Shown here: piece by piece, positions 1 to 64,000 of the stretch
How positions within the stretch are numbered: position 1 is the stretch's first letter
How the letters are laid out: every line of letters begins with the position of its first letter
IMG/VR virus record: IMGVR_UViG_3300009181_006602
Location: 1-64,000 of that record
DNA length: 64,000 nucleotides
From: a virus
Direction: 5' to 3' (one strand)
Notes under the pieces: generated by a model
Told to the model about the DNA's origin: nothing
What the model saw: the letters and a program-made list of their open reading frames with translations, nothing else
The model's database searches: none
Program-made: the position numbers and the translations under genes

Positions 1-324
1 ACTGGCTGTTCTTAAAGCTTCAGGGTAATCTATCTCGCGCTCATCTAGTTCTGTCTTTTCTACTTGCGGTTTATTACCAGAACCTGTTGAAACAGAAGAA
101 GAAACATTTGACGTTTGATCTTCGCCTGATGTCACACCAGCTGATACTGATACGTTAGGCTTTACACCTCCGCTTCCTGTAGATAACGGTGTAGGACAAT
201 CGCTAAAAACAGCTGATGTATCACCAGCAATCTTATTGGGATTTGGTCTCTCGCAACCATACACCGTAAAAATCAAAGCGCATATAATCAATGACAAATG
301 TTGAACAAAATTTCTATTTTTCAT
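1..324 (-). CDS. Putative lipoprotein, 3' end truncated by the window edge (not in the ORF track)
   Basis: Manual translation from ATG 324: MKNRNFVQHLSLIICALIFTVYG-C-ERPNPN..., i.e. basic N-terminus, hydrophobic stretch and lipobox-like VYGC, then an S/T/G-rich linker and ELDEREIDYPEALRTAS. Frame is open to position 1. Confidence 0.75.
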   Translation of the reverse strand, partial: MKNRNFVQHLSLIICALIFTVYGCERPNPNKIAGDTSAVFSDCPTPLSTGSGGVKPNVSVSAGVTSGEDQTSNVSSSVSTGSGNKPQVEKTELDEREIDYPEALRTAS

Positions 325-360
325 TAACGTAATCTATAATCTACAATTATAACACAAAAG

Positions 361-708
361 CTATCGTTGGATATTATCTTTTTCAAATGATTCTTTTCGC
401 ATAACAACCATAGGATTATCTTTGATCTTCCAAAACTCTCGTTCTAATGGTGGATCTTCTCCAATGCGAAACCACATTAACTTTCTTCCGCCTGTTGATG
501 AATAAACACCAATAATTGTTATTTCACCTGCATGAATTAAATCATGACAAGTATGGCATACAACAGCCAAATTATGATTATCATTTGAACTCCTAGGATC
601 ACATCTAGGAATTATGTGATGAAAGTTCAGCGCCGCAGGCCTATCAAACTCGCAAATCTCGCAAAAATGCTTTATTAGCTTAGTCTGTCTAGAACTGCGG
701 CGCTTCAC
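361..708 (-). CDS. Small HNH endonuclease
   Basis: CEIC...HHIIP...N..NLAVVCHTCHDLIH matches the zinc-binding HNH (McrA-like) motif. Confidence 0.85.
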   Translation of the reverse strand: MKRRSSRQTKLIKHFCEICEFDRPAALNFHHIIPRCDPRSSNDNHNLAVVCHTCHDLIHAGEITIIGVYSSTGGRKLMWFRIGEDPPLEREFWKIKDNPMVVMRKESFEKDNIQR

Positions 709-743
709 TCAAGAATTATATTCTACTTTTGTTATTAATGATA

Positions 744-1184
744 TCAAGTTCCGTTTATCGCATGAGAACCTGAAGCTGCCATTAACAAAAATGATGCCCC
801 ATCGCTGATAAGCGCAACGGATGAACCTTGAACGGCAGAAAGTGTTAACTTACTTCCTTGTGAATCAGGAGTTGCACCAGCCTGGCCGGCAAAAACCTTA
901 GTTCCATTTGCTTCTTGAGAACCAGTTAGAATGTGAGCATGTGCTGAAGCTGTGCGAAACACAAATGTTCCACCTGGGACTGAAGATGCTAAAGGCATTA
1001 TCATTGTTAATGCACCAGCACCAGATAGTGTATAGGCTCCAGGACTAACTATCGTTTCAGCAACTGTCTTTGCAGAAACCGGCGTTGTTGGTAATGATGT
1101 CATTGAAACCGTAGAATCAATTTCTACGCCAGAACCTGAACTCTGGACTAAACCCTTTGAATCGTTCATTGTAACTTTTGGCAT
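744..1184 (-). CDS. Putative small virion (capsid decoration) protein
   Basis: S/T/G/A-rich, beta-type composition; lies downstream of the capsid gene. Strong SD AAAGGAG before ATG 1184 (MPKVT...), preferred over the track start 1223. Confidence 0.55.
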   Translation of the reverse strand: MPKVTMNDSKGLVQSSGSGVEIDSTVSMTSLPTTPVSAKTVAETIVSPGAYTLSGAGALTMIMPLASSVPGGTFVFRTASAHAHILTGSQEANGTKVFAGQAGATPDSQGSKLTLSAVQGSSVALISDGASFLLMAASGSHAINGT

Positions 1185-1251
1185 TTTCGTGATCTCCTTT
1201 TTGTTCGCAAGATTCCGAATCACCGGCGAGGTCGGTTGATCACTGATTCGG
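1185..1251 (-). promoter_or_regulatory. Structured 5' leader (hairpin with possible RBS-occluding pseudoknot)
   Basis: 8-bp stem CCGAATCA/TGATTCGG (1215-1222 with 1244-1251). The bulge GUGAUC (1238-1243) is complementary to GAUCAC (1189-1194), which abuts the SD. Confidence 0.4.
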
Positions 1252-1304
1252 GCCTATGATAAGTAATATCAACGTTTAAGATATTCATCTTTGAATAAAA
1301 GTAT

Positions 1305-2735
1305 TTATGAAAATGACAATGAAAATATTGAAGACCCGCATCCATGGATTCTAGAAACTTTCGAGTCTAATACAACTTGTTTTTCTGTCTTTCCATCCTT
1401 CGCTCGAAATTTAAACCTATCATAACGTAGATAGTTATCCGTATACCAATAATCAACAGCTGTTGCGCCTATACAATTAAATCCAGCAAGCTTGTATCCT
1501 TTCCCGTCACCAATCCGTCTATCGACATATGTCATGATACCTTTATAACCATTTTCAATGCACCACAACTTTGCTCGTTTCAATAATTTAGACAATCCAC
1601 CAGGAACAGATGTTTTTAAATAAGTGCTAAACCTAGCTATTTCTAAAAAGCCATCATACTTTTTTCCATGACGAGGAGCCCTTAATGATAAGGCAGCTAC
1701 AATGTCACCTTTTCTATCTCTCAAACCCCAAGTGATCTTTGACTGGACATGCCCAGAGATATGAGTAGAATTAAAGAAGTCTCTTTGTTCTTTTGCACTT
1801 AGCTCTACGACTTTTGTTGACCACGTTTTACATCGACCTTCATCTAACCCAAGCCTATGGAGAATCATAGATTTGCAGATCTCTCTTTTATCTCTCCACT
1901 CATCCTCAAATATCTGACATAACTTTATTCCCTTACCTGAAGTCAGCACAAATTTTTCTAGATGTTTGTTCTTATCAAAAACTTCATCTTGTTTGGCTCC
2001 TTCGCTGTGCCAATACAATCCGTGACATTCAATTCCAAATTTCTTGGAAGGAACATAAACGTCAATCTCTTTCGGAGAAATAACCCTTTTGTCTCCTGAT
2101 ACGGCATCTGGTGCAATTGACTGGACGTAAGAAAATACTTCTAATTCCCAATTAGATTTACCGACCGGATGGCATCTATAACATCTGCTACCCCTTTCAA
2201 ATGCCTGAAGGGTTTTTGGCTGTAACTCTCCACACTTAGTACACTGGAATGTTAGGTATTGTTCTTGCCTAGAGATGTATTGATCTATCAGTGTTATCAG
2301 GACGAACTCAGATTGCCTTATAGATAATCTTTCATTTAATGTTGAGGTTACCAATAGCTTGCTTAAACTAATTTTTTGTAAGGTATCCTGAGTGTGGCGA
2401 CGACCATAAAAAGGATTGCCCGCGCCTGTCATCTTTTCGGATTGTTGCTTGATTCTGCTGTCAGTCTGTTTGGTCTTACCATGGTTCCAAGCCTCGGCTT
2501 TTCCACCACGAGATCCGCCTTCTTTCATGGCAAAATGCGAATGATCCTTACAGAAAGTCTTAAAAGAGAAAGAAACATATCGAACAGGAGCTTGACATAC
2601 CTTGCAAGTTGGCTTTATTCCATTATGATAAACTTTTACCGTATAATCCTCTGAAGATAATCCATGTTCAGATCTGATGTGATTGGTTAGCTTCTTCAGA
2701 ACATCATGCTGAAATCTGCATAATTTACAATCCAT
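1305..2735 (-). CDS. Hef-like free-standing homing endonuclease (Zn fingers, NUMOD3-like motifs, PD-(D/E)xK/Vsr-like core, C-terminal Mom/GNAT-like domain)
   Basis: N-terminal CxxC..HxxxxH; AWNHGK and NPFYGRRHT NUMOD3-like motifs; EIDVYVPSKKFGIECHGLYWHS...IFEDEW core; LEIARF...GGLSKLL...YVDRR...GKGYKLAGF tail. Confidence 0.8.
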   Translation of the reverse strand: MDCKLCRFQHDVLKKLTNHIRSEHGLSSEDYTVKVYHNGIKPTCKVCQAPVRYVSFSFKTFCKDHSHFAMKEGGSRGGKAEAWNHGKTKQTDSRIKQQSEKMTGAGNPFYGRRHTQDTLQKISLSKLLVTSTLNERLSIRQSEFVLITLIDQYISRQEQYLTFQCTKCGELQPKTLQAFERGSRCYRCHPVGKSNWELEVFSYVQSIAPDAVSGDKRVISPKEIDVYVPSKKFGIECHGLYWHSEGAKQDEVFDKNKHLEKFVLTSGKGIKLCQIFEDEWRDKREICKSMILHRLGLDEGRCKTWSTKVVELSAKEQRDFFNSTHISGHVQSKITWGLRDRKGDIVAALSLRAPRHGKKYDGFLEIARFSTYLKTSVPGGLSKLLKRAKLWCIENGYKGIMTYVDRRIGDGKGYKLAGFNCIGATAVDYWYTDNYLRYDRFKFRAKDGKTEKQVVLDSKVSRIHGCGSSIFSLSFS

Positions 2736-2820
2736 ATCACCACGCCTTTCTATGGACTATATAATATCTTAAAAGTTAAAATTGTACTATTAAAATAGTA
2801 TGCGTTAACTGAACATTTAT

Positions 2821-2852
2821 AAACTACAAAGGCCACCAAAAGGTGGCCTTTG
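2821..2852 (-). terminator. Intrinsic terminator after the major capsid gene
   Basis: Perfect 11-bp stem CAAAGGCCACC-AAAA-GGTGGCCTTTG (2827-2852), 36 nt past the MCP stop, followed by TAGTTT on the minus strand. Confidence 0.8.
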
Positions 2853-2888
2853 CATATGTTCAAGCTATAAACTCAGATGACATTCATG

Positions 2889-4766
2889 TCATATTATATT
2901 CATGTCCAAACATGTGACCGTCCCGAAAAAGTCTGACCTCACCATTTTCTTACCGTAGCGAGTCATCACACCCTTGCGAGGAGTGAAATCTTCCGGTGCG
3001 AATATGGTTGGTGTGACGATGAGCGGAACGTAAGGAGCGTAGACATAACCTGTCTCTAGGTAGCTGCCGCCCTTATAACCGACGAGGATCTTGTTTCTGA
3101 CGAAATAGGGATCCTTGTAGATGGTGAAGCGGTTGCTGAGAGTACCGATTGCCTCTGCGCCGATTGTGAATGGCGAACCAACTTGTCCTTCGCCGTCCAA
3201 GGAGAACTTAGGCTTATAGAGCACTGAGGACTCGAGGATGGTTGCGACATCCGGGCCGCAAACCATAAAGTTTGCTGAACCGCGGAGGGTCTTACGATGG
3301 ATTGTGTTGGCAACGTCAATAATCGTCTCGATAAGTGTCTCGTACCACTCGCGAACCGTACCTGTGAAGGCCGGACCGATAGAGAGTGACGATGCGAGGG
3401 CGACAGGCGTTCCTGTTGTCTTGTTGACGAAGCGGCCTGGCGCACGCGACCAATAGTAGTTTGCACCATTGGCTTGTGTCACAAGGTCGCTAAGAATCTC
3501 GCGGTCAATCTCAAGAGCAATTTGCTCAGAGAGAATTGATGTTAACTCAACCTCTGCGTCCATCGAGTGATAGGCGTTGAGGTCTTGTGCGAGTTCTGGT
3601 GACCAACGAGCACGAAGCTTGCGGGTCTCAGCTGTAATCGCGATAGACTCAATTTTGATATCGATCTCAGGAATTGCAGGAGATGGATTCACATTGAAGT
3701 CAGATTCGAATGATGGGATCGTAACTGTTCCGCCCGATGATGAATCGACAGAAAGACCTGTCGAAACGACGAAGGACGCTCTAGTTGAACCGCCTAAGGA
3801 GAGATCTGCAGTGTTGGCTCCCTTGACAACAGTAAGAATGTGAGTTCCGTTAAGAGCGTCTGCCGTAAAGATAGAACCGTTCCAGTTACCACGTTTGTTA
3901 AGACGGCGGAGGTTAAGGACTCCAGAACCACCTTGGTATGTCTCGCCCCATGCTGTTGCGTTCGTCGCGCCGGCAAAAAGTGCTAGCGAGCTAGCTGTTG
4001 TCTTTTCCATGTTATCGAATCTAGAACCTGTGATTGGCACCATTAAGAATGCTAGATCGAGCTGTCCAAGTTCAAGAGCTGTCTCAACCTGTGAATCGAA
4101 ATCCGCGTATCGGGCATTGCTGCCTGAGAACATGGAATCCGACTTAACCTCAAGACCCACTGTCCAGGTATCTCCATCCACACCACCCCAAGCACCAAGC
4201 GACCAGGCGGAGGCATCACTGCTAGGACCTAGGTAAGTGCTTCCAGTGAAAGAACCTGACACTCTTGAATAACCTGCGCCGACGAGATCGTACATACCGC
4301 CAGCAGCTAGAGATCCTGAGCGTACCCCCTTGCCACCTGGGCTATTGTAGATTGATTCGCCGCGTGTATATGTTGAGTCGGCTGCTGATGTGCCTACGCT
4401 CGAGCCGTAAGTATAATCAAGATAGAAGATTAGACCTGATGGAAGGCTCATTGGTTGTATAGAAACGAGCTCGTTGGCAACGAGTCCGCCGAATACGCGA
4501 CGTACGATTGGGAATGCAATGTTGCTAAAACCTTGCATTTGTCCAGAACTAGAAAGGCCGCCGCCGCCACCTGAAAGTCCGCTGCTCTCTTTAAGAACCT
4601 GTGCAGCCTGGTTCTCGAGAAGCTGTGACATAACTTCGCGGCGATTGCCTTCTAGTCCACGAAGTAGGCCTGTGCGGGACCACTTCTCTGTTAGTCGTGC
4701 GCGCTCGGCGCCGACGTGTTTATCTTTGATACCCTGTGCTAAATGTTCAAGCGTAAAAGTTTTCAT
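2889..4766 (-). CDS. gp23: Major capsid protein, T4 gp23-like
   Basis: LLENQ, PIVRRVF...LVSIQPMSLPSGLIFYL, TRKLRARWSPELAQDLNAYH..DAEVEL..ILSEQIALEIDREI, YAPYVPL and F.PRKGVMTRYG are gp23 hallmarks. SD AGGAG present. Confidence 0.97.
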   Translation of the reverse strand: MKTFTLEHLAQGIKDKHVGAERARLTEKWSRTGLLRGLEGNRREVMSQLLENQAAQVLKESSGLSGGGGGLSSSGQMQGFSNIAFPIVRRVFGGLVANELVSIQPMSLPSGLIFYLDYTYGSSVGTSAADSTYTRGESIYNSPGGKGVRSGSLAAGGMYDLVGAGYSRVSGSFTGSTYLGPSSDASAWSLGAWGGVDGDTWTVGLEVKSDSMFSGSNARYADFDSQVETALELGQLDLAFLMVPITGSRFDNMEKTTASSLALFAGATNATAWGETYQGGSGVLNLRRLNKRGNWNGSIFTADALNGTHILTVVKGANTADLSLGGSTRASFVVSTGLSVDSSSGGTVTIPSFESDFNVNPSPAIPEIDIKIESIAITAETRKLRARWSPELAQDLNAYHSMDAEVELTSILSEQIALEIDREILSDLVTQANGANYYWSRAPGRFVNKTTGTPVALASSLSIGPAFTGTVREWYETLIETIIDVANTIHRKTLRGSANFMVCGPDVATILESSVLYKPKFSLDGEGQVGSPFTIGAEAIGTLSNRFTIYKDPYFVRNKILVGYKGGSYLETGYVYAPYVPLIVTPTIFAPEDFTPRKGVMTRYGKKMVRSDFFGTVTCLDMNII

Positions 4767-4797
4767 TTTTTTGTCTCCTAAAATTTTGATTAACGAA

Positions 4798-6864
4798 TCA
4801 CTTCAAACCTGCGAGTCTTGCCCAGCGATCAGTCTCAACATTTTCGCTGAGAACTGTTGAAGCTGGACGAGTCGCTTGTGAAGACGAACCCATAATTTGA
4901 CGATTATTGCCTTCGCTCATTTGACGTGAAGATCTGGCGAGTGTCTTGATTAAGGTTTCGTATACGAGCTTAACTTCTCTTGTGCTTGATGTCTCATCGA
5001 GTTGCTCAATAATTTCTGCCTTCTGGCGTCTTGTGAGCGACTCATTTTGGAGGAGTTTGTTGCAGTAGAGAAGTTTCATGTTGAACAGATTCGTTTCCGC
5101 CAACTTCTTACGGAGATTTAAGGTTTCTGCCGTGGACCTTGTTGTGACGCCATTGTGACGAATCACTTTGCGGCTCTCTGCTAGTAGAACCGATCGCAAC
5201 TTGGCAGTGCGTCGCACTGACTCGTTGAAAATATTTGCATAGAAAACATAGGCTTCTTGCATTTTCTTGGCTTGCTTGGCTTGCTTTTGAGCCTCTTGCT
5301 TTGCCTTTTGAGCCTCTAATTGCTTCTTTTGTTTCAACTTTTGTTGAACTTCTTGTTGCTTTTGCTTCACCTTTTGTTGAGCTTCGCGTTGTTGCTTCTT
5401 AGCAGACTGAGCCTTCTTCTTGGCGCCGTCTTGAACGCGAGCTTCTCGGGTAAGCTGTCGGCGAGCTTCTTGAACTTGTTGTGTTTCTTCTTGCTTTTCA
5501 TCGGCTTCATCCTGTTGGTCATCGGCTTCATCCTGTTGCTGACCTTGCATTTTATGGCCTTGTTGCTTTTGTTGACCTTGCATTTTATGGCCTTGTTGCT
5601 TTTGTTGACCTTGTTGCTTTTGGCCTTGATCATCAGCTTCTTTCATCTTTTCGGCTTCATCGGCGGTTACATAACCGCTATCGATGCCAAGCTTCCACCA
5701 GCCTTCATCGCCACCTTGGCCTTCATCGAGTTCATCGGCTTCATCAACTTCTTGATCTTGTGCTTCATCAACTTCTTGATCTTGTGCTTCAGAAAGTTCA
5801 ATGTCTAATAATGGATCGCCTAGGTCTTCATCTTCAAGATCGCCAAGGTCACCAGCACCGTTGCCCCAAGATTGTGGTTTTGTCTCATCTGCCTCACGAA
5901 GCGTACGCATTCGAGATATCTCTCGACGAAGCATATTTTCATCAATTTCTACCACTAAATTATTTCTTAAACGGCGTGTTTCCATTTGGTGTCCTTCTTC
6001 TGCTACTTCTTCGCTATCATCGTCCGTGGAGTCTTCTTCGTCGCTACCGAGATCAAGCTCTTCATCGCCTTCCTCATCGCCACCTTCATCACCCTCTTCA
6101 TCGCCCTCTTCATCTTCCTCGCCGCCGCTGGCAACAAGGTCGACGCCAAGATCTCCTAATTGATCTTCGAGTTCGTCAGGAACGTTAGTGAGTTTAAGAT
6201 TTATTTCTGCTTCGGTTAACGACTTCAAGTTATTTTTCATATTATATTGCTCCACGAGCTTATTAAGTTTTTTGTATAGAGATTCCAACTTCCCTTCGTA
6301 GACCCCTTTGTCTTGAAGGTTTCTTACAGATTCCTGCAAGTATTCATACGTTTTTTCGATTTTAGAGACCATCTCTAAAACGCGATGCTGATAGTTCACG
6401 GTTTTCTTTAAGGTGCTACTGGCGTTTAGAAACTCTTGTACTGCTTCGTCTAAACGAAAGAGTCTAGATTCTATTTTCATATTAGCCGCTGAATTAAGCT
6501 TGTTAACAAGCGGATTAATTAACAAATTAACAGATTCATTGCTTAATTCGAATTCAGCTGCGTCGTCTGCGAGAGGTTGCACGTTTATTGCATCAAGATC
6601 GAGTGTTACTTTCCCTTCTTCATCAGGAGGAGATAACGCTGGAACGACACTAGGATCAACGTCGCCTGCTACAAATGGCAAAGGCTCATCGTCTAGCATA
6701 AGTTCATCATCTAGTTCTCCAGCCTCTCGAAGGAGTTCTGTTTCTATTAAATCTTTAATTCTAGGCGATATCGCTTCGATTAAAGACCTTTTAGCGTTGT
6801 CTTCTGCTATCTCCTTTAGCTTTTTTACATCAGCTAAAGCTTCTTCGTACAATTGCTTCGACAT
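4798..6864 (-). CDS. Prohead scaffold/core protein
   Basis: Directly upstream of the MCP. Highly acidic, coiled-coil and Gln-rich, many L-x-E motifs, C-terminal RWARLAGLK capsid-binding-type tail. Confidence 0.8.
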   Translation of the reverse strand: MSKQLYEEALADVKKLKEIAEDNAKRSLIEAISPRIKDLIETELLREAGELDDELMLDDEPLPFVAGDVDPSVVPALSPPDEEGKVTLDLDAINVQPLADDAAEFELSNESVNLLINPLVNKLNSAANMKIESRLFRLDEAVQEFLNASSTLKKTVNYQHRVLEMVSKIEKTYEYLQESVRNLQDKGVYEGKLESLYKKLNKLVEQYNMKNNLKSLTEAEINLKLTNVPDELEDQLGDLGVDLVASGGEEDEEGDEEGDEGGDEEGDEELDLGSDEEDSTDDDSEEVAEEGHQMETRRLRNNLVVEIDENMLRREISRMRTLREADETKPQSWGNGAGDLGDLEDEDLGDPLLDIELSEAQDQEVDEAQDQEVDEADELDEGQGGDEGWWKLGIDSGYVTADEAEKMKEADDQGQKQQGQQKQQGHKMQGQQKQQGHKMQGQQQDEADDQQDEADEKQEETQQVQEARRQLTREARVQDGAKKKAQSAKKQQREAQQKVKQKQQEVQQKLKQKKQLEAQKAKQEAQKQAKQAKKMQEAYVFYANIFNESVRRTAKLRSVLLAESRKVIRHNGVTTRSTAETLNLRKKLAETNLFNMKLLYCNKLLQNESLTRRQKAEIIEQLDETSSTREVKLVYETLIKTLARSSRQMSEGNNRQIMGSSSQATRPASTVLSENVETDRWARLAGLK
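5535..5625. repeat. In-frame 30-bp tandem repeats encoding QGQQKQQGHKM in the scaffold
   Basis: TGACCTTGCATTTTATGGCCTTGTTGCT is repeated in tandem, plus a partial third unit. A 24-bp EAQDQEVD duplication lies near 5740-5790. Confidence 0.85.
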
Positions 6865-6910
6865 GTATCAGACCTCTCTTATACTCATTAACTATTCTAT
6901 ACTATACGAG

Positions 6911-7399
6911 TTATTCGACAGAACTTTTACCCTTTTCAAGATTTTCGCCTAAAGAAACAGAACCTAAGCGTGGTGCCGTTGCTGTTGGTGACGCTGTATT
7001 AATACTCGGATTCGCGGGGTCAAAATTTGGTTTCACATCGATTGTATCAATGTTTGGATTTGCATCTTTTTGTACACCGTCTGTTTTTCCTGGACCAGGA
7101 GATGTAAGATCAGGTACATATGGATTAGCAGGATCTCCGGGGTTCTTCCAACCTACCTCAGATGTATCAGGTGCCTCCGCGTATACTAAAGATACGCCGG
7201 CTCCGAACATGTCTGGATCTCCTACGCCTTTTCTATTAGACTTCGCCACTGCAACTGCAGCTGCTGCTGCGTCTGTGTTGCTTTTAGCACCGCCGTATAA
7301 TTCATTCGAACCACCTTTGAATAGTTTCGAAAGTCTTTCAGTTTTTTCACTATTAACGGGTAAATAAGTCGTATATCTTCCGCTGCCTGGTGTTCCCAT
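6911..7399 (-). CDS. Hypothetical Pro/Gly-rich protein in the head module
   Basis: Clean ORF with SD AAAGGT, between the scaffold and protease genes. Confidence 0.7.
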   Translation of the reverse strand: MGTPGSGRYTTYLPVNSEKTERLSKLFKGGSNELYGGAKSNTDAAAAAVAVAKSNRKGVGDPDMFGAGVSLVYAEAPDTSEVGWKNPGDPANPYVPDLTSPGPGKTDGVQKDANPNIDTIDVKPNFDPANPSINTASPTATAPRLGSVSLGENLEKGKSSVE

Positions 7400-7428
7400 A
7401 ACTATTACCTTTCAAGTAAGTTTTTAAA

Positions 7429-7668
7429 TCAAAGACTGCGAAGAATCCTGGTTCGCGTCTCAATGACTTTCTTAAGTCGACTGCGTATACGGGTTTCTTC
7501 AATCTTAAGAGCCTTAATAAAATCGATTTTTTTCTCAAGAGCTTTATCAGAACCTTGTTCATCAGCATCAACTTCTTCAGCCTCGACGTCAGAAACAACG
7601 CCAGCATCTTTAAAATTAGCTAATTCTTCTGCAATAATTTTTTTAAGTAATCGACTTGTAAGTTTCAT
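7429..7668 (-). CDS. Small putative prohead core/internal head protein
   Basis: N-terminus MKLTSRLLKKIIAEEL (shared leader motif); coiled-coil C-terminus; SD GGAG. Confidence 0.7.
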   Translation of the reverse strand: MKLTSRLLKKIIAEELANFKDAGVVSDVEAEEVDADEQGSDKALEKKIDFIKALKIEETRIRSRLKKVIETRTRILRSL

Positions 7669-7732
7669 GTATTAATTCTCCGTGTAACACTTTAAATATC
7701 TTAGATAAAATAAAAATAATAGATTTAAAGCA

Positions 7733-8158
7733 CTATTTGTTAGATAATCTTGGAAATGCCAAATTTGCCCATTTTGAAGCTGCTTCTTCTCCGAATAATT
7801 CTTGCGGATCGTGAGAAGCTACGATGCTTTCAATCTTACCTGTCGCTTTTGGCGTTTTCATCCTATCATTCTCCAACATAGATGGCAAGGTTTTTTCTGC
7901 AGTGTCGGCTAAAATAGATGCCATGATGTCGTTTCCACCTGATTCAAGTCGAATTACTTCTTTTAATGTTGATGATTGCGCTTTTAAACGGGTCGCATTT
8001 TGTTGTATTGCAAGCGAATTTGAAGTAGTGGTATCTCGATAAACTTTCTTTTTTACTTCATTGATAGATTCACTTGTGCTAGAACCCATGCCTTCAGAAA
8101 GTATTTCTATGAGGCACTCTTTAACGATAGACTTTAGCTGCCCTTTTGTGATACCCAT
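7733..8158 (-). CDS. Putative prohead core/internal head protein
   Basis: N-terminus MGITKGQLKSIVKECL (shared leader motif); C-terminal KWANLAF resembles the scaffold tail RWARLAG. Confidence 0.7.
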   Translation of the reverse strand: MGITKGQLKSIVKECLIEILSEGMGSSTSESINEVKKKVYRDTTTSNSLAIQQNATRLKAQSSTLKEVIRLESGGNDIMASILADTAEKTLPSMLENDRMKTPKATGKIESIVASHDPQELFGEEAASKWANLAFPRLSNK

Positions 8159-8159
8159 A

Positions 8160-8576
8160 TCAACCTACACCTTCCCAATATGTTGTACCACCGATTGATC
8201 CAGTTAATATAGGCATCATCGTAGAATCAATCATAGTAAGGTTTGCACAGATGCTAGTAGAGATATCTGTAGCGCCATCTCTTAAAAGATAAAGTTCTTT
8301 GACCCTAACGCCTAGAGTAATATTACTTCCACCGTTTACAATAATATAATTGGCTTCGGTTCCTGCTCGGCCGCTGATTCCATTTTCCGTGAATCCAACT
8401 CGTAAACGTTGAGTGGCCGCTGTGTTGTTGTTGATGATTAAAATGTCTTTTGTTACTTTTGGAAAAATATACCTAATAGCGGTACTGGATACTGTGCCTG
8501 ATAGTACCCATGGTAAACCGGACATCGTAAACTCAGCCGTTGTATTCAACCCTGATTTTGGATTATTTAATCCCAT
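8160..8576 (-). CDS. Putative small virion structural protein
   Basis: Beta-rich T/S/G/I composition, located in the head operon, contains ILTGS. Confidence 0.6.
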   Translation of the reverse strand: MGLNNPKSGLNTTAEFTMSGLPWVLSGTVSSTAIRYIFPKVTKDILIINNNTAATQRLRVGFTENGISGRAGTEANYIIVNGGSNITLGVRVKELYLLRDGATDISTSICANLTMIDSTMMPILTGSIGGTTYWEGVG

Positions 8577-8578
8577 GA

Positions 8579-9193
8579 TTATTTGTCTCCATAAGAAATA
8601 ATATCGTTTAATATCCTATCGATTCTATCTGATTTATTAAAAACCTTTTGAAACTCCGTAGAAGTAATCCTACGCCCTTCGGGTAGCATAAAAGCACCTG
8701 GAGTTGATGGTTCTGATACGTAATCCCAACAAATAAGTTGAAAATCATCTTGAACAATATGATAATCGCCTTGTTTTTTTGTTGAGCCGACGCCTCGAGA
8801 TGATATACCAAGTTTTACACCTGAACTTACAAGAGATTGTAAAATCTTTCCTGCAGGTGTATCTAGGACTTCAATAGTCCCATAGACTACGTCCTTATCA
8901 AGATATGCTTCTCGTATAATGTGCGAAACATTCTTAAGGTTAACTACGGAGGAATCAGGATGATCTAGTTCGCCAAGCGCCCTATTCTCAATAATGAATT
9001 TTTGATAATTTCTAACTTCGCGATCAAGAACGTTTATTGGATAAATTCTACCATTTTGATTAAGCGTATCTGCTTTCTGTAGGATACCCTTCATCATCAC
9101 TTTTCCATCGTTCTTTTCTCGAGATTCTTTAATCATCTCAGGTGTATAATCAAAAACCTCGTACGAACTTAAAAGGCGTAAGTCTTTCATCAA
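8579..9193 (-). CDS. gp21: Prohead protease, T4 gp21-like
   Basis: NQNGRIYP, ALGELDHP, NVSH, TPAGKIL, LGISSRGVGS and DYVSEPSTPGAF motifs. Confidence 0.96.
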   Translation of the reverse strand: MMKDLRLLSSYEVFDYTPEMIKESREKNDGKVMMKGILQKADTLNQNGRIYPINVLDREVRNYQKFIIENRALGELDHPDSSVVNLKNVSHIIREAYLDKDVVYGTIEVLDTPAGKILQSLVSSGVKLGISSRGVGSTKKQGDYHIVQDDFQLICWDYVSEPSTPGAFMLPEGRRITSTEFQKVFNKSDRIDRILNDIISYGDK

Positions 9194-10056
9194 TCTTCTC
9201 CTTCATCAGTTGTTAACTCGTGACACAGCGTAGAATATAACATAAATCTAGACACAATAAAGTCATCGACATTTTCGAGTGACTCAGCAATTACCTTCGT
9301 CCTAACATCTCTTAGCTTATTTACAAGAAGCGTATCTTCTTTTTTCTGTTCGACATATTGATCTATAGATTCGAGTAAATCAATTCTAGTTTCTTTTAGT
9401 CTTTTCTTAATGTTCGATTGACTTTCATCAGTCGAAGAGAAAGCATATGCTTTAATAATTTCTCGTTGCTCATTATTAAGAGTAACAGAGTATTTTTCAT
9501 TCATTTTTTTCATCATCATCTTCATGACAAGACGAGTTGTGCCAGGAGTTTCATCAATAAGGACGTGATCTTCTTTTTTCTTTTCAACAAGTAACCATTC
9601 TCTTAATTGATTTTCGTAATTCGCTAAGGAAGTAATGTCAGCCGCCCCCGCGGGTTTTCTCCACTCATTTAAAAGAGTTTGAATCGTAGCATAAAGTCGA
9701 TACTCCGCAATCGGTTGATCATAAAAATGATCGTCCTTTAACATGTGATTTATATTACGAATTAATAATGATTTTTCGCGGGACAATTCATCTACGTCGG
9801 TACTGTTGGCCGCAGCACGTGCCTCAGATAAAATTGATGTAACAATCGAGTCTGAACTAATCGTGGTTTTTACAAGGGCATTAAAAAGTCTAAACTCTTT
9901 GTAAAGATGAGTACCTGGTTTATAGTGCTTACGAAGAATTCGTAAAGCAGTTGACGACCTTTTCTTATCACCTTCAACTAAGGCGCTAGAAATTGTTCTC
10001 ACCAAAAACTCGTATAATAGAGCAGTGTTACGTTTTTTATTGTGCGCTTTTGACAT
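9190..10056 (-). CDS. Hypothetical helical protein between portal and protease (putative core protein)
   Basis: Long ORF coupled to the protease gene by ATGA overlap; starts MSKAHNKKRNTALLYEFLVR. Confidence 0.75.
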   Translation of the reverse strand: MSKAHNKKRNTALLYEFLVRTISSALVEGDKKRSSTALRILRKHYKPGTHLYKEFRLFNALVKTTISSDSIVTSILSEARAAANSTDVDELSREKSLLIRNINHMLKDDHFYDQPIAEYRLYATIQTLLNEWRKPAGAADITSLANYENQLREWLLVEKKKEDHVLIDETPGTTRLVMKMMMKKMNEKYSVTLNNEQREIIKAYAFSSTDESQSNIKKRLKETRIDLLESIDQYVEQKKEDTLLVNKLRDVRTKVIAESLENVDDFIVSRFMLYSTLCHELTTDEGED

Positions 10057-10067
10057 ACGTTGACCCT

Positions 10068-13000
10068 TCAATCTTCGTCTATAATAAATAAGTCGTTTTC
10101 ATTAGTCTGAGGCGAAAGTTTTTCATTTTCTGATAGAATACTTGAATTTTTGTGTTGTGTCATTTGCAGCGTCTTTGACATGTTTTGAAGAGTAGATTGT
10201 AACGTCATCGGTAGATTAGGTCTAACATAAGTATCATTACGCGATCTCGATTCATTTTTAAACGGGTTATTAACTGCGCTCTTAACATAATCCATGCCAA
10301 ATACATCTTTCATTCCCATACCATCGCCATCAAAGTCTGTCATTTTTTTAAAATCCGGCATATGATTTTGGTGCGTCTTTCTTCGACTACGATCATACAA
10401 TGCTTTCTTTAATTGCGATTTTGCCTTTACTGGCAATTTATCTTTTTCGAAAAGTGGCGGCATTAAGTCAAAGTCAAAATCGTCTTCACCAGACATTAAA
10501 AGTTCCGTTTCAGGTTCCTTCTTTTCTACATCATCGCCGGCGAAAAGATCTTCGGCGCCCTCTTCTCCACCAGCCTCATCGCCACCAGCTTCTTCTTCTC
10601 CACCAGCCTCATCGCCACCAGCTTCTTCTTCTCCACCAGCCTCATCTCCACCAGCTTCTTCTTCTCCGCCAGCTTCTTCTGGTTCCTCTTCGATTTTAGC
10701 TTCTTCAATAGCTTGATCAACTAATTTTTCTTCATATCGTTGTTCGTCAATTTCTTCTATTTGCTCGTCGGTTAAACCCCAAATCATTTTACGAGCGAAT
10801 CGTTTACTACCCATTCCTTCTGGGATAGTACCTGCAATCTCAAACTTAGATCGCCAAATTTCTAACTTTTGTTGTTGCGCTACCGTAGATGGATTTGAAA
10901 GATGAAGATTGAAGTTTTGTAATTCCTCAGAATCAAAGCCGTGAGCATATAAATGAATTATCGCAAGCTTATTTAATTCAGACAAAAGAACTTTTTGAAT
11001 TACGTTAATTGTACGAGAAAATCTTATGTCTTCTTGTGCAAGTGTAGCTTTAGAAGAAAGCATTTCATCATATCCAAGATATGCTCGCGGGATTTTTAGC
11101 GCTGCAAATAGCTTCTTTTGAATGTAGGCTACATCTTCGACCGCCGCGGCATTTTGACCACCTGCCAGCGTATCGATTCTTGTTCCTGATTCGCCGCCAC
11201 GGACAGGAATAAAATAATCATCTTCGATAGAAAGCGGGGCATAACGAAGGTCTAAACGTCCTGTAGCTCTATCGACGACTTGATTAGTACGAAGATTTTT
11301 ACGTTGTTCTTCGACATACATAGGTACATTTTCAGGAGGAATATTTGCGACGTCGATATAAAAAACTCGGCGTTCCGGCGCTCTAACAACGCGATAAACC
11401 AACATCGCATCTTCAATGAGAATTAATTGACGCCAAATACGGCGGCCTGCTTCAATAACTGATGAACCATAAGGAAGAAACATATCATTGCCAAGAAGAC
11501 GAAAATGAGTAACCTCCCAATTTTCCAATACTCTATTTCCTAAAGTGACCCAACGATAGCGAACAGCAAAAGGATCATTCGGATCGTAGTTTTCTTCACG
11601 TTCAATCTCATTTACGGGTATTGGAAATGCGTTAATAACGCCATATTGCGGCGAAACGTCATTATAAAGAAAAAAGTCGCCGTATTTAACAAGATTGCGA
11701 GCCCAGCAACGAAGATTAAACTCTACGTTAAGAGTATTATAGAAGAGATCCTCTAAAATGCTTTTAATTTTTTCATTATCGGAATAGATGTGAAGAACCC
11801 GACCCTTATCATCCTGCGCAACAGTTTCATCTGCGTAGATATCCATTGCAGCCGCAATTTCGGGTGTATTGTGAGAAATGACGGTATCTGTCGCAAAGTT
11901 TTTGTACCCATCTACGGTCAAGTCGTAGAGAGGAATCACTCCGTGGTATTCGACAGAGACAACCTTGAGGTTGTCATAGGTTTGAGAAAACTCTGTATAG
12001 TTCTTGTATCCTCGCTTCTTTAAACGATTATCAAGCACGGTAGCTGTAGTGTCTAAAGAAACTGCAAGCTGCTTCTTCGACATGCCTCTAGAAAAAGTAG
12101 AACATATTCTATCGAAGGTAACTGAATGGTTATATCGAGGATTATTCTTGTCCTGGTTGTCCCATCCTGCATTGTGCCAATCTGGGTTGTACGCCTTTGC
12201 GAATGTTTGGAAGTCTTGATATCCATGCTTTCGTAGTTTACGTTTGATCACATTCGAATCGGTATCAAGAACTTCGCACATTTTTCGAGAATTGAAGTTT
12301 GTTCTTTCAGCAATTTCTAGAATTCGACCGAAAGTGATGTCCTTCCGTTCGGCAGGATTGTTCTCAGACATAAACTTAGAATGATTGGTCTTGAACCTCT
12401 CGATCCATTCTGCATTTTGATCAGACCACTTTGCCCCGTTGATGATCTTCGTGTGAAGGCTTCTGTGATCGTGGTCCTTCATAATGCGTAAGTTTTCTGG
12501 TTTGTTATCATGCTTCGTAAAATTAACGTGATGCACAACCTCATCGACGGCGAGCTCGGAGCCTTTCATCATCTCACCGATGATCCTGTGTTCAGCGACC
12601 CAACCGTTCATATTTGAGCGTCGGTCCATCGTGTATATCCAGCGATAGCCCTCTCCCTCTTCTTTGCAGCCGTTGAATAAGTCTCTACGGTAGAAAGGCA
12701 TCATTGCGTCGCCGGACTTTAGGTCTTCTATCTTGCAGAAAGTACCATCGCGCTTCATGAGGCGGTGATTTGGTGTTCCAGTGATCTGTTGTCCATTATC
12801 AAAAGTAACCGTGTAAGCATGGTCGACTCGAGTCTGTCGAGCTTGCTTTCCCATCGCTGGAACGATCCTACCTAGATTGTGATCGTATGCATAGATTACG
12901 AATGTTCTGTTCGAATCCACCTTGCACTCCAAAGAAAGCTCTTCAATAGTCTTGTATCCACCTGGCACCGCGATCTTTGTGTCCTTATGCAGGCAATATT

Positions 13001-13238
13001 CCATTTCTTGAAAATCTTGATATCTCATCAAACGTTCTGAAAGGTTATACGCGCTGGATGTAATCGTTGCGTATGTTGGAGCTAGCGATTTTTGAAAAAG
13101 TAAAGCACCAGACGATTTCGTCTTATCGACTACCGCAATTGTAGTATCAAGATTTCTTATCTTTCTCTTAACAACAGGACCACTCTTAAAGAGTTTAGAA
13201 AGACGTTGAAATAATGTTTGATCTTTTTCTTTTACCAT
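10068..13238 (-). CDS. gp20: Portal protein, T4 gp20-like, containing an intein
   Basis: RY.DFQEME/TPEIAAAMDIYADE, LVKYGDFF, QLILIEDAMLVYRVVRAPERRVFYIDVANIP, EDDYFIPVRGG...TRIDTLAGG, KLFAALKIP. Acidic repeat C-terminal tail. Confidence 0.96.
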   Translation of the reverse strand: MVKEKDQTLFQRLSKLFKSGPVVKRKIRNLDTTIAVVDKTKSSGALLFQKSLAPTYATITSSAYNLSERLMRYQDFQEMEYCLHKDTKIAVPGGYKTIEELSLECKVDSNRTFVIYAYDHNLGRIVPAMGKQARQTRVDHAYTVTFDNGQQITGTPNHRLMKRDGTFCKIEDLKSGDAMMPFYRRDLFNGCKEEGEGYRWIYTMDRRSNMNGWVAEHRIIGEMMKGSELAVDEVVHHVNFTKHDNKPENLRIMKDHDHRSLHTKIINGAKWSDQNAEWIERFKTNHSKFMSENNPAERKDITFGRILEIAERTNFNSRKMCEVLDTDSNVIKRKLRKHGYQDFQTFAKAYNPDWHNAGWDNQDKNNPRYNHSVTFDRICSTFSRGMSKKQLAVSLDTTATVLDNRLKKRGYKNYTEFSQTYDNLKVVSVEYHGVIPLYDLTVDGYKNFATDTVISHNTPEIAAAMDIYADETVAQDDKGRVLHIYSDNEKIKSILEDLFYNTLNVEFNLRCWARNLVKYGDFFLYNDVSPQYGVINAFPIPVNEIEREENYDPNDPFAVRYRWVTLGNRVLENWEVTHFRLLGNDMFLPYGSSVIEAGRRIWRQLILIEDAMLVYRVVRAPERRVFYIDVANIPPENVPMYVEEQRKNLRTNQVVDRATGRLDLRYAPLSIEDDYFIPVRGGESGTRIDTLAGGQNAAAVEDVAYIQKKLFAALKIPRAYLGYDEMLSSKATLAQEDIRFSRTINVIQKVLLSELNKLAIIHLYAHGFDSEELQNFNLHLSNPSTVAQQQKLEIWRSKFEIAGTIPEGMGSKRFARKMIWGLTDEQIEEIDEQRYEEKLVDQAIEEAKIEEEPEEAGGEEEAGGDEAGGEEEAGGDEAGGEEEAGGDEAGGEEGAEDLFAGDDVEKKEPETELLMSGEDDFDFDLMPPLFEKDKLPVKAKSQLKKALYDRSRRKTHQNHMPDFKKMTDFDGDGMGMKDVFGMDYVKSAVNNPFKNESRSRNDTYVRPNLPMTLQSTLQNMSKTLQMTQHKNSSILSENEKLSPQTNENDLFIIDED
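10560..10680. repeat. 33-bp tandem repeats encoding EEEAGGDEAGG in the portal tail
   Basis: TTCTCCACCAGCCTCATC(G/T)CCACCAGCTTCTTC occurs about three times in tandem. Confidence 0.85.
11868..12995 (-). mobile_element. Intein (376 aa) with HNH homing endonuclease, inside the portal gene
   Basis: N-junction EY|CLHKDT, block B ITGTPNHRLM, HNH VVHHVNFTKHDNKPENL, block F/G LYDLTVDGYKNFA...ISHN|T with Thr+1. Removing it restores FQEMEY-TPEIAAA. Confidence 0.95.
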
Positions 13239-13248
13239 TGTTAGTTGT

Positions 13249-13271
13249 GTCGTTCCAATCGTGGAAACGAC
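13249..13271 (-). promoter_or_regulatory. Hairpin 10 nt upstream of the portal start codon
   Basis: GTCGTTCCA-ATCG-TGGAAACGAC, a 9-bp stem with one bulge. Function unknown. Confidence 0.35.
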
Positions 13272-13340
13272 TCTTTCGTAATTAGAACTAGATAATAACT
13301 TTTAAAAAGCCATAGTATACTTCTTTGTTTCTTTCTCGCG

Positions 13341-13694
13341 TCAGATGTTAGGTTTTATAGACACTTTTTTAGCAGACGGTGATTGCGATGCGGCGGGACT
13401 AGACGGAACTACATCGGGTTGTTTAGGACCATCAACATGCGTCATAGGAGAAGCAACAACTCTTTTTAACATTTTTTCAGTTTCTAAAAGATGTTTTTCT
13501 AGTGTTATGTTGGCCGCATCTGCGCTCGATAGAGCTTTCGAAGATGCTGACGACTTAAATAGCTCAATTGCTTTAAGAAGTTTACTAGCATTTTGTGCCA
13601 TTGCCGCGGCTTGATCTTCTTTTTCACCTTCTTTTAAAAGTGAAACTTCTTCTGCAATAATTTTTTTCAAGCGGGAAATTGTAAGCTTGTGCAT
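13341..13694 (-). CDS. Putative internal head protein
   Basis: SD GAGG before ATG 13694. N-terminus MHKLTISRLKKIIAEEVSLLKE (shared leader plus L-K-E site). Confidence 0.7.
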   Translation of the reverse strand: MHKLTISRLKKIIAEEVSLLKEGEKEDQAAAMAQNASKLLKAIELFKSSASSKALSSADAANITLEKHLLETEKMLKRVVASPMTHVDGPKQPDVVPSSPAASQSPSAKKVSIKPNI

Positions 13695-13741
13695 ATTAAT
13701 CCTCAATGTCAATTAATAGATATTAGTTCAAAAATTTTTAA

Positions 13742-15355
13742 TTAGCGATAAAGCCAAGAAAAATCAGAAACGTCAACATGACGAACCATAGAAGGGTCTT
13801 TTGGTTTTAATGGATCACGAAAAGTTGAATTTAAGCCTCTAATGCTCGGATTAACTAATGGTTGCGCAGAATTTATATTACCTGGCATATTGGTATTGCG
13901 TTCTACTTTCGTAGCCTTTAACATAGCCATTGATAACGCCGTTGCGTGTTCATTAACGTTTGAATCTCCGGCTACCAGCCACGTCGCAATAGCTAAACTT
14001 ATTATTAAGTCATCATGAGCATCTTTAGATGCCATTGCCTTAGACCCATTCCAAATAAATGCTTGAAGTTGATCGTAAAGTCTTTGAGAATAAACCTTAA
14101 GAATAGAATTGCGCGCAAGTTCTTCTAGTTTCGCCAATATTTGAGATCTTGTTTTTGTTTGTGTAGAAAAACCAGGAACTGCATTAGGATCCGTTGGTTT
14201 AAAATTGAATAGGTCACCTGATGAACCTTGATAATACAAATGAGGATAACCGTCATCTCGAAGTTTAACACATGTAAAATAACCAAACGTATTTTGTTCG
14301 GGACAAATTAATGCTTCATTATACATTTTGCCATATTCAAACAACAAGTCTGCTAATTTGTCAGGAGGAATTTTACCCATGTACTCAGCAACGACCTCGC
14401 AAGACGAGTCATCGACTATGTGAAATGTTGAAAAGTCTTTGGCATCGCCTCTTGAGATATCAGCTGCTAGAACATATTTCTTACCAGGCTCTGGTTTTCG
14501 CCAAATCCATACAGCAGATTGTGGGCCTGTTTTTTCTATAGGCGGGCGGATGGCTTCTCTAATAGACTCGAGTTCGCTCGGTTGTAAAAATGTATCTCCT
14601 GAGGATATAAAGTCGCACAAAAACTCCTGAGCGACTTTTCTCCTTGGAAGGTTTTTTGTTTCTCTAGCGAACCATTCTTCATCATGTTCAGGATGAACCC
14701 ACCACGACAATTTTATAGTATTAAACTCATTTTGTTTTGTTTCTGCGTCCATCCAAAGTCGATAATACTGACCGCCAACGCCATTTGGTGTAGAGATAAT
14801 AATGGCATTACCGCCCGTGGATAGAGTAGGATAAAGTCCTGTCCAAATATCTTCAAAGTCTCTAATGAAAGCTGCCTCGTCGACGATAAGGAGCGAAAGC
14901 GCTTCGGAGCGTCCGGCATCAGGAGATGTTGGAATAGCGGTGATTTGTGAACCATTATCGAATCTAATTGATTGTTTAGTTGGTTCAAATTTTGTAAGTA
15001 ATAACCACTTAGGCAAACAATCTAACATGATTCTAACTTTTTTAATAAAATTCATCGCAGTCGATAATTTCGTAGCGATGACGAGAACATTTTTATCTTT
15101 TTTAAAGATAGAAAACCACACAGCATATGCAGCAGTGATTGTAGACAAACCTAGCTGGCGGGATTTAAGCGCTATGTTAAAACGATTATTCTGAAATTGT
15201 TTAATACAATCTTCCTGAAAATCGTACGTCGCAAAAGGTATAAGCCCTCGCACCGTATGTTGAATTTTTACATAGCGATTCATAAAGTAAACCGGATCCT
15301 TACCACATCGTAAGATCTCGTTTACTTGGTCACTTCTAGTTAGCGTTTGTTGCAT
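13742..15355 (-). CDS. gp17: Terminase large subunit, T4 gp17-like
   Basis: YDFQ Q-motif, Walker A KSRQLGLST, Walker B LLIVDEAAF, ISTPNG, QEFLCDF, nuclease ADISRG..KDFS and HDDL. Confidence 0.97.
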   Translation of the reverse strand: MQQTLTRSDQVNEILRCGKDPVYFMNRYVKIQHTVRGLIPFATYDFQEDCIKQFQNNRFNIALKSRQLGLSTITAAYAVWFSIFKKDKNVLVIATKLSTAMNFIKKVRIMLDCLPKWLLLTKFEPTKQSIRFDNGSQITAIPTSPDAGRSEALSLLIVDEAAFIRDFEDIWTGLYPTLSTGGNAIIISTPNGVGGQYYRLWMDAETKQNEFNTIKLSWWVHPEHDEEWFARETKNLPRRKVAQEFLCDFISSGDTFLQPSELESIREAIRPPIEKTGPQSAVWIWRKPEPGKKYVLAADISRGDAKDFSTFHIVDDSSCEVVAEYMGKIPPDKLADLLFEYGKMYNEALICPEQNTFGYFTCVKLRDDGYPHLYYQGSSGDLFNFKPTDPNAVPGFSTQTKTRSQILAKLEELARNSILKVYSQRLYDQLQAFIWNGSKAMASKDAHDDLIISLAIATWLVAGDSNVNEHATALSMAMLKATKVERNTNMPGNINSAQPLVNPSIRGLNSTFRDPLKPKDPSMVRHVDVSDFSWLYR

Positions 15356-15732
15356 TAGACTAATTCAAACGTTGTTTTCCTACGGAAATATGCTGTTCTT
15401 TTTGGATTATGTACATTAAACCCGATGATTTCAACAGACGTATTTGTAGAACGCTCCTTTATAGGGAGCGTCTCGCCTGTTATGTTTTTATAGACTGTCT
15501 TAACGTTTTTCACAACAGCGTTAACGATATCGATGGATTCCTTTTCATATGTCATATTCATTATGCTCATATCTTTTTCTGAAACGAAATTAACGATAGC
15601 TTGATATGAAGCTAATAAAACGTCACCTGCTAGTGTGAATTTAACTGAATAAGACGATGTCTTAGACGTTGACGACCTTCCCCACGTCGTATCTATAGCT
15701 TGTCCAAGTGCATTATAATCGATTTTAGGCAT
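15355..15732 (-). CDS. Hypothetical protein translationally coupled to the terminase
   Basis: SD GGAG; stop overlaps the terminase ATG (TAATG). Confidence 0.75.
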   Translation of the reverse strand: MPKIDYNALGQAIDTTWGRSSTSKTSSYSVKFTLAGDVLLASYQAIVNFVSEKDMSIMNMTYEKESIDIVNAVVKNVKTVYKNITGETLPIKERSTNTSVEIIGFNVHNPKRTAYFRRKTTFELV

Positions 15733-15760
15733 AGTATCTCCACCCTTAAATATACAACAT

Positions 15761-16078
15761 TCACTCTAAGACAATATTTGAATCGACAAAACTTCTTCTT
15801 GCTATCACATTTTTTACAATATCTGTTGCAGGTCGCCAACCCATTTCCCATTTTTCCTTATTTGAATAAGCCCAAGTGTCTGCACAAGGCGAGCAACAAC
15901 CAAACTTTTTATAAGTAAACTCGTCTTCTTTGTGACCAAAACGAATGTCACAAACATCACAAAATAATGGCATATTTCTTCTTTCATTTTCATCATAAGA
16001 AGAAGGAACTATCACTACATAATTTTCTCTATAACAAATTTTTCTATCACGAGGATAAGGTTGCCATGTGTGTTTCAT
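15761..16078 (-). CDS. Hypothetical Cys-rich (putative zinc-binding) protein
   Basis: CDVC...CCSPC; ATGA overlap with the sbcC stop. Confidence 0.7.
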   Translation of the reverse strand: MKHTWQPYPRDRKICYRENYVVIVPSSYDENERRNMPLFCDVCDIRFGHKEDEFTYKKFGCCSPCADTWAYSNKEKWEMGWRPATDIVKNVIARRSFVDSNIVLE

Positions 16079-18663
16079 AGATCTACCCCAAAAACAATTT
16101 TTGAATCTTTTTCGCTTTTCGTAATTTCTAAAATATGATCAACAACATCCTTGACACCATCTATATGAGTGATTATTAAAATTGTCTTAAAATATTTCTT
16201 AAAAGAAACCAATAATCTATTACATGCTTCAATAGCAGCATCGTCTAGTGTGCCAAATCCTTCGTCGATCACGAAGATATTGGGCTTAGACAAAGAAGAG
16301 ATGTTAATCATCGCAACTCGAAGAGCCAATGATGCAATTGTCTTTTCCATGCCTGAACATAACTCTATGACTCGGCGGCTATCTCCATAGTTGATATAAA
16401 TCTCTGAAGAATCCGTATTCTCGTCATTCTCCAGCTCGATAGTAAAATCTACGATGCCATGAAGAATTTTGGCTATTTCAATGTTAATAACGGGTAGTTG
16501 CGACTTAGTGATGATTAGTGGCAAACCTTTTTTGGAAAATGCAGTAGTAACCAATTCGCGGACCTTCATTTTCTCTAATAGATTATCTCTTGCAACTTTT
16601 TCTTCATTTATTTTTTCAAGATTAGCAAAGAGCTTTCCTTTACGCGTGGCGCTATCAAATTTATCAGTTGTAAGCGCATCTATAATGTTAGAAATATCTT
16701 CTATATTTGACTTAATAGAAACTGCATCTGCATTATCGTTATTTTTTAAAGCCTTCTCAAACGTCGTTAGCTTTTCTCTTGACGCTTTTAACTCTACTTC
16801 TTGAGAATGATAAATAGCTTTAAACTTTTCAAGTTCAATTTCTTTCTTCGAGATATCTAAAAGCAATTTAGTTTCTAAAGACAATAACTTCTCTATTTTT
16901 TCCAAACGATTGACTAAATTTTCTTTTCCAAGCTTTTCAAAAGACTTTTTTACTTTTTCTAGTTTCTTTTGTGATTGTTCTACTTCGCGTTGTTGGTCAA
17001 CGAGCTTTGACTTATTGATGTGGGCGTCTTTGATAAATTTGCAGGTTGGATAATTATCTTCACAAGGTACCTCATCAAGAATTTTAAGAGATTTTTTTTG
17101 TTGTTCAAAAAGTGTATTTTCTTTCTCAAAAATAAACTTTAAAGATGTCAATGAAGTTTCAAGATCTTTAAGCGATGCTAGCTGAAGTCGTAATTGCGAT
17201 ATATCATTTTCTGACTTAATGGTTTCTATCGTTTTTAGTTTTTCGCTATTGTTATTTATTTCTGATTCTAAATTTGAGATGCTATCAAGGCAAGTTTTAC
17301 ATCGATTTTCAAGGACAACTAGTTGCTTAGCAAAAGACTCAACCTGGGATTTAGTAACTGGTATACCTTTGTGTTTAGATAGCTCAATCTGTAATTGAGA
17401 AAGAACTTGTTGTTTATCTTTTATTAGTTGGTGGCTGTCACTAATTTTTGTATCGACATCAACAATGTCATTTTCGTATTGTCTTATTAACGCGATCCAG
17501 TCTCTATCAGGATAATTTTTTAATTGTGACTTGTAGTTTGTAAGTTCTTTATTTGACAATTCATACATTTTGTCAAATATGTCAAGATCAAGAAATCTGG
17601 ACAATACTGCCCGGCGTTTCATAGAACCTTGTTCTATGAATTGATTCATTTCTCCTTGCGCCGCCAAAGACGTTGTCATAAAATCTTCTTGATTTCCAAT
17701 TAGCGTTCTAATAATCTTTTCCGTCTCTGCGCGTTGTTCACCTGCCAAATCTTCCGCTTCGCCATTTTCTTTGATCCTAAAAACATTTAAGGCAGTAGAT
17801 GCGCTTAATACGCCTTTTTTACTTTCGCTCTTAACAGTTTGACGCTCAATAACATAATCGGTGCCATCATGATTGATAATAGCCTTTGACGAACAATAAG
17901 GCTTGCGAATATTACAAACATGAATATTTTTTATTGAGCCTCGGTCAGTTGTATTAAACAAGGAATACATCAATGCGCCAACGATAGACGACTTACCGAC
18001 CCGATTAGGACCAAACACCCCGACAATACCATTTAGCTTATCGAAATTGATCATATTTCCTTCGCCATAGGCAAACATATTGTCAAACGATAAATATCTA
18101 AGTGACCATTTAGAATTATGCGGAAGCTCTTCAGTTAAAATCACAGTAGAAAGACAAGACTTCACTTGTTCAAAAACGATTTTCCATTGCTCAACGGTTA
18201 TTTGAGTTCCAGAATAATAGTCATTGATTAACTTAAAAAGAACATCGGCATTCCTTAGATCGGCTTTTTCTAGCGTTGTTGTATTAGTTTTTATTATTGA
18301 TTTATCAATAACAAAATCAGATTTAAACGTTACCTCAGTGGCTAATTTTGTATTCTTTAATGATTCGCTAATTAAGCTAAAATCTTTTTGTCCTAAGATA
18401 TCGAAAGATCTAATTCGAAATCTAGTACCATCAGGATGTTTCGAAGCAGACGAAATTAAGTCTTCGATTGAACCGCGCCACGGAATCGTTACATACGGTT
18501 TGGGATTAGGCAACTTTTTAAAAGTAACATCCCATGCTAGCGAACTACTAATATCCCACAACAAATAACCATGATCTAAATCCTCTGCGTAATTTTGTTG
18601 TATAGGAGTTCCGCAAAAGCCTATCCACGGCTTTTTTACCTTTATTTTTATTTTTTTTCCCAT
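16075..18663 (-). CDS. sbcC: SbcC/Rad50 (gp46-like) ATPase carrying the C-terminal part of SbcD at its N-terminus
   Basis: Walker A GPNRVGKSS, coiled coil, hook-like CEDNYPTC, signature CSGME, Walker B VIDEGFGTLD, H-loop ITH. The first ~180 aa contain the SbcD-type GTPIQQNYAE...HGYLLWD segment. Confidence 0.93.
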   Translation of the reverse strand: MGKKIKIKVKKPWIGFCGTPIQQNYAEDLDHGYLLWDISSSLAWDVTFKKLPNPKPYVTIPWRGSIEDLISSASKHPDGTRFRIRSFDILGQKDFSLISESLKNTKLATEVTFKSDFVIDKSIIKTNTTTLEKADLRNADVLFKLINDYYSGTQITVEQWKIVFEQVKSCLSTVILTEELPHNSKWSLRYLSFDNMFAYGEGNMINFDKLNGIVGVFGPNRVGKSSIVGALMYSLFNTTDRGSIKNIHVCNIRKPYCSSKAIINHDGTDYVIERQTVKSESKKGVLSASTALNVFRIKENGEAEDLAGEQRAETEKIIRTLIGNQEDFMTTSLAAQGEMNQFIEQGSMKRRAVLSRFLDLDIFDKMYELSNKELTNYKSQLKNYPDRDWIALIRQYENDIVDVDTKISDSHQLIKDKQQVLSQLQIELSKHKGIPVTKSQVESFAKQLVVLENRCKTCLDSISNLESEINNNSEKLKTIETIKSENDISQLRLQLASLKDLETSLTSLKFIFEKENTLFEQQKKSLKILDEVPCEDNYPTCKFIKDAHINKSKLVDQQREVEQSQKKLEKVKKSFEKLGKENLVNRLEKIEKLLSLETKLLLDISKKEIELEKFKAIYHSQEVELKASREKLTTFEKALKNNDNADAVSIKSNIEDISNIIDALTTDKFDSATRKGKLFANLEKINEEKVARDNLLEKMKVRELVTTAFSKKGLPLIITKSQLPVINIEIAKILHGIVDFTIELENDENTDSSEIYINYGDSRRVIELCSGMEKTIASLALRVAMINISSLSKPNIFVIDEGFGTLDDAAIEACNRLLVSFKKYFKTILIITHIDGVKDVVDHILEITKSEKDSKIVFGVDL

Positions 18664-18687
18664 AATACTTCTGTGAAGAATATTAAA

Positions 18688-19335
18688 TTAACCTACGATA
18701 ACGCAATCAGGATATTTAGACAAATCTGCTTCGTCTATTTCTATCTCTACATCTCGATATCCAAGATATTGCATCTTGTGTATATCGCCAAGAAACACAT
18801 AAGAGTAATCCTTAAAAAAGTCGATAGTAATTTTGGTTTCGTCCAATTCCCAGCCTGATTCTGTTACGCAACCTTGAACAGGACCATGATAACATGCAAT
18901 ATTGACCTTGCCTGGTTCTGGTTTGACATTGTTCCATCCTTCTTCGTCGAAAAGAGAATAAACACACCAATTAAAACCAGGGTGAAACTCATACACTCCG
19001 CTCTTCTTGTAAAGATGAATACGCGGATTGTTCATTGCAACTACGATTGGAGATACAGCATCTTGGCGAGAAAGATTAACTAAATTCCCGTCATGATTAC
19101 CAAGCGTTAAGTGTACTGGTGCTACTTCCGCCATGGCATTTAACCACCATGTTAGAAAATCAATATATTCAGGAGAAATACCTGAGGTTTTTGTATGAAA
19201 AATATCGCCGCCAACAAAAATGTGATCAACTTTATTTTTCTTACAGTCATCAATAAATGCAGAAAATATATCGCGATATTCAGCATGTCGAGAGAGCGAC
19301 CGAATATGGATATCCGAAGTGTGAGCTATTCTCAT
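18688..19335 (-). CDS. sbcD: SbcD/Mre11 (gp47-like) nuclease, N-terminal metallophosphoesterase fragment
   Basis: SDIH, GGDIFH, GNHD, YHG and LGDIH motifs; stops about 30 aa after motif V. Confidence 0.92.
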   Translation of the reverse strand: MRIAHTSDIHIRSLSRHAEYRDIFSAFIDDCKKNKVDHIFVGGDIFHTKTSGISPEYIDFLTWWLNAMAEVAPVHLTLGNHDGNLVNLSRQDAVSPIVVAMNNPRIHLYKKSGVYEFHPGFNWCVYSLFDEEGWNNVKPEPGKVNIACYHGPVQGCVTESGWELDETKITIDFFKDYSYVFLGDIHKMQYLGYRDVEIEIDEADLSKYPDCVIVG

Positions 19336-19546
19336 AAGTTATCTTTTTCGAAAATGCGATTTAATAATATCGCGCAACTAAAATAATTTTTGCAACTTTT
19401 ATATTGCGATACCTTCGTATATCAATATCGTTTTAATAAGCAACATAGACGAATTAATAGTTAACATAACAATACGCTTATTTTACGTAGATGTTCAATT
19501 ACTGTTTAAAATCGTAGTCTTACGACATGACTATTCGTTATAAAAA

Positions 19547-20530
19547 CTAAAGATTGCTGGCAGCGACGGCGCTAGCTCCGGCTTTAACTATATTCGCAAC
19601 TTCCTTTGCGCCTATAGCTAATTCGACGCCCTTAACAGCAGTAGCGCCACCTTCGATAAAACCTAAAAGCGAAGCTCCTGCTTTAAGTACACCGACTAAA
19701 CCATTCACTGCGAAATAGATTAATAATACCTTATAGACAAGCCCATCTGTTTTTTTTCTTGCGCCTGATTTGTCTGAATCATCTTTATATTGTTCGTACG
19801 TTATAATTTTTTTGTTTTTGGTTACATGATAACCTTTATTATTTAAAAACTTATATATTTGATAAGATAATGCATCTGGTATGATGTAGTCAATTACTTT
19901 TTCTTCTATCGCATGAGTAACATGCTCTGCTTTTTTAAATAGCGCAGCAGCTTTTGGTGCATTAAGAAAATTTGCTAATTTAAAAAGTCCTTTAAATAAT
20001 AAAGGTAAGCCTCCAACAATAGCTAGCCCAAAACCCGCTATCATTTCAACGCCTGTTTCTCTTAAGATTTTTTGATGATTGATGTATTCATTTGTAGTAA
20101 GAATTGAATATGCTTCGCCGAGAGCGGCGCCAGTTTGAAGCTTTTTTGCCTTATCTTTTACAGGACCTTCTAGATCGCTTTGAACAACATCCAATGCTGA
20201 CTCTTTGCTTAATTCTTTCGCCATTTTTAAAATATCGTTAAGAACGATAGAATCACCAGACGCTGCCATTCCTTGTTTAATAGCAGACATCACTAAATCT
20301 AATTCTTCTGGTTTATTAGTCAATGCTTCTATTTTTTCACTAATTGTATTAGCCCATTCACTAGCAGCAGACTTAAATTTTTCGCTAACATAATTTGATA
20401 ATTTTTTTACGCCGTCTTTAACATCGTCCCATAGCCCTTCTTCGATAAGATATTTTCTTTGTAGTTCTTCTTGAATTATCTTTCGGATGCGCGCTTCAGA
20501 TATCACGTTTGCGTAAATAACATTTTTCAT
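19547..20530 (-). CDS. Putative internal head/ejection protein with hydrophobic helices
   Basis: ISEARIRKIIQEEL leader, LIEE and LRE sites, hydrophobic segments MIAGFGLAIVGGLPLLF and VLLIYFAVNGLVGVL. Confidence 0.6.
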   Translation of the reverse strand: MKNVIYANVISEARIRKIIQEELQRKYLIEEGLWDDVKDGVKKLSNYVSEKFKSAASEWANTISEKIEALTNKPEELDLVMSAIKQGMAASGDSIVLNDILKMAKELSKESALDVVQSDLEGPVKDKAKKLQTGAALGEAYSILTTNEYINHQKILRETGVEMIAGFGLAIVGGLPLLFKGLFKLANFLNAPKAAALFKKAEHVTHAIEEKVIDYIIPDALSYQIYKFLNNKGYHVTKNKKIITYEQYKDDSDKSGARKKTDGLVYKVLLIYFAVNGLVGVLKAGASLLGFIEGGATAVKGVELAIGAKEVANIVKAGASAVAASNL

Positions 20531-20542
20531 CGCTATTAAATA

Positions 20543-21520
20543 TTATATTCTAAAATTAATTTCTGCAGACTTCTTTAGTTTATTATAAAAAGTATCGTTC
20601 CATGTTAACGGTTTAGCTTCTGCTAGCGCGTTTTCAAACTCAGACTTTGACATATTGCCAGGATCTCCCCACGGTCTAACATCAACTACAACAACATCAA
20701 CGTTGTATTCCTGCAATTTCTTAACTATTTTTGGCATCTTTTTATACCACATATCACCATCAAGAGCCAAAGCTATTGGCGTATTATACATCAATATTTT
20801 ATTAAATATTTCATGGCGCTCGTCAAGGTCAGAGCCTAATAACGCAGTTGAATTTTCTGTACATTTAACCAAATCAAATGGGCCTTCACATAAGACTAGC
20901 CTTTTTGTCCAATCCAAATTAATTTCATTAAAGACTATTGGGTTTTTATCAACATCAGGATTATCATACTTGGGTTTTTTATTTTTATCTATCGCTCGAG
21001 CTGCAAAATAATTCAATTCACCAATAGAATCAAAGGATGGCATAAGAATTCTTCTCTTCCACCTTGGTTCATCAGAAACCCCGAACTTAAAATACCAAGC
21101 ATCTCTATCCGTTAACCCTCTAGAATAAATGTATCTCCATGCTGCTTTAACATCAGGATCAGATTCATCGGCTAATGTTAACAATCGAAAATCCTTTGGA
21201 AGCTCTATTTTTTCGACACGATCAACATCAGCTGTTATTAGATTGGTTCCTGTGCCTTGTCCAGTTAATTCCCGATATAAATTAAGGTGTTCCTGCGTTC
21301 CATATTTACGAATTAAAGGAGCGAGGCTACGGGCCTTCCATCCACATGCCCAACAGTGATTTGCGTCATCGGTTGTACGAATGGCTAGTTTTTTCTTGGT
21401 TGGATCTGTCGGGGCACAAATCGGGCATTTAACATCAAAATTAAGCCCATTACCTGAAATTCGACCTCGACCAAAAATCGACTCATAAAATTTCAGCTTA
21501 TCCGTGAGAGAATGAACCAC
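20543..21520 (-). CDS. DNA primase (Zn-binding plus TOPRIM; DnaG/gp61-like)
   Basis: CPIC...HCWAC zinc ribbon, Y..SRG, EGPFD and LDGD TOPRIM motifs. GTG 21520 preferred as start from promoter spacing. Confidence 0.9.
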   Translation of the reverse strand: MVHSLTDKLKFYESIFGRGRISGNGLNFDVKCPICAPTDPTKKKLAIRTTDDANHCWACGWKARSLAPLIRKYGTQEHLNLYRELTGQGTGTNLITADVDRVEKIELPKDFRLLTLADESDPDVKAAWRYIYSRGLTDRDAWYFKFGVSDEPRWKRRILMPSFDSIGELNYFAARAIDKNKKPKYDNPDVDKNPIVFNEINLDWTKRLVLCEGPFDLVKCTENSTALLGSDLDERHEIFNKILMYNTPIALALDGDMWYKKMPKIVKKLQEYNVDVVVVDVRPWGDPGNMSKSEFENALAEAKPLTWNDTFYNKLKKSAEINFRI

Positions 21521-21555
21521 AATATAACAATATAATGCTATATCATGGTTGTTCA
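21521..21555 (-). promoter_or_regulatory. Sigma70/T4-early-like promoter, leaderless geometry
   Basis: TGAACA-N17-TATTGT-N6-GTG on the minus strand, with no SD. Confidence 0.45.
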
Positions 21556-21590
21556 CAAACAAGAAACACCTCGAAAAGAGGCACCTCTGC
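21556..21590 (-). terminator. Possible intrinsic terminator
   Basis: Minus strand GAGGTGCCTC-TTTTC-GAGGTGTTTC followed by TTGTTTG. The stem needs several G-U pairs. Confidence 0.35.
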
Positions 21591-21609
21591 TAAACTACGC
21601 TTTACTATT

Positions 21610-22011
21610 TCAAATCTCTTCGACGCAATTGACGAAGCTGTCTTCATCATCGATTGATTGTGCGCCACCCATGAGCTCATTATCGAGCAACGCTGCAAAC
21701 TTCATGAGTGAGGTGTAGGATCCATATCCCAACAGACTATCGTATTCAGCGGAATAACCATCTCCTTCGCCTTGTGGTCCTTCAAAGTTAACAACAATTG
21801 CGTTTTTTCGGGCGACGCCTTTAATCATGGTAACTAACTTTTTTAAAGGCATTTCAAGATTGTCAGCAATCTCAGAAATGTTAGGAATTTCGATTTGCCC
21901 ATCAACTTCCGGCTCTGGCATTGGCATTTTTCTTGCCGGCATTTCTCTTAATGCCGATCGCTTTACTTCTTCCTTGATAATCCTGCGGAGCTGATTGATT
22001 GTAATTTTCAT
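21610..22011 (-). CDS. Putative internal head protein
   Basis: N-terminus MKITINQLRRIIKEEV...ALRE (shared leader motif), acidic body. Confidence 0.7.
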   Translation of the reverse strand: MKITINQLRRIIKEEVKRSALREMPARKMPMPEPEVDGQIEIPNISEIADNLEMPLKKLVTMIKGVARKNAIVVNFEGPQGEGDGYSAEYDSLLGYGSYTSLMKFAALLDNELMGGAQSIDDEDSFVNCVEEI

Positions 22012-22054
22012 GCGTATTATCTTTCATGCGTAGATGGTTAAACTATATATATCG

Positions 22055-22103
22055 GCAAATAGCAAATAGCAAATAGCAAATAGTGAATAGTGAATAGTGA
22101 ATA
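22055..22103. repeat. Intergenic heptamer tandem repeat (GCAAATA)4(GTGAATA)3
   Basis: Directly visible; seven 7-bp units. Confidence 0.95.
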
Positions 22104-22670
22104 TTAAATATTATTTTGAGTTAAACAAGCAGCCCGGGCAATCACATAGGAATCACACATGTCACGAGAAGCATCAATAGGCTTACCGTTCTTTTTTGTT
22201 GGCCATTGGATATGTTTCAAATCATGCTCAGACATATACTTAAAAACTTGTTCTTTTCCGCTCATACCTGCTATTGATGTCCGTTGCATCTTTATTCCAC
22301 AAAGTTTTCTTGCATGAGATGCCGAAATATATTCAGGATCAACTTTGAATATTTCCCTAGAAATGTAGGAGCATATTCCGTTAAATCTCATTAATGTTGT
22401 GATTGTTGCTGCTGATGACATTCCCGTACGAAACCCCATGAGTGGTTGCTCGAGAACGATTCTATATTCGCCAGGAAACTTCTTTAATAATTTAGAAAGT
22501 TCTAAAGCAGTAAGGTCGGCTTTTTCCCAAAGCGTTTTACACTTCTTAAATTCAAGTCTATCAAGATAAAGAATGTGGGATCCTTGATTGTTTAAGGACA
22601 ACTCAGGATCAACAATACAAATTCCAGTTACAGAAGTAGAAACATCTAACCCAAGAACCAAGGATCCCAC
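22104..22670 (-). CDS. ruvC: RuvC-like Holliday junction resolvase
   Basis: LGLDVSTSVTG, VLEQP and C-terminal DMCDS acidic residues in RuvC/RNase H order. Confidence 0.8.
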   Translation of the reverse strand: MGSLVLGLDVSTSVTGICIVDPELSLNNQGSHILYLDRLEFKKCKTLWEKADLTALELSKLLKKFPGEYRIVLEQPLMGFRTGMSSAATITTLMRFNGICSYISREIFKVDPEYISASHARKLCGIKMQRTSIAGMSGKEQVFKYMSEHDLKHIQWPTKKNGKPIDASRDMCDSYVIARAACLTQNNI

Positions 22671-22710
22671 ATAGCTATTATTAACTTAGAATGACCTTAG
22701 TAAAATCTAG

Positions 22711-23121
22711 TTAAAGAAGACCCATATCTTTTAATTCTATTTCTGTAAGTATTTTGTAGGTCATATTATGCATCATACACCATTCTTTGGCGGCCTTTGT
22801 CTTCTTAACAATGACTGCCTGATTTAGTTTACGAGACGGTTTGACCTCTACCACAACTTTGCTACCATCTTTATATTCTATCTGGAAGTCTGGATAATAT
22901 TTGCGAATCTTTTGCGTTTTCACATTCGAAACATACTCGATAATAAGCTTCTCGTACGACCACATGACGACATCGGGATTTTCATCCAAATGGACCATAT
23001 ACTTTTGTTCCCAGCCGGAACGATACTTACATTCTCCAGCAATTGGTGAAACATGTAAGCCTCGATGGTAACGGCCTTTCTTTTTTTTTCTCTTCGCAGT
23101 TTTTTTCTTTGGCGCGACCAT
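22711..23121 (-). CDS. Head completion nuclease (T4 gp4/TnsA-N-like)
   Basis: YRSGWE, WSYE, YYPDF, EVKP and K..AAKEWC...ILTE motifs. Confidence 0.88.
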   Translation of the reverse strand: MVAPKKKTAKRKKKKGRYHRGLHVSPIAGECKYRSGWEQKYMVHLDENPDVVMWSYEKLIIEYVSNVKTQKIRKYYPDFQIEYKDGSKVVVEVKPSRKLNQAVIVKKTKAAKEWCMMHNMTYKILTEIELKDMGLL

Positions 23122-23221
23122 GGTTTAAAGTATTCCTCTCGACACAAGATCATATGCCATCGCTTGTTGTTCTCACAGTAGTAGGACACTTATGTATGCA
23201 TAAACGAGCTGAATCTACCTG

Positions 23222-25726
23222 TCACCAATCAAATGTGACTTTAAATAGAATGCGATCACCTTCACGTTTCATAACAGGTTGAGCTAATACTGCTTTAGCC
23301 ACAACATTTAAGTTTTCGTCGTGAAAATTCAAACCTGAAATATAAACAAACTTTTCTTTATCATTTAAATCTAGCGAAGCGCTAATAGAATTTTCCGTTG
23401 CGATATATGAAGGATTAGAAGAAGAGTTTAAGAAGCCTCTAGGCGCCAAGATCTCATATTTAGAGGTAAATAATTTTTGTTCTCCTTTAAATGACATTTC
23501 ATATGCCTCCTTACCAAAGAAGTATAGGTGAGGACTTTTAATTAAGACGACGCCTTCATCATAAAAAATATTACCAACAGAATTCCAAACGCAATGAGGT
23601 GTCAAAGAGTCAGCACGATAAATATTGCCGAATCCATCGTCTTTTAACTTAATGGAAATCGTTCCATTCGAACCTGACAAAGAAGAGTCTGTAATTTCAA
23701 AACTACCTGGCATAATTCTGCAACCATAGAAGAGGTTGCTAATATCGAAAAATGTAACCTGATTAGATGACGGGTCTTTTAATCGTTGAAAAATAGTTAA
23801 TGGTACATCTCTTTGAACGCCTGGGCCATAATTGCCTTCATCAGTAGTTATTATTTCCTCTATTCTTTTCTTGGTATTAACAACAGCGGTGCCAGGAGAG
23901 TTTCCTGGATTTTCTGGTGTGAATCCTATTTGCTGGTTAGATAACGTTTGATCGCGGGCATCATCATGAATTTTACTAAAAAGTAATGATGACGTACTTA
24001 ACAAATTATCAAGACTAATCATGCTTAAGTCAATTCGATCCCAGGCATCTCGAGCCTTATTATTAATTTCGTTTTTTATGATTTGATAGTTAGGCTGAAA
24101 CGTTCCATCATCGCAAGGTAAAATAGTTAAATTTCTTTTTCTAACAAAAGAATCGTTATATAAAAATTCGTTAGCAGGTATTGCGTCAGTCGTATAATCT
24201 AACGCCGTTCCCGACAAATGGTGCAATCTTGGAAAAACGTTATTCGCAAAATCTTTAGTAAAATTTTCTAAGTTAATATAATGACCATTAACACCGAATG
24301 CCATCGCAACGTTAAACGGGTCATCAGTAGAACCGTCTATTTCGAAGAATGGAGTTTGCAAAATACCACCATAGGCTTTACCGCCGGCTGAAGGAGCGTT
24401 GGTATATCTACGAATATTAGTGTTTTCAATGAAAAAAGGTGGAACATAAAATGCCAGCTTTTTAGCATCTGCAGTACCAGGATTACTTGCTGAAGTTTCT
24501 AAAATTTGACGATCGCTTAAATAATCTCTACGAATCATCGGAGTGTGTAGTTCGGCTTTTAGAGGATGATTAAATCGATAATAATCAGGTTGATCGAGCG
24601 ATCCAGCGCTATCTACGAGTTCTTCTAGACCTTCCCGAGTAGAAGATATGTCACTAAAAAAATACACTTGACTTCCATTGTTCGAATTTATACCTTCGTA
24701 AAAGTTGCCCAAGCAAAGAACGTTTGGGTCTTCCTTAGAGGTATACGTCTTAGGCATAATTGTACCTGATGGTATAACAAAAATCCCCTTATCAATGCCA
24801 TTGATATTAAATGAACCAGTTCCATCATTGATTAAATTTGTGCCCCAACGGACAACAACACGTTGCCACTTATTCCACTCTAGACTATTGTCTTCTGATA
24901 AGAAAATTAAGTCGTTCGGATAGTTTCCATAAATAGCTCGCGAAGGGGGAATATCGGCACTATGACTTAGTTGCAACATTAATCTAAAATAAGCTGGCAA
25001 ACCGTTTTCGTCTTTTCGAGAGCCTGTAATTAATGACAATGCATAACTTGAAGATAAGTGAAATATTGTGCCGGCTTTAAAGTGTCCTTGCGTTATTTCA
25101 TCTTTTTTATATCGAGGATTTATGTGAAAATCGAAAGAAAAAGCTCCTGATAGCGCATATGTTCCGCTTACATAGCTAACATGCTCGGGTAAATCAGCAT
25201 TCTCTAAACTAGGATATAAAAGTACTGAAGAAGTTGGAATAGTTTGATTAGAGAAAAAATTTAAACTATGATAATTGGTATATGCCCATTGCGCAGTCGG
25301 ATATGACATGCGATAATAAGGCATTAACATATCTTTTGTATTTAATTTTTTTACGGTGTTTGATGTGAATGAAACACTCGGCGTGAAACGAGTTATATCT
25401 AAGCGTTTTTGTTTTTTTATAGAAGAAGGCTGTTGATTTATTTCGTCTAAATAATCAGTCATGTTTGTATAAAACGAACCGCTTATAGGCGTTTTTTTTG
25501 CGATTGATAAGACGGCCTGTCTATACAACTCTATATCTTCGTCATTAATAGTAGAAAAAGAAAAGTTAGATAAAGGTCTAACTTCTTTTTCTATCTTAGA
25601 AAAACGAGCAAAAACGTTAACAGATCCTGTCACTCCTAAAATGCTAGAAGAAATATACGATCGTTTAGGATTGATAATTGTAGTAAAAAATTCTACGTCA
25701 TCTGATGTAACAGGTAATATTGCCAT
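23222..25726 (-). CDS. Putative baseplate/tail structural protein with a LamG-like segment
   Basis: FSFDFHINP...WNKWQRVVVRW is LamG-like. C-terminal GLNFHDENLNVVAKAVLAQPVMK...FKVTFDW is paralogous to the next gene's C-terminus. Confidence 0.6.
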   Translation of the reverse strand: MAILPVTSDDVEFFTTIINPKRSYISSSILGVTGSVNVFARFSKIEKEVRPLSNFSFSTINDEDIELYRQAVLSIAKKTPISGSFYTNMTDYLDEINQQPSSIKKQKRLDITRFTPSVSFTSNTVKKLNTKDMLMPYYRMSYPTAQWAYTNYHSLNFFSNQTIPTSSVLLYPSLENADLPEHVSYVSGTYALSGAFSFDFHINPRYKKDEITQGHFKAGTIFHLSSSYALSLITGSRKDENGLPAYFRLMLQLSHSADIPPSRAIYGNYPNDLIFLSEDNSLEWNKWQRVVVRWGTNLINDGTGSFNINGIDKGIFVIPSGTIMPKTYTSKEDPNVLCLGNFYEGINSNNGSQVYFFSDISSTREGLEELVDSAGSLDQPDYYRFNHPLKAELHTPMIRRDYLSDRQILETSASNPGTADAKKLAFYVPPFFIENTNIRRYTNAPSAGGKAYGGILQTPFFEIDGSTDDPFNVAMAFGVNGHYINLENFTKDFANNVFPRLHHLSGTALDYTTDAIPANEFLYNDSFVRKRNLTILPCDDGTFQPNYQIIKNEINNKARDAWDRIDLSMISLDNLLSTSSLLFSKIHDDARDQTLSNQQIGFTPENPGNSPGTAVVNTKKRIEEIITTDEGNYGPGVQRDVPLTIFQRLKDPSSNQVTFFDISNLFYGCRIMPGSFEITDSSLSGSNGTISIKLKDDGFGNIYRADSLTPHCVWNSVGNIFYDEGVVLIKSPHLYFFGKEAYEMSFKGEQKLFTSKYEILAPRGFLNSSSNPSYIATENSISASLDLNDKEKFVYISGLNFHDENLNVVAKAVLAQPVMKREGDRILFKVTFDW

Positions 25727-25765
25727 CTTCTTCGTTTCATATCAAAAGATAGTGATTATTCGATT

Positions 25766-27025
25766 TCAAAAATCTAATCTAACTCTAAATGTTAAATCTC
25801 TTTCTGGACTCTTTTCGACTGGACGACTTAGTTTAGCAACAGCGAGAAGATTACCTGCAGCATCGTACAAGCCGATCCCTGTTACGAATGTAAACGATTC
25901 TTGTTTATCTTCCTCGCCTGGATCAATAACTACAAGGCGACCTCGCGAGTTGTTTGAAGTATCAACAAATGTTGGATTAGACGAGTAGTTAAATTCGTCT
26001 GCCGGTGCACGACAAAATATTAATGATGAATTAATATTAGTTACATTTTGAAATGTGATTGCTGTAAGTGAGCCTGATTGAAAACGAGTTCCGGCAAGAT
26101 GGTCGATTATATTATCGATACTACCAGAAGTAATAAAGTCAGGAATAAATTTAGATGTATTTGCTGTTTCGGTACCTGGGTTACCAAGTACCATTGTCCC
26201 GAGAGGATGCATCGCGTCGATGGAGCCTGACATAAACTGGCTACCTGAAACTATTTGTGCGAGGTCAAATACTGCGATACCGGCGTCATAAAACATTAAG
26301 CCAACTTGACGAGAAGTTTTTGCAGAATCTACGATGATTCCGTATTGACCTCCTGCTACGTTAAATTTTTGCGTTGAAGCTCCTAAATCAGTAAATATTA
26401 CAGATCCTGATAGCGACGTTGAATCAAGATTGGTTTTACCGGCAAGATCATCAGCAAAAGGAGGCTGATCAGTGTCGCCAACTTTTGAAGGATTCGAAGC
26501 AGTTTGATAAAATCTCATCGCAAAAGTTTCGCGCTTAATTTGATCTCTTGAAAACAAGCGCTTAAATGCAATAAACATTGCTGAGTCAACAGTAGTCGTA
26601 GTCGTTCCTTCAAGCGGCACTTTAAACAATGAATCGCTATTGCCTAAAAGCGTTTGTGCAAACTGTCGATAAACATCAACTTTTTCGCGCATCATTAATG
26701 AGCTACTGGGATACAAGGCTTTTCCTGTAGCATCAACATCAGTTTTAGTAATTGCAGCTATTCCTGTTGTAAGTGATCCTTCAGGCGCAATACCGACAGT
26801 TATATCAAACACGGCATTCGCTGTTTGTAACGTAAAGTCTTGATCATAAACAGTTTGAAATAACGATGAAGTGACGCCAGGACCGACCCCGCCTGTCACG
26901 AAATGCTGATATTTTCTTCTAGATGTTGAACCGCTTATATCTTCTTGTAAAACATCAATAAGCTGATTTAAAAAAGATCTTGCAGTCTTTATATCGCCAG
27001 GTGCTAATTCGTGAAATGTCGCCAT
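25766..27025 (-). CDS. Putative baseplate wedge/tail structural protein
   Basis: EFNYSSNPTF...IGLYDAAGNLLAVAKLSRPVEK...FRVRLDF C-terminus (like the C-half of the tail-collar/DUF3751 domain). SD GAGG. Confidence 0.65.
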   Translation of the reverse strand: MATFHELAPGDIKTARSFLNQLIDVLQEDISGSTSRRKYQHFVTGGVGPGVTSSLFQTVYDQDFTLQTANAVFDITVGIAPEGSLTTGIAAITKTDVDATGKALYPSSSLMMREKVDVYRQFAQTLLGNSDSLFKVPLEGTTTTTVDSAMFIAFKRLFSRDQIKRETFAMRFYQTASNPSKVGDTDQPPFADDLAGKTNLDSTSLSGSVIFTDLGASTQKFNVAGGQYGIIVDSAKTSRQVGLMFYDAGIAVFDLAQIVSGSQFMSGSIDAMHPLGTMVLGNPGTETANTSKFIPDFITSGSIDNIIDHLAGTRFQSGSLTAITFQNVTNINSSLIFCRAPADEFNYSSNPTFVDTSNNSRGRLVVIDPGEEDKQESFTFVTGIGLYDAAGNLLAVAKLSRPVEKSPERDLTFRVRLDF

Positions 27026-27054
27026 CTTAATTTCCTCGTAATTTAGATCTTATA

Positions 27055-27762
27055 TCAACGCATCGATGAAGTAATAGTAACGGGTAATTCGACTACTGAG
27101 CCAGAACTTCTACCAACTATCTTGATAGATGTTGTTATTATCCGGGCGCTGTCTGTAGTGATTCTACCATAAGTAGTAAAAATTGTTGATGTTAATGGTT
27201 TGACTTTAAGACTAAATTCCAATGTTGGAACTGTCCCGCCATTCGTGGTTCTAATAACGTACTTTGCGATTTTATTAGAATCGGGAGAACCTACGGCTGA
27301 TTGATTCAGTATGGTCAAAAATAGATCAGGTATATACACGTCAAAGTTAGTTTCGATTATATCTGCGTCAATTGTCGATTCGCCACCTTGTGGTTGTTGT
27401 TCTATTTTGATCGAAGCGGTAACATTTTCTCCGCTAGTAGATAATACCACGGAAGTTTGAGTCGTTGGTACTAATGTCAATCTAGGTAAGTAAATAAATG
27501 GTCTCGGAGCACTAATCATTCTATATTTAAGACCTAGATTTTGATTAGTAAATGCTTCAAAAATCGGAGTATTTTTTTCAATTTTCTCTCTTCCGATTGT
27601 TCTGCCGTATTTTGTAATAATGCCATAATTGACTTCGTCGTCGCCTAAAGAAAATTTTGCGACTCTAAAAGAACCGTCATTTCTTGCTAGCGCTTGCCGA
27701 CCGAAATCCGTTAGTACTGCGTCTAATATGATATTGTTCGTTGAATTATCTAAATAGCCCAA
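27055..27762 (-). CDS. Putative baseplate/tail structural protein
   Basis: MGYLDN...DAVLTDFGRQALA...KFSLGDDEVNY (like the N-half of the tail-collar/DUF3751 domain). TTG start with SD GGAGG. Confidence 0.65.
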   Translation of the reverse strand: MGYLDNSTNNIILDAVLTDFGRQALARNDGSFRVAKFSLGDDEVNYGIITKYGRTIGREKIEKNTPIFEAFTNQNLGLKYRMISAPRPFIYLPRLTLVPTTQTSVVLSTSGENVTASIKIEQQPQGGESTIDADIIETNFDVYIPDLFLTILNQSAVGSPDSNKIAKYVIRTTNGGTVPTLEFSLKVKPLTSTIFTTYGRITTDSARIITTSIKIVGRSSGSVVELPVTITSSMR

Positions 27763-27825
27763 TTTGAAGCCTCCACATGCATAATCTTACAATAGATATC
27801 GAATCAATAAAATTATAGCTCTAAA

Positions 27826-29967
27826 TTAAACCGTTGTCAATTCATAAGGGTCATCTATGACAATCTTTAATGAATCACTTTTTTGATTTTGAAGATTAAT
27901 AAATTGAATCTTATAATAAGCATTGTCTTGTTTCGTAGAAACCATTCGCTGAATTAATCCAGTTTCATTGATTATCTTAAAATATTCAGGCATAAAATAA
28001 ACCTTTAGTTTAGTAGAACTAAATCCATCAGTCTTTATAACGTCTTTAAACGCGTCGACGTTTATGTGCAAGTTCGGATAAGGTTTCGGTGCACCGGCCG
28101 AACTAATCAATTTTTTCACCAAAATATTTTTAAAAAAATCAAAAGTAACTTCAAACTGCGAACCATAGTTTGAAGACATCCCGTGTGCATCGATTGAAGT
28201 AATAGCGTAAATATATTTAGAAGATTTTTGACTTTCAACGTCGATCTTAAAATCTTCATCTATAAAAAACAATACAGGTTGATCAGAATATTCAACAAAC
28301 TGTAGAACTTCTGGGGACATATTTTTAGCGTTGCCGTCGACAACTTCTCCGGTACGATACTTTAATTTAGATTGATCAAAGCACTTTTGTACGATTAATT
28401 CAAACGGTTCTTCAATCTTTTCTCTTCTAAAAACTTGAAATTGTGTAATGTCTCTTTGCGAATTAACCGGCATGCCCCAGGCAACTTGTAGGCTTTTTTT
28501 CCTATAATCCCATATAAAATTTAGTTCTACTGGATGAGGAGGTGGAACAAATTCAAAGGTTTTGACTGTAGTCGTAACAGGATGCGATCCTATATAATAT
28601 TGAATTTCCCTTATTTCATTTGTTTCTTCGTCATAACCCGTTGTAGAAATTCTTACAATCGATCTAATAGAATAAAAATACTCTTTACCTAAAAGAATAG
28701 ACGTATCAATAAAATCGAGTACATAAGCATTTTCTACTGTGTAAGTTTTATCCTTTTCATAACCATCTGCAGTATAGATGGATCTTTCTATCAGATAACC
28801 GATTAATCCTGCAGAAGTTTCAAAAGCATCAGGCGTTTGTATCGCAGGACCGACATACACAGGTTGTGTGTATACGTCGTCTATCTCTGCAGTTTCTTTA
28901 TGGACAAGCGTATAGTTTTTATTTATTTTTTTCCTTTCGTGAGGAAATAAAGAAGATGAAGCAAATATGTCTATTGCAGCTAATTTATTAATCTGCAAAT
29001 TTAACGGATTTTTATTTGCTTTAGCTTTTAATGCTTCATATCCGGAATTAATTTTTATTTGATTATTACTAGAATCATAAAAAGTTATACCATGACTACG
29101 CGCAGAATCAGTAGCAATATCCTCTACGCTTTTTACCGAGGATGCTATATTTAAAAACTTATCCTTTTCCGATACAGCGCCTCTAATTGTTTGATTAGTT
29201 AAAGAATAGTTTTTTAGTGAATTTTTGTTATATGTATCGACAAGTTTTGATAAGCTAAATCCTGAATCGCCTAGTTCATCATTTGATAACGAATATTGTT
29301 GTTGTTTATTTATTTGATTAATAGAATTAGGAAATGTGTCTCTAGCTTGTCGCGCAGGTTGAGCAGCAGTTATAACTTTTGGAATACCCATAGGCGAGCT
29401 ATAGTCTATAGAAGTTTTATTTTGCGTGAAACTTGTATTAGTCATTGATGATTGAGGAACATCCATGGAGTCTTTGCTAGTGCCGGCCGCTATCTCAGGA
29501 AAAGCATCTTCTATCCCAGGATATAACTTTCCGCCGAGACTCATTATCTCAGAACTTGCGTCTCGAATAGAATCATAATTTGAAACAGAGTGAGAAGAAA
29601 ACTTCGATTTTAAAAAAGATTCTTCGGTTTGAATTTTATCTAAATTTGATTCAATCGAAGTAGCCGGGCTGTTGGCAAGAAGAAGTCCTGCAGGTGCAAT
29701 AGACCCTACAGGACCGTGCCATTGAAGTTTAATGTATCGTGGAATACGGAGCGAGAAATCTATAACTTCAGAATTGATTTGTTCTATAGACTTTCTTTTT
29801 AAATGATTGGGGATATTAGAATTTTCATTAGTTCGTTCATCTATTGTGTAATAGTTGTAAAAAAAATTTGAAATAAACTCAGTAACGTTGGGTACCTTCA
29901 TAGAAACTACAGGCGACGATGGCTTAGAAAAACTAGACATTACTGTTTCTGGTTTAGAAAATGTCAT
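27826..29967 (-). CDS. Large putative virion protein with FN3-like domains
   Basis: LQVAW...FQVFRR...FIDED...YIYAITSIDAHG.SS FN3-like pattern; located in the structural block. Confidence 0.55.
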   Translation of the reverse strand: MTFSKPETVMSSFSKPSSPVVSMKVPNVTEFISNFFYNYYTIDERTNENSNIPNHLKRKSIEQINSEVIDFSLRIPRYIKLQWHGPVGSIAPAGLLLANSPATSIESNLDKIQTEESFLKSKFSSHSVSNYDSIRDASSEIMSLGGKLYPGIEDAFPEIAAGTSKDSMDVPQSSMTNTSFTQNKTSIDYSSPMGIPKVITAAQPARQARDTFPNSINQINKQQQYSLSNDELGDSGFSLSKLVDTYNKNSLKNYSLTNQTIRGAVSEKDKFLNIASSVKSVEDIATDSARSHGITFYDSSNNQIKINSGYEALKAKANKNPLNLQINKLAAIDIFASSSLFPHERKKINKNYTLVHKETAEIDDVYTQPVYVGPAIQTPDAFETSAGLIGYLIERSIYTADGYEKDKTYTVENAYVLDFIDTSILLGKEYFYSIRSIVRISTTGYDEETNEIREIQYYIGSHPVTTTVKTFEFVPPPHPVELNFIWDYRKKSLQVAWGMPVNSQRDITQFQVFRREKIEEPFELIVQKCFDQSKLKYRTGEVVDGNAKNMSPEVLQFVEYSDQPVLFFIDEDFKIDVESQKSSKYIYAITSIDAHGMSSNYGSQFEVTFDFFKNILVKKLISSAGAPKPYPNLHINVDAFKDVIKTDGFSSTKLKVYFMPEYFKIINETGLIQRMVSTKQDNAYYKIQFINLQNQKSDSLKIVIDDPYELTTV

Positions 29968-32900
29968 GATGCTTCCGTCCCTTCATACGTTTCTAACGCT
30001 ACATAATATTTGTCGAATGTAGGTTCATTTATGTCATTTCTACTTAACGAAGAAATGTCGCCTGTCGAGCCAATATACTTTTCTATTACGCTTTGTGGCG
30101 TCCTTTCATCAATTTCGAAATCGTCTGGATCGAAGATAATGTGAAATGCTCTGTCAAACTTTTTTGGTAAAATTAACGATCTTATCATTGATAAATCGCT
30201 AGTTAGCAACGTGTCATCATTATAGAAGTTTTCTGCGGTGCTTTTCATAGCAGTGCTGCCTCCAGGCAATTCGGCAACAAACTTAGAGAATTGAGATTGA
30301 GATTTTTGAGAGATAACATTATATTGTTGATATTTGTGTTCGTCAAAAGGCAGGTCTGTAGTGAGTCGTAAATACTCTTCCATTAAAAAGCTTGTCGAAT
30401 GATTATCAAAAATTTCACTAAAATCTTTATCTGATAAAAATGAATAATCTGTATCTTTAAGAGACGATTTTTCTAATGCATCTATCAATTTAAAATTATA
30501 ATCTTCTGTATTTTTCAAATGTGGTATATTTTCGATTACGTTTTTATCAAACAACTGAAATGAAGAAGCTTCTGACATCATCCCGCGGGGAGAATTTGAT
30601 GGACCTGTTGTTGTAAATATATCTTCGCTTTCTGATACGCTAAATCCATTATCAACGAAGTTTTTCAAAATTCTAGTCGGAAACAATCCTAGATCGAAAA
30701 GATATTTTTTTGGTCTATAGATCACATCCGGTAAAAATGAATTTACTCTATAGATACACAAATTAACCAAACTATTTCTATGTCGAAGTCCGCTTAAGTT
30801 AGAAGAATTTATTCTCATTCTTCTGTGCAGCTTTTGAGGTATACCTATCGAAATAATTTTTTTATTAGAACCTACACCTTCGACAAATTCTTTGGATGCT
30901 AAAAACCCCTTTAAAAAAGTGTTCCAGGCGACGAGATGAACATCTTCTATAGGCAACACACTTTCGATATTATTAACATCTCTTAGACTTTGAAAATGAG
31001 GATTTGAATCTCTAATAGGAGAAATGTAATCTTTTGCTAGTCTAGTTGCATAATCTTCAAATTTACTTCTCATCAATAAGAGTTGTTCTTCAGACAATAA
31101 AGATCTAGCTAACGCTGGATTGCCTATTTGTCTAGACAATATAAGCAATGTTCTTCCGTATAATCCTGATTTGAGCGACAAATTATTTTTTAATAACGTA
31201 AATTCACTTTTTAGTTGATAAACGAATGAATAAAATTTATCAATAAATCTAGTCGTTTTTGTATTGTAATCCGTCAACATGTTTTCTACCTTAACAATAA
31301 TTTCATCATAATGTAGCGCAACTAATTGAGGAACATTCGAATTAGAGGGTAGGTCAAAAATCCTAATTTCACGTTTAAATGTTGGTGGCAATTCAAAAAC
31401 TCTTATGTTTTGTTTAGGCGTATTTATTTTTTTAATTCCGGTTATCGAAGAATTATAGACTTTATTTGCACTTGAGAATAAAGTTGGCGAGTTGGGAAGT
31501 CCAAAAGATTGATTTTTATACACATCGTTTTCAATTAAATTAAACTTAGTAATCCCTTGATTCGCCTCTGACGCGCTAAGAAAAACTTGAACAACTGAAT
31601 TTTTTATCTTATTAATCGTTATTTTGTGGCTTGATTCTCCGCGCGCGGAAGGCTTCTTTATTGACCCTAATCTCTCAGGATTAGCAAGATGAACCATTAA
31701 GCAGCATAATTTGAATATAGAAATTAGATATAAGGTTTTTTGAATTCCTGTGTATGTTGATTTTTTATCTGCTGAAAAACCTGTATTGTTATTAGTGATA
31801 TTTAAAATTTGAGTTGCAGCGGCAAAATTACTTCTATTTTGATCTAGAAAAAATCTTCCGTTAGTTTTTGAATTTTGGTTATCAACATCAAAATTTTCAT
31901 TAAATTGAGTCAGCAGCGCGCCAATCTTACTTAATATTTTTAAACCTGAAGAGCCATTAGAATTATATTGAGACAATAGTGCTTGTTTTATTACGTTAAG
32001 CGACAAAACAGTTTCTTCGCGGACCTTTGATGTAGCGTCTATGACTTCTTCAACAAATAAGCTTTTAACTCTTTTCATGATAGTCTCTACCAGGATTATT
32101 CTAATAGTACTATCAGCAGGAGCAGAAACATCACCATAGTTTGATTCATTCGCCGTCGAAAATGCATTTGCAGAATACATCTGTAGTAAAAACAATAAAG
32201 ACTGTAATTCAGCGTCGTCTTTATCCAATGCCAGTGAAATCAATAATGCGCTCACATCGTTATCTTTATCTTTAAATTGCTTATTAGTCCATAACTTAGG
32301 ACCGCCGCTTCGCCTTAATAAACCTGATCCGTCTAAAATATTTTTTTCTATATGTCTAAGCAAATTCACAGGATTAGAAAGAGAATCTTTTATGTCTTCT
32401 TGCAGTCGATTTTTTGCGCTCGCCGAGTTTACTTCGGCTGAGAGTCGCACAAATGTATTAGTTAGTGAGACGCCTGATTCTGAAGCTTTCGTAATTTTGT
32501 TCAATGCGCTTGAATATGGAATTGCTGGCTTAAATGATAAATCATCTTTAACCATCTTTAACATATTCGTGGCGGAATTTAGTCTTGATGAATATCGATC
32601 TAAACGCGTGGCATCGAACCCTCCTTTAACTGGGTTTATAGAACTCTCAAGATAATAAATCGTTCCAGGTGTTATTACTACGTTAGGTCTTACAGTACCT
32701 ACATTGTCGTTAATATATCTATCCTCAAATGACAACACCTCTACTCCATCTGGTTCTATGGTTTGTGCTAAACTAACCAGTGACTTGCCACCCCCAAGAG
32801 GCGTCGGCGCAATATCTGTTATATCGTCGCCGACTTGTCCAATAAAATAATTCCAGATATTAGAGTTTTTACCGCCAAAATTGAATGGATAACCGTAATC

Positions 32901-33971
32901 AGTAACGATCGTTGATCTCATTTTAGTAGAATAAACGTACTCTTTACATAAAAGATGACTTAGCTTTGCTATCGATTCATCTATACTAGAGGCATCAGAA
33001 AATATTTTTTCATTAAAAATAGAACTATTGATATCGTTTGAACTAAACGCAGCAGCGGTAACTGTTATAATCGCGCCGATAGAACCAGCATCGCTTTTTA
33101 ATAAACTTTGTATAGGGTAAGTTAGCACTTGTTTTTCATTAAATTTAAACTTTTTTATTAATGAAGACCTAGCAGGATTAAGACTAAGTGCGTCGTAATA
33201 AGAAGAATTATAAGGATCTATTCCTAAAGCCGTACCGTCAGATAAAAAAGACTGAGGCATTCCATTAGCTAAAATTTCTTTTAATTCTAGACAACTTTGC
33301 AGCCAGATCTTAGTCGGTGTCCACGAATTAGTAACATTAGAAGACTCGTTTAATATATCTTCAACGCTTAGTGGTAGCGAATTAGCATAAAAATTTTGCG
33401 CGTCCGGATCAGTCAAGTCGTAATCAGATGGAAGTATATCAATAAGCTTTAATATATTAATGTCGATCGGATATCTAAAATCCAACTTTTTTCTAATTGA
33501 TGAAAAATGATTTAAAAGTTCCTCAATCCCGCTAGAATGTGTCAGCAGATATTCGGATATTCGATCAGCGCGACCTTCGGCATCAGCTTGTAAAGAGTTT
33601 CCGACTAAAGGATTAGTAAGTAAATCTTGTATAATTTTTGATGATCTAATAAGAATAGAATCTTGTTTCGTTTGTAAATATTCTCCGAATTCGTTTAATC
33701 GATTTTGACTATCGTAAACAGGTAAGAAACTTGAAAAAGCTATAATCTCAGGACTATTACTAATAATACCTGTAGTCGTATCAAAAGGCTCAACTTTTTT
33801 TTGTTGATTTATGCTAGGAATCGTAAACGTTTCATCTAAATTAGTCTTTGAAGTTTCATAAGAAACACTAGAAGGCTTAGGAATTTCAAAATTAGCAATA
33901 TTATGAGCAGAACCCCCGATGGATTGAGCAACTACGTTTCCGTGTCTTAAGACTCTAGATTTTGATAACAT
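29964..33971 (-). CDS. Very large hypothetical protein (1335 aa), probably virion-associated
   Basis: Uninterrupted ORF tightly coupled to both neighbours; no recognised motif. Confidence 0.7.
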   Translation of the reverse strand: MLSKSRVLRHGNVVAQSIGGSAHNIANFEIPKPSSVSYETSKTNLDETFTIPSINQQKKVEPFDTTTGIISNSPEIIAFSSFLPVYDSQNRLNEFGEYLQTKQDSILIRSSKIIQDLLTNPLVGNSLQADAEGRADRISEYLLTHSSGIEELLNHFSSIRKKLDFRYPIDINILKLIDILPSDYDLTDPDAQNFYANSLPLSVEDILNESSNVTNSWTPTKIWLQSCLELKEILANGMPQSFLSDGTALGIDPYNSSYYDALSLNPARSSLIKKFKFNEKQVLTYPIQSLLKSDAGSIGAIITVTAAAFSSNDINSSIFNEKIFSDASSIDESIAKLSHLLCKEYVYSTKMRSTIVTDYGYPFNFGGKNSNIWNYFIGQVGDDITDIAPTPLGGGKSLVSLAQTIEPDGVEVLSFEDRYINDNVGTVRPNVVITPGTIYYLESSINPVKGGFDATRLDRYSSRLNSATNMLKMVKDDLSFKPAIPYSSALNKITKASESGVSLTNTFVRLSAEVNSASAKNRLQEDIKDSLSNPVNLLRHIEKNILDGSGLLRRSGGPKLWTNKQFKDKDNDVSALLISLALDKDDAELQSLLFLLQMYSANAFSTANESNYGDVSAPADSTIRIILVETIMKRVKSLFVEEVIDATSKVREETVLSLNVIKQALLSQYNSNGSSGLKILSKIGALLTQFNENFDVDNQNSKTNGRFFLDQNRSNFAAATQILNITNNNTGFSADKKSTYTGIQKTLYLISIFKLCCLMVHLANPERLGSIKKPSARGESSHKITINKIKNSVVQVFLSASEANQGITKFNLIENDVYKNQSFGLPNSPTLFSSANKVYNSSITGIKKINTPKQNIRVFELPPTFKREIRIFDLPSNSNVPQLVALHYDEIIVKVENMLTDYNTKTTRFIDKFYSFVYQLKSEFTLLKNNLSLKSGLYGRTLLILSRQIGNPALARSLLSEEQLLLMRSKFEDYATRLAKDYISPIRDSNPHFQSLRDVNNIESVLPIEDVHLVAWNTFLKGFLASKEFVEGVGSNKKIISIGIPQKLHRRMRINSSNLSGLRHRNSLVNLCIYRVNSFLPDVIYRPKKYLFDLGLFPTRILKNFVDNGFSVSESEDIFTTTGPSNSPRGMMSEASSFQLFDKNVIENIPHLKNTEDYNFKLIDALEKSSLKDTDYSFLSDKDFSEIFDNHSTSFLMEEYLRLTTDLPFDEHKYQQYNVISQKSQSQFSKFVAELPGGSTAMKSTAENFYNDDTLLTSDLSMIRSLILPKKFDRAFHIIFDPDDFEIDERTPQSVIEKYIGSTGDISSLSRNDINEPTFDKYYVALETYEGTEAS

Positions 33972-36398
33972 TTATTTCTCCGAAATTTGTTGTTTAAAAT
34001 ACAACTCTTCTGGATCTACGACAACAGCATTAGATCTTAACGCTGTACCTACTGAAAAGTCATATAAAACAGGAATCACATAATAAATAATTGTTCCTAC
34101 GTCTGCTGGACCTAAAAAGTCGAATAATTCTTGTCCTATGAACGCGCCTAATAATTGTCTAGTCGAATTAGCTTCTTTGACAACAACAAAATGATCAAAC
34201 TCAGATAAATTACCCGTTAGGCTCCAGTGTAGTCTAATTTTATTTGCATCGATCCTTTCAGCAGCGAGCGAATTAATCATATATAGCTTATTCATGCCCG
34301 TCAGCAAATAGGTCGCTGTTACGCCTATCTCTCCATCCTCATCTATTTTTTTCATTATCATGTTATCTTGTTCATCAATAGCGGGAATGGTTCCACTTTC
34401 CAAATAAGAAGGTTGTCTCCACTTGTGAGGCTTATAACTAAAGGTCGATGGTGGCTCGCCGCCGTGATGGGGCAGATTCACTAAATGAACCAGCCCTTTA
34501 ATCATAGTAGCTGGATTTCTAGCATACGTTCTTACTTCATATAGATAATCGGCCGTGACATCTAAGTCTTCTATTCCATGCATCTTTCTATTGCTCATAT
34601 CATCATTAAGAAAATATTCGCTTTGGCTATTTCCCAATGATGCGTTCGATGTCAAATCGCTAAAAAATTCTCTAACTCCATTTTTTAAATTTATTCTTGC
34701 AACTTTATGATAGACTATATCGTCTAGTTTGTCTAAACCAGTATTTGGATTTACCTCTATAGAAACACCTGGGGCGTTTGCTGCAATAAGGCCGATTTTG
34801 TCAGAAACATAAGACCGAGTGCTGGTAATATTAAATCTGAAATTAGGACGACCATCAACTAAAGTTGATGTATGATTAGACGTTGCAACAGCAATTCCTT
34901 TATTATTAATTTTAAAATATTGATGTATCTTGCTAATGGATTGCCTTACTTCGCCAGTCGTCGTTTTATAACTCAAAAAATATTCATATATATCTCCACT
35001 TTTTACTTGGTCATCTACTAATAAAGTAGTGTCTCCTTCAAAATCTCTATATGGAATAATCACTTCTTTTTTTTCAAAAGAAGAACCGTTCCATGTAGAT
35101 CTACTAATTTGAAATTGTGCTGCATAAGATGGCGGATAGTTTAATGTAATCTCTACAGCGTCTGTCACACCAACATTTAATTTATCAGTAACTATCAAAG
35201 TTACGGTATCAATAGGCGTATTTTGTCCAGAAATTACGCCATCAGCGCGCGGATTCAACGTTGTAGTTAAGGCATCGCCTGTGATACATCTAAATATATT
35301 AAATTTGTTGTCAGGTATAGCTTCGCTTATAGCACATTCATCACCAACCACTAAAGTAGTATATTCGCTAGCTATACTATAGCGAGTACATTCTCCACGA
35401 TTATTCATTTCCTTTTTTTCTATTCTTATGTAACTAGAATTAGGATCATTTTGTATAACGCTAACTTCTTGACGGTCTTTCGTCGGTGCCGCAAGTTTAG
35501 GACGAATAATCGGTTGCTTAAAAAACTTTAAGTGTTTTGTAAGATTGACCGAAGTCGTCTTTCTTTCGACAGGAACTTCGTTTACAATAAGTCTTGCTTT
35601 TTTATTTCTTTCTAGTTTAAAAAGTTCTAATTGTACTTCGAAACTTCCTTGCACCAGATTTTTTGGTATCAATAGATACACTGGTATAGACACCTTATCA
35701 ACAAGCTTTCTTTTTTTTGCTGACCGATAATAGGCACTTTCGCGAGGCAAAGATTGCAGCGCATCGCGTATATAATATTTTCTAATCGAGTTAATAATTT
35801 CGTAATCAGTCCTATCAAGTTGTAAATTGACAACTTTCATCGGATGGACAAGAAAATTAGAAATTAATTCTAGATTAAGTTTTCTAATATCACCTTGATC
35901 GACATCGGATGAATCGTATAATGCATTACGGTTATTAACTAATTCTAAACTATCTAAATAAGAATACATCCCTTCTATCTGAGATGCATGTACTCCAGAC
36001 TGTAGCGCGCGCGCTACCTCGGGGTCTATATAATCGCGTAGATTAGCAACGCCTTCTGCAATTACACTATTGCTTTTTGCTATAGCTTGTTTCACTTGTC
36101 TAACGTGTTTAAATTGAATATTTTCAATTTCAAACTTGCCTTGTTGTGCTATAATGGCTTTTTTCTTTGGAGGCTGCGCACTTAATTTTTGAATATTAGA
36201 ATTGTCTTCAATAAAAACATTTTGATTAATACACTTGATGACTACTTTACTAAGGAATTTATTGGCTATCGCTATTTTAGAAACTCTAAAAACGAATTCA
36301 AAAACGTATGCTTCTTCGATTTCGTCAATTAACGTTGCGAAATGAGGCGTAAATTCTATTAGGTTTTTTTGTTTATTCGTAAAAGAATATGATTGCAT
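33972..36398 (-). CDS. Large putative virion protein with FN3/Ig-like repeats
   Basis: FQISRS...LVDDQVKSGDIYEY, YLYEVRT and IRLHW...YYVIPV FN3-like patterns. Confidence 0.55.
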   Translation of the reverse strand: MQSYSFTNKQKNLIEFTPHFATLIDEIEEAYVFEFVFRVSKIAIANKFLSKVVIKCINQNVFIEDNSNIQKLSAQPPKKKAIIAQQGKFEIENIQFKHVRQVKQAIAKSNSVIAEGVANLRDYIDPEVARALQSGVHASQIEGMYSYLDSLELVNNRNALYDSSDVDQGDIRKLNLELISNFLVHPMKVVNLQLDRTDYEIINSIRKYYIRDALQSLPRESAYYRSAKKRKLVDKVSIPVYLLIPKNLVQGSFEVQLELFKLERNKKARLIVNEVPVERKTTSVNLTKHLKFFKQPIIRPKLAAPTKDRQEVSVIQNDPNSSYIRIEKKEMNNRGECTRYSIASEYTTLVVGDECAISEAIPDNKFNIFRCITGDALTTTLNPRADGVISGQNTPIDTVTLIVTDKLNVGVTDAVEITLNYPPSYAAQFQISRSTWNGSSFEKKEVIIPYRDFEGDTTLLVDDQVKSGDIYEYFLSYKTTTGEVRQSISKIHQYFKINNKGIAVATSNHTSTLVDGRPNFRFNITSTRSYVSDKIGLIAANAPGVSIEVNPNTGLDKLDDIVYHKVARINLKNGVREFFSDLTSNASLGNSQSEYFLNDDMSNRKMHGIEDLDVTADYLYEVRTYARNPATMIKGLVHLVNLPHHGGEPPSTFSYKPHKWRQPSYLESGTIPAIDEQDNMIMKKIDEDGEIGVTATYLLTGMNKLYMINSLAAERIDANKIRLHWSLTGNLSEFDHFVVVKEANSTRQLLGAFIGQELFDFLGPADVGTIIYYVIPVLYDFSVGTALRSNAVVVDPEELYFKQQISEK

Positions 36399-36410
36399 CG
36401 TAACTTCTCT

Positions 36411-37409
36411 CTAAAAATCTTCTTCATTAGATCCGAAGACTAAAGTAAATAAATGTATGAAACAATCAGATCCCGAATCATCGACTATAAGTTTTCCAAT
36501 AAAAAACACGTGATGACTTGCTACTTTGATAGATTGCGAATTATTATAAACCTTGCCGTAGTCAATAACGTCTAGTTTTCTTACTTCGTTATTTGTTATT
36601 TCAAAAAATTGTGCAACAATATCATTATCTCTTGATGTTGGATCGAAATAAATTACTCTTGAGTTTTCTTCATAGCTCTTTAGTTCTTGCGTTATTCTTT
36701 TAAACGTAAGTTTTTCAATTTTCCCCCATGGAGGATAGTTTCCTAACCCATATCCGCTATTAATTAAAGCTGAGATGTTCGTTTTGTCAGCGGTGCCTGG
36801 TCTTGTCTTCTTAATAGGTGGCAGCCATTTAAAGTTAATTAAATTTCTTAACTTTTCATCATTAAATAGTGAGTCTATTAAAGACGTATTCGTTGGTTGA
36901 ATTAATTGAATCGTTTCTTTATTAGGTACGATTTTAAATTCTACCTCGTTAGGGCTCAAGGCAAATTGATCATCATTAAACAATCTGTCTATCGTACTTA
37001 AAATTTGTAGTTGTTTGAAACTATCTATAGAGGAACTTAATATACCTTCTATTTGAGAAGCGAATTTAGATCCAGAGACTATGGTATCGGAAATGGAGCC
37101 AGATATAAAATTCGTCTCTACTTTTTTTAATTTCCCGCGACTAATGTTATGAGTAGGATTGTATGAATTTAATAAACCTGAATCATCTGCTTCAAAAGTT
37201 ATTTGATCTTGTGGAACGTTAAACGCTTCAAGATATATTTTCCTAGTCGGGTCTATGTGGCCTTCTAATGTATCTGATTCATAAACAACATGAGCGTCGG
37301 TAAACGTAGCGTAATTGATACTAAACGTGTTAGCAGCAAGTTGACGTCTACCTTCATGCGTTATAATCGCATCAATCACTCTAGATTTATTATCTAATAT
37401 TCCGCTCAT
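36411..37409 (-). CDS. Putative baseplate/tail structural protein, paralog of 27055..27762
   Basis: MSGILDNKSRVIDAIITHEGRRQLA...FTDAHVVY...LEAF aligns with MGYLDN...ILDAVLTDFGRQALA...LGDDEVNY...FEAF. Confidence 0.6.
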   Translation of the reverse strand: MSGILDNKSRVIDAIITHEGRRQLAANTFSINYATFTDAHVVYESDTLEGHIDPTRKIYLEAFNVPQDQITFEADDSGLLNSYNPTHNISRGKLKKVETNFISGSISDTIVSGSKFASQIEGILSSSIDSFKQLQILSTIDRLFNDDQFALSPNEVEFKIVPNKETIQLIQPTNTSLIDSLFNDEKLRNLINFKWLPPIKKTRPGTADKTNISALINSGYGLGNYPPWGKIEKLTFKRITQELKSYEENSRVIYFDPTSRDNDIVAQFFEITNNEVRKLDVIDYGKVYNNSQSIKVASHHVFFIGKLIVDDSGSDCFIHLFTLVFGSNEEDF

Positions 37410-37459
37410 GTTTCTACATACCAAATATGTAAGATTGTTAGAATGTGGCCTATTTAGTG

Positions 37460-38875
37460 CTAGAGTATCTTGGATGCCAAGGTGGCTAATTCCGAGCGCT
37501 CGCCCTTAATAAGACTAACATGACCTGCGATGCTATGTTCTTTAAACTTTTCAACTGCATAAGTTAAGCCATTTGTAAAAGTATCAACGTGAACGTTGTC
37601 AATCTGTTCAATGTCTCCAGTGAGAACTATTTTAGTTCCGTCGCCAACTCGAGTAATAATAGTCTTCAATTCATGCATCGAAAGATTTTGAGCCTCATCA
37701 ATAATAACATAAGCGTTTGGAATTGATCGACCTCGAATAAATGTAATCGCCTCTATTTCAATAAGCCCTTTTTCTTGCATTAGTGCCAAATAATATTCAT
37801 CGCTAATTCTAGACTTTGCTGAGTCGGCCACAGCACGTTTTTTATTTCCTTTTCTATTATTCATTAAGAAATTAATATTATCTCTAATTGGTGCTATCCA
37901 TGGTTCCATTTTTTCTTCGAGTGTGCCTGGAAGAAATCCGATGTCTTTACCGACAGGCTGGACAGGTCTAGTCACAATAAGCTTTTCATATTTAGCATGG
38001 TCAGGACTTCCTATTCCTTTAAGCTGTTCTAGTGCAGCCGCAATAGCCAATAAAGTTTTTCCTGTACCTGATGGACCAGTTAGCGTAAGAAGTTTAATAT
38101 CATTGTCGAATAGTAGATCTAACGAAAATGTTTGTTCTTTGTTACGAGGCTTAAGTCCAAAAGCTTGTTCAATTTTAGCAATAGGAATTAACGGTTGCGA
38201 AGGCTCAATACACTTTGTCAACGCTGATCTTGTCGTCTTTCCGTCTATGCCTGTGTTTTTTATTACAACTATTTGATTTGGATACAACGAGTTGTTGCTT
38301 GCTTCTTCAGGCGAAAGTAATAACTCACTTTCTTTATAAAATTGTTCTACACGATTCTCATTGACCTCGACAACAGCAACGCCTCTATAGAAGTGCTCGG
38401 CGTCAGGAGTTACTCTCATGTTTAAATAATCCTCGCACTTGATTCCTAAAGAATCGCACTTAATTCTAACATTAATATCCTTACTAACAAGAATAGCAAA
38501 CTTACTATTCTCATAATTGTTAAAGACGCTTTCTTGCTTAAGCTGCAACATAAAAGAAATAATCATGTTATCTACCTTGGAAGATGATAGCTCAGGAGGC
38601 AAATTAATTAAGCTTCCAGGATTTATTGCGGCAATTCTTAACGTGCCACCTCTTTGTAGCGCAACGCCTTCAACTAAACTACCTTTTAATCGCAGCGCGT
38701 CGAGTGTCTTAGATGTTTGTCTAGCATTTCTTCCAACCTCATCAAGACGACTTTTATGATGATCAAGTTCTTCGAGTACTGCCATCGGTATAATAAGATC
38801 ATTGTCTTCAAATGAAAATATCGCAGATGGATCACTAAGCAAAACGTTGGTGTCTAAAACGTATGTTTTTTTCAT
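37460..38875 (-). CDS. phoH: PIN-PhoH (PhoH2-type) protein
   Basis: N-terminal PIN (YVLDTNVLL, EELD, DN, SKD.N.R) plus PhoH ATPase (GPSGTGKT, IGFLPG, RGRSI, DEAQN, GDIEQID). Confidence 0.95.
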   Translation of the reverse strand: MKKTYVLDTNVLLSDPSAIFSFEDNDLIIPMAVLEELDHHKSRLDEVGRNARQTSKTLDALRLKGSLVEGVALQRGGTLRIAAINPGSLINLPPELSSSKVDNMIISFMLQLKQESVFNNYENSKFAILVSKDINVRIKCDSLGIKCEDYLNMRVTPDAEHFYRGVAVVEVNENRVEQFYKESELLLSPEEASNNSLYPNQIVVIKNTGIDGKTTRSALTKCIEPSQPLIPIAKIEQAFGLKPRNKEQTFSLDLLFDNDIKLLTLTGPSGTGKTLLAIAAALEQLKGIGSPDHAKYEKLIVTRPVQPVGKDIGFLPGTLEEKMEPWIAPIRDNINFLMNNRKGNKKRAVADSAKSRISDEYYLALMQEKGLIEIEAITFIRGRSIPNAYVIIDEAQNLSMHELKTIITRVGDGTKIVLTGDIEQIDNVHVDTFTNGLTYAVEKFKEHSIAGHVSLIKGERSELATLASKIL

Positions 38876-38953
38876 ATAACCTATAAACAATTATACTATA
38901 TAATTAAACAATTAAATACTGATTTCATAGGATTGTCTAAGTTAGACAATCCT

Positions 38954-39223
38954 ATGAAAAGAAAAAAACTAAAAACGATATCAGATAATACTTGTTTTTC
39001 ACTTCATGAACATTACAATGTTGAATGTCAAAAAAAGACTTGCAACAATTGGATCAATTATTCAGAAGGAAAAAACTGTGTTGTAATATCTTCAAAGTCT
39101 GGTCCTAAAACTCTTCAGGAGATTGGTCAAATCTATAATTTAACTAGAATGAGAATTTGCCAAATAGAAAAAAATATCTATGAAAAAGTAAAAAACTTAA
39201 TCATTCAAGAAATTCAAGAATAA
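38954..39223 (+). CDS. Small Cys-rich protein with a sigma-70 region-4 HTH
   Basis: TLQEIGQIYNLTRMRICQIEK matches sigma region 4.2 (TLEEVG..F.VTRERIRQIE). Four Cys in the N-terminal half. Confidence 0.8.
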   Translation: MKRKKLKTISDNTCFSLHEHYNVECQKKTCNNWINYSEGKNCVVISSKSGPKTLQEIGQIYNLTRMRICQIEKNIYEKVKNLIIQEIQE

Positions 39224-39817
39224 TCATTTTTTGTTATTCGTCAATCTTGAAGTCTTATCTCGCTTTTTTTGCTTTGGCATTATGCTGTTGATAACCTCGA
39301 CAGCTTCTACAGCTTCTACAGATTCTACAGCTTCTACAGCTTCTACAGACTCTACAGCCTCTACAGATTCTACAGCCTCTACAGATTCTACAGCCTCTAC
39401 AGATTCTACAGCCTCTACAGATTCTACAGCCTCTACAGATTCTACAGCTTCTATAACGTCTATAGTCTCGATAGCTTCGAGAACTGCAGGAAGTACATAA
39501 GACGTATTTTCTAAGAGCTCACTTGTCTTAGTAACTTCGGCTGCTGAAGCGAAATGTAAACCATTTTTAACTTCAGCAGCTATCGTTAACTTTTCGTTTA
39601 ACGAAATATGATTAGTGACAGGTGCTAGCACGGAAGACGTTACTTTAAAAGACGATTCTTCTACTTTTTGCTCAGGCTCAAGTTTTAGTTTCGTCTTAGC
39701 AGATTCGTCAACAAGACAGCCAGACTTGTTAGTCTTAGTGTGACATTTTTTAGGATCTAATTCTAGATTAAAAATATCAGCTAATATTGCTTTGTTGTGC
39801 GCAGGCATAAAAATCAA
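39224..39817 (-). CDS. Hypothetical low-complexity protein with (VEAVES)n repeats
   Basis: ORF overlaps the upstream Hc1-like gene; repeat is in frame. Confidence 0.6.
   Translation of the reverse strand: MIFMPAHNKAILADIFNLELDPKKCHTKTNKSGCLVDESAKTKLKLEPEQKVEESSFKVTSSVLAPVTNHISLNEKLTIAAEVKNGLHFASAAEVTKTSELLENTSYVLPAVLEAIETIDVIEAVESVEAVESVEAVESVEAVESVEAVESVEAVESVEAVEAVESVEAVEAVEVINSIMPKQKKRDKTSRLTNNKK
39300..39455. repeat. 9/18-bp tandem repeat (GCC/GAT/GCT-TCTACA)n
   Basis: About 17 consecutive 9-bp units. Confidence 0.95.
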
Positions 39818-40002
39818 TCTTTCTTATCAGTCTCAATTGTCAACTTAACAAGCTCTTTAGACTTTGTTTGAAGTTGACGAAGACCTTTTCTAGCCCGAAC
39901 GCCTGCTGCGGCTGTACCGTTCGCATTTTTTAACATGTCTGGTTCGAGAGCTTCAACTAGCGTCTTAAATTCGTTCCACTTATCTAAAACTGTATTTTCC
40001 AT
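39814..40002 (-). CDS. Histone H1-like (Hc1-family N-terminal domain) small protein
   Basis: NGTAAAGVRARKGLRQL..KSKEL matches the Hc1 motif G(N)KAAG.RARK. No lysine-rich tail. Confidence 0.75.
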   Translation of the reverse strand: MENTVLDKWNEFKTLVEALEPDMLKNANGTAAAGVRARKGLRQLQTKSKELVKLTIETDKKD

Positions 40003-40063
40003 ATTTTTTTCCTAAGCGTATCTAGAACATATTCATATAAATTGTGTAACAGTAAATATAAAT

Positions 40064-41710
40064 TCAACAACTAATATTAAACTCTTTTAGAAATAGGTTT
40101 CTATTCATTTTATAAAATCTTTCCCAATCGCTATCGAGAATATAAGACGCGGCATGGTCGGTTTCATTTCTAATAGATCTGCCTAAGGATTGAATGATAG
40201 ACTTAGCAGTCATATAAGAATACCACTTTTCGTTTTTTTCCATGCGCTTCTTAACCACTAAACTACCGAGGTAAGGAAAAGGCACTTTACATATAATCTG
40301 AAATCTACTTAAATCATCCCGTAAGTCTACGCCTTCCATCATTGATGGACTTAACAAAACAGTCGGATCTTTACTACTAATATGAATATTTAAAACTTCG
40401 TCTCTATTAATCGAATCATGAAGCAATAATCGAGGGGAGTTAATATTCTCCTTGACGTATTTCGCAATCCTATAGTTCGTACAATGAATGATACCTTTGT
40501 CATTTGAGTGCTTCTCTAAAAGCATCTTAACAGTTTCTACCATAACGGGTAATGTTTTATCTATCATGGATTTTGACATACTTCCAACAGGAATATAATG
40601 AATTGGTCTATTTTCTATCGGAAATGGCGAAGGAATAGACAAGTAAGCTACATCGTTTAAATCTAGACCTAGTGAAGAACAAAAAATGTTTTTATCTACG
40701 ATAGTAGCAGACATCATGAGTATCCTGCCTCCAAGCTTAAAAAGTGTATCATGACTATAAGGAGAAACATTGATAGATTTAAATTCGTATTTCTTACCTG
40801 CATTTTTACTATCAGATGCTGGGATAGCTACGTTCATCGTCCAGTTTTCAGTATTATAAACCTCAATAAATTTATCGATTTTATTAAGATGTTTATCTAG
40901 TAACTCATATTGTTTTGAATAAATTCCGTATCCTTCAATATCATTACTAAGTTTTAATAGCGACTTTTCTATTGAGCGCATATGCTTTTTTAGTGCCTTT
41001 AGATAAGTCGTCTTTACCCATTCGTGGATGATTGTTTGCGAATCTGAGCGTGGTGGTTTACACTTAACAATATCTCTCGCAAACTTTTCAGAAAAAGTAA
41101 CTTCGATAAATTTGCTTAATTCAGATTCTGTATTGTGAGCTTCATCAATAACCAATAACGCTCTAGGTTCTAATTTGCCTGAATATGCAGATTCAGCAAG
41201 AATATACGGAAAATTCGTTATAGAAATAGGCGAGTCAATAAACTGTTGCTTTTCTATTGAATATGGACAATTAGTCTTGCAATGCTTTTGAAATTCAGTA
41301 CCTACCAACTGTTTTGTCAATTTAGACAACACTCTTTTAGATTCTGCGCAGGTTTGATCTTCATAAAACCCACAATGATAATTACTGGAAGACTTGATAG
41401 ACTTAACTAGATTTTTCTCTGACGTCGGTCCAAAATCGTTTAAATACTGTTGTTGCAATATTTTTTGTGTAGTGACGATATAAGTCCCTGTGAGCGTGTC
41501 ACCATTTTGATCGCGTAAAGAAGATCCATGCGCATCCATATATCTAGCTACACATACGCCCGTAGCTGATTTACCTACGCCTGTGCCTAGTTCTAGGACT
41601 ACGTATTTTTTCCCGCTTTCGAATGCATCAAGAACATATTCAATAGCTTTTCCTTGTTCGGGTCTAATTTTTGAGAAAGGAAAGTATCGTATATAGTCAT
41701 GAAGAGGCAT
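40064..41710 (-). CDS. DinG/Rad3/XPD-family SF2 helicase
   Basis: Q-motif RPEQ, GTGVGKS, DEAH, MSAT, EGVD, KVPFP, QSLGRSIR. Cys cluster (C...C...C.TNC) suggests an Fe-S site. Confidence 0.92.
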   Translation of the reverse strand: MPLHDYIRYFPFSKIRPEQGKAIEYVLDAFESGKKYVVLELGTGVGKSATGVCVARYMDAHGSSLRDQNGDTLTGTYIVTTQKILQQQYLNDFGPTSEKNLVKSIKSSSNYHCGFYEDQTCAESKRVLSKLTKQLVGTEFQKHCKTNCPYSIEKQQFIDSPISITNFPYILAESAYSGKLEPRALLVIDEAHNTESELSKFIEVTFSEKFARDIVKCKPPRSDSQTIIHEWVKTTYLKALKKHMRSIEKSLLKLSNDIEGYGIYSKQYELLDKHLNKIDKFIEVYNTENWTMNVAIPASDSKNAGKKYEFKSINVSPYSHDTLFKLGGRILMMSATIVDKNIFCSSLGLDLNDVAYLSIPSPFPIENRPIHYIPVGSMSKSMIDKTLPVMVETVKMLLEKHSNDKGIIHCTNYRIAKYVKENINSPRLLLHDSINRDEVLNIHISSKDPTVLLSPSMMEGVDLRDDLSRFQIICKVPFPYLGSLVVKKRMEKNEKWYSYMTAKSIIQSLGRSIRNETDHAASYILDSDWERFYKMNRNLFLKEFNISC

Positions 41711-41762
41711 AAGTATATACTACGACTATTACGAAAAACTTTGCACCAGTTACATCAAGAAT

Positions 41763-42359
41763 TTATTCGGCGCCGATAATTTTATCTACAATTCCCATTT
41801 CAACGGCTTGTTGAGGCGTCAAGAAAAAGTCATGACCAGCTTTCATAAGTTTGTCAATATTTTCTTTTTTCATCTTTGTTTCTGACATGAGAGCTGTAAC
41901 CATTAGTTCATGCAATCTTTCAAATTCCTTCATTTCGTTCATGGCCTCGAATACGTTGCCAAGCACTCCACCTGAAATAGGATGAATCATAATTCTAGCA
42001 GAACGTCCTATCATTCTCTTGCCTTTGACACCAGAAGCAAGAAGCAAAACACCGGCTGACATAACCTTACCTAATGCTATGGTATAGACATCGCATGGGA
42101 GGAATTTAATGGTATCATAAAGAGAGAACATCTCATCGACTGATCCACCATAAGTTGAAATTACAAGATGAATTGGTTTGTGATTTTGATTTGCGAGATG
42201 AAGAAGTTGAACAATTACGCTGGATATTGAGTGTTCATTAACTTCCCCATGAAGAACTACCAGTCTATCATCAGCGCCATGGGCGAGACTAGAGACGTAG
42301 TACGAATCATCGCTACTATTTGATTTATTTTTATAAGCTGCGCTAACTGATCTACCCAT
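41763..42359 (-). CDS. clpP: ClpP-like serine protease subunit
   Basis: ISTYGGSV, GKVMSAG (catalytic Ser), IMIHP (His), HDFFLTP..AVEMGIVDKI (Asp). Confidence 0.92.
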   Translation of the reverse strand: MGRSVSAAYKNKSNSSDDSYYVSSLAHGADDRLVVLHGEVNEHSISSVIVQLLHLANQNHKPIHLVISTYGGSVDEMFSLYDTIKFLPCDVYTIALGKVMSAGVLLLASGVKGKRMIGRSARIMIHPISGGVLGNVFEAMNEMKEFERLHELMVTALMSETKMKKENIDKLMKAGHDFFLTPQQAVEMGIVDKIIGAE

Positions 42360-42594
42360 TGTGTATTCCTTCGTATATACCAGCAATCGTTAAGTTTGGT
42401 ACTAACTCTTTTAAAAAGCCAGAAATATTCTGTGCCTTTTCGATATCTTCTAACTCTAAACTCAAATAATACATAATGAGATATTTTTGTCTTTCTGATA
42501 TTCCAAATTGATATATCTCACCAATAATTTTACGAGCAATAATGCTTTCTTCAGCTAGTTTATCTGCATTTGTTGAACCATAAAGTTCGCTCAT
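42352..42594 (-). CDS. Hypothetical protein
   Basis: ORF overlaps both neighbours in an operon. Confidence 0.7.
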   Translation of the reverse strand: MSELYGSTNADKLAEESIIARKIIGEIYQFGISERQKYLIMYYLSLELEDIEKAQNISGFLKELVPNLTIAGIYEGIHNG

Positions 42595-43061
42595 ATTAAT
42601 AGCCCAGATGATCTAGTGAATACTTCTACTTTACAAAGAGAATCACTTAAAATTACGATATACTTACCATGAATTTCTTCACCTTCAGTTTCTGTAGTCA
42701 TAATTGCAAATTCTCCCCATTTTTTATTTTCTACAATAAATCTTGTAGCTTCCCAAGTTGCAAGATCAGCGAAACTGGCTTCGAGTACATTAGCAAAGTT
42801 AGGGTGCAAAGATGATTTGATGTCTTCAATTTTCATTAAAGAGTTCATGTTTTCCTTGGTGGGTAATACCTCAGACTTACACACATCGGTAACCTTATGT
42901 ATGATTCCGCAATTGTTGCATTGCGCATATTTAGCAACAACATTCTCATCGTCATCTAGAACTGAAAAAACAACAAATTGATGTGGTGGTGGATTCTCTA
43001 ACTTTTTAAATTGAGGTAGAACGCAGCGACACCTAATAAGATGTTTTTGTCCTCTACTCAT
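42591..43061 (-). CDS. Hypothetical protein with a putative Zn ribbon
   Basis: CRC...CNNC motifs; ATGA-coupled to neighbours. Confidence 0.75.
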   Translation of the reverse strand: MSRGQKHLIRCRCVLPQFKKLENPPPHQFVVFSVLDDDENVVAKYAQCNNCGIIHKVTDVCKSEVLPTKENMNSLMKIEDIKSSLHPNFANVLEASFADLATWEATRFIVENKKWGEFAIMTTETEGEEIHGKYIVILSDSLCKVEVFTRSSGLLI

Positions 43062-43321
43062 TTTTTCTTTTTTGGCGTTTCGTCGGTGACGCCTTCCACG
43101 AACGTTGTCTTCAACGAACGTTGAAAATTACTTAAACCTCTTTGATAACCTTGTGTTATAGAAATATCAACCATATCAACCACCAGTCTAAGTTGGTCAT
43201 CTGTTAATTTTTGTCCGAGTGCGCCGGTGCTATTAGCAGAACTTAAATTAGCTTTAGTTAAATCTTTAGAATAATTAAGTAAGTTCAAAACTTCTTTAGA
43301 AACTTTATCTATTTTGTTCAT
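43058..43321 (-). CDS. Hypothetical protein
   Basis: First gene of the coupled operon that ends in clpP. Confidence 0.7.
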   Translation of the reverse strand: MNKIDKVSKEVLNLLNYSKDLTKANLSSANSTGALGQKLTDDQLRLVVDMVDISITQGYQRGLSNFQRSLKTTFVEGVTDETPKKKK

Positions 43322-43387
43322 TTGTGTACCGTATAAAAAGAATAATGTATTTATTGATGCAGGTAAACGTCGGGAGCCAGAAATACT

Positions 43388-44560
43388 ATGAAAACATTAA
43401 AACAAGAATATAAATTAAAAAAAATAAATGAGCTTAAGCACAGAGTAAGGAAATCAGAACTAATCTTAATAGAAAACGATAAAGATATTCAAACGTCTTT
43501 GCTGCTCGAGGCGCTCGATGAGGATGAGTATAAAAAGGCTACAGAAGTCATAGAAAAACTTAGAAAAATTTCTGGCGTAGCTAAAAGTCTGAATTTAAGC
43601 ATATTACCTAAAGCTATAGAGGATTGTGTTAAGGATATAAATACATTCGCTGGTGGCGACTTCAAAACAAAGGCTATGGGACAATTGGCTTCTTTATTTA
43701 GCAAATCAGCTCCTTCTAGTAACCCTATATTAAAAGGATTGTCTTTTGCTAGCGCACTAGAAGCTGGTTTTAAATCACTTCAAACAGTCGTAAAAAATAA
43801 CATCAAAGACATTCAAAACAAGATGGACGTTTCGATCATCAAATCATCGGAAGAAGATCCTGCGATACAAAAAAACATCTCTAATGCGCTGACTAAATCA
43901 TTTATACCAGCCGGTGTATTCGGAAAGTTATTCGGTAAAATTCCTTATATTGCTGATTCTAAAAAATTGATCGAAGAAATAATGACATTAACGCCTGACC
44001 AGATTAATCAGATATATGAGCCGCTCAATAGCGGTACTAAGGCCGCTGATGTCGATCAAAACATAACAGACGAAGATGCCAACGATGCTGCAGCTAAAGA
44101 AATAGGAGACAAAGAAGGCGGTAAGGAGGCTGGCGAAGATGAAGCTAAGGAGACTAGTTCTGGTAAATCACAAAAAGGTAAAGCAAAAGATGCGCTAGTA
44201 AGTGCAACACAAAAGGCTGCGAAAAGTGCTGGCATAACTGATGGCGAGGCTATGAATTCTTTAATGAAAGAATTAGGTTATGAACTAGGCTCTTTCGAGG
44301 GGTCTTTAGTCGCACCTGCATTAACAGAGTTGATGGCAGATAAAAATATAGATGCTGATCAAATAGACGGATTCATTAAGGGCATGATGACGGATTTTGA
44401 AACAGAATTTAAAAATGATATTGATAAAAAAATAAAAGCAAACGCTGACAAAATTAAAAAGGACGCAGCTGCTAAAGCTAAAAAAGCCAGTGGTGATTCA
44501 AAGAAAACACCTAGCGCTGCTGAAATTCAACAAGCTTTTATAGACAGCGTAGAGGTGTAA
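43388..44560 (+). CDS. Hypothetical helical K/E/A-rich protein, possibly an internal head protein
   Basis: Lone plus-strand gene with SD GGGAG; early LIE and LLE sites; own terminator. Confidence 0.75.
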   Translation: MKTLKQEYKLKKINELKHRVRKSELILIENDKDIQTSLLLEALDEDEYKKATEVIEKLRKISGVAKSLNLSILPKAIEDCVKDINTFAGGDFKTKAMGQLASLFSKSAPSSNPILKGLSFASALEAGFKSLQTVVKNNIKDIQNKMDVSIIKSSEEDPAIQKNISNALTKSFIPAGVFGKLFGKIPYIADSKKLIEEIMTLTPDQINQIYEPLNSGTKAADVDQNITDEDANDAAAKEIGDKEGGKEAGEDEAKETSSGKSQKGKAKDALVSATQKAAKSAGITDGEAMNSLMKELGYELGSFEGSLVAPALTELMADKNIDADQIDGFIKGMMTDFETEFKNDIDKKIKANADKIKKDAAAKAKKASGDSKKTPSAAEIQQAFIDSVEV

Positions 44561-44577
44561 GAGTCATATAATAAATT

Positions 44578-44610
44578 AATCCGTATTCTTTAGATGCGGA
44601 TTTTTTTATT
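44578..44610 (+). terminator. Intrinsic terminator
   Basis: AATCCGTAT-TCTTTAG-ATGCGGATT followed by a T-tract, 17 nt after the stop, between convergent genes. Confidence 0.75.
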
Positions 44611-44626
44611 AAAGAACTATAAATCG

Positions 44627-45781
44627 TTATGATATTATACAACCAAGACGATTATATTCTTTAAAAAAGGAACTGTAATAATGCTCGGCTACCTTTAGTG
44701 ACGTTAACGGATATAAGTTACCATTGTATTCAATGACACCATGGGTAGCAGCTATCTTAATCGCTCGAAGCGCTCTATCAATCATGAAACTTCTTTTATA
44801 CGTATTGTGATCTGCTTTTAACGATATTGTTACTCTATTCGATCCTAGATTTTTTATTCTTTTTGCCATCAACTCTTTCGTTGCTGTTAATTCAACTTCT
44901 AGTAATTTTTTTTGAAGTAATAATATATGTCGATCAACGTCAAGTCTAGTATTACATTTTTCTACTAAAATACCGGCTTCACTAATGTTAATATAGTCAA
45001 CACGAGGGGCTAATGATATATCGACATTGTTAATCAATTGTCCTTTTAAAGTTGATATTAGATCGCCACCAGAAACTATTGCAATATCGTTCAATAAATT
45101 AACACCGTCTAAATCATACTTGACTATAAATGGCAATATGGATAGCGAACCTCTTTCGCAGTTAACCTTGATAGTATGTGCTACATCATCAGACATGCCT
45201 CGTACAAAAAGAAAAACATTGTCCTTTATTTGTGAAGCGTCTTCTAGTATGCGATGTATTTCTGAAACTGATTCTACATATCCATCGATGCATATCACCT
45301 TAGGACCTAGATATTTCGAATTTTTTAATTTTAATATTGAAACAACATCAGGGAAAAAGCTACCATCATTTAGCTCAACTACGTCTTCATTGTGTTGCTG
45401 GTTTAATAAAACGACTTTACCGTTTAGACCAGCTAAACATATTGCCTCGTGTACAAGATCTGCTAGCCCTTTATCAACATATGTTGATATAAGCGTTTTT
45501 AAGTTAACGCCATCCAACTTTTGACAAAAGTTGTTGCAATCGATCTTGTTATTTTTATCTACGTTTAAAAGAAGCTGCAACATTAAATCAGATGCCCCAG
45601 CTGAGAGAGTCTCTACTTTGATTAAGTACGTTAACAATAAATTAGAAATCGCAGTTTTTGTGGATGTTTCAAATTTTAATTGTTGCAGCGCTTGTAGTCC
45701 TAAGTTTGTATTAAGACAATTTTTATAATTTTTTAAAATGCTAGCTAAATGTACGTCAAGTTCTTTTGTAACTATTTCCAC
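44627..45781 (-). CDS. Divergent, shortened GroEL-like chaperonin
   Basis: PKVICIDG...VSEIHRILE...FVRGMSDDVAHTIKVN..RG...LNDIAIVSGG..IS...G and KRIKNL...RALRA align with the GroEL apical/intermediate domains. No GDGTTT motif; 384 aa. Confidence 0.75.
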   Translation of the reverse strand: MEIVTKELDVHLASILKNYKNCLNTNLGLQALQQLKFETSTKTAISNLLLTYLIKVETLSAGASDLMLQLLLNVDKNNKIDCNNFCQKLDGVNLKTLISTYVDKGLADLVHEAICLAGLNGKVVLLNQQHNEDVVELNDGSFFPDVVSILKLKNSKYLGPKVICIDGYVESVSEIHRILEDASQIKDNVFLFVRGMSDDVAHTIKVNCERGSLSILPFIVKYDLDGVNLLNDIAIVSGGDLISTLKGQLINNVDISLAPRVDYINISEAGILVEKCNTRLDVDRHILLLQKKLLEVELTATKELMAKRIKNLGSNRVTISLKADHNTYKRSFMIDRALRAIKIAATHGVIEYNGNLYPLTSLKVAEHYYSSFFKEYNRLGCIIS

Positions 45782-45816
45782 ATATAGATGTTATTCATTT
45801 ATAGCGAAAAAGTACA
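45782..45816 (-). promoter_or_regulatory. Sigma70/T4-early-like promoter, leaderless geometry
   Basis: TGTACT-N17-TAACAT-N6-GTG, with no SD. Confidence 0.5.
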
Positions 45817-45818
45817 AA

Positions 45819-46358
45819 CTATGGAGAGTTTTTTATCGAACTAAAAAATAACTTTAAAACGACAGCAATAAGGCCACCTCCTAAAGCAGCACCGACCCAT
45901 TTGATGCCAGAAAATAGAACATTTTGAAACTTTTCAACATTACTCATTGAAATTTCAAGCTTTTGTATTTTTATTTGCATCAATCCAGATTCTTTTTCTA
46001 GTGTATCTTCAGCTTCGTTAGATAGTCGCTTCCACGTTGAATATTCTATAAGCTGTTTTTCTATTTCTGTCACCGAATCAATATTAGCAGCCTTGTTTAA
46101 AGCGATTCTAGAAAAAAGTCCATCATCAGGATCGTAAATCGCTTCGTGTATTTTATCAACTTTTTGAATGATTTGAGCTTGACATTTTTCTATATTATCA
46201 ACATTAAATAACAACTTATCAAATCCGCCATTTAAGGCCGGACTTATATCCAGCTTGGCATAAATATTTTTTAATAAATCCTTGGACTCTTGATCATCCA
46301 AAGAGTCGTCTTCTTTTTCGATTTTTAAAGATCTTTTATGAAAAGTTTTTTTGTTCAT
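45819..46358 (-). CDS. Coiled-coil protein with a C-terminal TM helix (holin/XhlA-like topology)
   Basis: Heptad-rich body with PDDGLFSRI, then WVGAALGGGLIAVVLKLFF. Confidence 0.6.
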   Translation of the reverse strand: MNKKTFHKRSLKIEKEDDSLDDQESKDLLKNIYAKLDISPALNGGFDKLLFNVDNIEKCQAQIIQKVDKIHEAIYDPDDGLFSRIALNKAANIDSVTEIEKQLIEYSTWKRLSNEAEDTLEKESGLMQIKIQKLEISMSNVEKFQNVLFSGIKWVGAALGGGLIAVVLKLFFSSIKNSP

Positions 46359-46405
46359 ATCGATTATTTATAAGTAACTTATAATTAAGAAAATTTTAAG
46401 ATTAT

Positions 46406-46485
46406 TTATCTTATCTTATCTTATCTTATCTTATCTTATCTTATCTTTATCTTAGATCTTATCTTATCTTTATCTTAGATCTTAG
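46406..46485. repeat. (TTATC)n array in the divergent AT-rich intergenic region
   Basis: Eight perfect TTATC units (46406-46445), overlapping a 23-bp duplication TTATCTTATCTTTATCTTAGATC at 46436-46458 and 46459-46481. Confidence 0.95.
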
Positions 46486-46581
46486 GTGTCTTTATTAAAT
46501 GTACATTTAATATAATAATTCAAAGTATAGAAACCTTCTTAACTAATTTAAGAAATATTATTAATATCAAAGAATATAAAT

Positions 46582-48534
46582 ATGCCAACATTTAATACCA
46601 AAGACGAGATATTTGGATCTAAAATAAAAGACCAGCATCAAGTGATCTTTGTCGCCGACCTTTTCGTTGAGGATTATATCGGTGGAGCAGAATTAACATC
46701 AGAGGCCCTTATTTCTGAATCGCCTTATGGCGTTTTGAAGCTTAAATCGCAAGACGTTACTATGGATCTCTTGCAGCAAGGTGCCGATAAGTTTTGGATT
46801 TTTGGAAATTTTTCTGCGCTTAACCCGCAACTAATCCCCAGCATAGTAGCTAATCTTAAATATTCAGTGCTTGAATACGACTACAAGTATTGTCGCTATC
46901 GATCCCCAGAAAAACACTTGTCCGTTACAGAAAAATCTTGCGACTGTCATGAACAAATTAATGGTAAATTGATATCTGCTTTTTATTGCGGAGCACAAGG
47001 GATGTGGTGGATGTCAGAAGGACAAAAAGACCATTACACTAGTTTGTTTCCGTTTTTATTAGAAAAATCAAACGTTGTTCTATCCAGCGTTTTTAATAAA
47101 AAAACTTTAGGGACCATCAGGGCGCTCAGAGAAGGCATTCTAAAGTCAAAAGAGGAACGTAAAAAGTGGATTGTTCTTGGGTCAGAATCGTGGATAAAAG
47201 GTTTTGATGATGCAAAAAGTTGGTGTAAGGAAAATGTTAAAGACGTCGATGTGTTATGGAACATGTCTTATGAAACGACTTTAACAAAAATTGCTATAGC
47301 CGAAGGATTTGTTTATTTACCACGAGGTAAAGACACCTGCCCACGAATGGTTATTGAAGCTAAACTATTAGGTTGCACGCTACACATTAATGATAACGTT
47401 CAACACAAAAATGAAGAATGGTTCGCTACTGATGACATTGAATCGATTGAAGCATATCTTTATGCAGCGCCTGGTTTATTTTGGAATGGAATTAGAAGTA
47501 TGATGAACTATAAACCAACCATCAGCGGATACACACAAACTCGAAACTGTATTGAACAAAATTACCCGTGGGAACAATCTATTAAGTCGTTACTAGGATT
47601 TTGTAATGAGGTTATTATAGTAGACGGAGGTTCAACAGACGGTACTTGGGAAAGACTTTTAGAGATTCAGCAAATCGAACCTCGAGTGAAGCCATTTCAA
47701 ATAACAAGAGATTGGAATGATAAACGCTTTGCTCTTTTCAATGGGCAACAAAAAGCTGAAGCCCGATCTAAATGTATAAGCGAATTTTGCTGGCAGGTCG
47801 ATATCGATGAAGTCGTACACGAAGATGACTATTCTAAGATAATTGACCTCGTAACGAAATTTCCAAAAGGTGTCGATCTTATAGCACTCCCAGTTGTTGA
47901 ATATTGGGGTGGACCTGAAAAGGTTCGCGTTGATGTTAATCCTTGGAAATGGAGATTAAGCCGTAATAATCCTAACATTACGCACGGTTTACCAAAGTCC
48001 CATCGTAGATTTGATGATGAGGGTACCATGTTCTCTATTGGCTCAGATGGAGATGACTATATCTACAAGGATACTTTGGAAAATGTACCGTGCGTATCAT
48101 TCTACACGAACGAAGTTGATTCTGCTCGCCAAGCGGCGATGAGCGGCAATAAACAAGCTCTTGTGGCTTATGAAAATTGGCTTAATCAAGTTGTCGAACA
48201 ACTTCCAGGAGTCTATCATTATTCATGGTATGATCTCGAGAGAAAGATCCACACATATAAGGGTTTTTGGTCGCGCCACTGGACGTCGCTCTATAATCAA
48301 GTACAAGAAGATGTATCAGAGAACAACAAGTTTTTTGACAAGAAGTGGTCCGACGTGAATGACGAAGAGATTAAAGATCTTGCAGTTCGTATGAAGGCCG
48401 AGCTGGGTGGCTGGATATTTCACCATCGTGTTGACTTTTCCAAACCGACACCATGGTTAATCATCAAAAAATCAGAGCCGGCAGTAATGACAACCAGGGG
48501 ACAAGTGTTTAGTTCGGAGATCGCCACCACATGA
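46582..48534 (+). CDS. Two-domain glycosyltransferase (GT-B/GT4-like plus GT2)
   Basis: GGAE start motif and DTCPRMVIEAKLLGC (GT-B), then IIVDGGSTDGT and QVDIDE (GT-A). Confidence 0.88.
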   Translation: MPTFNTKDEIFGSKIKDQHQVIFVADLFVEDYIGGAELTSEALISESPYGVLKLKSQDVTMDLLQQGADKFWIFGNFSALNPQLIPSIVANLKYSVLEYDYKYCRYRSPEKHLSVTEKSCDCHEQINGKLISAFYCGAQGMWWMSEGQKDHYTSLFPFLLEKSNVVLSSVFNKKTLGTIRALREGILKSKEERKKWIVLGSESWIKGFDDAKSWCKENVKDVDVLWNMSYETTLTKIAIAEGFVYLPRGKDTCPRMVIEAKLLGCTLHINDNVQHKNEEWFATDDIESIEAYLYAAPGLFWNGIRSMMNYKPTISGYTQTRNCIEQNYPWEQSIKSLLGFCNEVIIVDGGSTDGTWERLLEIQQIEPRVKPFQITRDWNDKRFALFNGQQKAEARSKCISEFCWQVDIDEVVHEDDYSKIIDLVTKFPKGVDLIALPVVEYWGGPEKVRVDVNPWKWRLSRNNPNITHGLPKSHRRFDDEGTMFSIGSDGDDYIYKDTLENVPCVSFYTNEVDSARQAAMSGNKQALVAYENWLNQVVEQLPGVYHYSWYDLERKIHTYKGFWSRHWTSLYNQVQEDVSENNKFFDKKWSDVNDEEIKDLAVRMKAELGGWIFHHRVDFSKPTPWLIIKKSEPAVMTTRGQVFSSEIATT

Positions 48535-49268
48535 AGAATCGTTTTGTCTTCGTCGTTCCGTATTACAATGCGGAAGAAGACATATCAAAGACCCTCCACT
48601 CTATAATGGCCCAAAGTTATGATGAGTGGAGGGCTATTGTTATCAACGATATGTCTACCGACAATGGATCTAATCTCACCTCGCGAATAGTCGATGGGTC
48701 CATCCATCGAGACAAATTTACTCTCGTAGACAGGGTAGAGAAGCATGGAGAAGTTCGTAATACTCTTGTATCGTTAGATTCGATAGAAGATGATGAGGTT
48801 GTATGTCGATTGGACGGCGGAGACTGGCTACTGGAAAACGATCTACTATGGGTGCTTAACGAAACGTACAATGATCCATCTCAGGCGGTCGCCTGGACAG
48901 CGCACAGGTGGAGCTATACAACAAGAAATATCTCTGGACCTTTAAATTTACAATCGAGTCAAACTGTCTATCAACACCCGTGGGTTTCAAGTCACCTGAA
49001 GACATTTCGTGCAGGACAACTTCGTAAAGTTCCAAAAGCTAACTTTTTTACAGACTCAGGCGAGTACATAATGATTGCATGCGATCAAGCGATATTCTTA
49101 CCAATGATGCATCTCTCCCATGGAGAAGGAAAAAAGTTGAACTTCGTACCTATTGTCGGATACCATTACAATATCAATCTAGGAAATAAAAATTTATTTA
49201 CTTCGAATAGAGCGATCAATCAAAAGATGTCAGCTGAGACGATCCGCGAAAGAGGATTTTTAGAGTGA
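48531..49268 (+). CDS. Glycosyltransferase family 2
   Basis: VVPYYNAE, INDMSTD, RLDGGD. Confidence 0.9.
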   Translation: MKNRFVFVVPYYNAEEDISKTLHSIMAQSYDEWRAIVINDMSTDNGSNLTSRIVDGSIHRDKFTLVDRVEKHGEVRNTLVSLDSIEDDEVVCRLDGGDWLLENDLLWVLNETYNDPSQAVAWTAHRWSYTTRNISGPLNLQSSQTVYQHPWVSSHLKTFRAGQLRKVPKANFFTDSGEYIMIACDQAIFLPMMHLSHGEGKKLNFVPIVGYHYNINLGNKNLFTSNRAINQKMSAETIRERGFLE

Positions 49269-50155
49269 AGATATTGTTAGACAACGTTGATATCAATTCT
49301 TCCTCAGGCCCAAACTCTTTTGGTCGATTGTTATCAGAAGAACTCAAAAGAGTTGGTCACCATATTAGCTCGCGATTAATAGATCCAGACGTTCAACTTT
49401 CTTTTATAGTCGCATCTCAAAAAAAAGCTAAACTAGCTTTACGCCTTGATGGAATATACTTTAACTCTCGACAAGATTGGGAATCCATGAATTCGTCTAT
49501 TAAGAATTCGTTTAATCTTGCAGACGTAGTAATATACCAATCTAATTTTAATAAAACATTGACTGAAAAGTTTTTTGGATATGCAAAAAACTCATTCGTA
49601 ATAAATAATGGTACTTGTTTAGAAACTATTCGTAGTATTAATCCATTAGCTCAACAAGAGCTTGACGAGTATTCAGAAGTATGGTCGTGTGCATCCTCTT
49701 GGAGACCTCACAAAAGACTAAAGGAAAATATCGGTTATTTTTTAGAAAAAGCGCCTATTGATTCTTGTCTTATTGTTGCCGGTGAAAATCCAGATCACGT
49801 CATTAAGCACCCTAGGATATTTTATGTAGGACAACTTTCTTGGAGAGATTGCATATCTCTATATAAAAGATCAACTACTTTTTTACATTTAGCATTTTTA
49901 GATCACTGTCCTAATGTTGTTATCGACGCTGTTGCTTCTGGTTGTAAGTTGATTGTGGCATCTAGCGGAGGAACAAGCGAGATTGCAGGACTTAATGCTT
50001 TGGTCATTAAAGATTTGGATTGGGATATGTCGCCGCTTGACCTTTATTCGCCGCCTGCTTTAGATTACTCTAAAGAAAAGCAAAATTGTGTTATATCAAA
50101 TATTAATATAATCGATGTCGGCACTCGCTATATAAATGCGCTAGGATCAATATGA
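49265..50155 (+). CDS. Glycosyltransferase, GT4-like
   Basis: SGPNSF, KRL, DHCPNVVIDAVASG...SGGTSEI. Confidence 0.85.
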   Translation: MKILLDNVDINSSSGPNSFGRLLSEELKRVGHHISSRLIDPDVQLSFIVASQKKAKLALRLDGIYFNSRQDWESMNSSIKNSFNLADVVIYQSNFNKTLTEKFFGYAKNSFVINNGTCLETIRSINPLAQQELDEYSEVWSCASSWRPHKRLKENIGYFLEKAPIDSCLIVAGENPDHVIKHPRIFYVGQLSWRDCISLYKRSTTFLHLAFLDHCPNVVIDAVASGCKLIVASSGGTSEIAGLNALVIKDLDWDMSPLDLYSPPALDYSKEKQNCVISNINIIDVGTRYINALGSI

Positions 50156-50508
50156 AAAACATACACGAATCTGTTAGTTGTTTGTTGACAGCAAAGCTTG
50201 TTAAATACAAAAACGAGAAATTGAACGTCGCCACTTGTACTTTAATATATCAAGATATATTTGAAACTTTCGTTGATGTAATTCAAGAATCACAAATCGA
50301 AATAAGCAATGAAGCAATGAATATGATATGTCAAATGTATTATGACGTAGTTGCCATCAACGGAAATCAAGAGTTGGATCCAAACATTTTCTCACAAAGA
50401 GCTAGCGTAAAAAATATAGAAACAAAAGAACTAGCATTGTTAGCTAGCATTTTTTCTAATACGCCTTTTGCTGTGCCTTTTATTCTTGAAGTAAAAAAGA
50501 GGTCGTAA
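50152..50508 (+). CDS. Hypothetical protein within the glycan cluster
   Basis: ATGA-coupled ORF; no recognised motif. Confidence 0.7.
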   Translation: MKNIHESVSCLLTAKLVKYKNEKLNVATCTLIYQDIFETFVDVIQESQIEISNEAMNMICQMYYDVVAINGNQELDPNIFSQRASVKNIETKELALLASIFSNTPFAVPFILEVKKRS

Positions 50509-50509
50509 T

Positions 50510-51502
50510 ATGAGTAAGCGTGCTTTCATAACAGGCGTAACTGGTCAGGATGGTAGCTATCTTGTTGATCTTTTGGCATCAAAAGGTTACGAAGTACACG
50601 GTCTTATCAGACAATCTACGCAATTTACGCCTGATCGTTGGGGACACTTAAAAGGAGCAATGTTGTCTAAAAAGCTAGAAGTTCATCATGGCGATCTAAT
50701 GGACGCATCAGGAATGAGAGTAATATTAGAAACCATTCAACCTGACGAAGTTTATAATCTCGCAGCGCAAAGCCATGTTGGTATATCTTTTGAACAGCCA
50801 GTTAATACTTCAGAAGTTACAGCTCTTGGCACGCTTTATCTATTAGATGCGATCAAACGTTCTAAATTAAATTGTAAATTTTATCAGGCATCATCAAGCG
50901 AGATGTTCGGAAAAGTTAAACTGACTCCGCAAAACGAAGAAACGCCTTTTTATCCTAGAAGCCCATACGGTTGCGCAAAAGTATACGCTCATTATATTAC
51001 ACAAAACTATAGAGAATCCTATGACATCTTTGCATGCTCAGGCATTTTATTCAATCATGAATCCGAGCGAAGAGGAGAAAACTTTGTGACTCGTAAAATC
51101 ACAAGAGCCATTGGTCGTATTAAAGCTGGTTTGCAAAACGAGTTGCGAATGGGAAATACGACGGCGCTTAGAGACTGGGGATATGCACCTGAATACGTTG
51201 AAGCAATGTGGCTAATGTTGCAACAAGATCAGCCTAACGATTATGTGATAGGTACAGGAACGCAACACTCTGTTCAAGAATTTATCGATGCAGCTTTCGC
51301 CATCGCCGGCCTTGATAAAGATCAATATATCAAAATAGATCAGAAATTTATGAGACCGTCGGAAGTAGATACACTTATCGCCGATACTTCGAAGGCTAAA
51401 GAAGTTTTGGGTTGGACACCTCAAGTTGACTTTAACACGCTTGTTAAAAAGATGGTAGAGCATGATATTGCGTTGGCAGAGAAGGAAAAATCTCTTTTCT
51501 AA
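50510..51502 (+). CDS. gmd: GDP-mannose 4,6-dehydratase
   Basis: ITGVTGQDGSYL, LAAQSHV, YQASSSEMFG, PRSPYGCAK, GILFNHES.RRG.NFVTRKI, RDWG. Confidence 0.97.
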   Translation: MSKRAFITGVTGQDGSYLVDLLASKGYEVHGLIRQSTQFTPDRWGHLKGAMLSKKLEVHHGDLMDASGMRVILETIQPDEVYNLAAQSHVGISFEQPVNTSEVTALGTLYLLDAIKRSKLNCKFYQASSSEMFGKVKLTPQNEETPFYPRSPYGCAKVYAHYITQNYRESYDIFACSGILFNHESERRGENFVTRKITRAIGRIKAGLQNELRMGNTTALRDWGYAPEYVEAMWLMLQQDQPNDYVIGTGTQHSVQEFIDAAFAIAGLDKDQYIKIDQKFMRPSEVDTLIADTSKAKEVLGWTPQVDFNTLVKKMVEHDIALAEKEKSLF

Positions 51503-51507
51503 TAATC

Positions 51508-52407
51508 ATGAATAAAGTTTTTGTATTAAGACCATCAGAAGATTGGATCGTCGATAGACTAGTCGATGAATGGTACACGGGCAATTCTGATATGTCAGTC
51601 CATGATTCAAATCAAGCAGATGTGATATGGTTACTCGCAAACTGGTGTTATAAGCGTATTGATAGAAATTTATTGATAAGCAAAAAAGTGATCACTACTA
51701 TTCATCATGTTGTTAGTGAGAAATTTGATCAAGCTAAATTGTTAGATTTTCAGTATAGAGACTCTATAACCAGTGTTTATCATGTACCCAATGGTCACAC
51801 AGAAAGTATCGTAAAACAATTAACTAAAAAAGCTATACATGTAATTCCATATTGGGCTAATCAAAACATCTGGAGACAAACTGGCGACAAGTTAATGTTA
51901 AGAGAAAAATACGGTTTGACTATCGACGGATATTTGATAGGGTCATTTCAAAGAGATACAGAAGGACATGATTTAAAGACTCCAAAACTAGAAAAGGGTC
52001 CTGACCTACTGGTAGATGCTATAGAAAAGCTTTGGATAACTAATAAATCAATTCATGTTGTTTTAGCTGGTTGGCGCCGACAATATGTGATATCTAGACT
52101 TGAGCAAGCTGGTATACCTTATACATACTTTGATCGACCTTCGCAAGAAACAATAAATGAGTTATACCAAACGTTGGATCTATATCCTGTCACCGCTAGA
52201 GCAGAAGGTGGGCCACAGTCTCTAATAGAATGCGGATTATTGAACATCCCAGTAGTTTCTAGAGATATTGGTATAGCAAGTCAAGTTCTTCCTAAAGAAT
52301 CAATTTCAGCTGACGTTGCGAGTGCTACACCGAATATACCGACAATAGATAACTTAAAATTGCCTAGTGGATATCTTAGCTATAGAAATTTGATAAACTC
52401 GCTATAA
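51508..52407 (+). CDS. Glycosyltransferase, GT4-like
   Basis: KGPD and ARAEGGPQSLIECG...PVVS.DIG (E-x7-E motif). Confidence 0.85.
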   Translation: MNKVFVLRPSEDWIVDRLVDEWYTGNSDMSVHDSNQADVIWLLANWCYKRIDRNLLISKKVITTIHHVVSEKFDQAKLLDFQYRDSITSVYHVPNGHTESIVKQLTKKAIHVIPYWANQNIWRQTGDKLMLREKYGLTIDGYLIGSFQRDTEGHDLKTPKLEKGPDLLVDAIEKLWITNKSIHVVLAGWRRQYVISRLEQAGIPYTYFDRPSQETINELYQTLDLYPVTARAEGGPQSLIECGLLNIPVVSRDIGIASQVLPKESISADVASATPNIPTIDNLKLPSGYLSYRNLINSL

Positions 52408-52446
52408 AAACGTTGGCGTGTTTCATTGACGAAGTTGGAGTTTAAA

Positions 52447-53262
52447 ATGCAAAACAATTGGTATGATGATTTGTGCGAATATTATAAAGTGACGCCTGAA
52501 GTCGCGACACAACTAGGTACGCGTAGCGCCGGTAGAAAACCAAATTTACCAGGATCATCTACAACACATGCTGTTAGCAACAAGACATTTGAAGAGATAT
52601 GGGCTTCGGCGCCTAGAGACAACGAAGAACAAATTTTTCAATTTTATAAAGATCAAGGTGCATGGTCGGCTTTTAGACAAGTCGTTCGACATAAAGATAT
52701 GACGAACCTACACTTAGATCTTTTGTCTAGAACAATAAAAACAAATTCTACTTTTTGTGAGTATGGTTGTGGAGTAGCGCCATTTACTTATACATTGTTA
52801 AAAAATATTGATGTTAATGAATGTTTAAACATTTATATTTCAGATGTAGAAAGTGAACATTTTACATTTGGTGCTTGGCGATTAAAAAAATTAATAGAGT
52901 CTAGAGATTTAAAAAATATAAAGTTTGAACCGGTAACTATATTGCCTAATTCATTACCTCAATATTCAAAAATGTTAGATATAGTTTTTATATTCGAGGT
53001 CTTAGAACACGTTCCTAACCCAGTAACATTATTAAAAAATCTTTCGTCACAAATGAGTGCCGGCGGATTATTTTGCGAAAACTTTATCAAACATGTTCAT
53101 GATCCGAACGAACAACCCGGACCTGATTTAGAATCAGCTGCAATGTTAAGAGATCAATATTATGAAAACTTGAGTACGGACTTTAAATTATTTATTGGCG
53201 AATTTCCCAGTCTTAGTCCGAATCAAACTAGGGTTTGGAAAAAAAATGAAAATCTATTTTAA
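52447..53262 (+). CDS. Class I SAM-dependent methyltransferase
   Basis: CEYGCGVA motif I, FEVLEHV, GG.F. SD GGAG before ATG 52447. Confidence 0.85.
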   Translation: MQNNWYDDLCEYYKVTPEVATQLGTRSAGRKPNLPGSSTTHAVSNKTFEEIWASAPRDNEEQIFQFYKDQGAWSAFRQVVRHKDMTNLHLDLLSRTIKTNSTFCEYGCGVAPFTYTLLKNIDVNECLNIYISDVESEHFTFGAWRLKKLIESRDLKNIKFEPVTILPNSLPQYSKMLDIVFIFEVLEHVPNPVTLLKNLSSQMSAGGLFCENFIKHVHDPNEQPGPDLESAAMLRDQYYENLSTDFKLFIGEFPSLSPNQTRVWKKNENLF

Positions 53263-54166
53263 TAGACGACCTGTTAAAGGTCCTTGGGGAGGCGGTTCTA
53301 AAGTGCTTTCTTCCGTCGTAGAAGAATGTCACAAGCGTAATCATGCAGTGATATTCGAAGAACAATTAGATCTTACTAATGGAGATGTTGATCTAATCGT
53401 GTGCTTGGATCCTAGACCTAATCAAAGCGTTGATTTTAAAAAGATGCTTGAATACAAGGAGAAGTTTGGAAAAAAAATTCTTCAAAGAGTCGGTGATCTT
53501 GGTACACATGGGAAACCAGAACTTTTTGAACTTTTGAAAAAAACTACGCCACTAGTAGATGTTCTCGTATTTCCTAGTAACTGGGCAAAAAAATATTTAA
53601 ATCAAGACGACTCAATACAACAATATGTAATTAAAAATGCGCCATTACCAGCGTTTGTCTTTAGCAAGAATTACGAAAAATCATTTGATGAGAAAATAAA
53701 TCTTGTAACTCATCACTGGTCTGATAATGTCAATAAAGGATTCGACTTTTATCAAGAGTTAGACAATTATTGTTTAAATTCTAAAAAGTTTACATTTACA
53801 TATATCGGAAGGGCTCCTCGAAATATTTCCTTTAATAGACACCTACCTCCACACGATGTAAGCGGATTAATCGATGAGTTGCCAAATTATCACATATACG
53901 TTACAGCTTCTAAACTTGAGGCTGGCGCTAATCATGTTCTTGAGGCATTAGCGTTGAATTTGCCTGTACTTTATCACAGCGATGGAGGCAGCATACATGA
54001 ATATTGCAAAGATCATGGATTTTCTTATACCAATTTAGAAGAATTAACGTATATCTTAGAAAACCATATTGAACACATCTATTCCATTTTTATAAAAATG
54101 TCTGTAACCAGGCAATCCTTAGACATGGCAAAAGAATACGTAAATTTATTTGAGACCCTCGCGTGA
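53246..54166 (+). CDS. Glycosyltransferase, GT4-like
   Basis: GPWGGG, NKG, ASKLEAGANHVLEALALNLPVLY..DGG. Confidence 0.87.
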   Translation: MKIYFNRRPVKGPWGGGSKVLSSVVEECHKRNHAVIFEEQLDLTNGDVDLIVCLDPRPNQSVDFKKMLEYKEKFGKKILQRVGDLGTHGKPELFELLKKTTPLVDVLVFPSNWAKKYLNQDDSIQQYVIKNAPLPAFVFSKNYEKSFDEKINLVTHHWSDNVNKGFDFYQELDNYCLNSKKFTFTYIGRAPRNISFNRHLPPHDVSGLIDELPNYHIYVTASKLEAGANHVLEALALNLPVLYHSDGGSIHEYCKDHGFSYTNLEELTYILENHIEHIYSIFIKMSVTRQSLDMAKEYVNLFETLA

Positions 54167-54870
54167 AAATTAATATTAGTATAGACGATGTTTCTCCGCA
54201 TCCCCTTTCTTCTATACGCGTTATAGAAAGATGTAATGAGATTATATCGATATTCCCAAGCGTAAAGTTTAGTCTCTTTGTTCCGGTCGCCTATTGGCGA
54301 ACAGTTAAACATGGAACTACCACTGACAAACCTTTAAATATCGATCTTTTTCCTGATTTTTGTAATTTTATTAGTAAACTTTCAAAAGAAAATTTTGAAA
54401 TTTGTTATCATGGATTTTATCATGGTATACCTGGTATAAGCGACAACGATGAATTTCAACGATTAAATGCAGACGAGGCTAAACAAAAATTTCAAACCAT
54501 GTTTGAAGTTGTTGATCGAGCAGGCTTAGGGACTATTTTTAAGCCTATATTTAGACCGCCTGCGTGGAGAATGTCGCCAGACGCTATTAACGTTGCTCAA
54601 TTATCAGGTATAGAAATATTAGCTCTTTCTCCAAAGACATATGCTAGAAAAATTTACGACGGCGCAGAAAATACTTTTGATAAAATTGTTTATTATAATT
54701 GCAATCCTCCGTTTGATGAGCTTAACGCTTTTTCTCCTTATACCGAAATTGTCTACCACGCTTGTGAATGGGACTCGAATTATTTAAGCAAAGAAAAAAC
54801 AATAGAATTAAAAAACTTTTTGCAATTACAAAACAATGCAGAATTTTGTTTTATGAAAGATCTTATATGA
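54163..54870 (+). CDS. Polysaccharide deacetylase-like protein (NodB/DUF2334-type)
   Basis: ISIDDV, HGFYH and FRPPAW CE4-type motifs. Confidence 0.82.
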   Translation: MKINISIDDVSPHPLSSIRVIERCNEIISIFPSVKFSLFVPVAYWRTVKHGTTTDKPLNIDLFPDFCNFISKLSKENFEICYHGFYHGIPGISDNDEFQRLNADEAKQKFQTMFEVVDRAGLGTIFKPIFRPPAWRMSPDAINVAQLSGIEILALSPKTYARKIYDGAENTFDKIVYYNCNPPFDELNAFSPYTEIVYHACEWDSNYLSKEKTIELKNFLQLQNNAEFCFMKDLI

Positions 54871-55304
54871 TAATCTTAAAAAAGATTCAAAAGATAAAAA
54901 CGCCGGATGGTTGTATGATTCCCATATATAGAAATTGGGATAATGAAACCAACGAAGGTCATGAACCTAAAATGGTTTATGCTACAATGATAATGTCTAA
55001 AACAGAAAAAGATATTATACTTCACGAACGTAGAATTGCTTATATGACCTGCATACAAGGCGTTGTCCAATTAGAAACTCACGTTGAAAATACGATTAAG
55101 ACAACTTCGCTGTCTTCTAAAGAAGATGTAAACGGGATGATCGACCTTGTTATTATTCCTGCCAATATGCCAATAAAGTTGTCAAATCATGGTGACGAAA
55201 CGGCGATTATCATAAATTGCCCCAGCCCGTCTTGGCATCCAAATGATCCTGACACCATAAAATTTAAAAATTGGAGTGAATTTAAAAAATGGAAAAAAGA
55301 CTAA
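54867..55304 (+). CDS. Cupin-fold sugar epimerase/isomerase (RmlC/FdtA-like)
   Basis: TPDG, ILHERR...CIQG.V and LVIIPAN cupin pattern; directly upstream of rmlB; ATGA overlap at 54867. Confidence 0.65.
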   Translation: MIILKKIQKIKTPDGCMIPIYRNWDNETNEGHEPKMVYATMIMSKTEKDIILHERRIAYMTCIQGVVQLETHVENTIKTTSLSSKEDVNGMIDLVIIPANMPIKLSNHGDETAIIINCPSPSWHPNDPDTIKFKNWSEFKKWKKD

Positions 55305-56263
55305 AAAAACCTTGTCACTTTTTAGTGACAGGCGGTTTGGGGTTTATAGGTAGCTTCTTCATAGAAAAATGCTTGTCTTTAGGTCATAGCGTAACGAACA
55401 TCGATAAGATCACCTATGCTTCGAATACTGATATAAAGTTTATCGGAGAATATAAATTCATTCAAGAAGACATATGCGACATTAAAGAAATACCCAACTG
55501 TGACATTATAGTAAATTTCGCCGCCGAGTCACATGTAGATAATTCAATAACTGAAAGCTTTAACTTTTTGAATTCCAACGTTAAGGGTATTTATAACTTG
55601 TTGGAAATAATAAAGAACAACAAAATAAAAAGTGCTTTGGCGGCTCAAAAATATGCTAGTCCATTATTTGTACAGATTAGCACCGACGAAGTCTTTGGAG
55701 ATATAGCTGAAGGATTTTTTAAGGAAGAAGATAGACACAAAGCCAGCAATCCTTATTCGGCGACTAAAGCCGCCGCAGAACAAATATTATTTGCGTGGGC
55801 CAGAACTTATGATATACCTTTTTTGATGACTAGAACAACGAACAATTATGGTAAAAGGCAACATCCTGAAAAGTTGATACCGAGAGTTATAACGAAGTTA
55901 CTAGCAGGAGAAAAAGCCCCTATTCACGGTAACGGTTCATATATTAGAAACTGGATTCACGTCGAAGATAATATCGAAGCGATATTACGAGTTATCGATC
56001 TTGGAACTCTAAATGAAGTTTATCATATTGCTTCCGAAGAAGAATATACTGTTAATGAAGTTGTCGAGCGAATTTGTAGAGTTTTAAATTTAAACTTTAA
56101 AGACAGAACAGACTATAGTTCAGATAGAGCCGGTGCTGATTCAAGGTATGCACTTGATTTTCAAAAGATAACAAAACTAGGCTGGGTTCCAAAGAGAAGC
56201 CTTGAAGAATCACTAATAGAAATCGTAGAACACTATAGAAATAAAAATGATACCACTTTTTAA
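55289..56263 (+). CDS. rmlB: dTDP-glucose 4,6-dehydratase
   Basis: VTGGLGFIGS, DKITYA, FAAESHVD, STDEV, PYSATK, NNYG..QHPEKLIP, R.WIHVED. Confidence 0.94.
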   Translation: MEKRLKKPCHFLVTGGLGFIGSFFIEKCLSLGHSVTNIDKITYASNTDIKFIGEYKFIQEDICDIKEIPNCDIIVNFAAESHVDNSITESFNFLNSNVKGIYNLLEIIKNNKIKSALAAQKYASPLFVQISTDEVFGDIAEGFFKEEDRHKASNPYSATKAAAEQILFAWARTYDIPFLMTRTTNNYGKRQHPEKLIPRVITKLLAGEKAPIHGNGSYIRNWIHVEDNIEAILRVIDLGTLNEVYHIASEEEYTVNEVVERICRVLNLNFKDRTDYSSDRAGADSRYALDFQKITKLGWVPKRSLEESLIEIVEHYRNKNDTTF

Positions 56264-57338
56264 GATTCATTCGCCCGCAGGCGTCGGAACAAAAATACAA
56301 GAAGTTTTTGATGCAGGAGTTATAACTGAAGGAGAATTCTCTGATAAATTCGAAAGCGAGTTTGGTTCTTACGTTGGTAATTCAAACTGCTCTTTAGTTA
56401 ATAGTTGTACTTCGGCTTTGACACTTGCATATAGATTATCAGATCTAGGTCCTGATACGGAAATTATCACGACCCCTATGACCTGTATGGCAACCAACGA
56501 ACCAGCCCATCTAACAGGAGCAAAGCTGGTTTTTGCTGACATTGACCCGACAACAGGTAATATTGATCCAGAATCAATAAAGAAAAGGTTATCAAAACGA
56601 ACTAAAGCAGTCGTCGCCGTTCATTGGTCTGGTCAACCTTTCGATATTAACTCAGTACGACATGTCGTTAAACAATATAATCCAAATATCAAGATTATAG
56701 AAGACGCCGCCCATGCGCTTGGAGCGTCTTATGAAAACAAACCTATAGGAGGTCATTCTGATTATGTTTGTTTTTCATTTCAAGCTATCAAACACCTAAC
56801 GACCGTTGATGGTGGAGCAGTATGTTCTCTTTTAACAAATGACGACGCCAGGATAAAAAAAATTCGTTGGTTCGGTTTAGATAGAAAATACGTTGGTCCG
56901 CGGTGGGAACAAGATATAACAGAATCAGGTTATAAGTTTCACATGAATAACGTAAATGCTATCATCGGATTAGAACAGATGAAGCATTTAGACTTTATTG
57001 TTAATTCTCATAAGAAAAATGGTAAACTATACGATACAAGGATAAACAATCCTAAAATCGAAAAGCTTCGTCGAGATAGTTGCGCAGAGTCTTCTTACTG
57101 GATCTATTCGTTACTCGTTGACAACAAAGAAAAATTCAAACAACATCTTGCTATGAACGGGATAGCTTCAGATGTAGTTCACGTGCGTAACGATCACTAT
57201 AGCGTCTTTGGAGATTTTAAACAACAAGACCTCAGCGGGACCGATAAGTTTTGTAATAAGATGATTAATATACCTGTAGGTTGGTGGTTGAGCGATGCCG
57301 ATTTAGATAAAATAGTCGATGTCGTTAATAACTACTAA
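56247..57338 (+). CDS. DegT/DnrJ/EryC1/StrS PLP-dependent sugar aminotransferase
   Basis: NSCTSAL, EDAAHA, FSFQAIKHLTTVDGG, GYKFHM. Confidence 0.95.
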   Translation: MIPLFKIHSPAGVGTKIQEVFDAGVITEGEFSDKFESEFGSYVGNSNCSLVNSCTSALTLAYRLSDLGPDTEIITTPMTCMATNEPAHLTGAKLVFADIDPTTGNIDPESIKKRLSKRTKAVVAVHWSGQPFDINSVRHVVKQYNPNIKIIEDAAHALGASYENKPIGGHSDYVCFSFQAIKHLTTVDGGAVCSLLTNDDARIKKIRWFGLDRKYVGPRWEQDITESGYKFHMNNVNAIIGLEQMKHLDFIVNSHKKNGKLYDTRINNPKIEKLRRDSCAESSYWIYSLLVDNKEKFKQHLAMNGIASDVVHVRNDHYSVFGDFKQQDLSGTDKFCNKMINIPVGWWLSDADLDKIVDVVNNY

Positions 57339-57809
57339 ATGTATATGATGATAAGTTTAAGACGCGTTAATAAAAGCGATCTTGGTTTTATTAACACCAT
57401 TAGAAATGACACGTCGACAAGAAGTCAGTTAGAGAATACTAATACTATTTCTTTAGAAGAAACAGTCAAATGGTTTAATGAAAAATCTCCAATTTGGTTT
57501 ATTATTAATCGCGAAATTGAACAAGTAGGTTATATTAGAACTAGCTTCGATACGGGTACTTCTATCTGTATAGGCTGTGATATAGCGCCAGCACAAAGAG
57601 GAAAAGGATATGCCGAGGCAGCATATCGACACTTGATTCCTGAGCTATATGAAAAAGGCTATTCAATAATTTGGTTAGATGTATATCGTGACAATATACC
57701 TGCATATAACTTATATAAAAAACTAGGATTCTATGAAGTCGGATCAAGTTGTAGAATTATTAATAATAGAGAATACATCACGATGATCCACGCGAGGAAG
57801 AATACGTGA
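57339..57809 (+). CDS. GNAT-family N-acetyltransferase (PseH/RimJ-like)
   Basis: QRGKGYA acetyl-CoA motif and N.PAYNLYKKLGF. Confidence 0.9.
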   Translation: MYMMISLRRVNKSDLGFINTIRNDTSTRSQLENTNTISLEETVKWFNEKSPIWFIINREIEQVGYIRTSFDTGTSICIGCDIAPAQRGKGYAEAAYRHLIPELYEKGYSIIWLDVYRDNIPAYNLYKKLGFYEVGSSCRIINNREYITMIHARKNT

Positions 57810-58612
57810 CAGTAGATTTGCAAATAGCGATACCGTGTGGTCCTAATAGCGAAAGATTCGCCAACTTTTTAATTAAGACTATCGAATCCACAATATCGAA
57901 AACATTGAATTATCGTTTTTTAATAGGTGTCAATAAACCTAAAGTCGATAAGACCATAATAATCGGTGACCATCCTGCAAATAAATTTGATTTTATAGAA
58001 GAATTTTCGCAAGAGACAAGTAGCCTAGGCCACGCGCATTGTCTTAATCTCATGTTAAAAAACATGAATTCTAAGTTTGGATTTTTTTTAGATTCTGACG
58101 TGGCAGTTCTAGAAAAAAATTGGGATATTCTATTATTGGATAAGTTAAAAGATAGAACTATCATGATAGGTAGCGAATATCATCACTCTGATGGCAAGAT
58201 GGTGAAAAAGCCTAATGTTATTACTTGCGCGTTTGACATCGAAATCTTTAAAAAACTAAAGCTAAACTTTACGCCTTCTTTAAAAAAGATAGTTACGACT
58301 CATGAAACAGCACAGTTTTATGGAACACAAATTGGGCAATCCATTATGTTGGATACAGGTTGCGAAATTATGGAAACTATCTCAAAAAACGGATATGAAA
58401 CAGACACTCTAAAAATAGTGTCTTCTCGTTATCAAGAAACCGTGTCTGAATTAAAGGTCTTAGATTCTTATCAACGCGGTGAAGAATATCATCTAAACGA
58501 TAAGCCTATTTGTACTCATATAGGACGATCATTAACTAGAGATTTCAAAAAAGACCCTATCGTCAAGGCGTGGAAAGATAGCGTTGAACATTGGCTTTAT
58601 GGGAAAATCTGA
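57806..58612 (+). CDS. Putative GT-A glycosyltransferase
   Basis: IAIP start, HAHCLN and FFLDSD (DxD) pattern. Confidence 0.65.
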   Translation: MTVDLQIAIPCGPNSERFANFLIKTIESTISKTLNYRFLIGVNKPKVDKTIIIGDHPANKFDFIEEFSQETSSLGHAHCLNLMLKNMNSKFGFFLDSDVAVLEKNWDILLLDKLKDRTIMIGSEYHHSDGKMVKKPNVITCAFDIEIFKKLKLNFTPSLKKIVTTHETAQFYGTQIGQSIMLDTGCEIMETISKNGYETDTLKIVSSRYQETVSELKVLDSYQRGEEYHLNDKPICTHIGRSLTRDFKKDPIVKAWKDSVEHWLYGKI

Positions 58613-59231
58613 TCCTATTATACTCAAGGAATATGCCAGATTTCTTGAAAGCGAAATAAGTTTATGTAACTCGGTGGCATTTTTAGGATTTAATCAAGAG
58701 AATTCTTTTACGCTTGGTGTCAAGGCAGATGTAAGACATTTTTATGATGCGCAATTAAACAATTGGGATATTAACGATGACTGGTCATTGAAACAAAATT
58801 ACGATTTAATCGTGTGTACGCGGTGTGCTTATTTCTCAAAAGAACCTTCAAGGTTTATAGAAAAGTGTAAACAACATCTTAACGATGCCGGCCTTGCGAT
58901 GGTCGACTGGGGCTTAGGCGACCATTGGAGATTTAACAACTACAAGGTAGGTTGGTTACGAGATGGGGAACACGAGTTTGCCTACAAACAAGAAAATTTT
59001 TTGTATTCTTGCTTTTGGAATGAAAATCTACGAAAAGACGTTAATGTAGAATTATTTTGGAACCAGATTTTAACAAACAAAAAATTTGGCTACACGTTAA
59101 ATAACGACTTAGAAGAAGTCATAAAAGAAGAGGTGCCGAGCTTAGTCAATTATGACATAAAAAAAATTAAAACTATTTTTCTTTGGCCTGAATCTCCGCA
59201 ACTTTATATTATTACATTAATTCAAAAATGA
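58599..59231 (+). CDS. Putative methyltransferase-fold protein
   Basis: VAFLG, WDI, YDLIVCTR...L...G in Rossmann MTase order; motif I is degenerate. Confidence 0.5.
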   Translation: MGKSDPIILKEYARFLESEISLCNSVAFLGFNQENSFTLGVKADVRHFYDAQLNNWDINDDWSLKQNYDLIVCTRCAYFSKEPSRFIEKCKQHLNDAGLAMVDWGLGDHWRFNNYKVGWLRDGEHEFAYKQENFLYSCFWNENLRKDVNVELFWNQILTNKKFGYTLNNDLEEVIKEEVPSLVNYDIKKIKTIFLWPESPQLYIITLIQK

Positions 59232-59238
59232 GCGAGAT

Positions 59239-60222
59239 ATGACAGCAATGCCAAAACTAGGATTTATTCTTGACGGAATGACATATTTGAAGTATTACAT
59301 TCCATTGATAGAGGAAGCAAACACACGTGGCTTTCACTCAACTTTTTTAATTTCTAGAAGCTACAAATATAACTGTCCTTATGTAAGTGACCACCAGCAG
59401 ATATTAAAAAATATTTGCGATATCTATAATATAGACTTACAAATCCTCGATGAAAAAATCACTAAAAAGCTTGACGTTATATTCACTGTAGAAGGAACAA
59501 AGATACAACACATCGAAAAATCTAAAATCTTTTCTTTGTGTTACTCAACAGACTTTACATTATCGTATGAATCTTATATTGATAACGTAAAATACGCGAT
59601 TATGTCTAGCAAGTTTATTGCGAACTATTATGGGAAAACAAAAAGCAATAATCTTTATCTTGGAACTCCAAAGTTTGATGTCAAGTTAGATGATGCAATA
59701 ATTAGAAATAAATACAATTTAGATAACGATAAATATGTCACCATATTTTATCCGCGTTTAAGAGACATCTCGAGCGCGCCTTTAAGAAAAATAACGGAAG
59801 ATTTAAATAAATTAGGTTATAAGCCTATTCTTAAAACTAGATTAAAAGATCCTATCGCAGAGGCTGATTATCATTTGTCTAAATTTAATTTTGCAGACGC
59901 TTCATGGCATCCCCATACATCGCTTGAATTAATAAAAATTAGCGATTTTGTTATTAATTTTAGTTCCAGCGCAATAGAAGAAACTACAGCATTACAAACA
60001 CCACTAATTAATTTCCATATTAAGCCATTTAAAAAGCCTTTTGAATTCTTATATGAGTCTTCTTTCGTTCAAAATATGGACACAAATTATTCATTACAGG
60101 AATTCAAAAATGCGGTTGATAGACTAACAACGCTTGATTTTTCTAATGATTTCTTTGAAGCTAATAAAAAAATGTTCGATACAAAAGTTTCATCAAAAGA
60201 TATTATTGACAAAATAACATGA
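59239..60222 (+). CDS. GT-B protein, CDP-glycerol-phosphotransferase/sialyltransferase-like
   Basis: LGTPKFD and SDFVINFSSSAIEE...TPLI; adjacent to neuA/neuB. Confidence 0.6.
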   Translation: MTAMPKLGFILDGMTYLKYYIPLIEEANTRGFHSTFLISRSYKYNCPYVSDHQQILKNICDIYNIDLQILDEKITKKLDVIFTVEGTKIQHIEKSKIFSLCYSTDFTLSYESYIDNVKYAIMSSKFIANYYGKTKSNNLYLGTPKFDVKLDDAIIRNKYNLDNDKYVTIFYPRLRDISSAPLRKITEDLNKLGYKPILKTRLKDPIAEADYHLSKFNFADASWHPHTSLELIKISDFVINFSSSAIEETTALQTPLINFHIKPFKKPFEFLYESSFVQNMDTNYSLQEFKNAVDRLTTLDFSNDFFEANKKMFDTKVSSKDIIDKIT

Positions 60223-60779
60223 AAGTTACAGTAATCATTCCAGCCCGCGGAGGTTCAAAAAGATTAAAAAATAAAAACGTGTACCTAGTTTGGGGTATGC
60301 CTATGATTTATTGGGCAATTAAAGCATGCAAGGAATCTAAGCATAATCTTGATGTATGGGTCACAACTGACACGTCAGACATAGCAAAAATAGCTGAATC
60401 ATTCGGTGCTAATATTATTATGCGAGATGATTCTACTTCTAATGATTTAACATTTAAGCAAGTTGCCATTAGAGAAGCCGCCGCTAAAATAGATTCACAA
60501 AAGGGTCAAAGCGAAATTTATATTTCATTGCAACCAAATTCTCCTGAAATTAAATCTATCGATCTTGATGGTGCCATAGATTGCTTATTGAAAAACAATA
60601 AAGATGAAATAATTAGCGTAGACTCAAACTTTATGCAAAATGGAGCGTTTAGAATTTTCAAAGGAAAATATGTTTATCAACAAGATCTATCAACAAATTG
60701 CGGGTTTTATATTTGCAATTTAAAGGACATACATACAGTTAAAGATGTTGAGGCCTTGATAGACGAAAAGAAAAATTAG
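60219..60779 (+). CDS. neuA: CMP-nonulosonate synthetase (acylneuraminate cytidylyltransferase)
   Basis: IIPARGGSKRLKNKN, VTTD, LQPNSP, NGA, DIHT..D. Confidence 0.9.
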   Translation: MKVTVIIPARGGSKRLKNKNVYLVWGMPMIYWAIKACKESKHNLDVWVTTDTSDIAKIAESFGANIIMRDDSTSNDLTFKQVAIREAAAKIDSQKGQSEIYISLQPNSPEIKSIDLDGAIDCLLKNNKDEIISVDSNFMQNGAFRIFKGKYVYQQDLSTNCGFYICNLKDIHTVKDVEALIDEKKN

Positions 60780-60843
60780 ATTTATAGATTGCAGTGCGAA
60801 TATCGGTCAATCAATAGAGCGGGCAATTAAATGCTTTAATTAA
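60763..60843 (+). pseudogene. Remnant of an FkbM-like methyltransferase N-terminus
   Basis: Frame from ACG 60763 reads TKRKIRFIDCSANIGQSIE...stop, one change away from the FkbM motif FIDCGANIG. Confidence 0.5.
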
Positions 60844-60857
60844 ATAGGATTAATAAC

Positions 60858-61547
60858 ATGACATATATTATAAGCGAAATTTGTGGTCAGTGGGGCGGTT
60901 CAGAGAGAAAAGCAGAACAAATGATTCTTCAATCGAAGATGATGGGAGCCGATGCAGTTAAAGTACAACTATTCGACACATATAAACTGCCAGGACAAGA
61001 TCGACACCTATGGGAATATTTGTCGATGAAGAGAGAATGTTTTATTCGTTTGGCTGAGTTTAGTAAGAGATTGAATATTGATTTTTTTGCTTCCGCTTTT
61101 GACGAAGAGAGGTTTCAATGGATTCAAGACGCCAATCTAAAATATAATAAAATAGCAAGTTCATTAATAGAACTTGATCCAGATCTTTGCAGAGTTATGT
61201 TAGATTCTAATATGAAAACTTTTTTCTCTTTAGGTAAGTGGAACAATACAAACTTACCTTTCGAAGATACTAATATTGAATATTTTCATTGCGTAGCAAA
61301 GTATCCGCATACATTCGAAGAAGCGCTTCAAACCTTGCCACAAACTTTTGATAATAGAGTGTCTGGTTACTCAGATCATGTAGTCGGAATAGATGCAGCG
61401 AAAGAAGCTGCTCGCCGTGGCGCAAAATATATTGAGAAACACTTTACGTTAGACAAAAATTCGCAATCTAAGACTGAAGGAGCCCACGCGTGCAGTATGG
61501 ACATGGAAGACTTAAGATGTTTGAGATTATTTTGTGATTCGCTATGA
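60858..61547 (+). CDS. neuB: Nonulosonic acid synthase (NeuB family, no C-terminal AFP/SAF domain)
   Basis: IISEI, GADAVKVQ, SAFD, KIAS, HCVAKYP, GYSDH, IEKHFTLD, H..S. Confidence 0.9.
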   Translation: MTYIISEICGQWGGSERKAEQMILQSKMMGADAVKVQLFDTYKLPGQDRHLWEYLSMKRECFIRLAEFSKRLNIDFFASAFDEERFQWIQDANLKYNKIASSLIELDPDLCRVMLDSNMKTFFSLGKWNNTNLPFEDTNIEYFHCVAKYPHTFEEALQTLPQTFDNRVSGYSDHVVGIDAAKEAARRGAKYIEKHFTLDKNSQSKTEGAHACSMDMEDLRCLRLFCDSL

Positions 61548-62329
61548 TAGATTTTTCTATAATCGTCACAATAAAAAATAGAAAAGAACATTTTTTAAAA
61601 ACGTTTTCTTCTTTGGTTACCCAACAACAACCATGGTCATACGAGGTTAATTTTATCGATTATGGTTCTCAGGATGGCTTTGGCGAATCTTTAAAAAAAG
61701 AGACGATAAGATACACGGATCTTTTTTCAGATTCGCTTAAAGCGATTAATAGAATCTTTATAGAAGACGATCTTAAGTTCAATAGCGGCAAAGCAAAAAA
61801 CATAGGTTCTTATTTTTCTAGTGGGAATTTTGTTTCATTCTCCGACGTTGATGTATTTCTTGGTATGGATTATCATCGACATTGGCTTCAGCTGTTGATG
61901 TATAATGACAAACACTTTTTTTCTTCTCGTGTACAAGAAACTACAGAAAGATGTTCTAGACGATTAACTTCAAAAACCAATTATGGAAATATGATAGTTG
62001 CTAAATCTAGCTTTAATGTTGTGGGTGGTTTCGATGAAAATAATCCGACGTGGGGCGGCGATGATGATGATATCGTTCATAGATTAAAGTTATATGGATT
62101 AAGAGAAATTAATCCTCATGATGTTTATGAATCACATCACACTAGCATTATTCATGATGACGAGCTTAGAACTAAATTTCTTGAATCATCGGAAAAAGAT
62201 TCTATAATATCAAAACAAAAGCTAATTGCTATTTATAATAATACAAGTTTTATTAATCCCAATTTTTTGTTTTTTTACAATGATATAAAAAGTTTAGTTA
62301 AAGTTGAAAAAATATATGAACGTACCTGA
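61544..62329 (+). CDS. GT-A glycosyltransferase with a GT7C-like motif
   Basis: IDYGSQD, KAKNIG, SDVD, VGGFDE...WGGDDDDI..RL. Confidence 0.88.
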   Translation: MIDFSIIVTIKNRKEHFLKTFSSLVTQQQPWSYEVNFIDYGSQDGFGESLKKETIRYTDLFSDSLKAINRIFIEDDLKFNSGKAKNIGSYFSSGNFVSFSDVDVFLGMDYHRHWLQLLMYNDKHFFSSRVQETTERCSRRLTSKTNYGNMIVAKSSFNVVGGFDENNPTWGGDDDDIVHRLKLYGLREINPHDVYESHHTSIIHDDELRTKFLESSEKDSIISKQKLIAIYNNTSFINPNFLFFYNDIKSLVKVEKIYERT

Positions 62330-62936
62330 TGTTTCAATAATCGTTACTAACTATAACTATGCGCCTTATCTTCAGCGTTGTTTAAGAAGCATTTTAAATC
62401 AAGAAAGTATTAATCATGAAATCATTGTTATCGATGATTGTTCTACAGATAATTCTTTAGAGACACTAAACGTTTTTAAAAATGACGTCAAAATTCTTTC
62501 GACACAAACAAATTCTGGCGTAGCAGCAGCCGCTAACATCGGTATAAAAGCAGCCCGCGGACAATTTATAATAAGAGTTGATGCAGATGACTACGTGTCT
62601 TCTAACATGTGCTATTTCATGAAAACATATTTAGAATCAAATCATGATGCATTCTGTGTGTCATGCGATTATCATATAGTCGATAATCACGAAAACTCCG
62701 TACAAAGAAAATACGCAGAAAAAGATCCTATCTCATGCGGTATTATGTATAGAAAAGATCTTTTCTTACAACTTGGCGGATACAACGACGCTATGAGACA
62801 TAGAGAAGAAGAAGAACTTCGAAAAAGATTAGGCGAATATTATCAAATACATCACCTAAAAATCCCATTCTATCGTTATAGAATGCACAATAGTAACAAG
62901 ACAAAAACGTCAGAATATAGTGAATGCAAAATTTAA
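62316..62936 (+). CDS. Glycosyltransferase family 2
   Basis: VSIIVTNYN, IDDCSTD, A.N.GI..ARG, RVDADD, GGY, YRYRMH. Confidence 0.93.
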   Translation: MNVPDVSIIVTNYNYAPYLQRCLRSILNQESINHEIIVIDDCSTDNSLETLNVFKNDVKILSTQTNSGVAAAANIGIKAARGQFIIRVDADDYVSSNMCYFMKTYLESNHDAFCVSCDYHIVDNHENSVQRKYAEKDPISCGIMYRKDLFLQLGGYNDAMRHREEEELRKRLGEYYQIHHLKIPFYRYRMHNSNKTKTSEYSECKI

Positions 62937-63711
62937 TATTAAAAATCGAGGTTTTATGAGAGTCGGTATTCTTGGATATGGAGAGATAGGACAAGCTATT
63001 CATAAGTTGTATAGCAATTCATGCAATAACTTGAATACGCAAATATTCATTAAAGATTTAAATAGAAATGATGAATTTCAAAATTTAGATGTTTTAAACG
63101 TGTCTATTCCATATAATGATTCTTTCAATTTTATAGATGTTGTAAGCACCATTGCGATTGAATCAAATGCAAAAATGTTGATTGTTCACTCGACGATACA
63201 GGTCGGCACTATTAAAAAATTAAAAGAAATATTGCCGAATACAAAAATTGCGCATTCTCCGTGCAGAGGAATTCATCCAAATCTTTATGAAGGATTATTA
63301 ACATTTCCAAAATTCGTTGGAGCAACATCAACGTTAGACGCTGACGAAGTTGCGCAACATTTGCATTTAATTAATATTAAAACTTTTATTTGCAAAAATT
63401 CTGAAACAACAGAATTAGCTAAATTATTAGATACAAGTTATTATGGAATCTGTATCGCGTTTCATGGAGAAGCTTTTAAAATATGCGAAAAAGCTAATGC
63501 AGACTTTGAACAAGCCATGACTATATACAACACATCATACAACGATGGATATACAAAATTAGGAAAACAAAACGTTGTAAGACCAGTTCTTACTTCCCCC
63601 GTTGACGGAATCGGTGGCCACTGCGTTGTAGAAAATGCAGAATTGTTATTAAAACAATTTAACTCGACTGCATTAAATTTGATTGTTGAATATAAAAAGG
63701 AAAACAAATGA
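62920..63711 (+). CDS. UDP-glucose/GDP-mannose dehydrogenase-family protein, lacking the C-terminal domain
   Basis: GILGYGEIG, HSTI.VGT, TELAKL, GIGGHC catalytic Cys motif; 263 aa. Alternative start at ATG 62956. Confidence 0.85.
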   Translation: MNAKFNIKNRGFMRVGILGYGEIGQAIHKLYSNSCNNLNTQIFIKDLNRNDEFQNLDVLNVSIPYNDSFNFIDVVSTIAIESNAKMLIVHSTIQVGTIKKLKEILPNTKIAHSPCRGIHPNLYEGLLTFPKFVGATSTLDADEVAQHLHLINIKTFICKNSETTELAKLLDTSYYGICIAFHGEAFKICEKANADFEQAMTIYNTSYNDGYTKLGKQNVVRPVLTSPVDGIGGHCVVENAELLLKQFNSTALNLIVEYKKENK

Positions 63712-64000
63712 CACCAATTGCGATTGCAATTATCGGACAAGGTTTTGTAGGAGGGTCTTTAGCTACTATTTTTTCCGAACGAGGTTTTGATGTTTATGCT
63801 TATGATAAAGCAGGAAAGTATGCAAAAGGATCTCTACCAAGCCATGGAGATCCAGTTGCAAGTTACCCAGGATCCATTGCAGAATTAATTGGGGATAATG
63901 AGAATGGTGGAACACCGGGGTTTTCTAATGTTTATTTTGTGTGTCTTCCAACACCAATGAATGAAGATGGATCAGCCGATCTTTCTATCGTAGAAGGTGC
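63708..64000 (+). CDS. Second UDP-glucose/GDP-mannose dehydrogenase-family protein (partial, not in the ORF track)
   Basis: Manual translation MTPIAIAIIGQGFVGGS...YAYDK...FVCLPTPMNEDGSADLSIVE. ATGA overlap with the previous gene; runs off the window. Confidence 0.88.
   Translation, partial: MTPIAIAIIGQGFVGGSLATIFSERGFDVYAYDKAGKYAKGSLPSHGDPVASYPGSIAELIGDNENGGTPGFSNVYFVCLPTPMNEDGSADLSIVEG

Follow-up and report, generated by a model that had tools for sequence, protein, structure and literature searches.

Virion gene modules and the glycan cluster

The window (the whole stretch analysed, 64,000 nucleotides) is the first 64 kb of a 90.5-kb viral contig. Profile and orthologue evidence identifies the contig as a T4-like ("far-T4") myovirus, kin of immuto, RM378, and Mel-JY01, in all of which orthologues of its proteins were found. 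Window ORFs matched the Pfam families Gp23 (E 1.8e-76), Portal_T4 (1.2e-69), Peptidase_S77 (1.2e-26), and Terminase_6N, which mark a gp23-type capsid protein, a gp20 portal, a gp21 prohead protease, and a large terminase of T4 type, and a gp6-like baseplate wedge protein was matched by phrog_10646. The whole contig was split by gene module, independently of any motif, into structural modules (30 ORFs) and other modules (49 ORFs, 13,444 aa). Bases 64001-90524, which had not been seen when the window was first annotated, provided an out-of-sample set.

An earlier note had counted the tripeptide [ST]GS in the window and proposed it as a signal for glycosylation of the particle; our recount over the 63 window ORFs reproduced all of its counts exactly. 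Two sites fall in a partial ORF (1-324), and the remaining sites are encoded on the minus strand. In the head module, a 159-aa ORF (744..1223) without a match in Pfam or PHROGs carries three sites (aa 29, 100, and 151; 0.61 expected), the gp23-type major capsid protein (MCP, 2889..4766) carries five in its central insertion (aa 150-248), and a 138-aa ORF (8160..8576) carries one (0.27 expected). The baseplate/fibre module contributes an 834-aa protein (23222..25726) with five sites, whose C-terminus matches immuto gp105, a protein of the baseplate-fibre block, and a 419-aa protein (25766..27025) with six, which is homologous to immuto gp106 and gp105 as well as to RM378 and Mel-JY01 ORFs. A single site is found in a 235-aa homologue of immuto gp107 (27055..27762) and three in a 337-aa ORF (36411..37424; 0.26 expected). 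As had been counted earlier, three large Ser-rich ORFs (713, 1335, and 808 aa; 27826..36398, minus strand) have no site, where about 2.2 were expected. These had no match in Pfam, PHROGs, or Atlas, and their orthologues are absent from the list of site-carrying ORFs of G008, a complete relative (297,894 bp, with terminal repeats).

On the plus strand, a glycan cluster identified with Pfam and NCBIfam occupies 46582..64000, runs on to about contig base 67961, and leads straight into baseplate and fibre genes on the same strand; it holds no [ST]GS sites. It encodes a 650-aa GT2 protein (46582-48534) and further GT2 and GT4 enzymes (domains of these two families occur in at least 11 ORFs by Pfam), including a GT4 pair just beyond the window (contig bases 65543-67961). 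Alongside these are a GDP-mannose 4,6-dehydratase, a dTDP-glucose-dehydratase-like enzyme, a PseC/LegC-like aminotransferase, a GNAT protein, a NeuB-like protein, a cytidylyltransferase, methyltransferases, and nucleotide-sugar dehydrogenases. Only Gmd and the nucleotide-sugar dehydrogenase at 63708-64649 (subfamily model TIGR03026) scored over curated NCBIfam cut-offs. In the comparison with the enzyme set for pseudaminic/legionaminic-type nonulosonic acids, Gmd (450 bits against a cut-off of 415) was the sole sugar-pathway enzyme to pass; the nonulosonic-type enzymes scored below theirs (PseC 226 against 423, PseH 32 against 93, NeuB 101 against 400, PseF 84 against 206), two of them, the NeuB-like protein and the cytidylyltransferase, being encoded by short ORFs. 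The cluster is real and soluble, as first described: no multi-pass membrane protein is predicted, with Kyte-Doolittle profiles giving single hydrophobic segments only. Pfam and NCBIfam revealed no flippase, polymerase, or lipid-carrier transferase in the cluster, and Pfam no flippase or oligosaccharyltransferase family on the contig.

Enrichment of [ST]GS and its order dependence

All 26 sites of the window fall in eight of its 63 ORFs (2,855 aa), and the remaining 55 (17,720 aa) are motif-free. Within-protein shuffles expect 4.67 and 9.46, respectively; neither observed value was reached in 2,000 shuffles (0/2,000). The 55 motif-free ORFs still contain 119 [ST]G and 75 GS dipeptides. Across the whole contig, the structural modules have 57 sites (21.5 expected) and the other modules 0 (6.05 expected), and SGS ranks first and TGS eighth among 1,185 tripeptides for structural-module bias. 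The reported excess survived correction for composition, with 50 sites against 15.4 expected from shuffles in structural-module ORFs once a repeat protein was excluded (z 8.4). It also recurred in bases 64001-90524, where the 10 ORFs of the tail module contain 31 sites while shuffles predict 12.9 (24 against 7.2 without the repeat protein, P 6e-7) and seven non-structural ORFs have 0 against 0.6. Residue order matters: the 50 occurrences of [ST]GS compare with 20-28 for G[ST]S, GS[ST], [ST]SG, and S[ST]G, while the same comparison in T4 structural proteins gives 9 against 12-21.

The 57 sites are internal, distributed along their proteins, and spread over 16 contig ORFs, most of them mutually unrelated by detection. 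They represent 38 distinct 9-mers with codon usage at background, which points to selection at the protein rather than the DNA level. Seven are copies of one 111-aa tandem repeat, and 14 structural-module ORFs (6,849 aa) are also motif-free (4.6 expected). The hydrophobic residue noted before the motif was confirmed at position -2 in 32 of the 57 sites and at -1 in 27 (background 0.31); the flanks are hydrophobic at -2, -1, and +1 and contain few charged residues.

Chance, or a Ser/Gly-rich composition from which one of many tripeptides was picked post hoc, is a very improbable source of this pattern. The motif was indeed selected after looking, and SGS alone (P 1e-4 among 1,185 tripeptides) is borderline once corrected, but chance is at odds with the shuffle result, with the recurrence of the pattern both in the 26.5 kb not seen before and in three other phages (G008, immuto, and RM378), and with the dependence on residue order and the positional conservation of sites described below. 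The excess in Mel-JY01, which equals that of the permuted tripeptides, and the non-structural zero, which is weakly significant (P 0.002-0.015), also speak for chance. This explanation is contradicted for the enrichment and survives only for the claimed avoidance elsewhere.

That avoidance was not borne out. G008 keeps orthologues of the 650-aa GT2 protein (56% identity) and of the GT4 pair (69% and 56%), and its orthologues of the target contig's motif-free genes have 5 sites against 4.57 expected, located in the terminase, SbcC, the helicase, the GroEL-like protein, and the GDP-mannose dehydratase. Across the other 348 proteins of G008 there are 51 sites (51.4 expected), and immuto non-structural proteins have 11 (16.2 expected). 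The depletion in non-target proteins of the same compartment that is expected of sequon systems was absent from G008 and immuto. Motif avoidance is not a property of the system, the zero being seen in the target contig.

Conservation and structural setting of the sites

For the target, G008, immuto, and RM378, the observed/expected ratio was 1.95-2.68. The excess is absent from T4, T5, and phiKZ (0.69-0.81), where the motif also falls under its own permutations (0.54-0.82). Aquatic T4-like phages are intermediate (1.3-1.45); in the cyanophage/pelagiphage clade, P-SSM2, which has GT genes, stands at 1.31 against 1.38 and 1.45 for GT-less relatives. The motif is no higher than its permutations in Mel-JY01 (ratio 0.97), and Pontimonas phage phiPsal1 has 6 sites against 8.0 expected despite encoding a distant GT4 homologue next to its capsid gene. 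In immuto, the outer proteins (MCP, sheath, outer baseplate, fibres, and spikes) together hold 79 sites where 21.3 were expected, and the inner set of portal, scaffold, protease, tube, hub, and tape measure holds 1 where 2.3 were expected, with none in the tail tube. Seven of nine further motif-rich G008 proteins could be checked, and these match sheath, fibre, collagen-like, or baseplate families.

Individual sites are conserved as well, a sign of purifying selection. Of 41 motif sites, 18 are retained at the aligned G008 position, compared with 6 of 46 sites of the permuted tripeptides (Fisher P 0.0017), and across 70-77 orthologues retention was 0.56 against 0.18. Four of the five sites in the 834-aa protein are retained in 83-91% of 70 orthologues, and none of the three in the 337-aa ORF is retained at the aligned position in its G008 orthologue. 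Orthologues of the 419-aa protein (n=77) have a mean of 3.8 sites against 0.73 expected; here SGS, SAS, and SSS replace one another, with the flanking Ser invariant, and several sites follow this pattern of two invariant Ser around G, A, or S.

The five MCP sites all lie outside the gp23 core, as previously noted (residues 150-248, compared with 346-614 for the best Pfam Gp23 stretch). In an alignment of the target and 71 relatives, SGS150 is invariant (72/72), site 214 is retained as [ST]G[ST], and the others are variable. Each insertion carries 3.32 sites on average, where shuffles give 0.68 and the four controls with permuted order give 0.47-1.0, and the sites fall in 25 alignment columns, 19 of which are rare. 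The alignment indicates that the motif has been gained repeatedly within this hypervariable, exposed region. Judged from these sequence comparisons, [ST]GS, better written as hydrophobic-[S/T]-[G, sometimes A]-S, is a true short linear motif under selection. It marks the fibres, outer baseplate, sheath, and capsid insertion domain in a T4-like lineage that comprises the target jumbo phage and its IMG/VR relatives as well as Flavobacterium phage immuto and Rhodothermus phage RM378.

The motif could be purely structural and carry no modification, a doubtful explanation but one almost as likely as the glycosylation sequon considered in the next section. [ST]GS would then serve beta-rich fibre, beta-solenoid, or outer-domain families as a preferred loop, turn, or cap, and its excess would reflect common ancestry and module shuffling among tail genes. 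The hydrophobic flanks agree with such an element, as does the generally conserved Gly (retention of [ST]G[^ST] was 0.52, near the 0.56 of the motif), yet at several sites the flanking Ser outlast the Gly through the SGS/SAS/SSS interchange. Shared modules are evident: one tandem repeat supplies seven target sites, immuto gp101-gp103 have SGSF..GDGSGL-type modules in common, and motif-rich G008 proteins include YadA-head-like, bactofilin-like, and collagen-like regions. A repeated turn could account for the many immuto and G008 sites that fall within repetitive fibre modules or within beta-solenoid regions resembling YadA heads or bactofilins. A structural element would not readily explain new sites at differing positions of the MCP insertion, nor the 16 site-carrying target ORFs, most of which have no detectable mutual kinship. 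The graded values of the aquatic T4-like phages and the lack of avoidance in other proteins of relatives also suit a structural element, but general turn propensities should hold in T4, T5, and phiKZ too, where the motif is low. AF2 models bear on both sides. Sites in the MCP insertion (pLDDT 80-89) are placed at strand starts or helix N-caps, as a structural element might be, but across two models, the second being that of the 419-aa protein (pLDDT 63), the local structure is mixed (loop before strand, helix N-cap, inter-helix loop), and this predicted heterogeneity does not look like a single fold element.

A candidate glycosylation sequon and its possible reader

The earlier interpretation stands in two parts, the glycan cluster and the enrichment on outward-facing virion proteins, which is order-specific, conserved, and lineage-wide, and falls in its third, the avoidance elsewhere. 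Our leading reading, which we advance tentatively, is that [ST]GS is a candidate glycosylation sequon read by a soluble phage glycosyltransferase acting in trans; like a sequon, it is short, enriched on its targets beyond composition, and conserved. Late in infection, the GT4 pair would add the first sugar to the motif serine in the cytoplasm, and in the jumbo clade the 650-aa GT2 protein may assist. The variable rest of the cluster would provide activated sugars and lengthen the glycan, which would coat exposed parts of the particle. We infer the sugar attachment, the chain-starting enzyme, the acceptor serine, and the coat role alike. The sequon reading is weakened by the sites in non-virion proteins of G008 and immuto, which a cytoplasmic enzyme reading a bare tripeptide should modify too. 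Moreover, known O-glycosylation sites generally lie in polar, flexible segments, in contrast with the hydrophobic flanks of [ST]GS. Our literature search found no such [ST]GS sequon, and for Mel-JY01 and RM378 it returned nothing relevant to virion-protein glycans.

Glycosyltransferases are encoded by all 14 of the long relative contigs in which the relevant region is present. Neither GT2 nor GT4 enzymes occur in T4 and S-MbCM100. The GT4 pair is conserved across the lineage, and orthologues of its member at 65543-66793 were found in Mel-JY01 and LR756508 as well as in the motif-rich phages. The only lineage-restricted enzymes found to follow the motif were this pair and a neighbouring nuclease. 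The pair appears to track the motif-rich lineage, a link between glycosyltransferase and motif that constitutes a single phylogenetic contrast. The values of P-SSM2, phiPsal1, and Mel-JY01 given above count against the glycosyltransferase reading. Its best NCBIfam and PDB sequence matches are generic (MshA, BshA, and TreT; E 1e-7 to 1e-11), and the 650-aa GT2 protein had no NCBIfam match.

A trans-acting reader other than a glycosyltransferase is improbable, even though every argument for a selected linear motif applies to it equally and nothing links the motif to sugar specifically. Such a reader could install another serine modification (phosphorylation, acylation, or ADP-ribosylation) or serve as an assembly factor or chaperone for outer virion proteins, and the phage does encode a GroEL-like protein, ClpP, and methyltransferases. 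No suitably distributed kinase, acyltransferase, or ADP-ribosyltransferase was found in the 90.5-kb contig, outside which lies about two thirds of the genome, and the tracking of the motif by the GT4 pair and the adjoining nuclease alone also speaks against it.

For the glycosyltransferase reading, the bacterial adhesin systems offer a comparison, in which a soluble enzyme glycosylates long, beta-rich fibres of the cell surface at numerous positions before they are assembled or exported. HMW1C modifies N-X-S/T of HMW1, TibC/AAH modify AIDA-I-type beta-helices, and GtfA/B modify serine-rich repeat proteins, GtfA being of the GT4 type and targeting Ser that lies among small residues. The phage enzymes differ in family, matching no recognised protein glycosyltransferase (GtfA/B, HMW1C/NGT, TibC/AAH, Maf, or GmaR-like) in NCBIfam and PDB sequence searches. 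Mimivirus fibrils and the chlorovirus capsid are glycosylated from large virus-encoded nucleotide-sugar and glycosyltransferase clusters without a host secretory route, and the chlorovirus capsid uses an atypical sequon. These giant viruses differ from our phage in having eukaryotic hosts and belonging to a different virus realm, and the match to the chlorovirus glycosyltransferase B736L is weak and of a generic GT4 kind (E 3e-5). General O-glycosylation in Bacteroidota uses the motif D-[ST]-[AILVMT]. We rejected a system of this type, as D[ST][AILVMT] gave observed/expected ratios of 1.10 in structural and 0.90 in other ORFs and no periplasmic transfer family was found on the contig.

Mycobacteriophage virions are reportedly O-glycosylated by phage-encoded glycosyltransferases, in work from 2023 by Freeman et al. 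According to a paper on large aquatic phages, their glycans are located on the C-termini of capsid and tail-tube subunits (PMC12619734). Set against that account, the likeness lies in the phage's own soluble GT genes, in structural proteins of the particle as the proposed acceptors, and in the proposed shield role. Unlike those C-terminal acceptors, a type we rejected here, the candidate sites are internal, in a hydrophobic context, and on fibres, baseplate, sheath, and the capsid insertion, with the tube motif-free in immuto. The cluster is also far larger than its mycobacteriophage counterpart.

The same paper describes "Moraphages" as a large T4-related aquatic phage lineage with predicted Bacteroidota hosts, includes a Rhodothermus phage in the Moraphage MCP tree, and raises virion glycosylation as one possible role of Moraphage GTs (PMC12619734). 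Its passages on these points make no mention of a motif or sequon, and they list a core set with several GT orthogroups, ClpP/ClpA, a sigma factor, and gp6, gp25, and sheath genes (PMC12619734). On that description, the Moraphages resemble our contig in being large, T4-related, aquatic, and GT-bearing.

Excess of [ST]GS in the structural modules

The earlier note had counted the tripeptide [ST]GS (Ser/Thr-Gly-Ser) by hand, and every one of its counts proved exact: 26 sites fall in eight of the window's 63 ORFs, leaving 55 without any, and within-protein shuffles predict 4.7 and 9.5 sites for these two sets, respectively. Because this split between motif-bearing and motif-free ORFs is defined by the motif itself, we divided the full length of the contig anew along its gene modules. 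The claimed concentration on virion proteins held under this partition, with 57 sites in the structural modules (30 ORFs, 21.5 expected from shuffles) and none in the other modules (49 ORFs, 6.05 expected). When 1,185 tripeptides were ranked by structural-module bias, SGS came first and TGS eighth; a G statistic for per-protein heterogeneity, in which TGS was 6th and SGS 8th of 1,185, was too noisy for use.

The 26.5 kb of the contig beyond the window provided an out-of-sample test. Ten tail-module ORFs in this unseen part carry 31 sites (12.9 expected), or 24 versus 7.2 when a repeat protein is set aside (P = 6e-7), and its seven non-structural ORFs carry none. The pattern seen in the window is repeated here, and chance seems to us a very improbable source of the excess. 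A fibre-like ORF at contig 86475-90524 runs off the contig end with at least seven tandem 111-aa units, each containing NAGSGS[IL].

Other explanations of the count were tried and rejected. An origin in the DNA, for instance in a site for restriction or methylation, was ruled out by the 38 distinct 9-mers that encode the 57 sites with ordinary, background-like codon usage. Composition alone was ruled out by the shuffles and by permuted-order controls: residue order matters, with 50 [ST]GS versus 20-28 for each of the four permuted tripeptides (G[ST]S, GS[ST], [ST]SG, and S[ST]G). Paralogy alone was ruled out as well, as copies of one 111-aa tandem repeat account for just 7 of the 57 sites. The excess acts on the protein level. 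Among alternative motifs, D[ST][AILVMT] (1.10) and N-x-[ST] (1.05) were tried and rejected, [ST][GA]xT was not enriched here (0.92), and [ST]AS was mildly enriched (1.77). The hydrophobic context that had been described for the motif is borne out, with hydrophobic residues enriched, and charged residues scarce, at positions -2, -1, and +1.

Three large Ser-rich ORFs at window 27826-36398 (-), of 713, 1335, and 808 aa, have no [ST]GS, and neither do their orthologues in G008, a complete IMG/VR relative. These ORFs gave no family match, and an Atlas search with the 1,335-aa ORF was uninformative (scores ≤0.78). They may lie inside the particle or be ejected from it.

The earlier note had further proposed that [ST]GS is avoided outside virion proteins, and this did not survive comparison with relatives. 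The G008 orthologues of our phage's motif-free genes hold 5 sites versus 4.57 expected, the site-bearing ones including terminase, SbcC, a helicase, and GDP-mannose dehydratase. The other 348 G008 proteins, after removal of structural-gene orthologues and nine proteins with at least three sites, hold 51 versus 51.4 expected, and the non-structural proteins of Flavobacterium phage immuto hold 11 versus 16.2. We thus read the zero in the non-structural ORFs of the contig (P 0.002-0.015) as a fluctuation. Since the "never elsewhere" pattern is absent in relatives, it is not usable as evidence, and its absence counts against a sugar-attachment role for the motif. This negative outcome matters in itself, as a striking pattern in the window does not recur in relatives.

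Conservation of sites and distribution among phages

Between our phage and G008, 18 of 41 sites were kept at aligned positions, compared with 6 of 46 for the permuted controls (P = 0.0017). Mean site retention was 0.56 versus 0.18 for controls across IMG/VR orthologues, of which 71 were used for the MCP and 70-77 for the 834-aa and 419-aa proteins. In the 834-aa (23222-25726) and 419-aa (25766-27025) proteins of the baseplate/fibre module alone, 9 of 11 sites were retained in 49-91% of orthologues, which carry on average 6.1 sites (1.2 expected) and 3.8 sites (0.7 expected), respectively. At several sites SGS interchanges with SAS or SSS, both flanking serines being invariant. In the insertion of the capsid protein (MCP, 2889-4766), two sites are conserved and the others turn over across 25 alignment columns, at a density of 3.3 sites per protein versus 0.68 expected.

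The motif could be purely structural, a reading that we hold to be nearly as probable as a role in sugar attachment. Many sites lie within repetitive fibre or beta-solenoid modules, and this, like the hydrophobic flanks, speaks against a sugar. The settings predicted by two AF2 models appear to differ among sites, which would lie in a loop before a strand, at a helix N-cap, or in an inter-helix loop; the model of the 419-aa protein has a pLDDT of 63, and that of the MCP is poor overall (51.5), with the insertion domain alone usable. For the 419-aa protein, no PDB structure reached E ≤0.001 in Foldseek (weak baseplate rows only), and a profile search of PDB sequences gave no matches.

We surveyed 12 phage genomes with one ORF caller for all. 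The observed/expected ratio of [ST]GS was 2.07 for our phage, 1.95 for G008, 2.42 for immuto, 2.68 for RM378, and 2.37 for Mel-JY01, the last not above its permutations. It was 1.38 for cyanophage S-MbCM100, 1.31 for P-SSM2, 1.45 for pelagiphage HTVC008M, 1.40 for Flavobacterium siphovirus 11b, 0.81 for T5, 0.80 for phiKZ, and 0.69 for T4, so the excess is not generic to phages. With classes taken from the depositors' annotation, the exposed parts of immuto (fibres, spikes, sheath, outer baseplate, and MCP) carry 79 sites versus 21.3 expected, and its internal parts (portal, scaffold, protease, tube, hub, and tape measure) carry one versus 2.3. Seven of nine further motif-rich G008 proteins were checked, and all seven belong to sheath, fibre, collagen-like, or baseplate families. 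T4 shows no difference between its structural (9 sites) and non-structural (7 sites) proteins. A tblastn search with an immuto fibre module for motif-bearing fibres in other phages matched immuto itself only.

The glycan cluster and a possible reader of the motif

The motif is order-dependent, conserved yet regenerated, and lineage-specific, and the exposed proteins that carry it have many different folds; together these features point to a reader that acts in trans. Judged from sequence, glycosyltransferases (GTs) appear to be the sole lineage-restricted enzymes found to track the motif, and we regard [ST]GS as a candidate glycosylation sequon, tentatively and as a real possibility. Another reader or another modification seems unlikely to us.

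The soluble glycan cluster noted earlier was confirmed, extending from 46582 to ~67961 (+) with at least 11 GT2/GT4 ORFs and with single hydrophobic segments only in a hydropathy scan. Flippase, polymerase, and lipid-carrier transferase families had no match in it. Its sugar enzymes include GDP-mannose 4,6-dehydratase, a dTDP-glucose-dehydratase-like protein, a PseC/LegC-like aminotransferase, a GNAT, methyltransferases, and nucleotide-sugar dehydrogenases. Short cytidylyltransferase (186 aa) and NeuB-like (229 aa) ORFs are also present at window 60219-61547 (+); they are far shorter than the family models and below curated cut-offs, so a working nonulosonic-acid pathway is not established. 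Nucleotide-sugar dehydrogenase is matched by two adjacent (+) ORFs, one at window 62920-63711, which has the central part only, and one at contig 63708-64649; they look like a duplication or a split gene. The cluster is followed on the same strand by a sigma-factor-like gene and then baseplate and fibre genes.

Gene content of the cluster differs among relatives. G008 has orthologues of the 650-aa GT2 (46582-48534, 56% identity) and of a pair of soluble GT4 ORFs (contig 65543-67961, 69% and 56%). One GT4 and its partner adjoin a PD-(D/E)XK nuclease and are kept in G008, immuto, Mel-JY01, RM378, and the uncultured phage LR756508; the immuto orthologues of the pair occupy record bases 49172-51927. 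A 106-aa ORF directly 3' of the pair (contig 67958-68278), strongly hydrophobic at aa 1-23, is kept in G008. Neither GT2 nor GT4 enzymes occur in T4 or S-MbCM100. A distant GT4 homologue adjoins the capsid gene in Pontimonas phage phiPsal1, which has no motif excess. Six of 20 long relative contigs showed no GT, but those are fragments of 17-29% completeness; G002, a 65% complete relative, has one GT2, and the set yielded no usable relative without the cluster.

Hydrophobic-[S/T]-[G/A]-S might serve as an O-glycosylation sequon in far-T4 phages that infect aquatic Bacteroidota and in relatives of these phages. The lineage-specific GT4 pair would read it in the cytoplasm, the rapidly diversifying cluster would lengthen the sugar, and a sugar coat would form on fibres, outer baseplate, sheath, and capsid insertion domains. 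In this specific form the proposal is rather doubtful. No GT matches a known protein glycosyltransferase family, P-SSM2, with GT genes, scores no higher than GT-free relatives, and the GT-motif association amounts to one phylogenetic contrast, all of which weigh against a sugar.

Virion glycosylation by phage GTs is known from mycobacteriophages, with glycans on C-terminal tails, according to PMC12619734. Our full-text literature searches found no internal tripeptide sequon for phage virion glycosylation, and no work that treats [ST]GS as a sequon or describes glycosylation of virions in this lineage. If true, the sequon would be the first one defined for glycosylated virions among phages that infect Gram-negative bacteria. 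Sugar attachment at the motif would give a predictable address to a process so far known from mycobacteriophages, make glycosylated particle surfaces readable from sequence across widespread large aquatic phages, and bear on host range, on how stable the particle is, and on escape from recognition. Cultures exist of two motif-rich members, Flavobacterium phage immuto on Flavobacterium sp. LMO8 and Rhodothermus phage RM378 on R. marinus, so the idea can already be tested. If the motif is not a glycosylation site, a conserved lineage-specific tripeptide on exposed virion proteins of unrelated folds still needs explaining.

The phage and other genes of the contig

The virus contig is 90,524 bp long, and the window covers its first 64 kb. 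Proteins encoded in the window include an intein-interrupted gp20 portal, a capsid protein of the gp23 type, the gp21 prohead protease, a terminase of the T4 type, and a gp6-like baseplate wedge. The closest cultured capsid matches are immuto (47% identity) and Microcystis phage Mel-JY01. Close relatives in IMG/VR number in the hundreds (at least 627 matching stretches, of which the best 80 were used). G008 is complete at 297,894 bp with terminal repeats, so the contig would hold roughly one third of the genome of a jumbo T4-like phage. In outline the contig resembles published descriptions of the 'moraphage' lineage, for which Bacteroidota hosts are predicted (PMC12619734).

The portal ORF (window 10068-13238 (-), 1,056 aa) has an intein splicing domain and an HNH_3 endonuclease at aa 131-457, before the Portal_T4 domain; its G008 orthologue is about as long (1,042 aa). 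An HNH endonuclease (361-708) and a 476-aa NUMOD3/HNH homing endonuclease (1305-2735), both (-) and immediately downstream of the capsid gene, are kept in G008. SbcC-like and SbcD-like ORFs (16075-19335 (-)) are separate here and form a single ORF in G008 (1,046 aa) and Mel-JY01 (1,066 aa). The ORF at 22711-23121 (-) has a Pfam match to the TnsA-like endonuclease N-terminal and BLAST matches to T4 ORF 76885-77337 (gene 4, head completion) and a cyanophage ORF. At 37460-38890 (-), a 476-aa PhoH-like ATPase carries a fused N-terminal PIN domain; its immuto counterpart is the PhoH part alone (228 aa).

Follow-up and report, generated by a model that had tools for sequence, protein, structure and literature searches.

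A gene that is normally a single-chain Mre11-Rad50 (SbcD-SbcC) gene is divided between two ORFs in the freshwater phage DNA analyzed here (the window, a stretch of 64,000 nucleotides), and we consider it quite likely that it was fractured by an endonuclease cassette whose endonuclease gene has since been lost, leaving two co-folding pieces clasped together by charged tails. The features of the locus are listed in Table 1. The two ORFs lie on the minus strand in one frame, parted by the TAA and 24 nt, and rereading the window letters bore out the initial annotation on this arrangement and on there being no further stop. That annotation had also described the upstream ORF (the N-piece) as carrying phosphoesterase motifs I to V and an acidic tail, which its coordinates, its match to PF00149, and the invariant columns described below confirmed. 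The N-piece ends in GDIHKMQYLGYRDVEIEIDEADLSKYPDCVIVG. The downstream ORF (the C-piece) opens with the peptide MGKKIKIKVKKPW, which is followed by the continuation of SbcD and then by the SbcC/Rad50 ATPase; the SbcD remainder comprises the strand equivalent to YPGS, HGYLLWD as a core strand, the capping domain, and the helices that lead up to the ATPase. Ahead of the ATG, the spacer offers no more than a weak purine-rich AGAAG, four bases upstream.

Table 1. Features of the divided SbcD-SbcC gene, in window positions
Feature	Position	Strand	Remarks
SbcD/Mre11 N-piece gene	18688..19335	-	215 aa plus TAA; phosphoesterase motifs I to V, all metal-ligand columns
Acidic tail RDVEIEIDEADLSKYPDCVIVG, N-piece residues 194-215	18691..18756	-	Net charge -5
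N-piece stop TAA	18688..18690	-	Same in contigs from 4 runs of 4 studies
24-nt spacer	18664..18687	-	In frame, no second stop; in relatives, homing endonuclease gene or remnants at this site
C-piece ORF	16075..18663	-	862 aa; ATG at 18661-18663; starts MGKKIKIKVKKPWIGFCGTPIQQNYAE, continues to HGYLLWD
ATG and basic head MGKKIKIKVKKP, C-piece residues 1-12	18628..18663	-	Net charge +6 over first 11 residues
SbcD/Mre11 remainder, approximately residues 13-190 of C-piece	18094..18627	-	T. maritima Mre11 profile alignment; Foldseek
SbcC/Rad50-like ABC ATPase with coiled coil, fused to SbcD C-part	16075..18093	-	AAA_23; phrog_77

The N-piece matched Metallophos (PF00149) in Pfam (E 1.3e-16, 62 bits against a cut-off of 21.5) and the SbcD-like phrog_100 in PHROGs (E 2.8e-20), and the C-piece matched AAA_23 (39.9 bits, cut-off 27) and the SbcC-like phrog_77 (E 4.9e-50), with SbcC_Walker_B reaching 21.8 bits, below its cut-off of 27. 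The columns of D8, H10, D44, N80, H81, H150, D184, and H186 were invariant in 55 aligned relatives and all fall in the N-piece, in which motif V reads GDIH, not GHxH; conserved columns of the C-piece in the alignment of relatives include GKSS and DEGFG. A CxxC zinc hook was sought at the apex of the coiled coil, where a C-x6-C was found instead (PCEDNYPTC, P533-C541, window 17041-17067), with C534 present in at least 90% of the aligned rows and C541 invariant. Profile alignment to T. maritima Mre11 (3qg5; PDB sequence search, E 9.1e-20) placed the break at HSFREIQKQ/PLTIYPGS, between motif V and the YPGS strand and thus inside the nuclease domain, as first proposed. When the model of the read-through chain's N-terminal 419 residues was compared to Mre11/SbcD structures, Foldseek gave an E of 4e-13, a probability of 1.00, and a TM by query of 0.50-0.57, and the Mre11 fold of this model (nuclease plus capping domain) was complete only with both ORFs combined. 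By motifs (D-x-H, GD, GNH, H, and G-x-H) and predicted fold, the N-piece and the C-piece together are a Mre11/SbcD calcineurin-like phosphoesterase with putative Mn-dependent nuclease activity, and the C-piece is, by its Walker A, signature, and Walker B motifs around a coiled coil, a Rad50/SbcC ABC ATPase.

The relatives of the gene support a single SbcD-SbcC chain as the ancestral form, as the initial annotation had supposed, since contiguous chains of ~1050 aa with a short hairpin at the break point dominate the scans. The metagenome scan of 80 loci gave 55 short-loop contiguous genes, 1 contiguous gene with an insert, 2 split genes, and 22 loci without the junction, and the extra break residues were absent from 55 of the 58 readable junctions. 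The viral scan, also of 80 loci and seeded with the N-piece motifs, gave 67 short-loop genes, 2 contiguous genes with the insert, 7 split genes, and 4 unresolved loci. Among the longer database proteins (666 at E<=1e-10), 112 of the 120 listed had loops of 31-36 residues and 2 had the insert (P0074 and P0094); the 6 that the motif script missed were read by eye as 5 short loops and 1 intermediate (P0067). There were 396 near-length proteins at E<=1e-10. Of the 120 listed, 118 stop 25-33 residues past GDIHxxQ, with the tail consensus ...ExxIDExDLxKYPGAEVxE. At the DNA level, 17 split loci were read, the window included, and all were split alike, with a start codon (ATG, GTG, or TTG) at the head that is absent from the contiguous forms; a less charged version of the insert is present in contiguous genes. 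The split point and both peptides, whose conservation in homologs had been put forward as a check on the proposed zipper, do recur, but most relatives are contiguous with a short hairpin.

Comparison with these relatives, some of which still carry a free-standing homing endonuclease gene of Vsr-like type, identifies the break as the place where that gene is inserted, which the initial annotation did not see, and has the tail and head traveling with the endonuclease cassette. The gap in loci L009 and L013 holds this gene as a 300-aa ORF that matched PHROG homing endonuclease families (phrog_3339, E 4e-17; phrog_9084, E 2e-11) and that extends at its 3' end over the C-piece start. Over its C-terminal domain, the L013 ORF scored 20.7 bits against Pfam Vsr (below the cut-off of 27), with DUF559 also sub-threshold, and its catalytic motif was identified by eye only. 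Truncated copies of the endonuclease gene occupy the gap in L006 and L011, short gap pieces in L001 and L008 align to its 3' end, and the spacer of L004, in a by-eye reading of the sequences, resembles its 5' flank. The cassette flanks of L001, L006, L008, and L013 were 87-96% identical at the DNA level, compared to 58-78% for the remaining gene. In a gene tree built without the insert columns, the window's cassette type occurred in 7 rows, each nested among short-loop genes, with L001 paired to L002 (support 99) and L006 to L106 (support 100), and well-supported branches forced at least 10 changes. Constraining these 7 rows together cost 1854 log-likelihood units, with a p-AU of 0.048 that is borderline and concerns a group chosen after the tree was seen. 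The cassette spreads laterally into contiguous short-loop genes.

For the window lineage, we infer that the split is most likely the scar of a lost selfish endonuclease gene. The window head is identical to the endonuclease-linked head, and the window tail matches at 15 of 20 positions. The window gap consists of 24 nt only, with no endonuclease sequence, and the spacer had no significant similarity to the endonuclease remnants of the relatives (best p 0.064, others 0.2-0.8). Compared to the endonuclease-linked forms, the window values were 72-80% for the cassette and 59-78% for the gene; because the cassette is no more similar than its gene, the endonuclease past is read from the cassette type and tree position only.

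The alternative that deserves the most weight, although we consider it unlikely, is that the split is old and was not made by an endonuclease: an insert-bearing contiguous gene would have mutated to a stop plus a start, the endonuclease would have settled later in one sub-lineage, and the window lineage would never have had one, receiving its split allele by descent or ordinary recombination. Free-standing homing endonuclease genes prefer intergenic gaps according to the accessible part of Crona et al. (2011; PMC3045599), which agrees with such a history, as does the window spacer described above. All 9 of the split loci outside the window's cassette type are endonuclease-free, have tightly coupled stop and start codons, and are more basal on the tree; in the unbiased samples of split loci, the endonuclease was found in 0 of 7 from the viral scan and in neither L027 nor L028. 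Contiguous genes with the insert are either the most basal (L140, L080, and L155) or form a sister pair with a split gene (P0074 and L117, support 100). Since the endonuclease-free split loci are more basal, the split itself may predate the association with the endonuclease. Conversely, the split rows of the crown clade are all of the endonuclease-linked cassette type, and each nests among short-loop genes; in 5 of the 7, the endonuclease gene is present whole, truncated, or as remnants, and the window has the endonuclease-linked head unchanged. Even with an old split, contiguous genes of the window's clade acquire it through the endonuclease cassette.

The initial annotation offered readthrough or bypassing as an alternative. 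One chain would then be produced from both ORFs, with the TAA read through or with ribosomes bypassing the 27-nt gap in the manner of T4 gene 60, and the shared frame with no second stop in the spacer would allow it; we regard it as very improbable. In gene 60-type bypass, a coding gap is flanked by take-off and landing codons that match, and relatives conserve them. These features were sought at the junction and were absent: the GGT before the stop does not match the GGA after the ATG, the last sense codon varies among relatives, and the frames of the halves differ in L001, L006/L011, L027, L028, L107, L114, L115, L117, L118, L120, and L124, several of them with overlapping stop and start codons. 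In each of the 9 endonuclease-free relatives that are not of the window's cassette type, the two halves lie in different frames, with the stop and start overlapping or 1 nt apart, and the start codon at the head is present in 17 of 17 split loci and in none of the contiguous forms. Bypass elements have been tied to mobile endonuclease cassettes in T4-like phages, as stated in the available portion of one preprint (bioRxiv 10.1101/2022.08.31.505936), but readthrough and bypass are both disfavored because the in-frame arrangement is not conserved.

Still less credible is that the gene is a broken one (a pseudogene) or that the TAA is an assembly error. An in-frame stop within a conserved domain is the usual signature of both, and confirmation of the TAA had been called for at the outset. 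Logan contigs from four runs of four independent studies, none of the runs flagged as a possible source of the window record, contain the same TAA and spacer, and no base difference or indel was listed over 18614-18909, although rare variants may be hidden because Logan contigs are consensus sequences. Single contigs covered 18400-19000 in X3, X4, and X10 and 18567-18775 in X9. The acidic tail and basic head were also found in many independent relatives, and the architecture is common to 118 of the 120 near-length database proteins examined (the best 120 of 396). The dN/dS ratio was 0.03-0.07, or ~0.05, for window-clade pairs wherever dS could be computed; for the window versus L001, it was 0.054 in the C-part, and the N-part had a dN of 0.149 with dS saturated. 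Every catalytic column is intact. The function of the gene is retained under purifying selection, and the split pattern is neither chance nor an assembly slip.

Split inteins have an N-intein that starts with Cys or Ser and contains blocks A and B and a C-intein that ends in HN and is followed by Cys, Ser, or Thr. The possibility that a degenerate split intein, made up of the tail and head, ligates the halves by trans-splicing is negligible. Fractured phage genes with Vsr-like endonucleases usually have split inteins according to the available text of Dassa et al. (2009; PMC2677866), and the window tail has a Cys (KYPDC). However, the tail spans only ~22 residues and the head only ~12, neither ORF has an intein domain in Pfam, the consensus of the tails examined has Ala in place of the Cys, the head lacks an HN followed by Cys, Ser, or Thr (the missing termini having been pointed out already in the initial annotation), and the SbcD-like locus is stated in that same text to be without a split intein.

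We then considered the charged ends. An AlphaFold2 model of the read-through chain made from a 50-row alignment (pLDDT 88.2) contained two 13-residue strands, 189-201 and 228-240. The acidic tail was predicted as the end of the strand 189-201, a short helix at 202-207, and a short strand (pLDDT 92-96), and the basic head as the strand 228-240 (read-through numbering) running into WIGF (pLDDT 76-96). Modeling the ORFs as two chains, the check first suggested for the zipper, gave an ipSAE of 0.91 (runs 0.91, 0.90, and 0.92) compared to 0.00 for the best control, with a partner pLDDT of 70-71 and contacts agreeing in at least 89%, and placed both tails in the interface (residues 178-203, 205, 208, and 210-215 of the N-piece and 1-21 of the C-piece, chain 2). 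Solved complexes attained the score mark in 58 of 80 cases and mismatched pairs in 2 of 110, a benchmark that applies only roughly because the analyst's own alignments were supplied. The lowest-error contacts joined residues 3-6 of the N-piece to 33-36 of the C-piece, which are core strands and not tails, and because the complex is a split single domain of a much-solved fold, the pass may reflect structure likeness and not tail binding.

The median charge in the 17 split loci was -6 for the tail and +6 for the head, compared to +1 and +2 for the corresponding parts in the 5 contiguous genes with the insert, and the separation of split from contiguous genes was complete (U=85 of 85, p 4e-4, uncorrected for relatedness). 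In L027, the K/I alternation is kept with GC-rich codons. These results support charge complementarity as a feature specific to the split forms. Since a less charged insert occurs in contiguous genes, the two peptides together make up one small insert and do not stand free as tags. The proposal of a beta-zipper tag therefore holds for the long predicted strands in the interface and the split-specific complementarity, but not for tags that stand by themselves. The acidic and basic ends probably zip the two proteins together. We offer more tentatively, as somewhat short of an even chance, that the tail and head are the portable clasp of a selfish element whose cassette brings along each half of a small beta-ribbon, a non-splicing counterpart of the split intein that allows a cost-free break inside the catalytic domain of an essential gene, with charges sharpened by selection after the split to form an electrostatic zipper, and that works even after loss of the endonuclease. 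If so, the clasp could be a natural 20+12-residue heterodimerization pair.

In the reading that we prefer, that of a lost endonuclease, the Mre11-Rad50 nuclease and ATPase, normally one ~1050-aa protein in this phage family, are broken at a beta-hairpin tip that lies between GDIH, which is motif V, and the core strand that follows, equivalent to YPGS. The break with its 22-residue acidic tail and 12-residue basic head is of the cassette type that includes a Vsr-like (EDxHD-type) endonuclease in relatives, and loss of that gene in the window would have left behind a stop codon, the 24-nt spacer, and a new start codon. The neighboring ORFs would then be translated separately and co-fold into one nuclease domain, to which the N-piece would supply all metal ligands; the C-piece would contribute the capping domain and core strands along with the Rad50 part. 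The tail and head would lengthen the native hairpin into a long two-stranded ribbon, and their opposite charges may help the pieces to come together and stay joined.

For the phage itself, the outcome would be ordinary, a predicted working Mre11-Rad50 type recombination nuclease in two pieces. The window locus would represent a late stage of a process usually caught only at its start, in which an endonuclease breaks an essential gene and then vanishes, and the result would be a permanently two-piece enzyme held by break-derived peptides. Because the relatives cover all stages (an endonuclease that is intact, truncated, or reduced to remnants; a bare spacer; a stop that overlaps the start; and contiguous genes, both those that have the insert and those that lack it), the family is a good natural series for the fixation of gene fission. 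The contrast in insert charge between split and contiguous genes also provides a testable prediction for the "charged tails" model of Crona et al. (NrdA).

An intein-less split in an SbcD-like gene and assembly through charged tails have both been described before. Yoshida et al. (2011; Virol J 8:427; PMC3175470) describe, in the available part of their paper, Mre11/Rad50 fusions, single polypeptides that occur in viruses and in some cells. The contiguous relatives are such fusions, and the window fusion has been re-split elsewhere, inside the nuclease domain, so its pieces do not equal SbcD and SbcC. The accessible text of Dassa et al. (2009; Nucleic Acids Res 37:2560; PMC2677866) reports an intein-less fractured "SbcD-like" gene in Lake Gatun GOS data, with adjacent ORFs for the N- and C-halves, a break between consecutive conserved motifs, and 25 C-terminal and 9 N-terminal extra residues absent from contiguous homologues. 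The window likewise has two adjacent same-strand ORFs, a break between consecutive motifs, extra residues, and no split intein. Compared by description, L009 and L013 are arranged like the Dassa locus, their gap being occupied by a Vsr-like endonuclease ORF with its 3' end over the downstream start; a free-standing homing endonuclease between the halves is decayed in L006, L011, L001, L008, and L004 and absent from the window, which differs from the Dassa locus in having a 24-nt spacer. The text available from 2009 treats one locus, without decay stages, endonuclease-free coupled forms, insert-bearing contiguous genes, or the charge pattern. The prototype of the Vsr-like/EDxHD homing endonucleases is I-Bth0305I (Taylor et al. 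2011, PMC3239194, as far as its accessible part describes), and among the relatives, the L013 gap ORF resembles this family in its PHROG homing endonuclease matches and sub-threshold Vsr/DUF559 scores. In Aeromonas phage Aeh1, mobE splits NrdA-a from NrdA-b, and the oppositely charged tails came with the insertion, are essential by experiment, and were proposed as a general neutralizer of fragmentation (Crona et al. 2011; Nucleic Acids Res 39:1381; PMC3045599, available portion). That system involves another enzyme, an HNH-type mobE, and the reverse polarity, with the basic tail on the upstream piece, and its tails are needed to dimerize the heterodimers and not to form the heterodimer, whereas the role of the SbcD tails is read from sequence and model. 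As proposed for the SbcD split, Aeh1 NrdA is an essential enzyme fragmented by a free-standing homing endonuclease and provided with tails of opposite charge.

The initial annotation had described an SbcD gene split inside its nuclease domain, with the C-terminal half fused to SbcC. Both features were confirmed by the open reading frames (ORFs), by Pfam and PHROG matches, and by alignment of the family profile to T. maritima Mre11 (3qg5, E 9.1e-20), which placed the break in the hairpin linking motif V to the YPGS strand. The nuclease ORF (N-piece) held every motif I to V column that is invariant in 55 relatives and ended in an acidic tail, RDVEIEIDEADLSKYPDCVIVG; the ORF carrying the rest of SbcD and the SbcC ATPase (C-piece) began with a basic head, MGKKIKIKVKKPW, followed by IGFCGTPIQQNYAE...HGYLLWD. 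The two lie in the same frame, separated by TAA plus 24 bases with no second stop. This TAA and spacer were identical in Logan contigs from four runs and four studies, with no possible source flagged among them, that covered 18400-19000 and listed no difference or indel from 18614 to 18909; three single contigs spanned all of 18400-19000 and one contig of sequencing run X9 bridged the junction, these contigs being consensus sequences in which rare variants could be hidden. None of the sequencing runs listed was an RNA run. A split intein, readthrough, bypassing, a pseudogene, and an assembly error were each weighed as rival readings of the locus and rejected. The virus record that contains the window is 90.5 kb long and estimated to be 25% complete. 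Rad50 and SbcC carry a CxxC zinc hook at the coiled-coil apex; at that point C-piece has a C-x6-C motif that was conserved across 13 relatives.

Features of the split SbcD-SbcC locus and of ORFs related to, or adjoining, an endonuclease elsewhere in the window
Feature	Position	Strand	Length	Matches and remarks
N-piece	18688..19335	-	215 aa	Calcineurin-like phosphoesterase, PF00149 E 1.3e-16; phrog_100 'SbcD-like' E 2.8e-20
C-piece	16075..18663	-	862 aa	AAA_23 above cut-off, SbcC_Walker_B below cut-off; phrog_77 'SbcC-like' E 4.9e-50
Coiled-coil apex of C-piece	17041-17067	-		Residues P533-C541, PCEDNYPTC
Possible endonuclease ORF	361-708	-	115 aa	HNH-like Cys/His pattern by eye only
Neighboring ORF	744..1223
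Homing endonuclease ORF	1305-2735	-	476 aa	Full length; phrog_3339 E 1e-67; lies between the two neighboring ORFs
Neighboring ORF	2889..4766		625 aa

Scans of relatives and protein matches demonstrate that the common form of this gene is a single chain of about 1050 aa and that splitting at precisely this position is also widespread and stable. Viral contigs yielded 11 split genes, 6 contiguous genes, and 1 locus without the junction (18 loci), from seeds that were partly the head peptide and so biased the scan toward split forms. A metagenome scan seeded with the DEGFG and QQNYAE motifs kept 80 loci of 366 relatives: 55 contiguous genes with a short loop, 1 contiguous gene (L080) with the insert, that is, both peptides as one small unit, 2 split genes, and 22 loci without the junction. 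When viral sequences were scanned with N-piece motifs, 80 loci were kept of 587 relatives, comprising 67 short-loop genes, 2 contiguous genes with the insert (L140 and L155), 7 split genes, and 4 unresolved loci, two of which (L157 and L176) were short-loop by eye. Longer proteins matching N-piece numbered 666 at E<=1e-10 in a large protein collection; among the 120 listed, 112 had a loop of 31 to 36 residues, two (P0074 and P0094) had the insert in a loop of 61 to 62 residues, and the remaining six missed the motif, five being short-loop by eye and one (P0067) intermediate. Proteins near N-piece in length numbered 396 at E<=1e-10, and 118 of the 120 listed carried a conserved acidic tail and ended 25 to 33 residues past GDIHxxQ; the remaining 2 were truncated contiguous genes. 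At the DNA level, 17 loci, counting the window, were read as split in this way. Against GenBank phages, a nucleotide search with the 3.3-kb region gave no match, and a protein search gave only 4 records, all distant (32-38% identity); the top one was a Microcystis phage Mel-JY01 protein annotated 'AAA domain containing protein'.

The intermediate loop of the 465-aa P0067 reads GMKDVEYVKGSERIKAQRPW, a longer hairpin without the insert's helix and second strand, and may be a transitional form linking the short loop with the full insert. The junctions of the window's closest contiguous relatives, L002 and L003, read GYRECLVGKKKPW and GYRDCLDGKKRPW; their Cys and ...VG resemble the end of the window tail, ...DCVIVG, at a place taken by Ser, Thr, or Asp in other short-loop genes, a likeness that may be coincidental or may be left over from loss of the cassette.

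The initial annotation had also proposed that the halves reassemble through a charged beta-zipper. Net charge was compared in fixed windows, 22 residues after the xLxx following GDIHxxQ for the tail and, for the head, the 11 residues that precede the PW anchor. The 17 split loci had tails of -3 to -7 (median -6) and heads of +4 to +6 (median +6), whereas the 5 contiguous genes with the insert had tail values from +2 to -2 (median +1) and head values from -3 to +4 (median +2), and the charge difference separated the two groups completely (U=85 of 85, p 4e-4, uncorrected for relatedness). In the split locus L027, the K/I alternation was kept with the codons AAG and ATC, which argues for selection on the protein sequence rather than on an A-rich start region. 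Ratios of dN/dS were 0.03-0.07 for window-clade pairs wherever dS was computable; between the window and L001, the C-part gave 0.054 and the N-part a dN of 0.149 with dS saturated.

A two-chain model pairing N-piece with C-piece residues 1-195 (a 55-row alignment each) reached an ipSAE of 0.91 (runs 0.91, 0.90, and 0.92), compared to 0.00 for the highest-scoring of three controls, with a partner pLDDT of 70-71 and contact agreement of at least 89%. Among solved complexes 58 of 80 attain this mark, and among mismatched pairs 2 of 110 do, rates that are only rough with our own alignments. Since the model divides a single domain of a much-solved fold, its passing score may come from resemblance to known Mre11 structures. 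The surest contacts lay between core strands, residues 3-6 of N-piece against 33-36 of C-piece, and the confident interface included tail residues 194-203, 205, 208, and 210-215 and head residues 1-21. An AlphaFold2 read-through model (stop as X, 50-row alignment) had a pLDDT of 88.2, matched Mre11/SbcD structures, and placed a short helix between two predicted strands of 13 residues each, QYLGYRDVEIEID and KIKIKVKKPWIGF. The N-terminal region of contiguous L080, folded without an alignment, gave a model too poor to interpret (pLDDT 34.6). The zipper is supported by the models and the comparative charge data as far as these reach, but the proposal had missed both the probable cause of the split and its published precedent.

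That cause is most likely a homing endonuclease cassette (tail, gap, and head), judging from related loci. The gap in L009 and L013 holds a 300-aa ORF that matched PHROG homing endonuclease families (phrog_3339 E 4e-17, phrog_559 E 2e-16, and phrog_9084 E 2e-11), with Pfam matches to Vsr, DUF559, and DUF7487 all sub-threshold, and its final 16 bases overlap the C-piece start. A truncated copy lies in the gaps of L006 and L011, about 70 bases of its 3' end remain in L001 and a shorter piece in L008, and the L004 spacer resembles the gene's 5' flank in our own reading of the sequences. Bare spacers measure 12 nt in L007, 24 nt in the window, and 15 nt in L015 and L018. In one alignment the window spacer resembled an endonuclease remnant by eye, but its similarity to the remnants of relatives was not significant, and the resemblance is not counted as evidence. 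Rfam gave no matches to a group I intron or other RNA family at gathering scores in L013, L006, and L001 and none at E<=0.1 in window 15500-20000, so that no known intron class was found in these gaps.

The window genome still carries this endonuclease family elsewhere, in the 476-aa ORF, which shares 33% identity with the L013 gap endonuclease over residues 171-253; the 115-aa ORF near it may be a second free-standing endonuclease. In the distant split relative L018, N-piece is a 543-aa ORF (2354-3982; the same stretch in L015) with an intein, placed near the GNHD motif and containing a LAGLIDADG domain (Intein_splicing PF14890 E 1.7e-9; LAGLIDADG_3 26.2 bits), giving two kinds of mobile-element footprint in the same nuclease gene. 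The C-piece ORF of L015 (3986-4939) has only 317 aa, compared to 868 aa in its near-twin L018, and could reflect a further interruption or a sequencing break.

Lateral movement of the cassette was evident in its two flanks, one running from GDIH to the stop and the other from ATG to QQNY, which shared 87-96% DNA identity among L001, L006, L008, and L013, compared to 58-78% over the remaining 2.9 kb of the gene. Sliding windows revealed no excess similarity outside GDIH...QQNY, so co-conversion past these motifs was rejected and the transferred tract is short. In gene trees from which the insert columns were left out (71 and 53 rows; IQ-TREE quick, LG+G4), seven genes of the window's cassette type were scattered singly among short-loop contiguous genes in a crown clade, with sister pairs L001 and L002 (support 99), L006 and L106 (100), and L013 and L100 (86), and well-supported branches forced at least 10 state changes. 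Forcing the seven together cost 1854 log-likelihood units (p-AU 0.048), values on neither of which we rely alone, the group having been named after the tree was seen. The window cassette was 72-80% identical to other cassettes, a divergence about equal to that of its gene, so any transfer into the window's lineage was not recent.

The main rival holds that the split came before the endonuclease and that the first break was made without one. It draws on nine split loci that fall outside the crown clade (L027, L028, L107, L114, L115, L117, L118, L120, and L124) and have no endonuclease, in which stop and start are coupled, overlapping or 1 nt apart (ATGA, GTGA, TTGA, TGATG, and 8-nt overlaps), and the halves differ in frame in all nine. 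Insert-bearing contiguous genes are either basal or sister to endonuclease-free split genes, and taken together these positions indicate that the insert predates the endonuclease-linked cassette of the crown clade. We nevertheless consider a first break without an endonuclease unlikely, and favor the homing endonuclease cassette as the cause.

Mre11/Rad50 fusions were reportedly described by Yoshida and colleagues in 2011. The main texts of the open-access literature searched yielded no description of endonuclease-free SbcD splits or of their charge pattern. In split Aeh1 NrdA, oppositely charged tails resulting from mobE insertion are essential, and similar tails were predicted elsewhere (Crona et al. 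2011, PMC3045599). At the Lake Gatun locus, SbcD-like halves flank a Vsr-like endonuclease ORF whose 3' end overlaps the downstream ORF, with 25 C-terminal and 9 N-terminal residues added at the break and no split intein (Dassa et al. 2009, PMC2677866). An intein-less SbcD-like split is thus already known from that published precedent, and the window locus is one more case of this known type.
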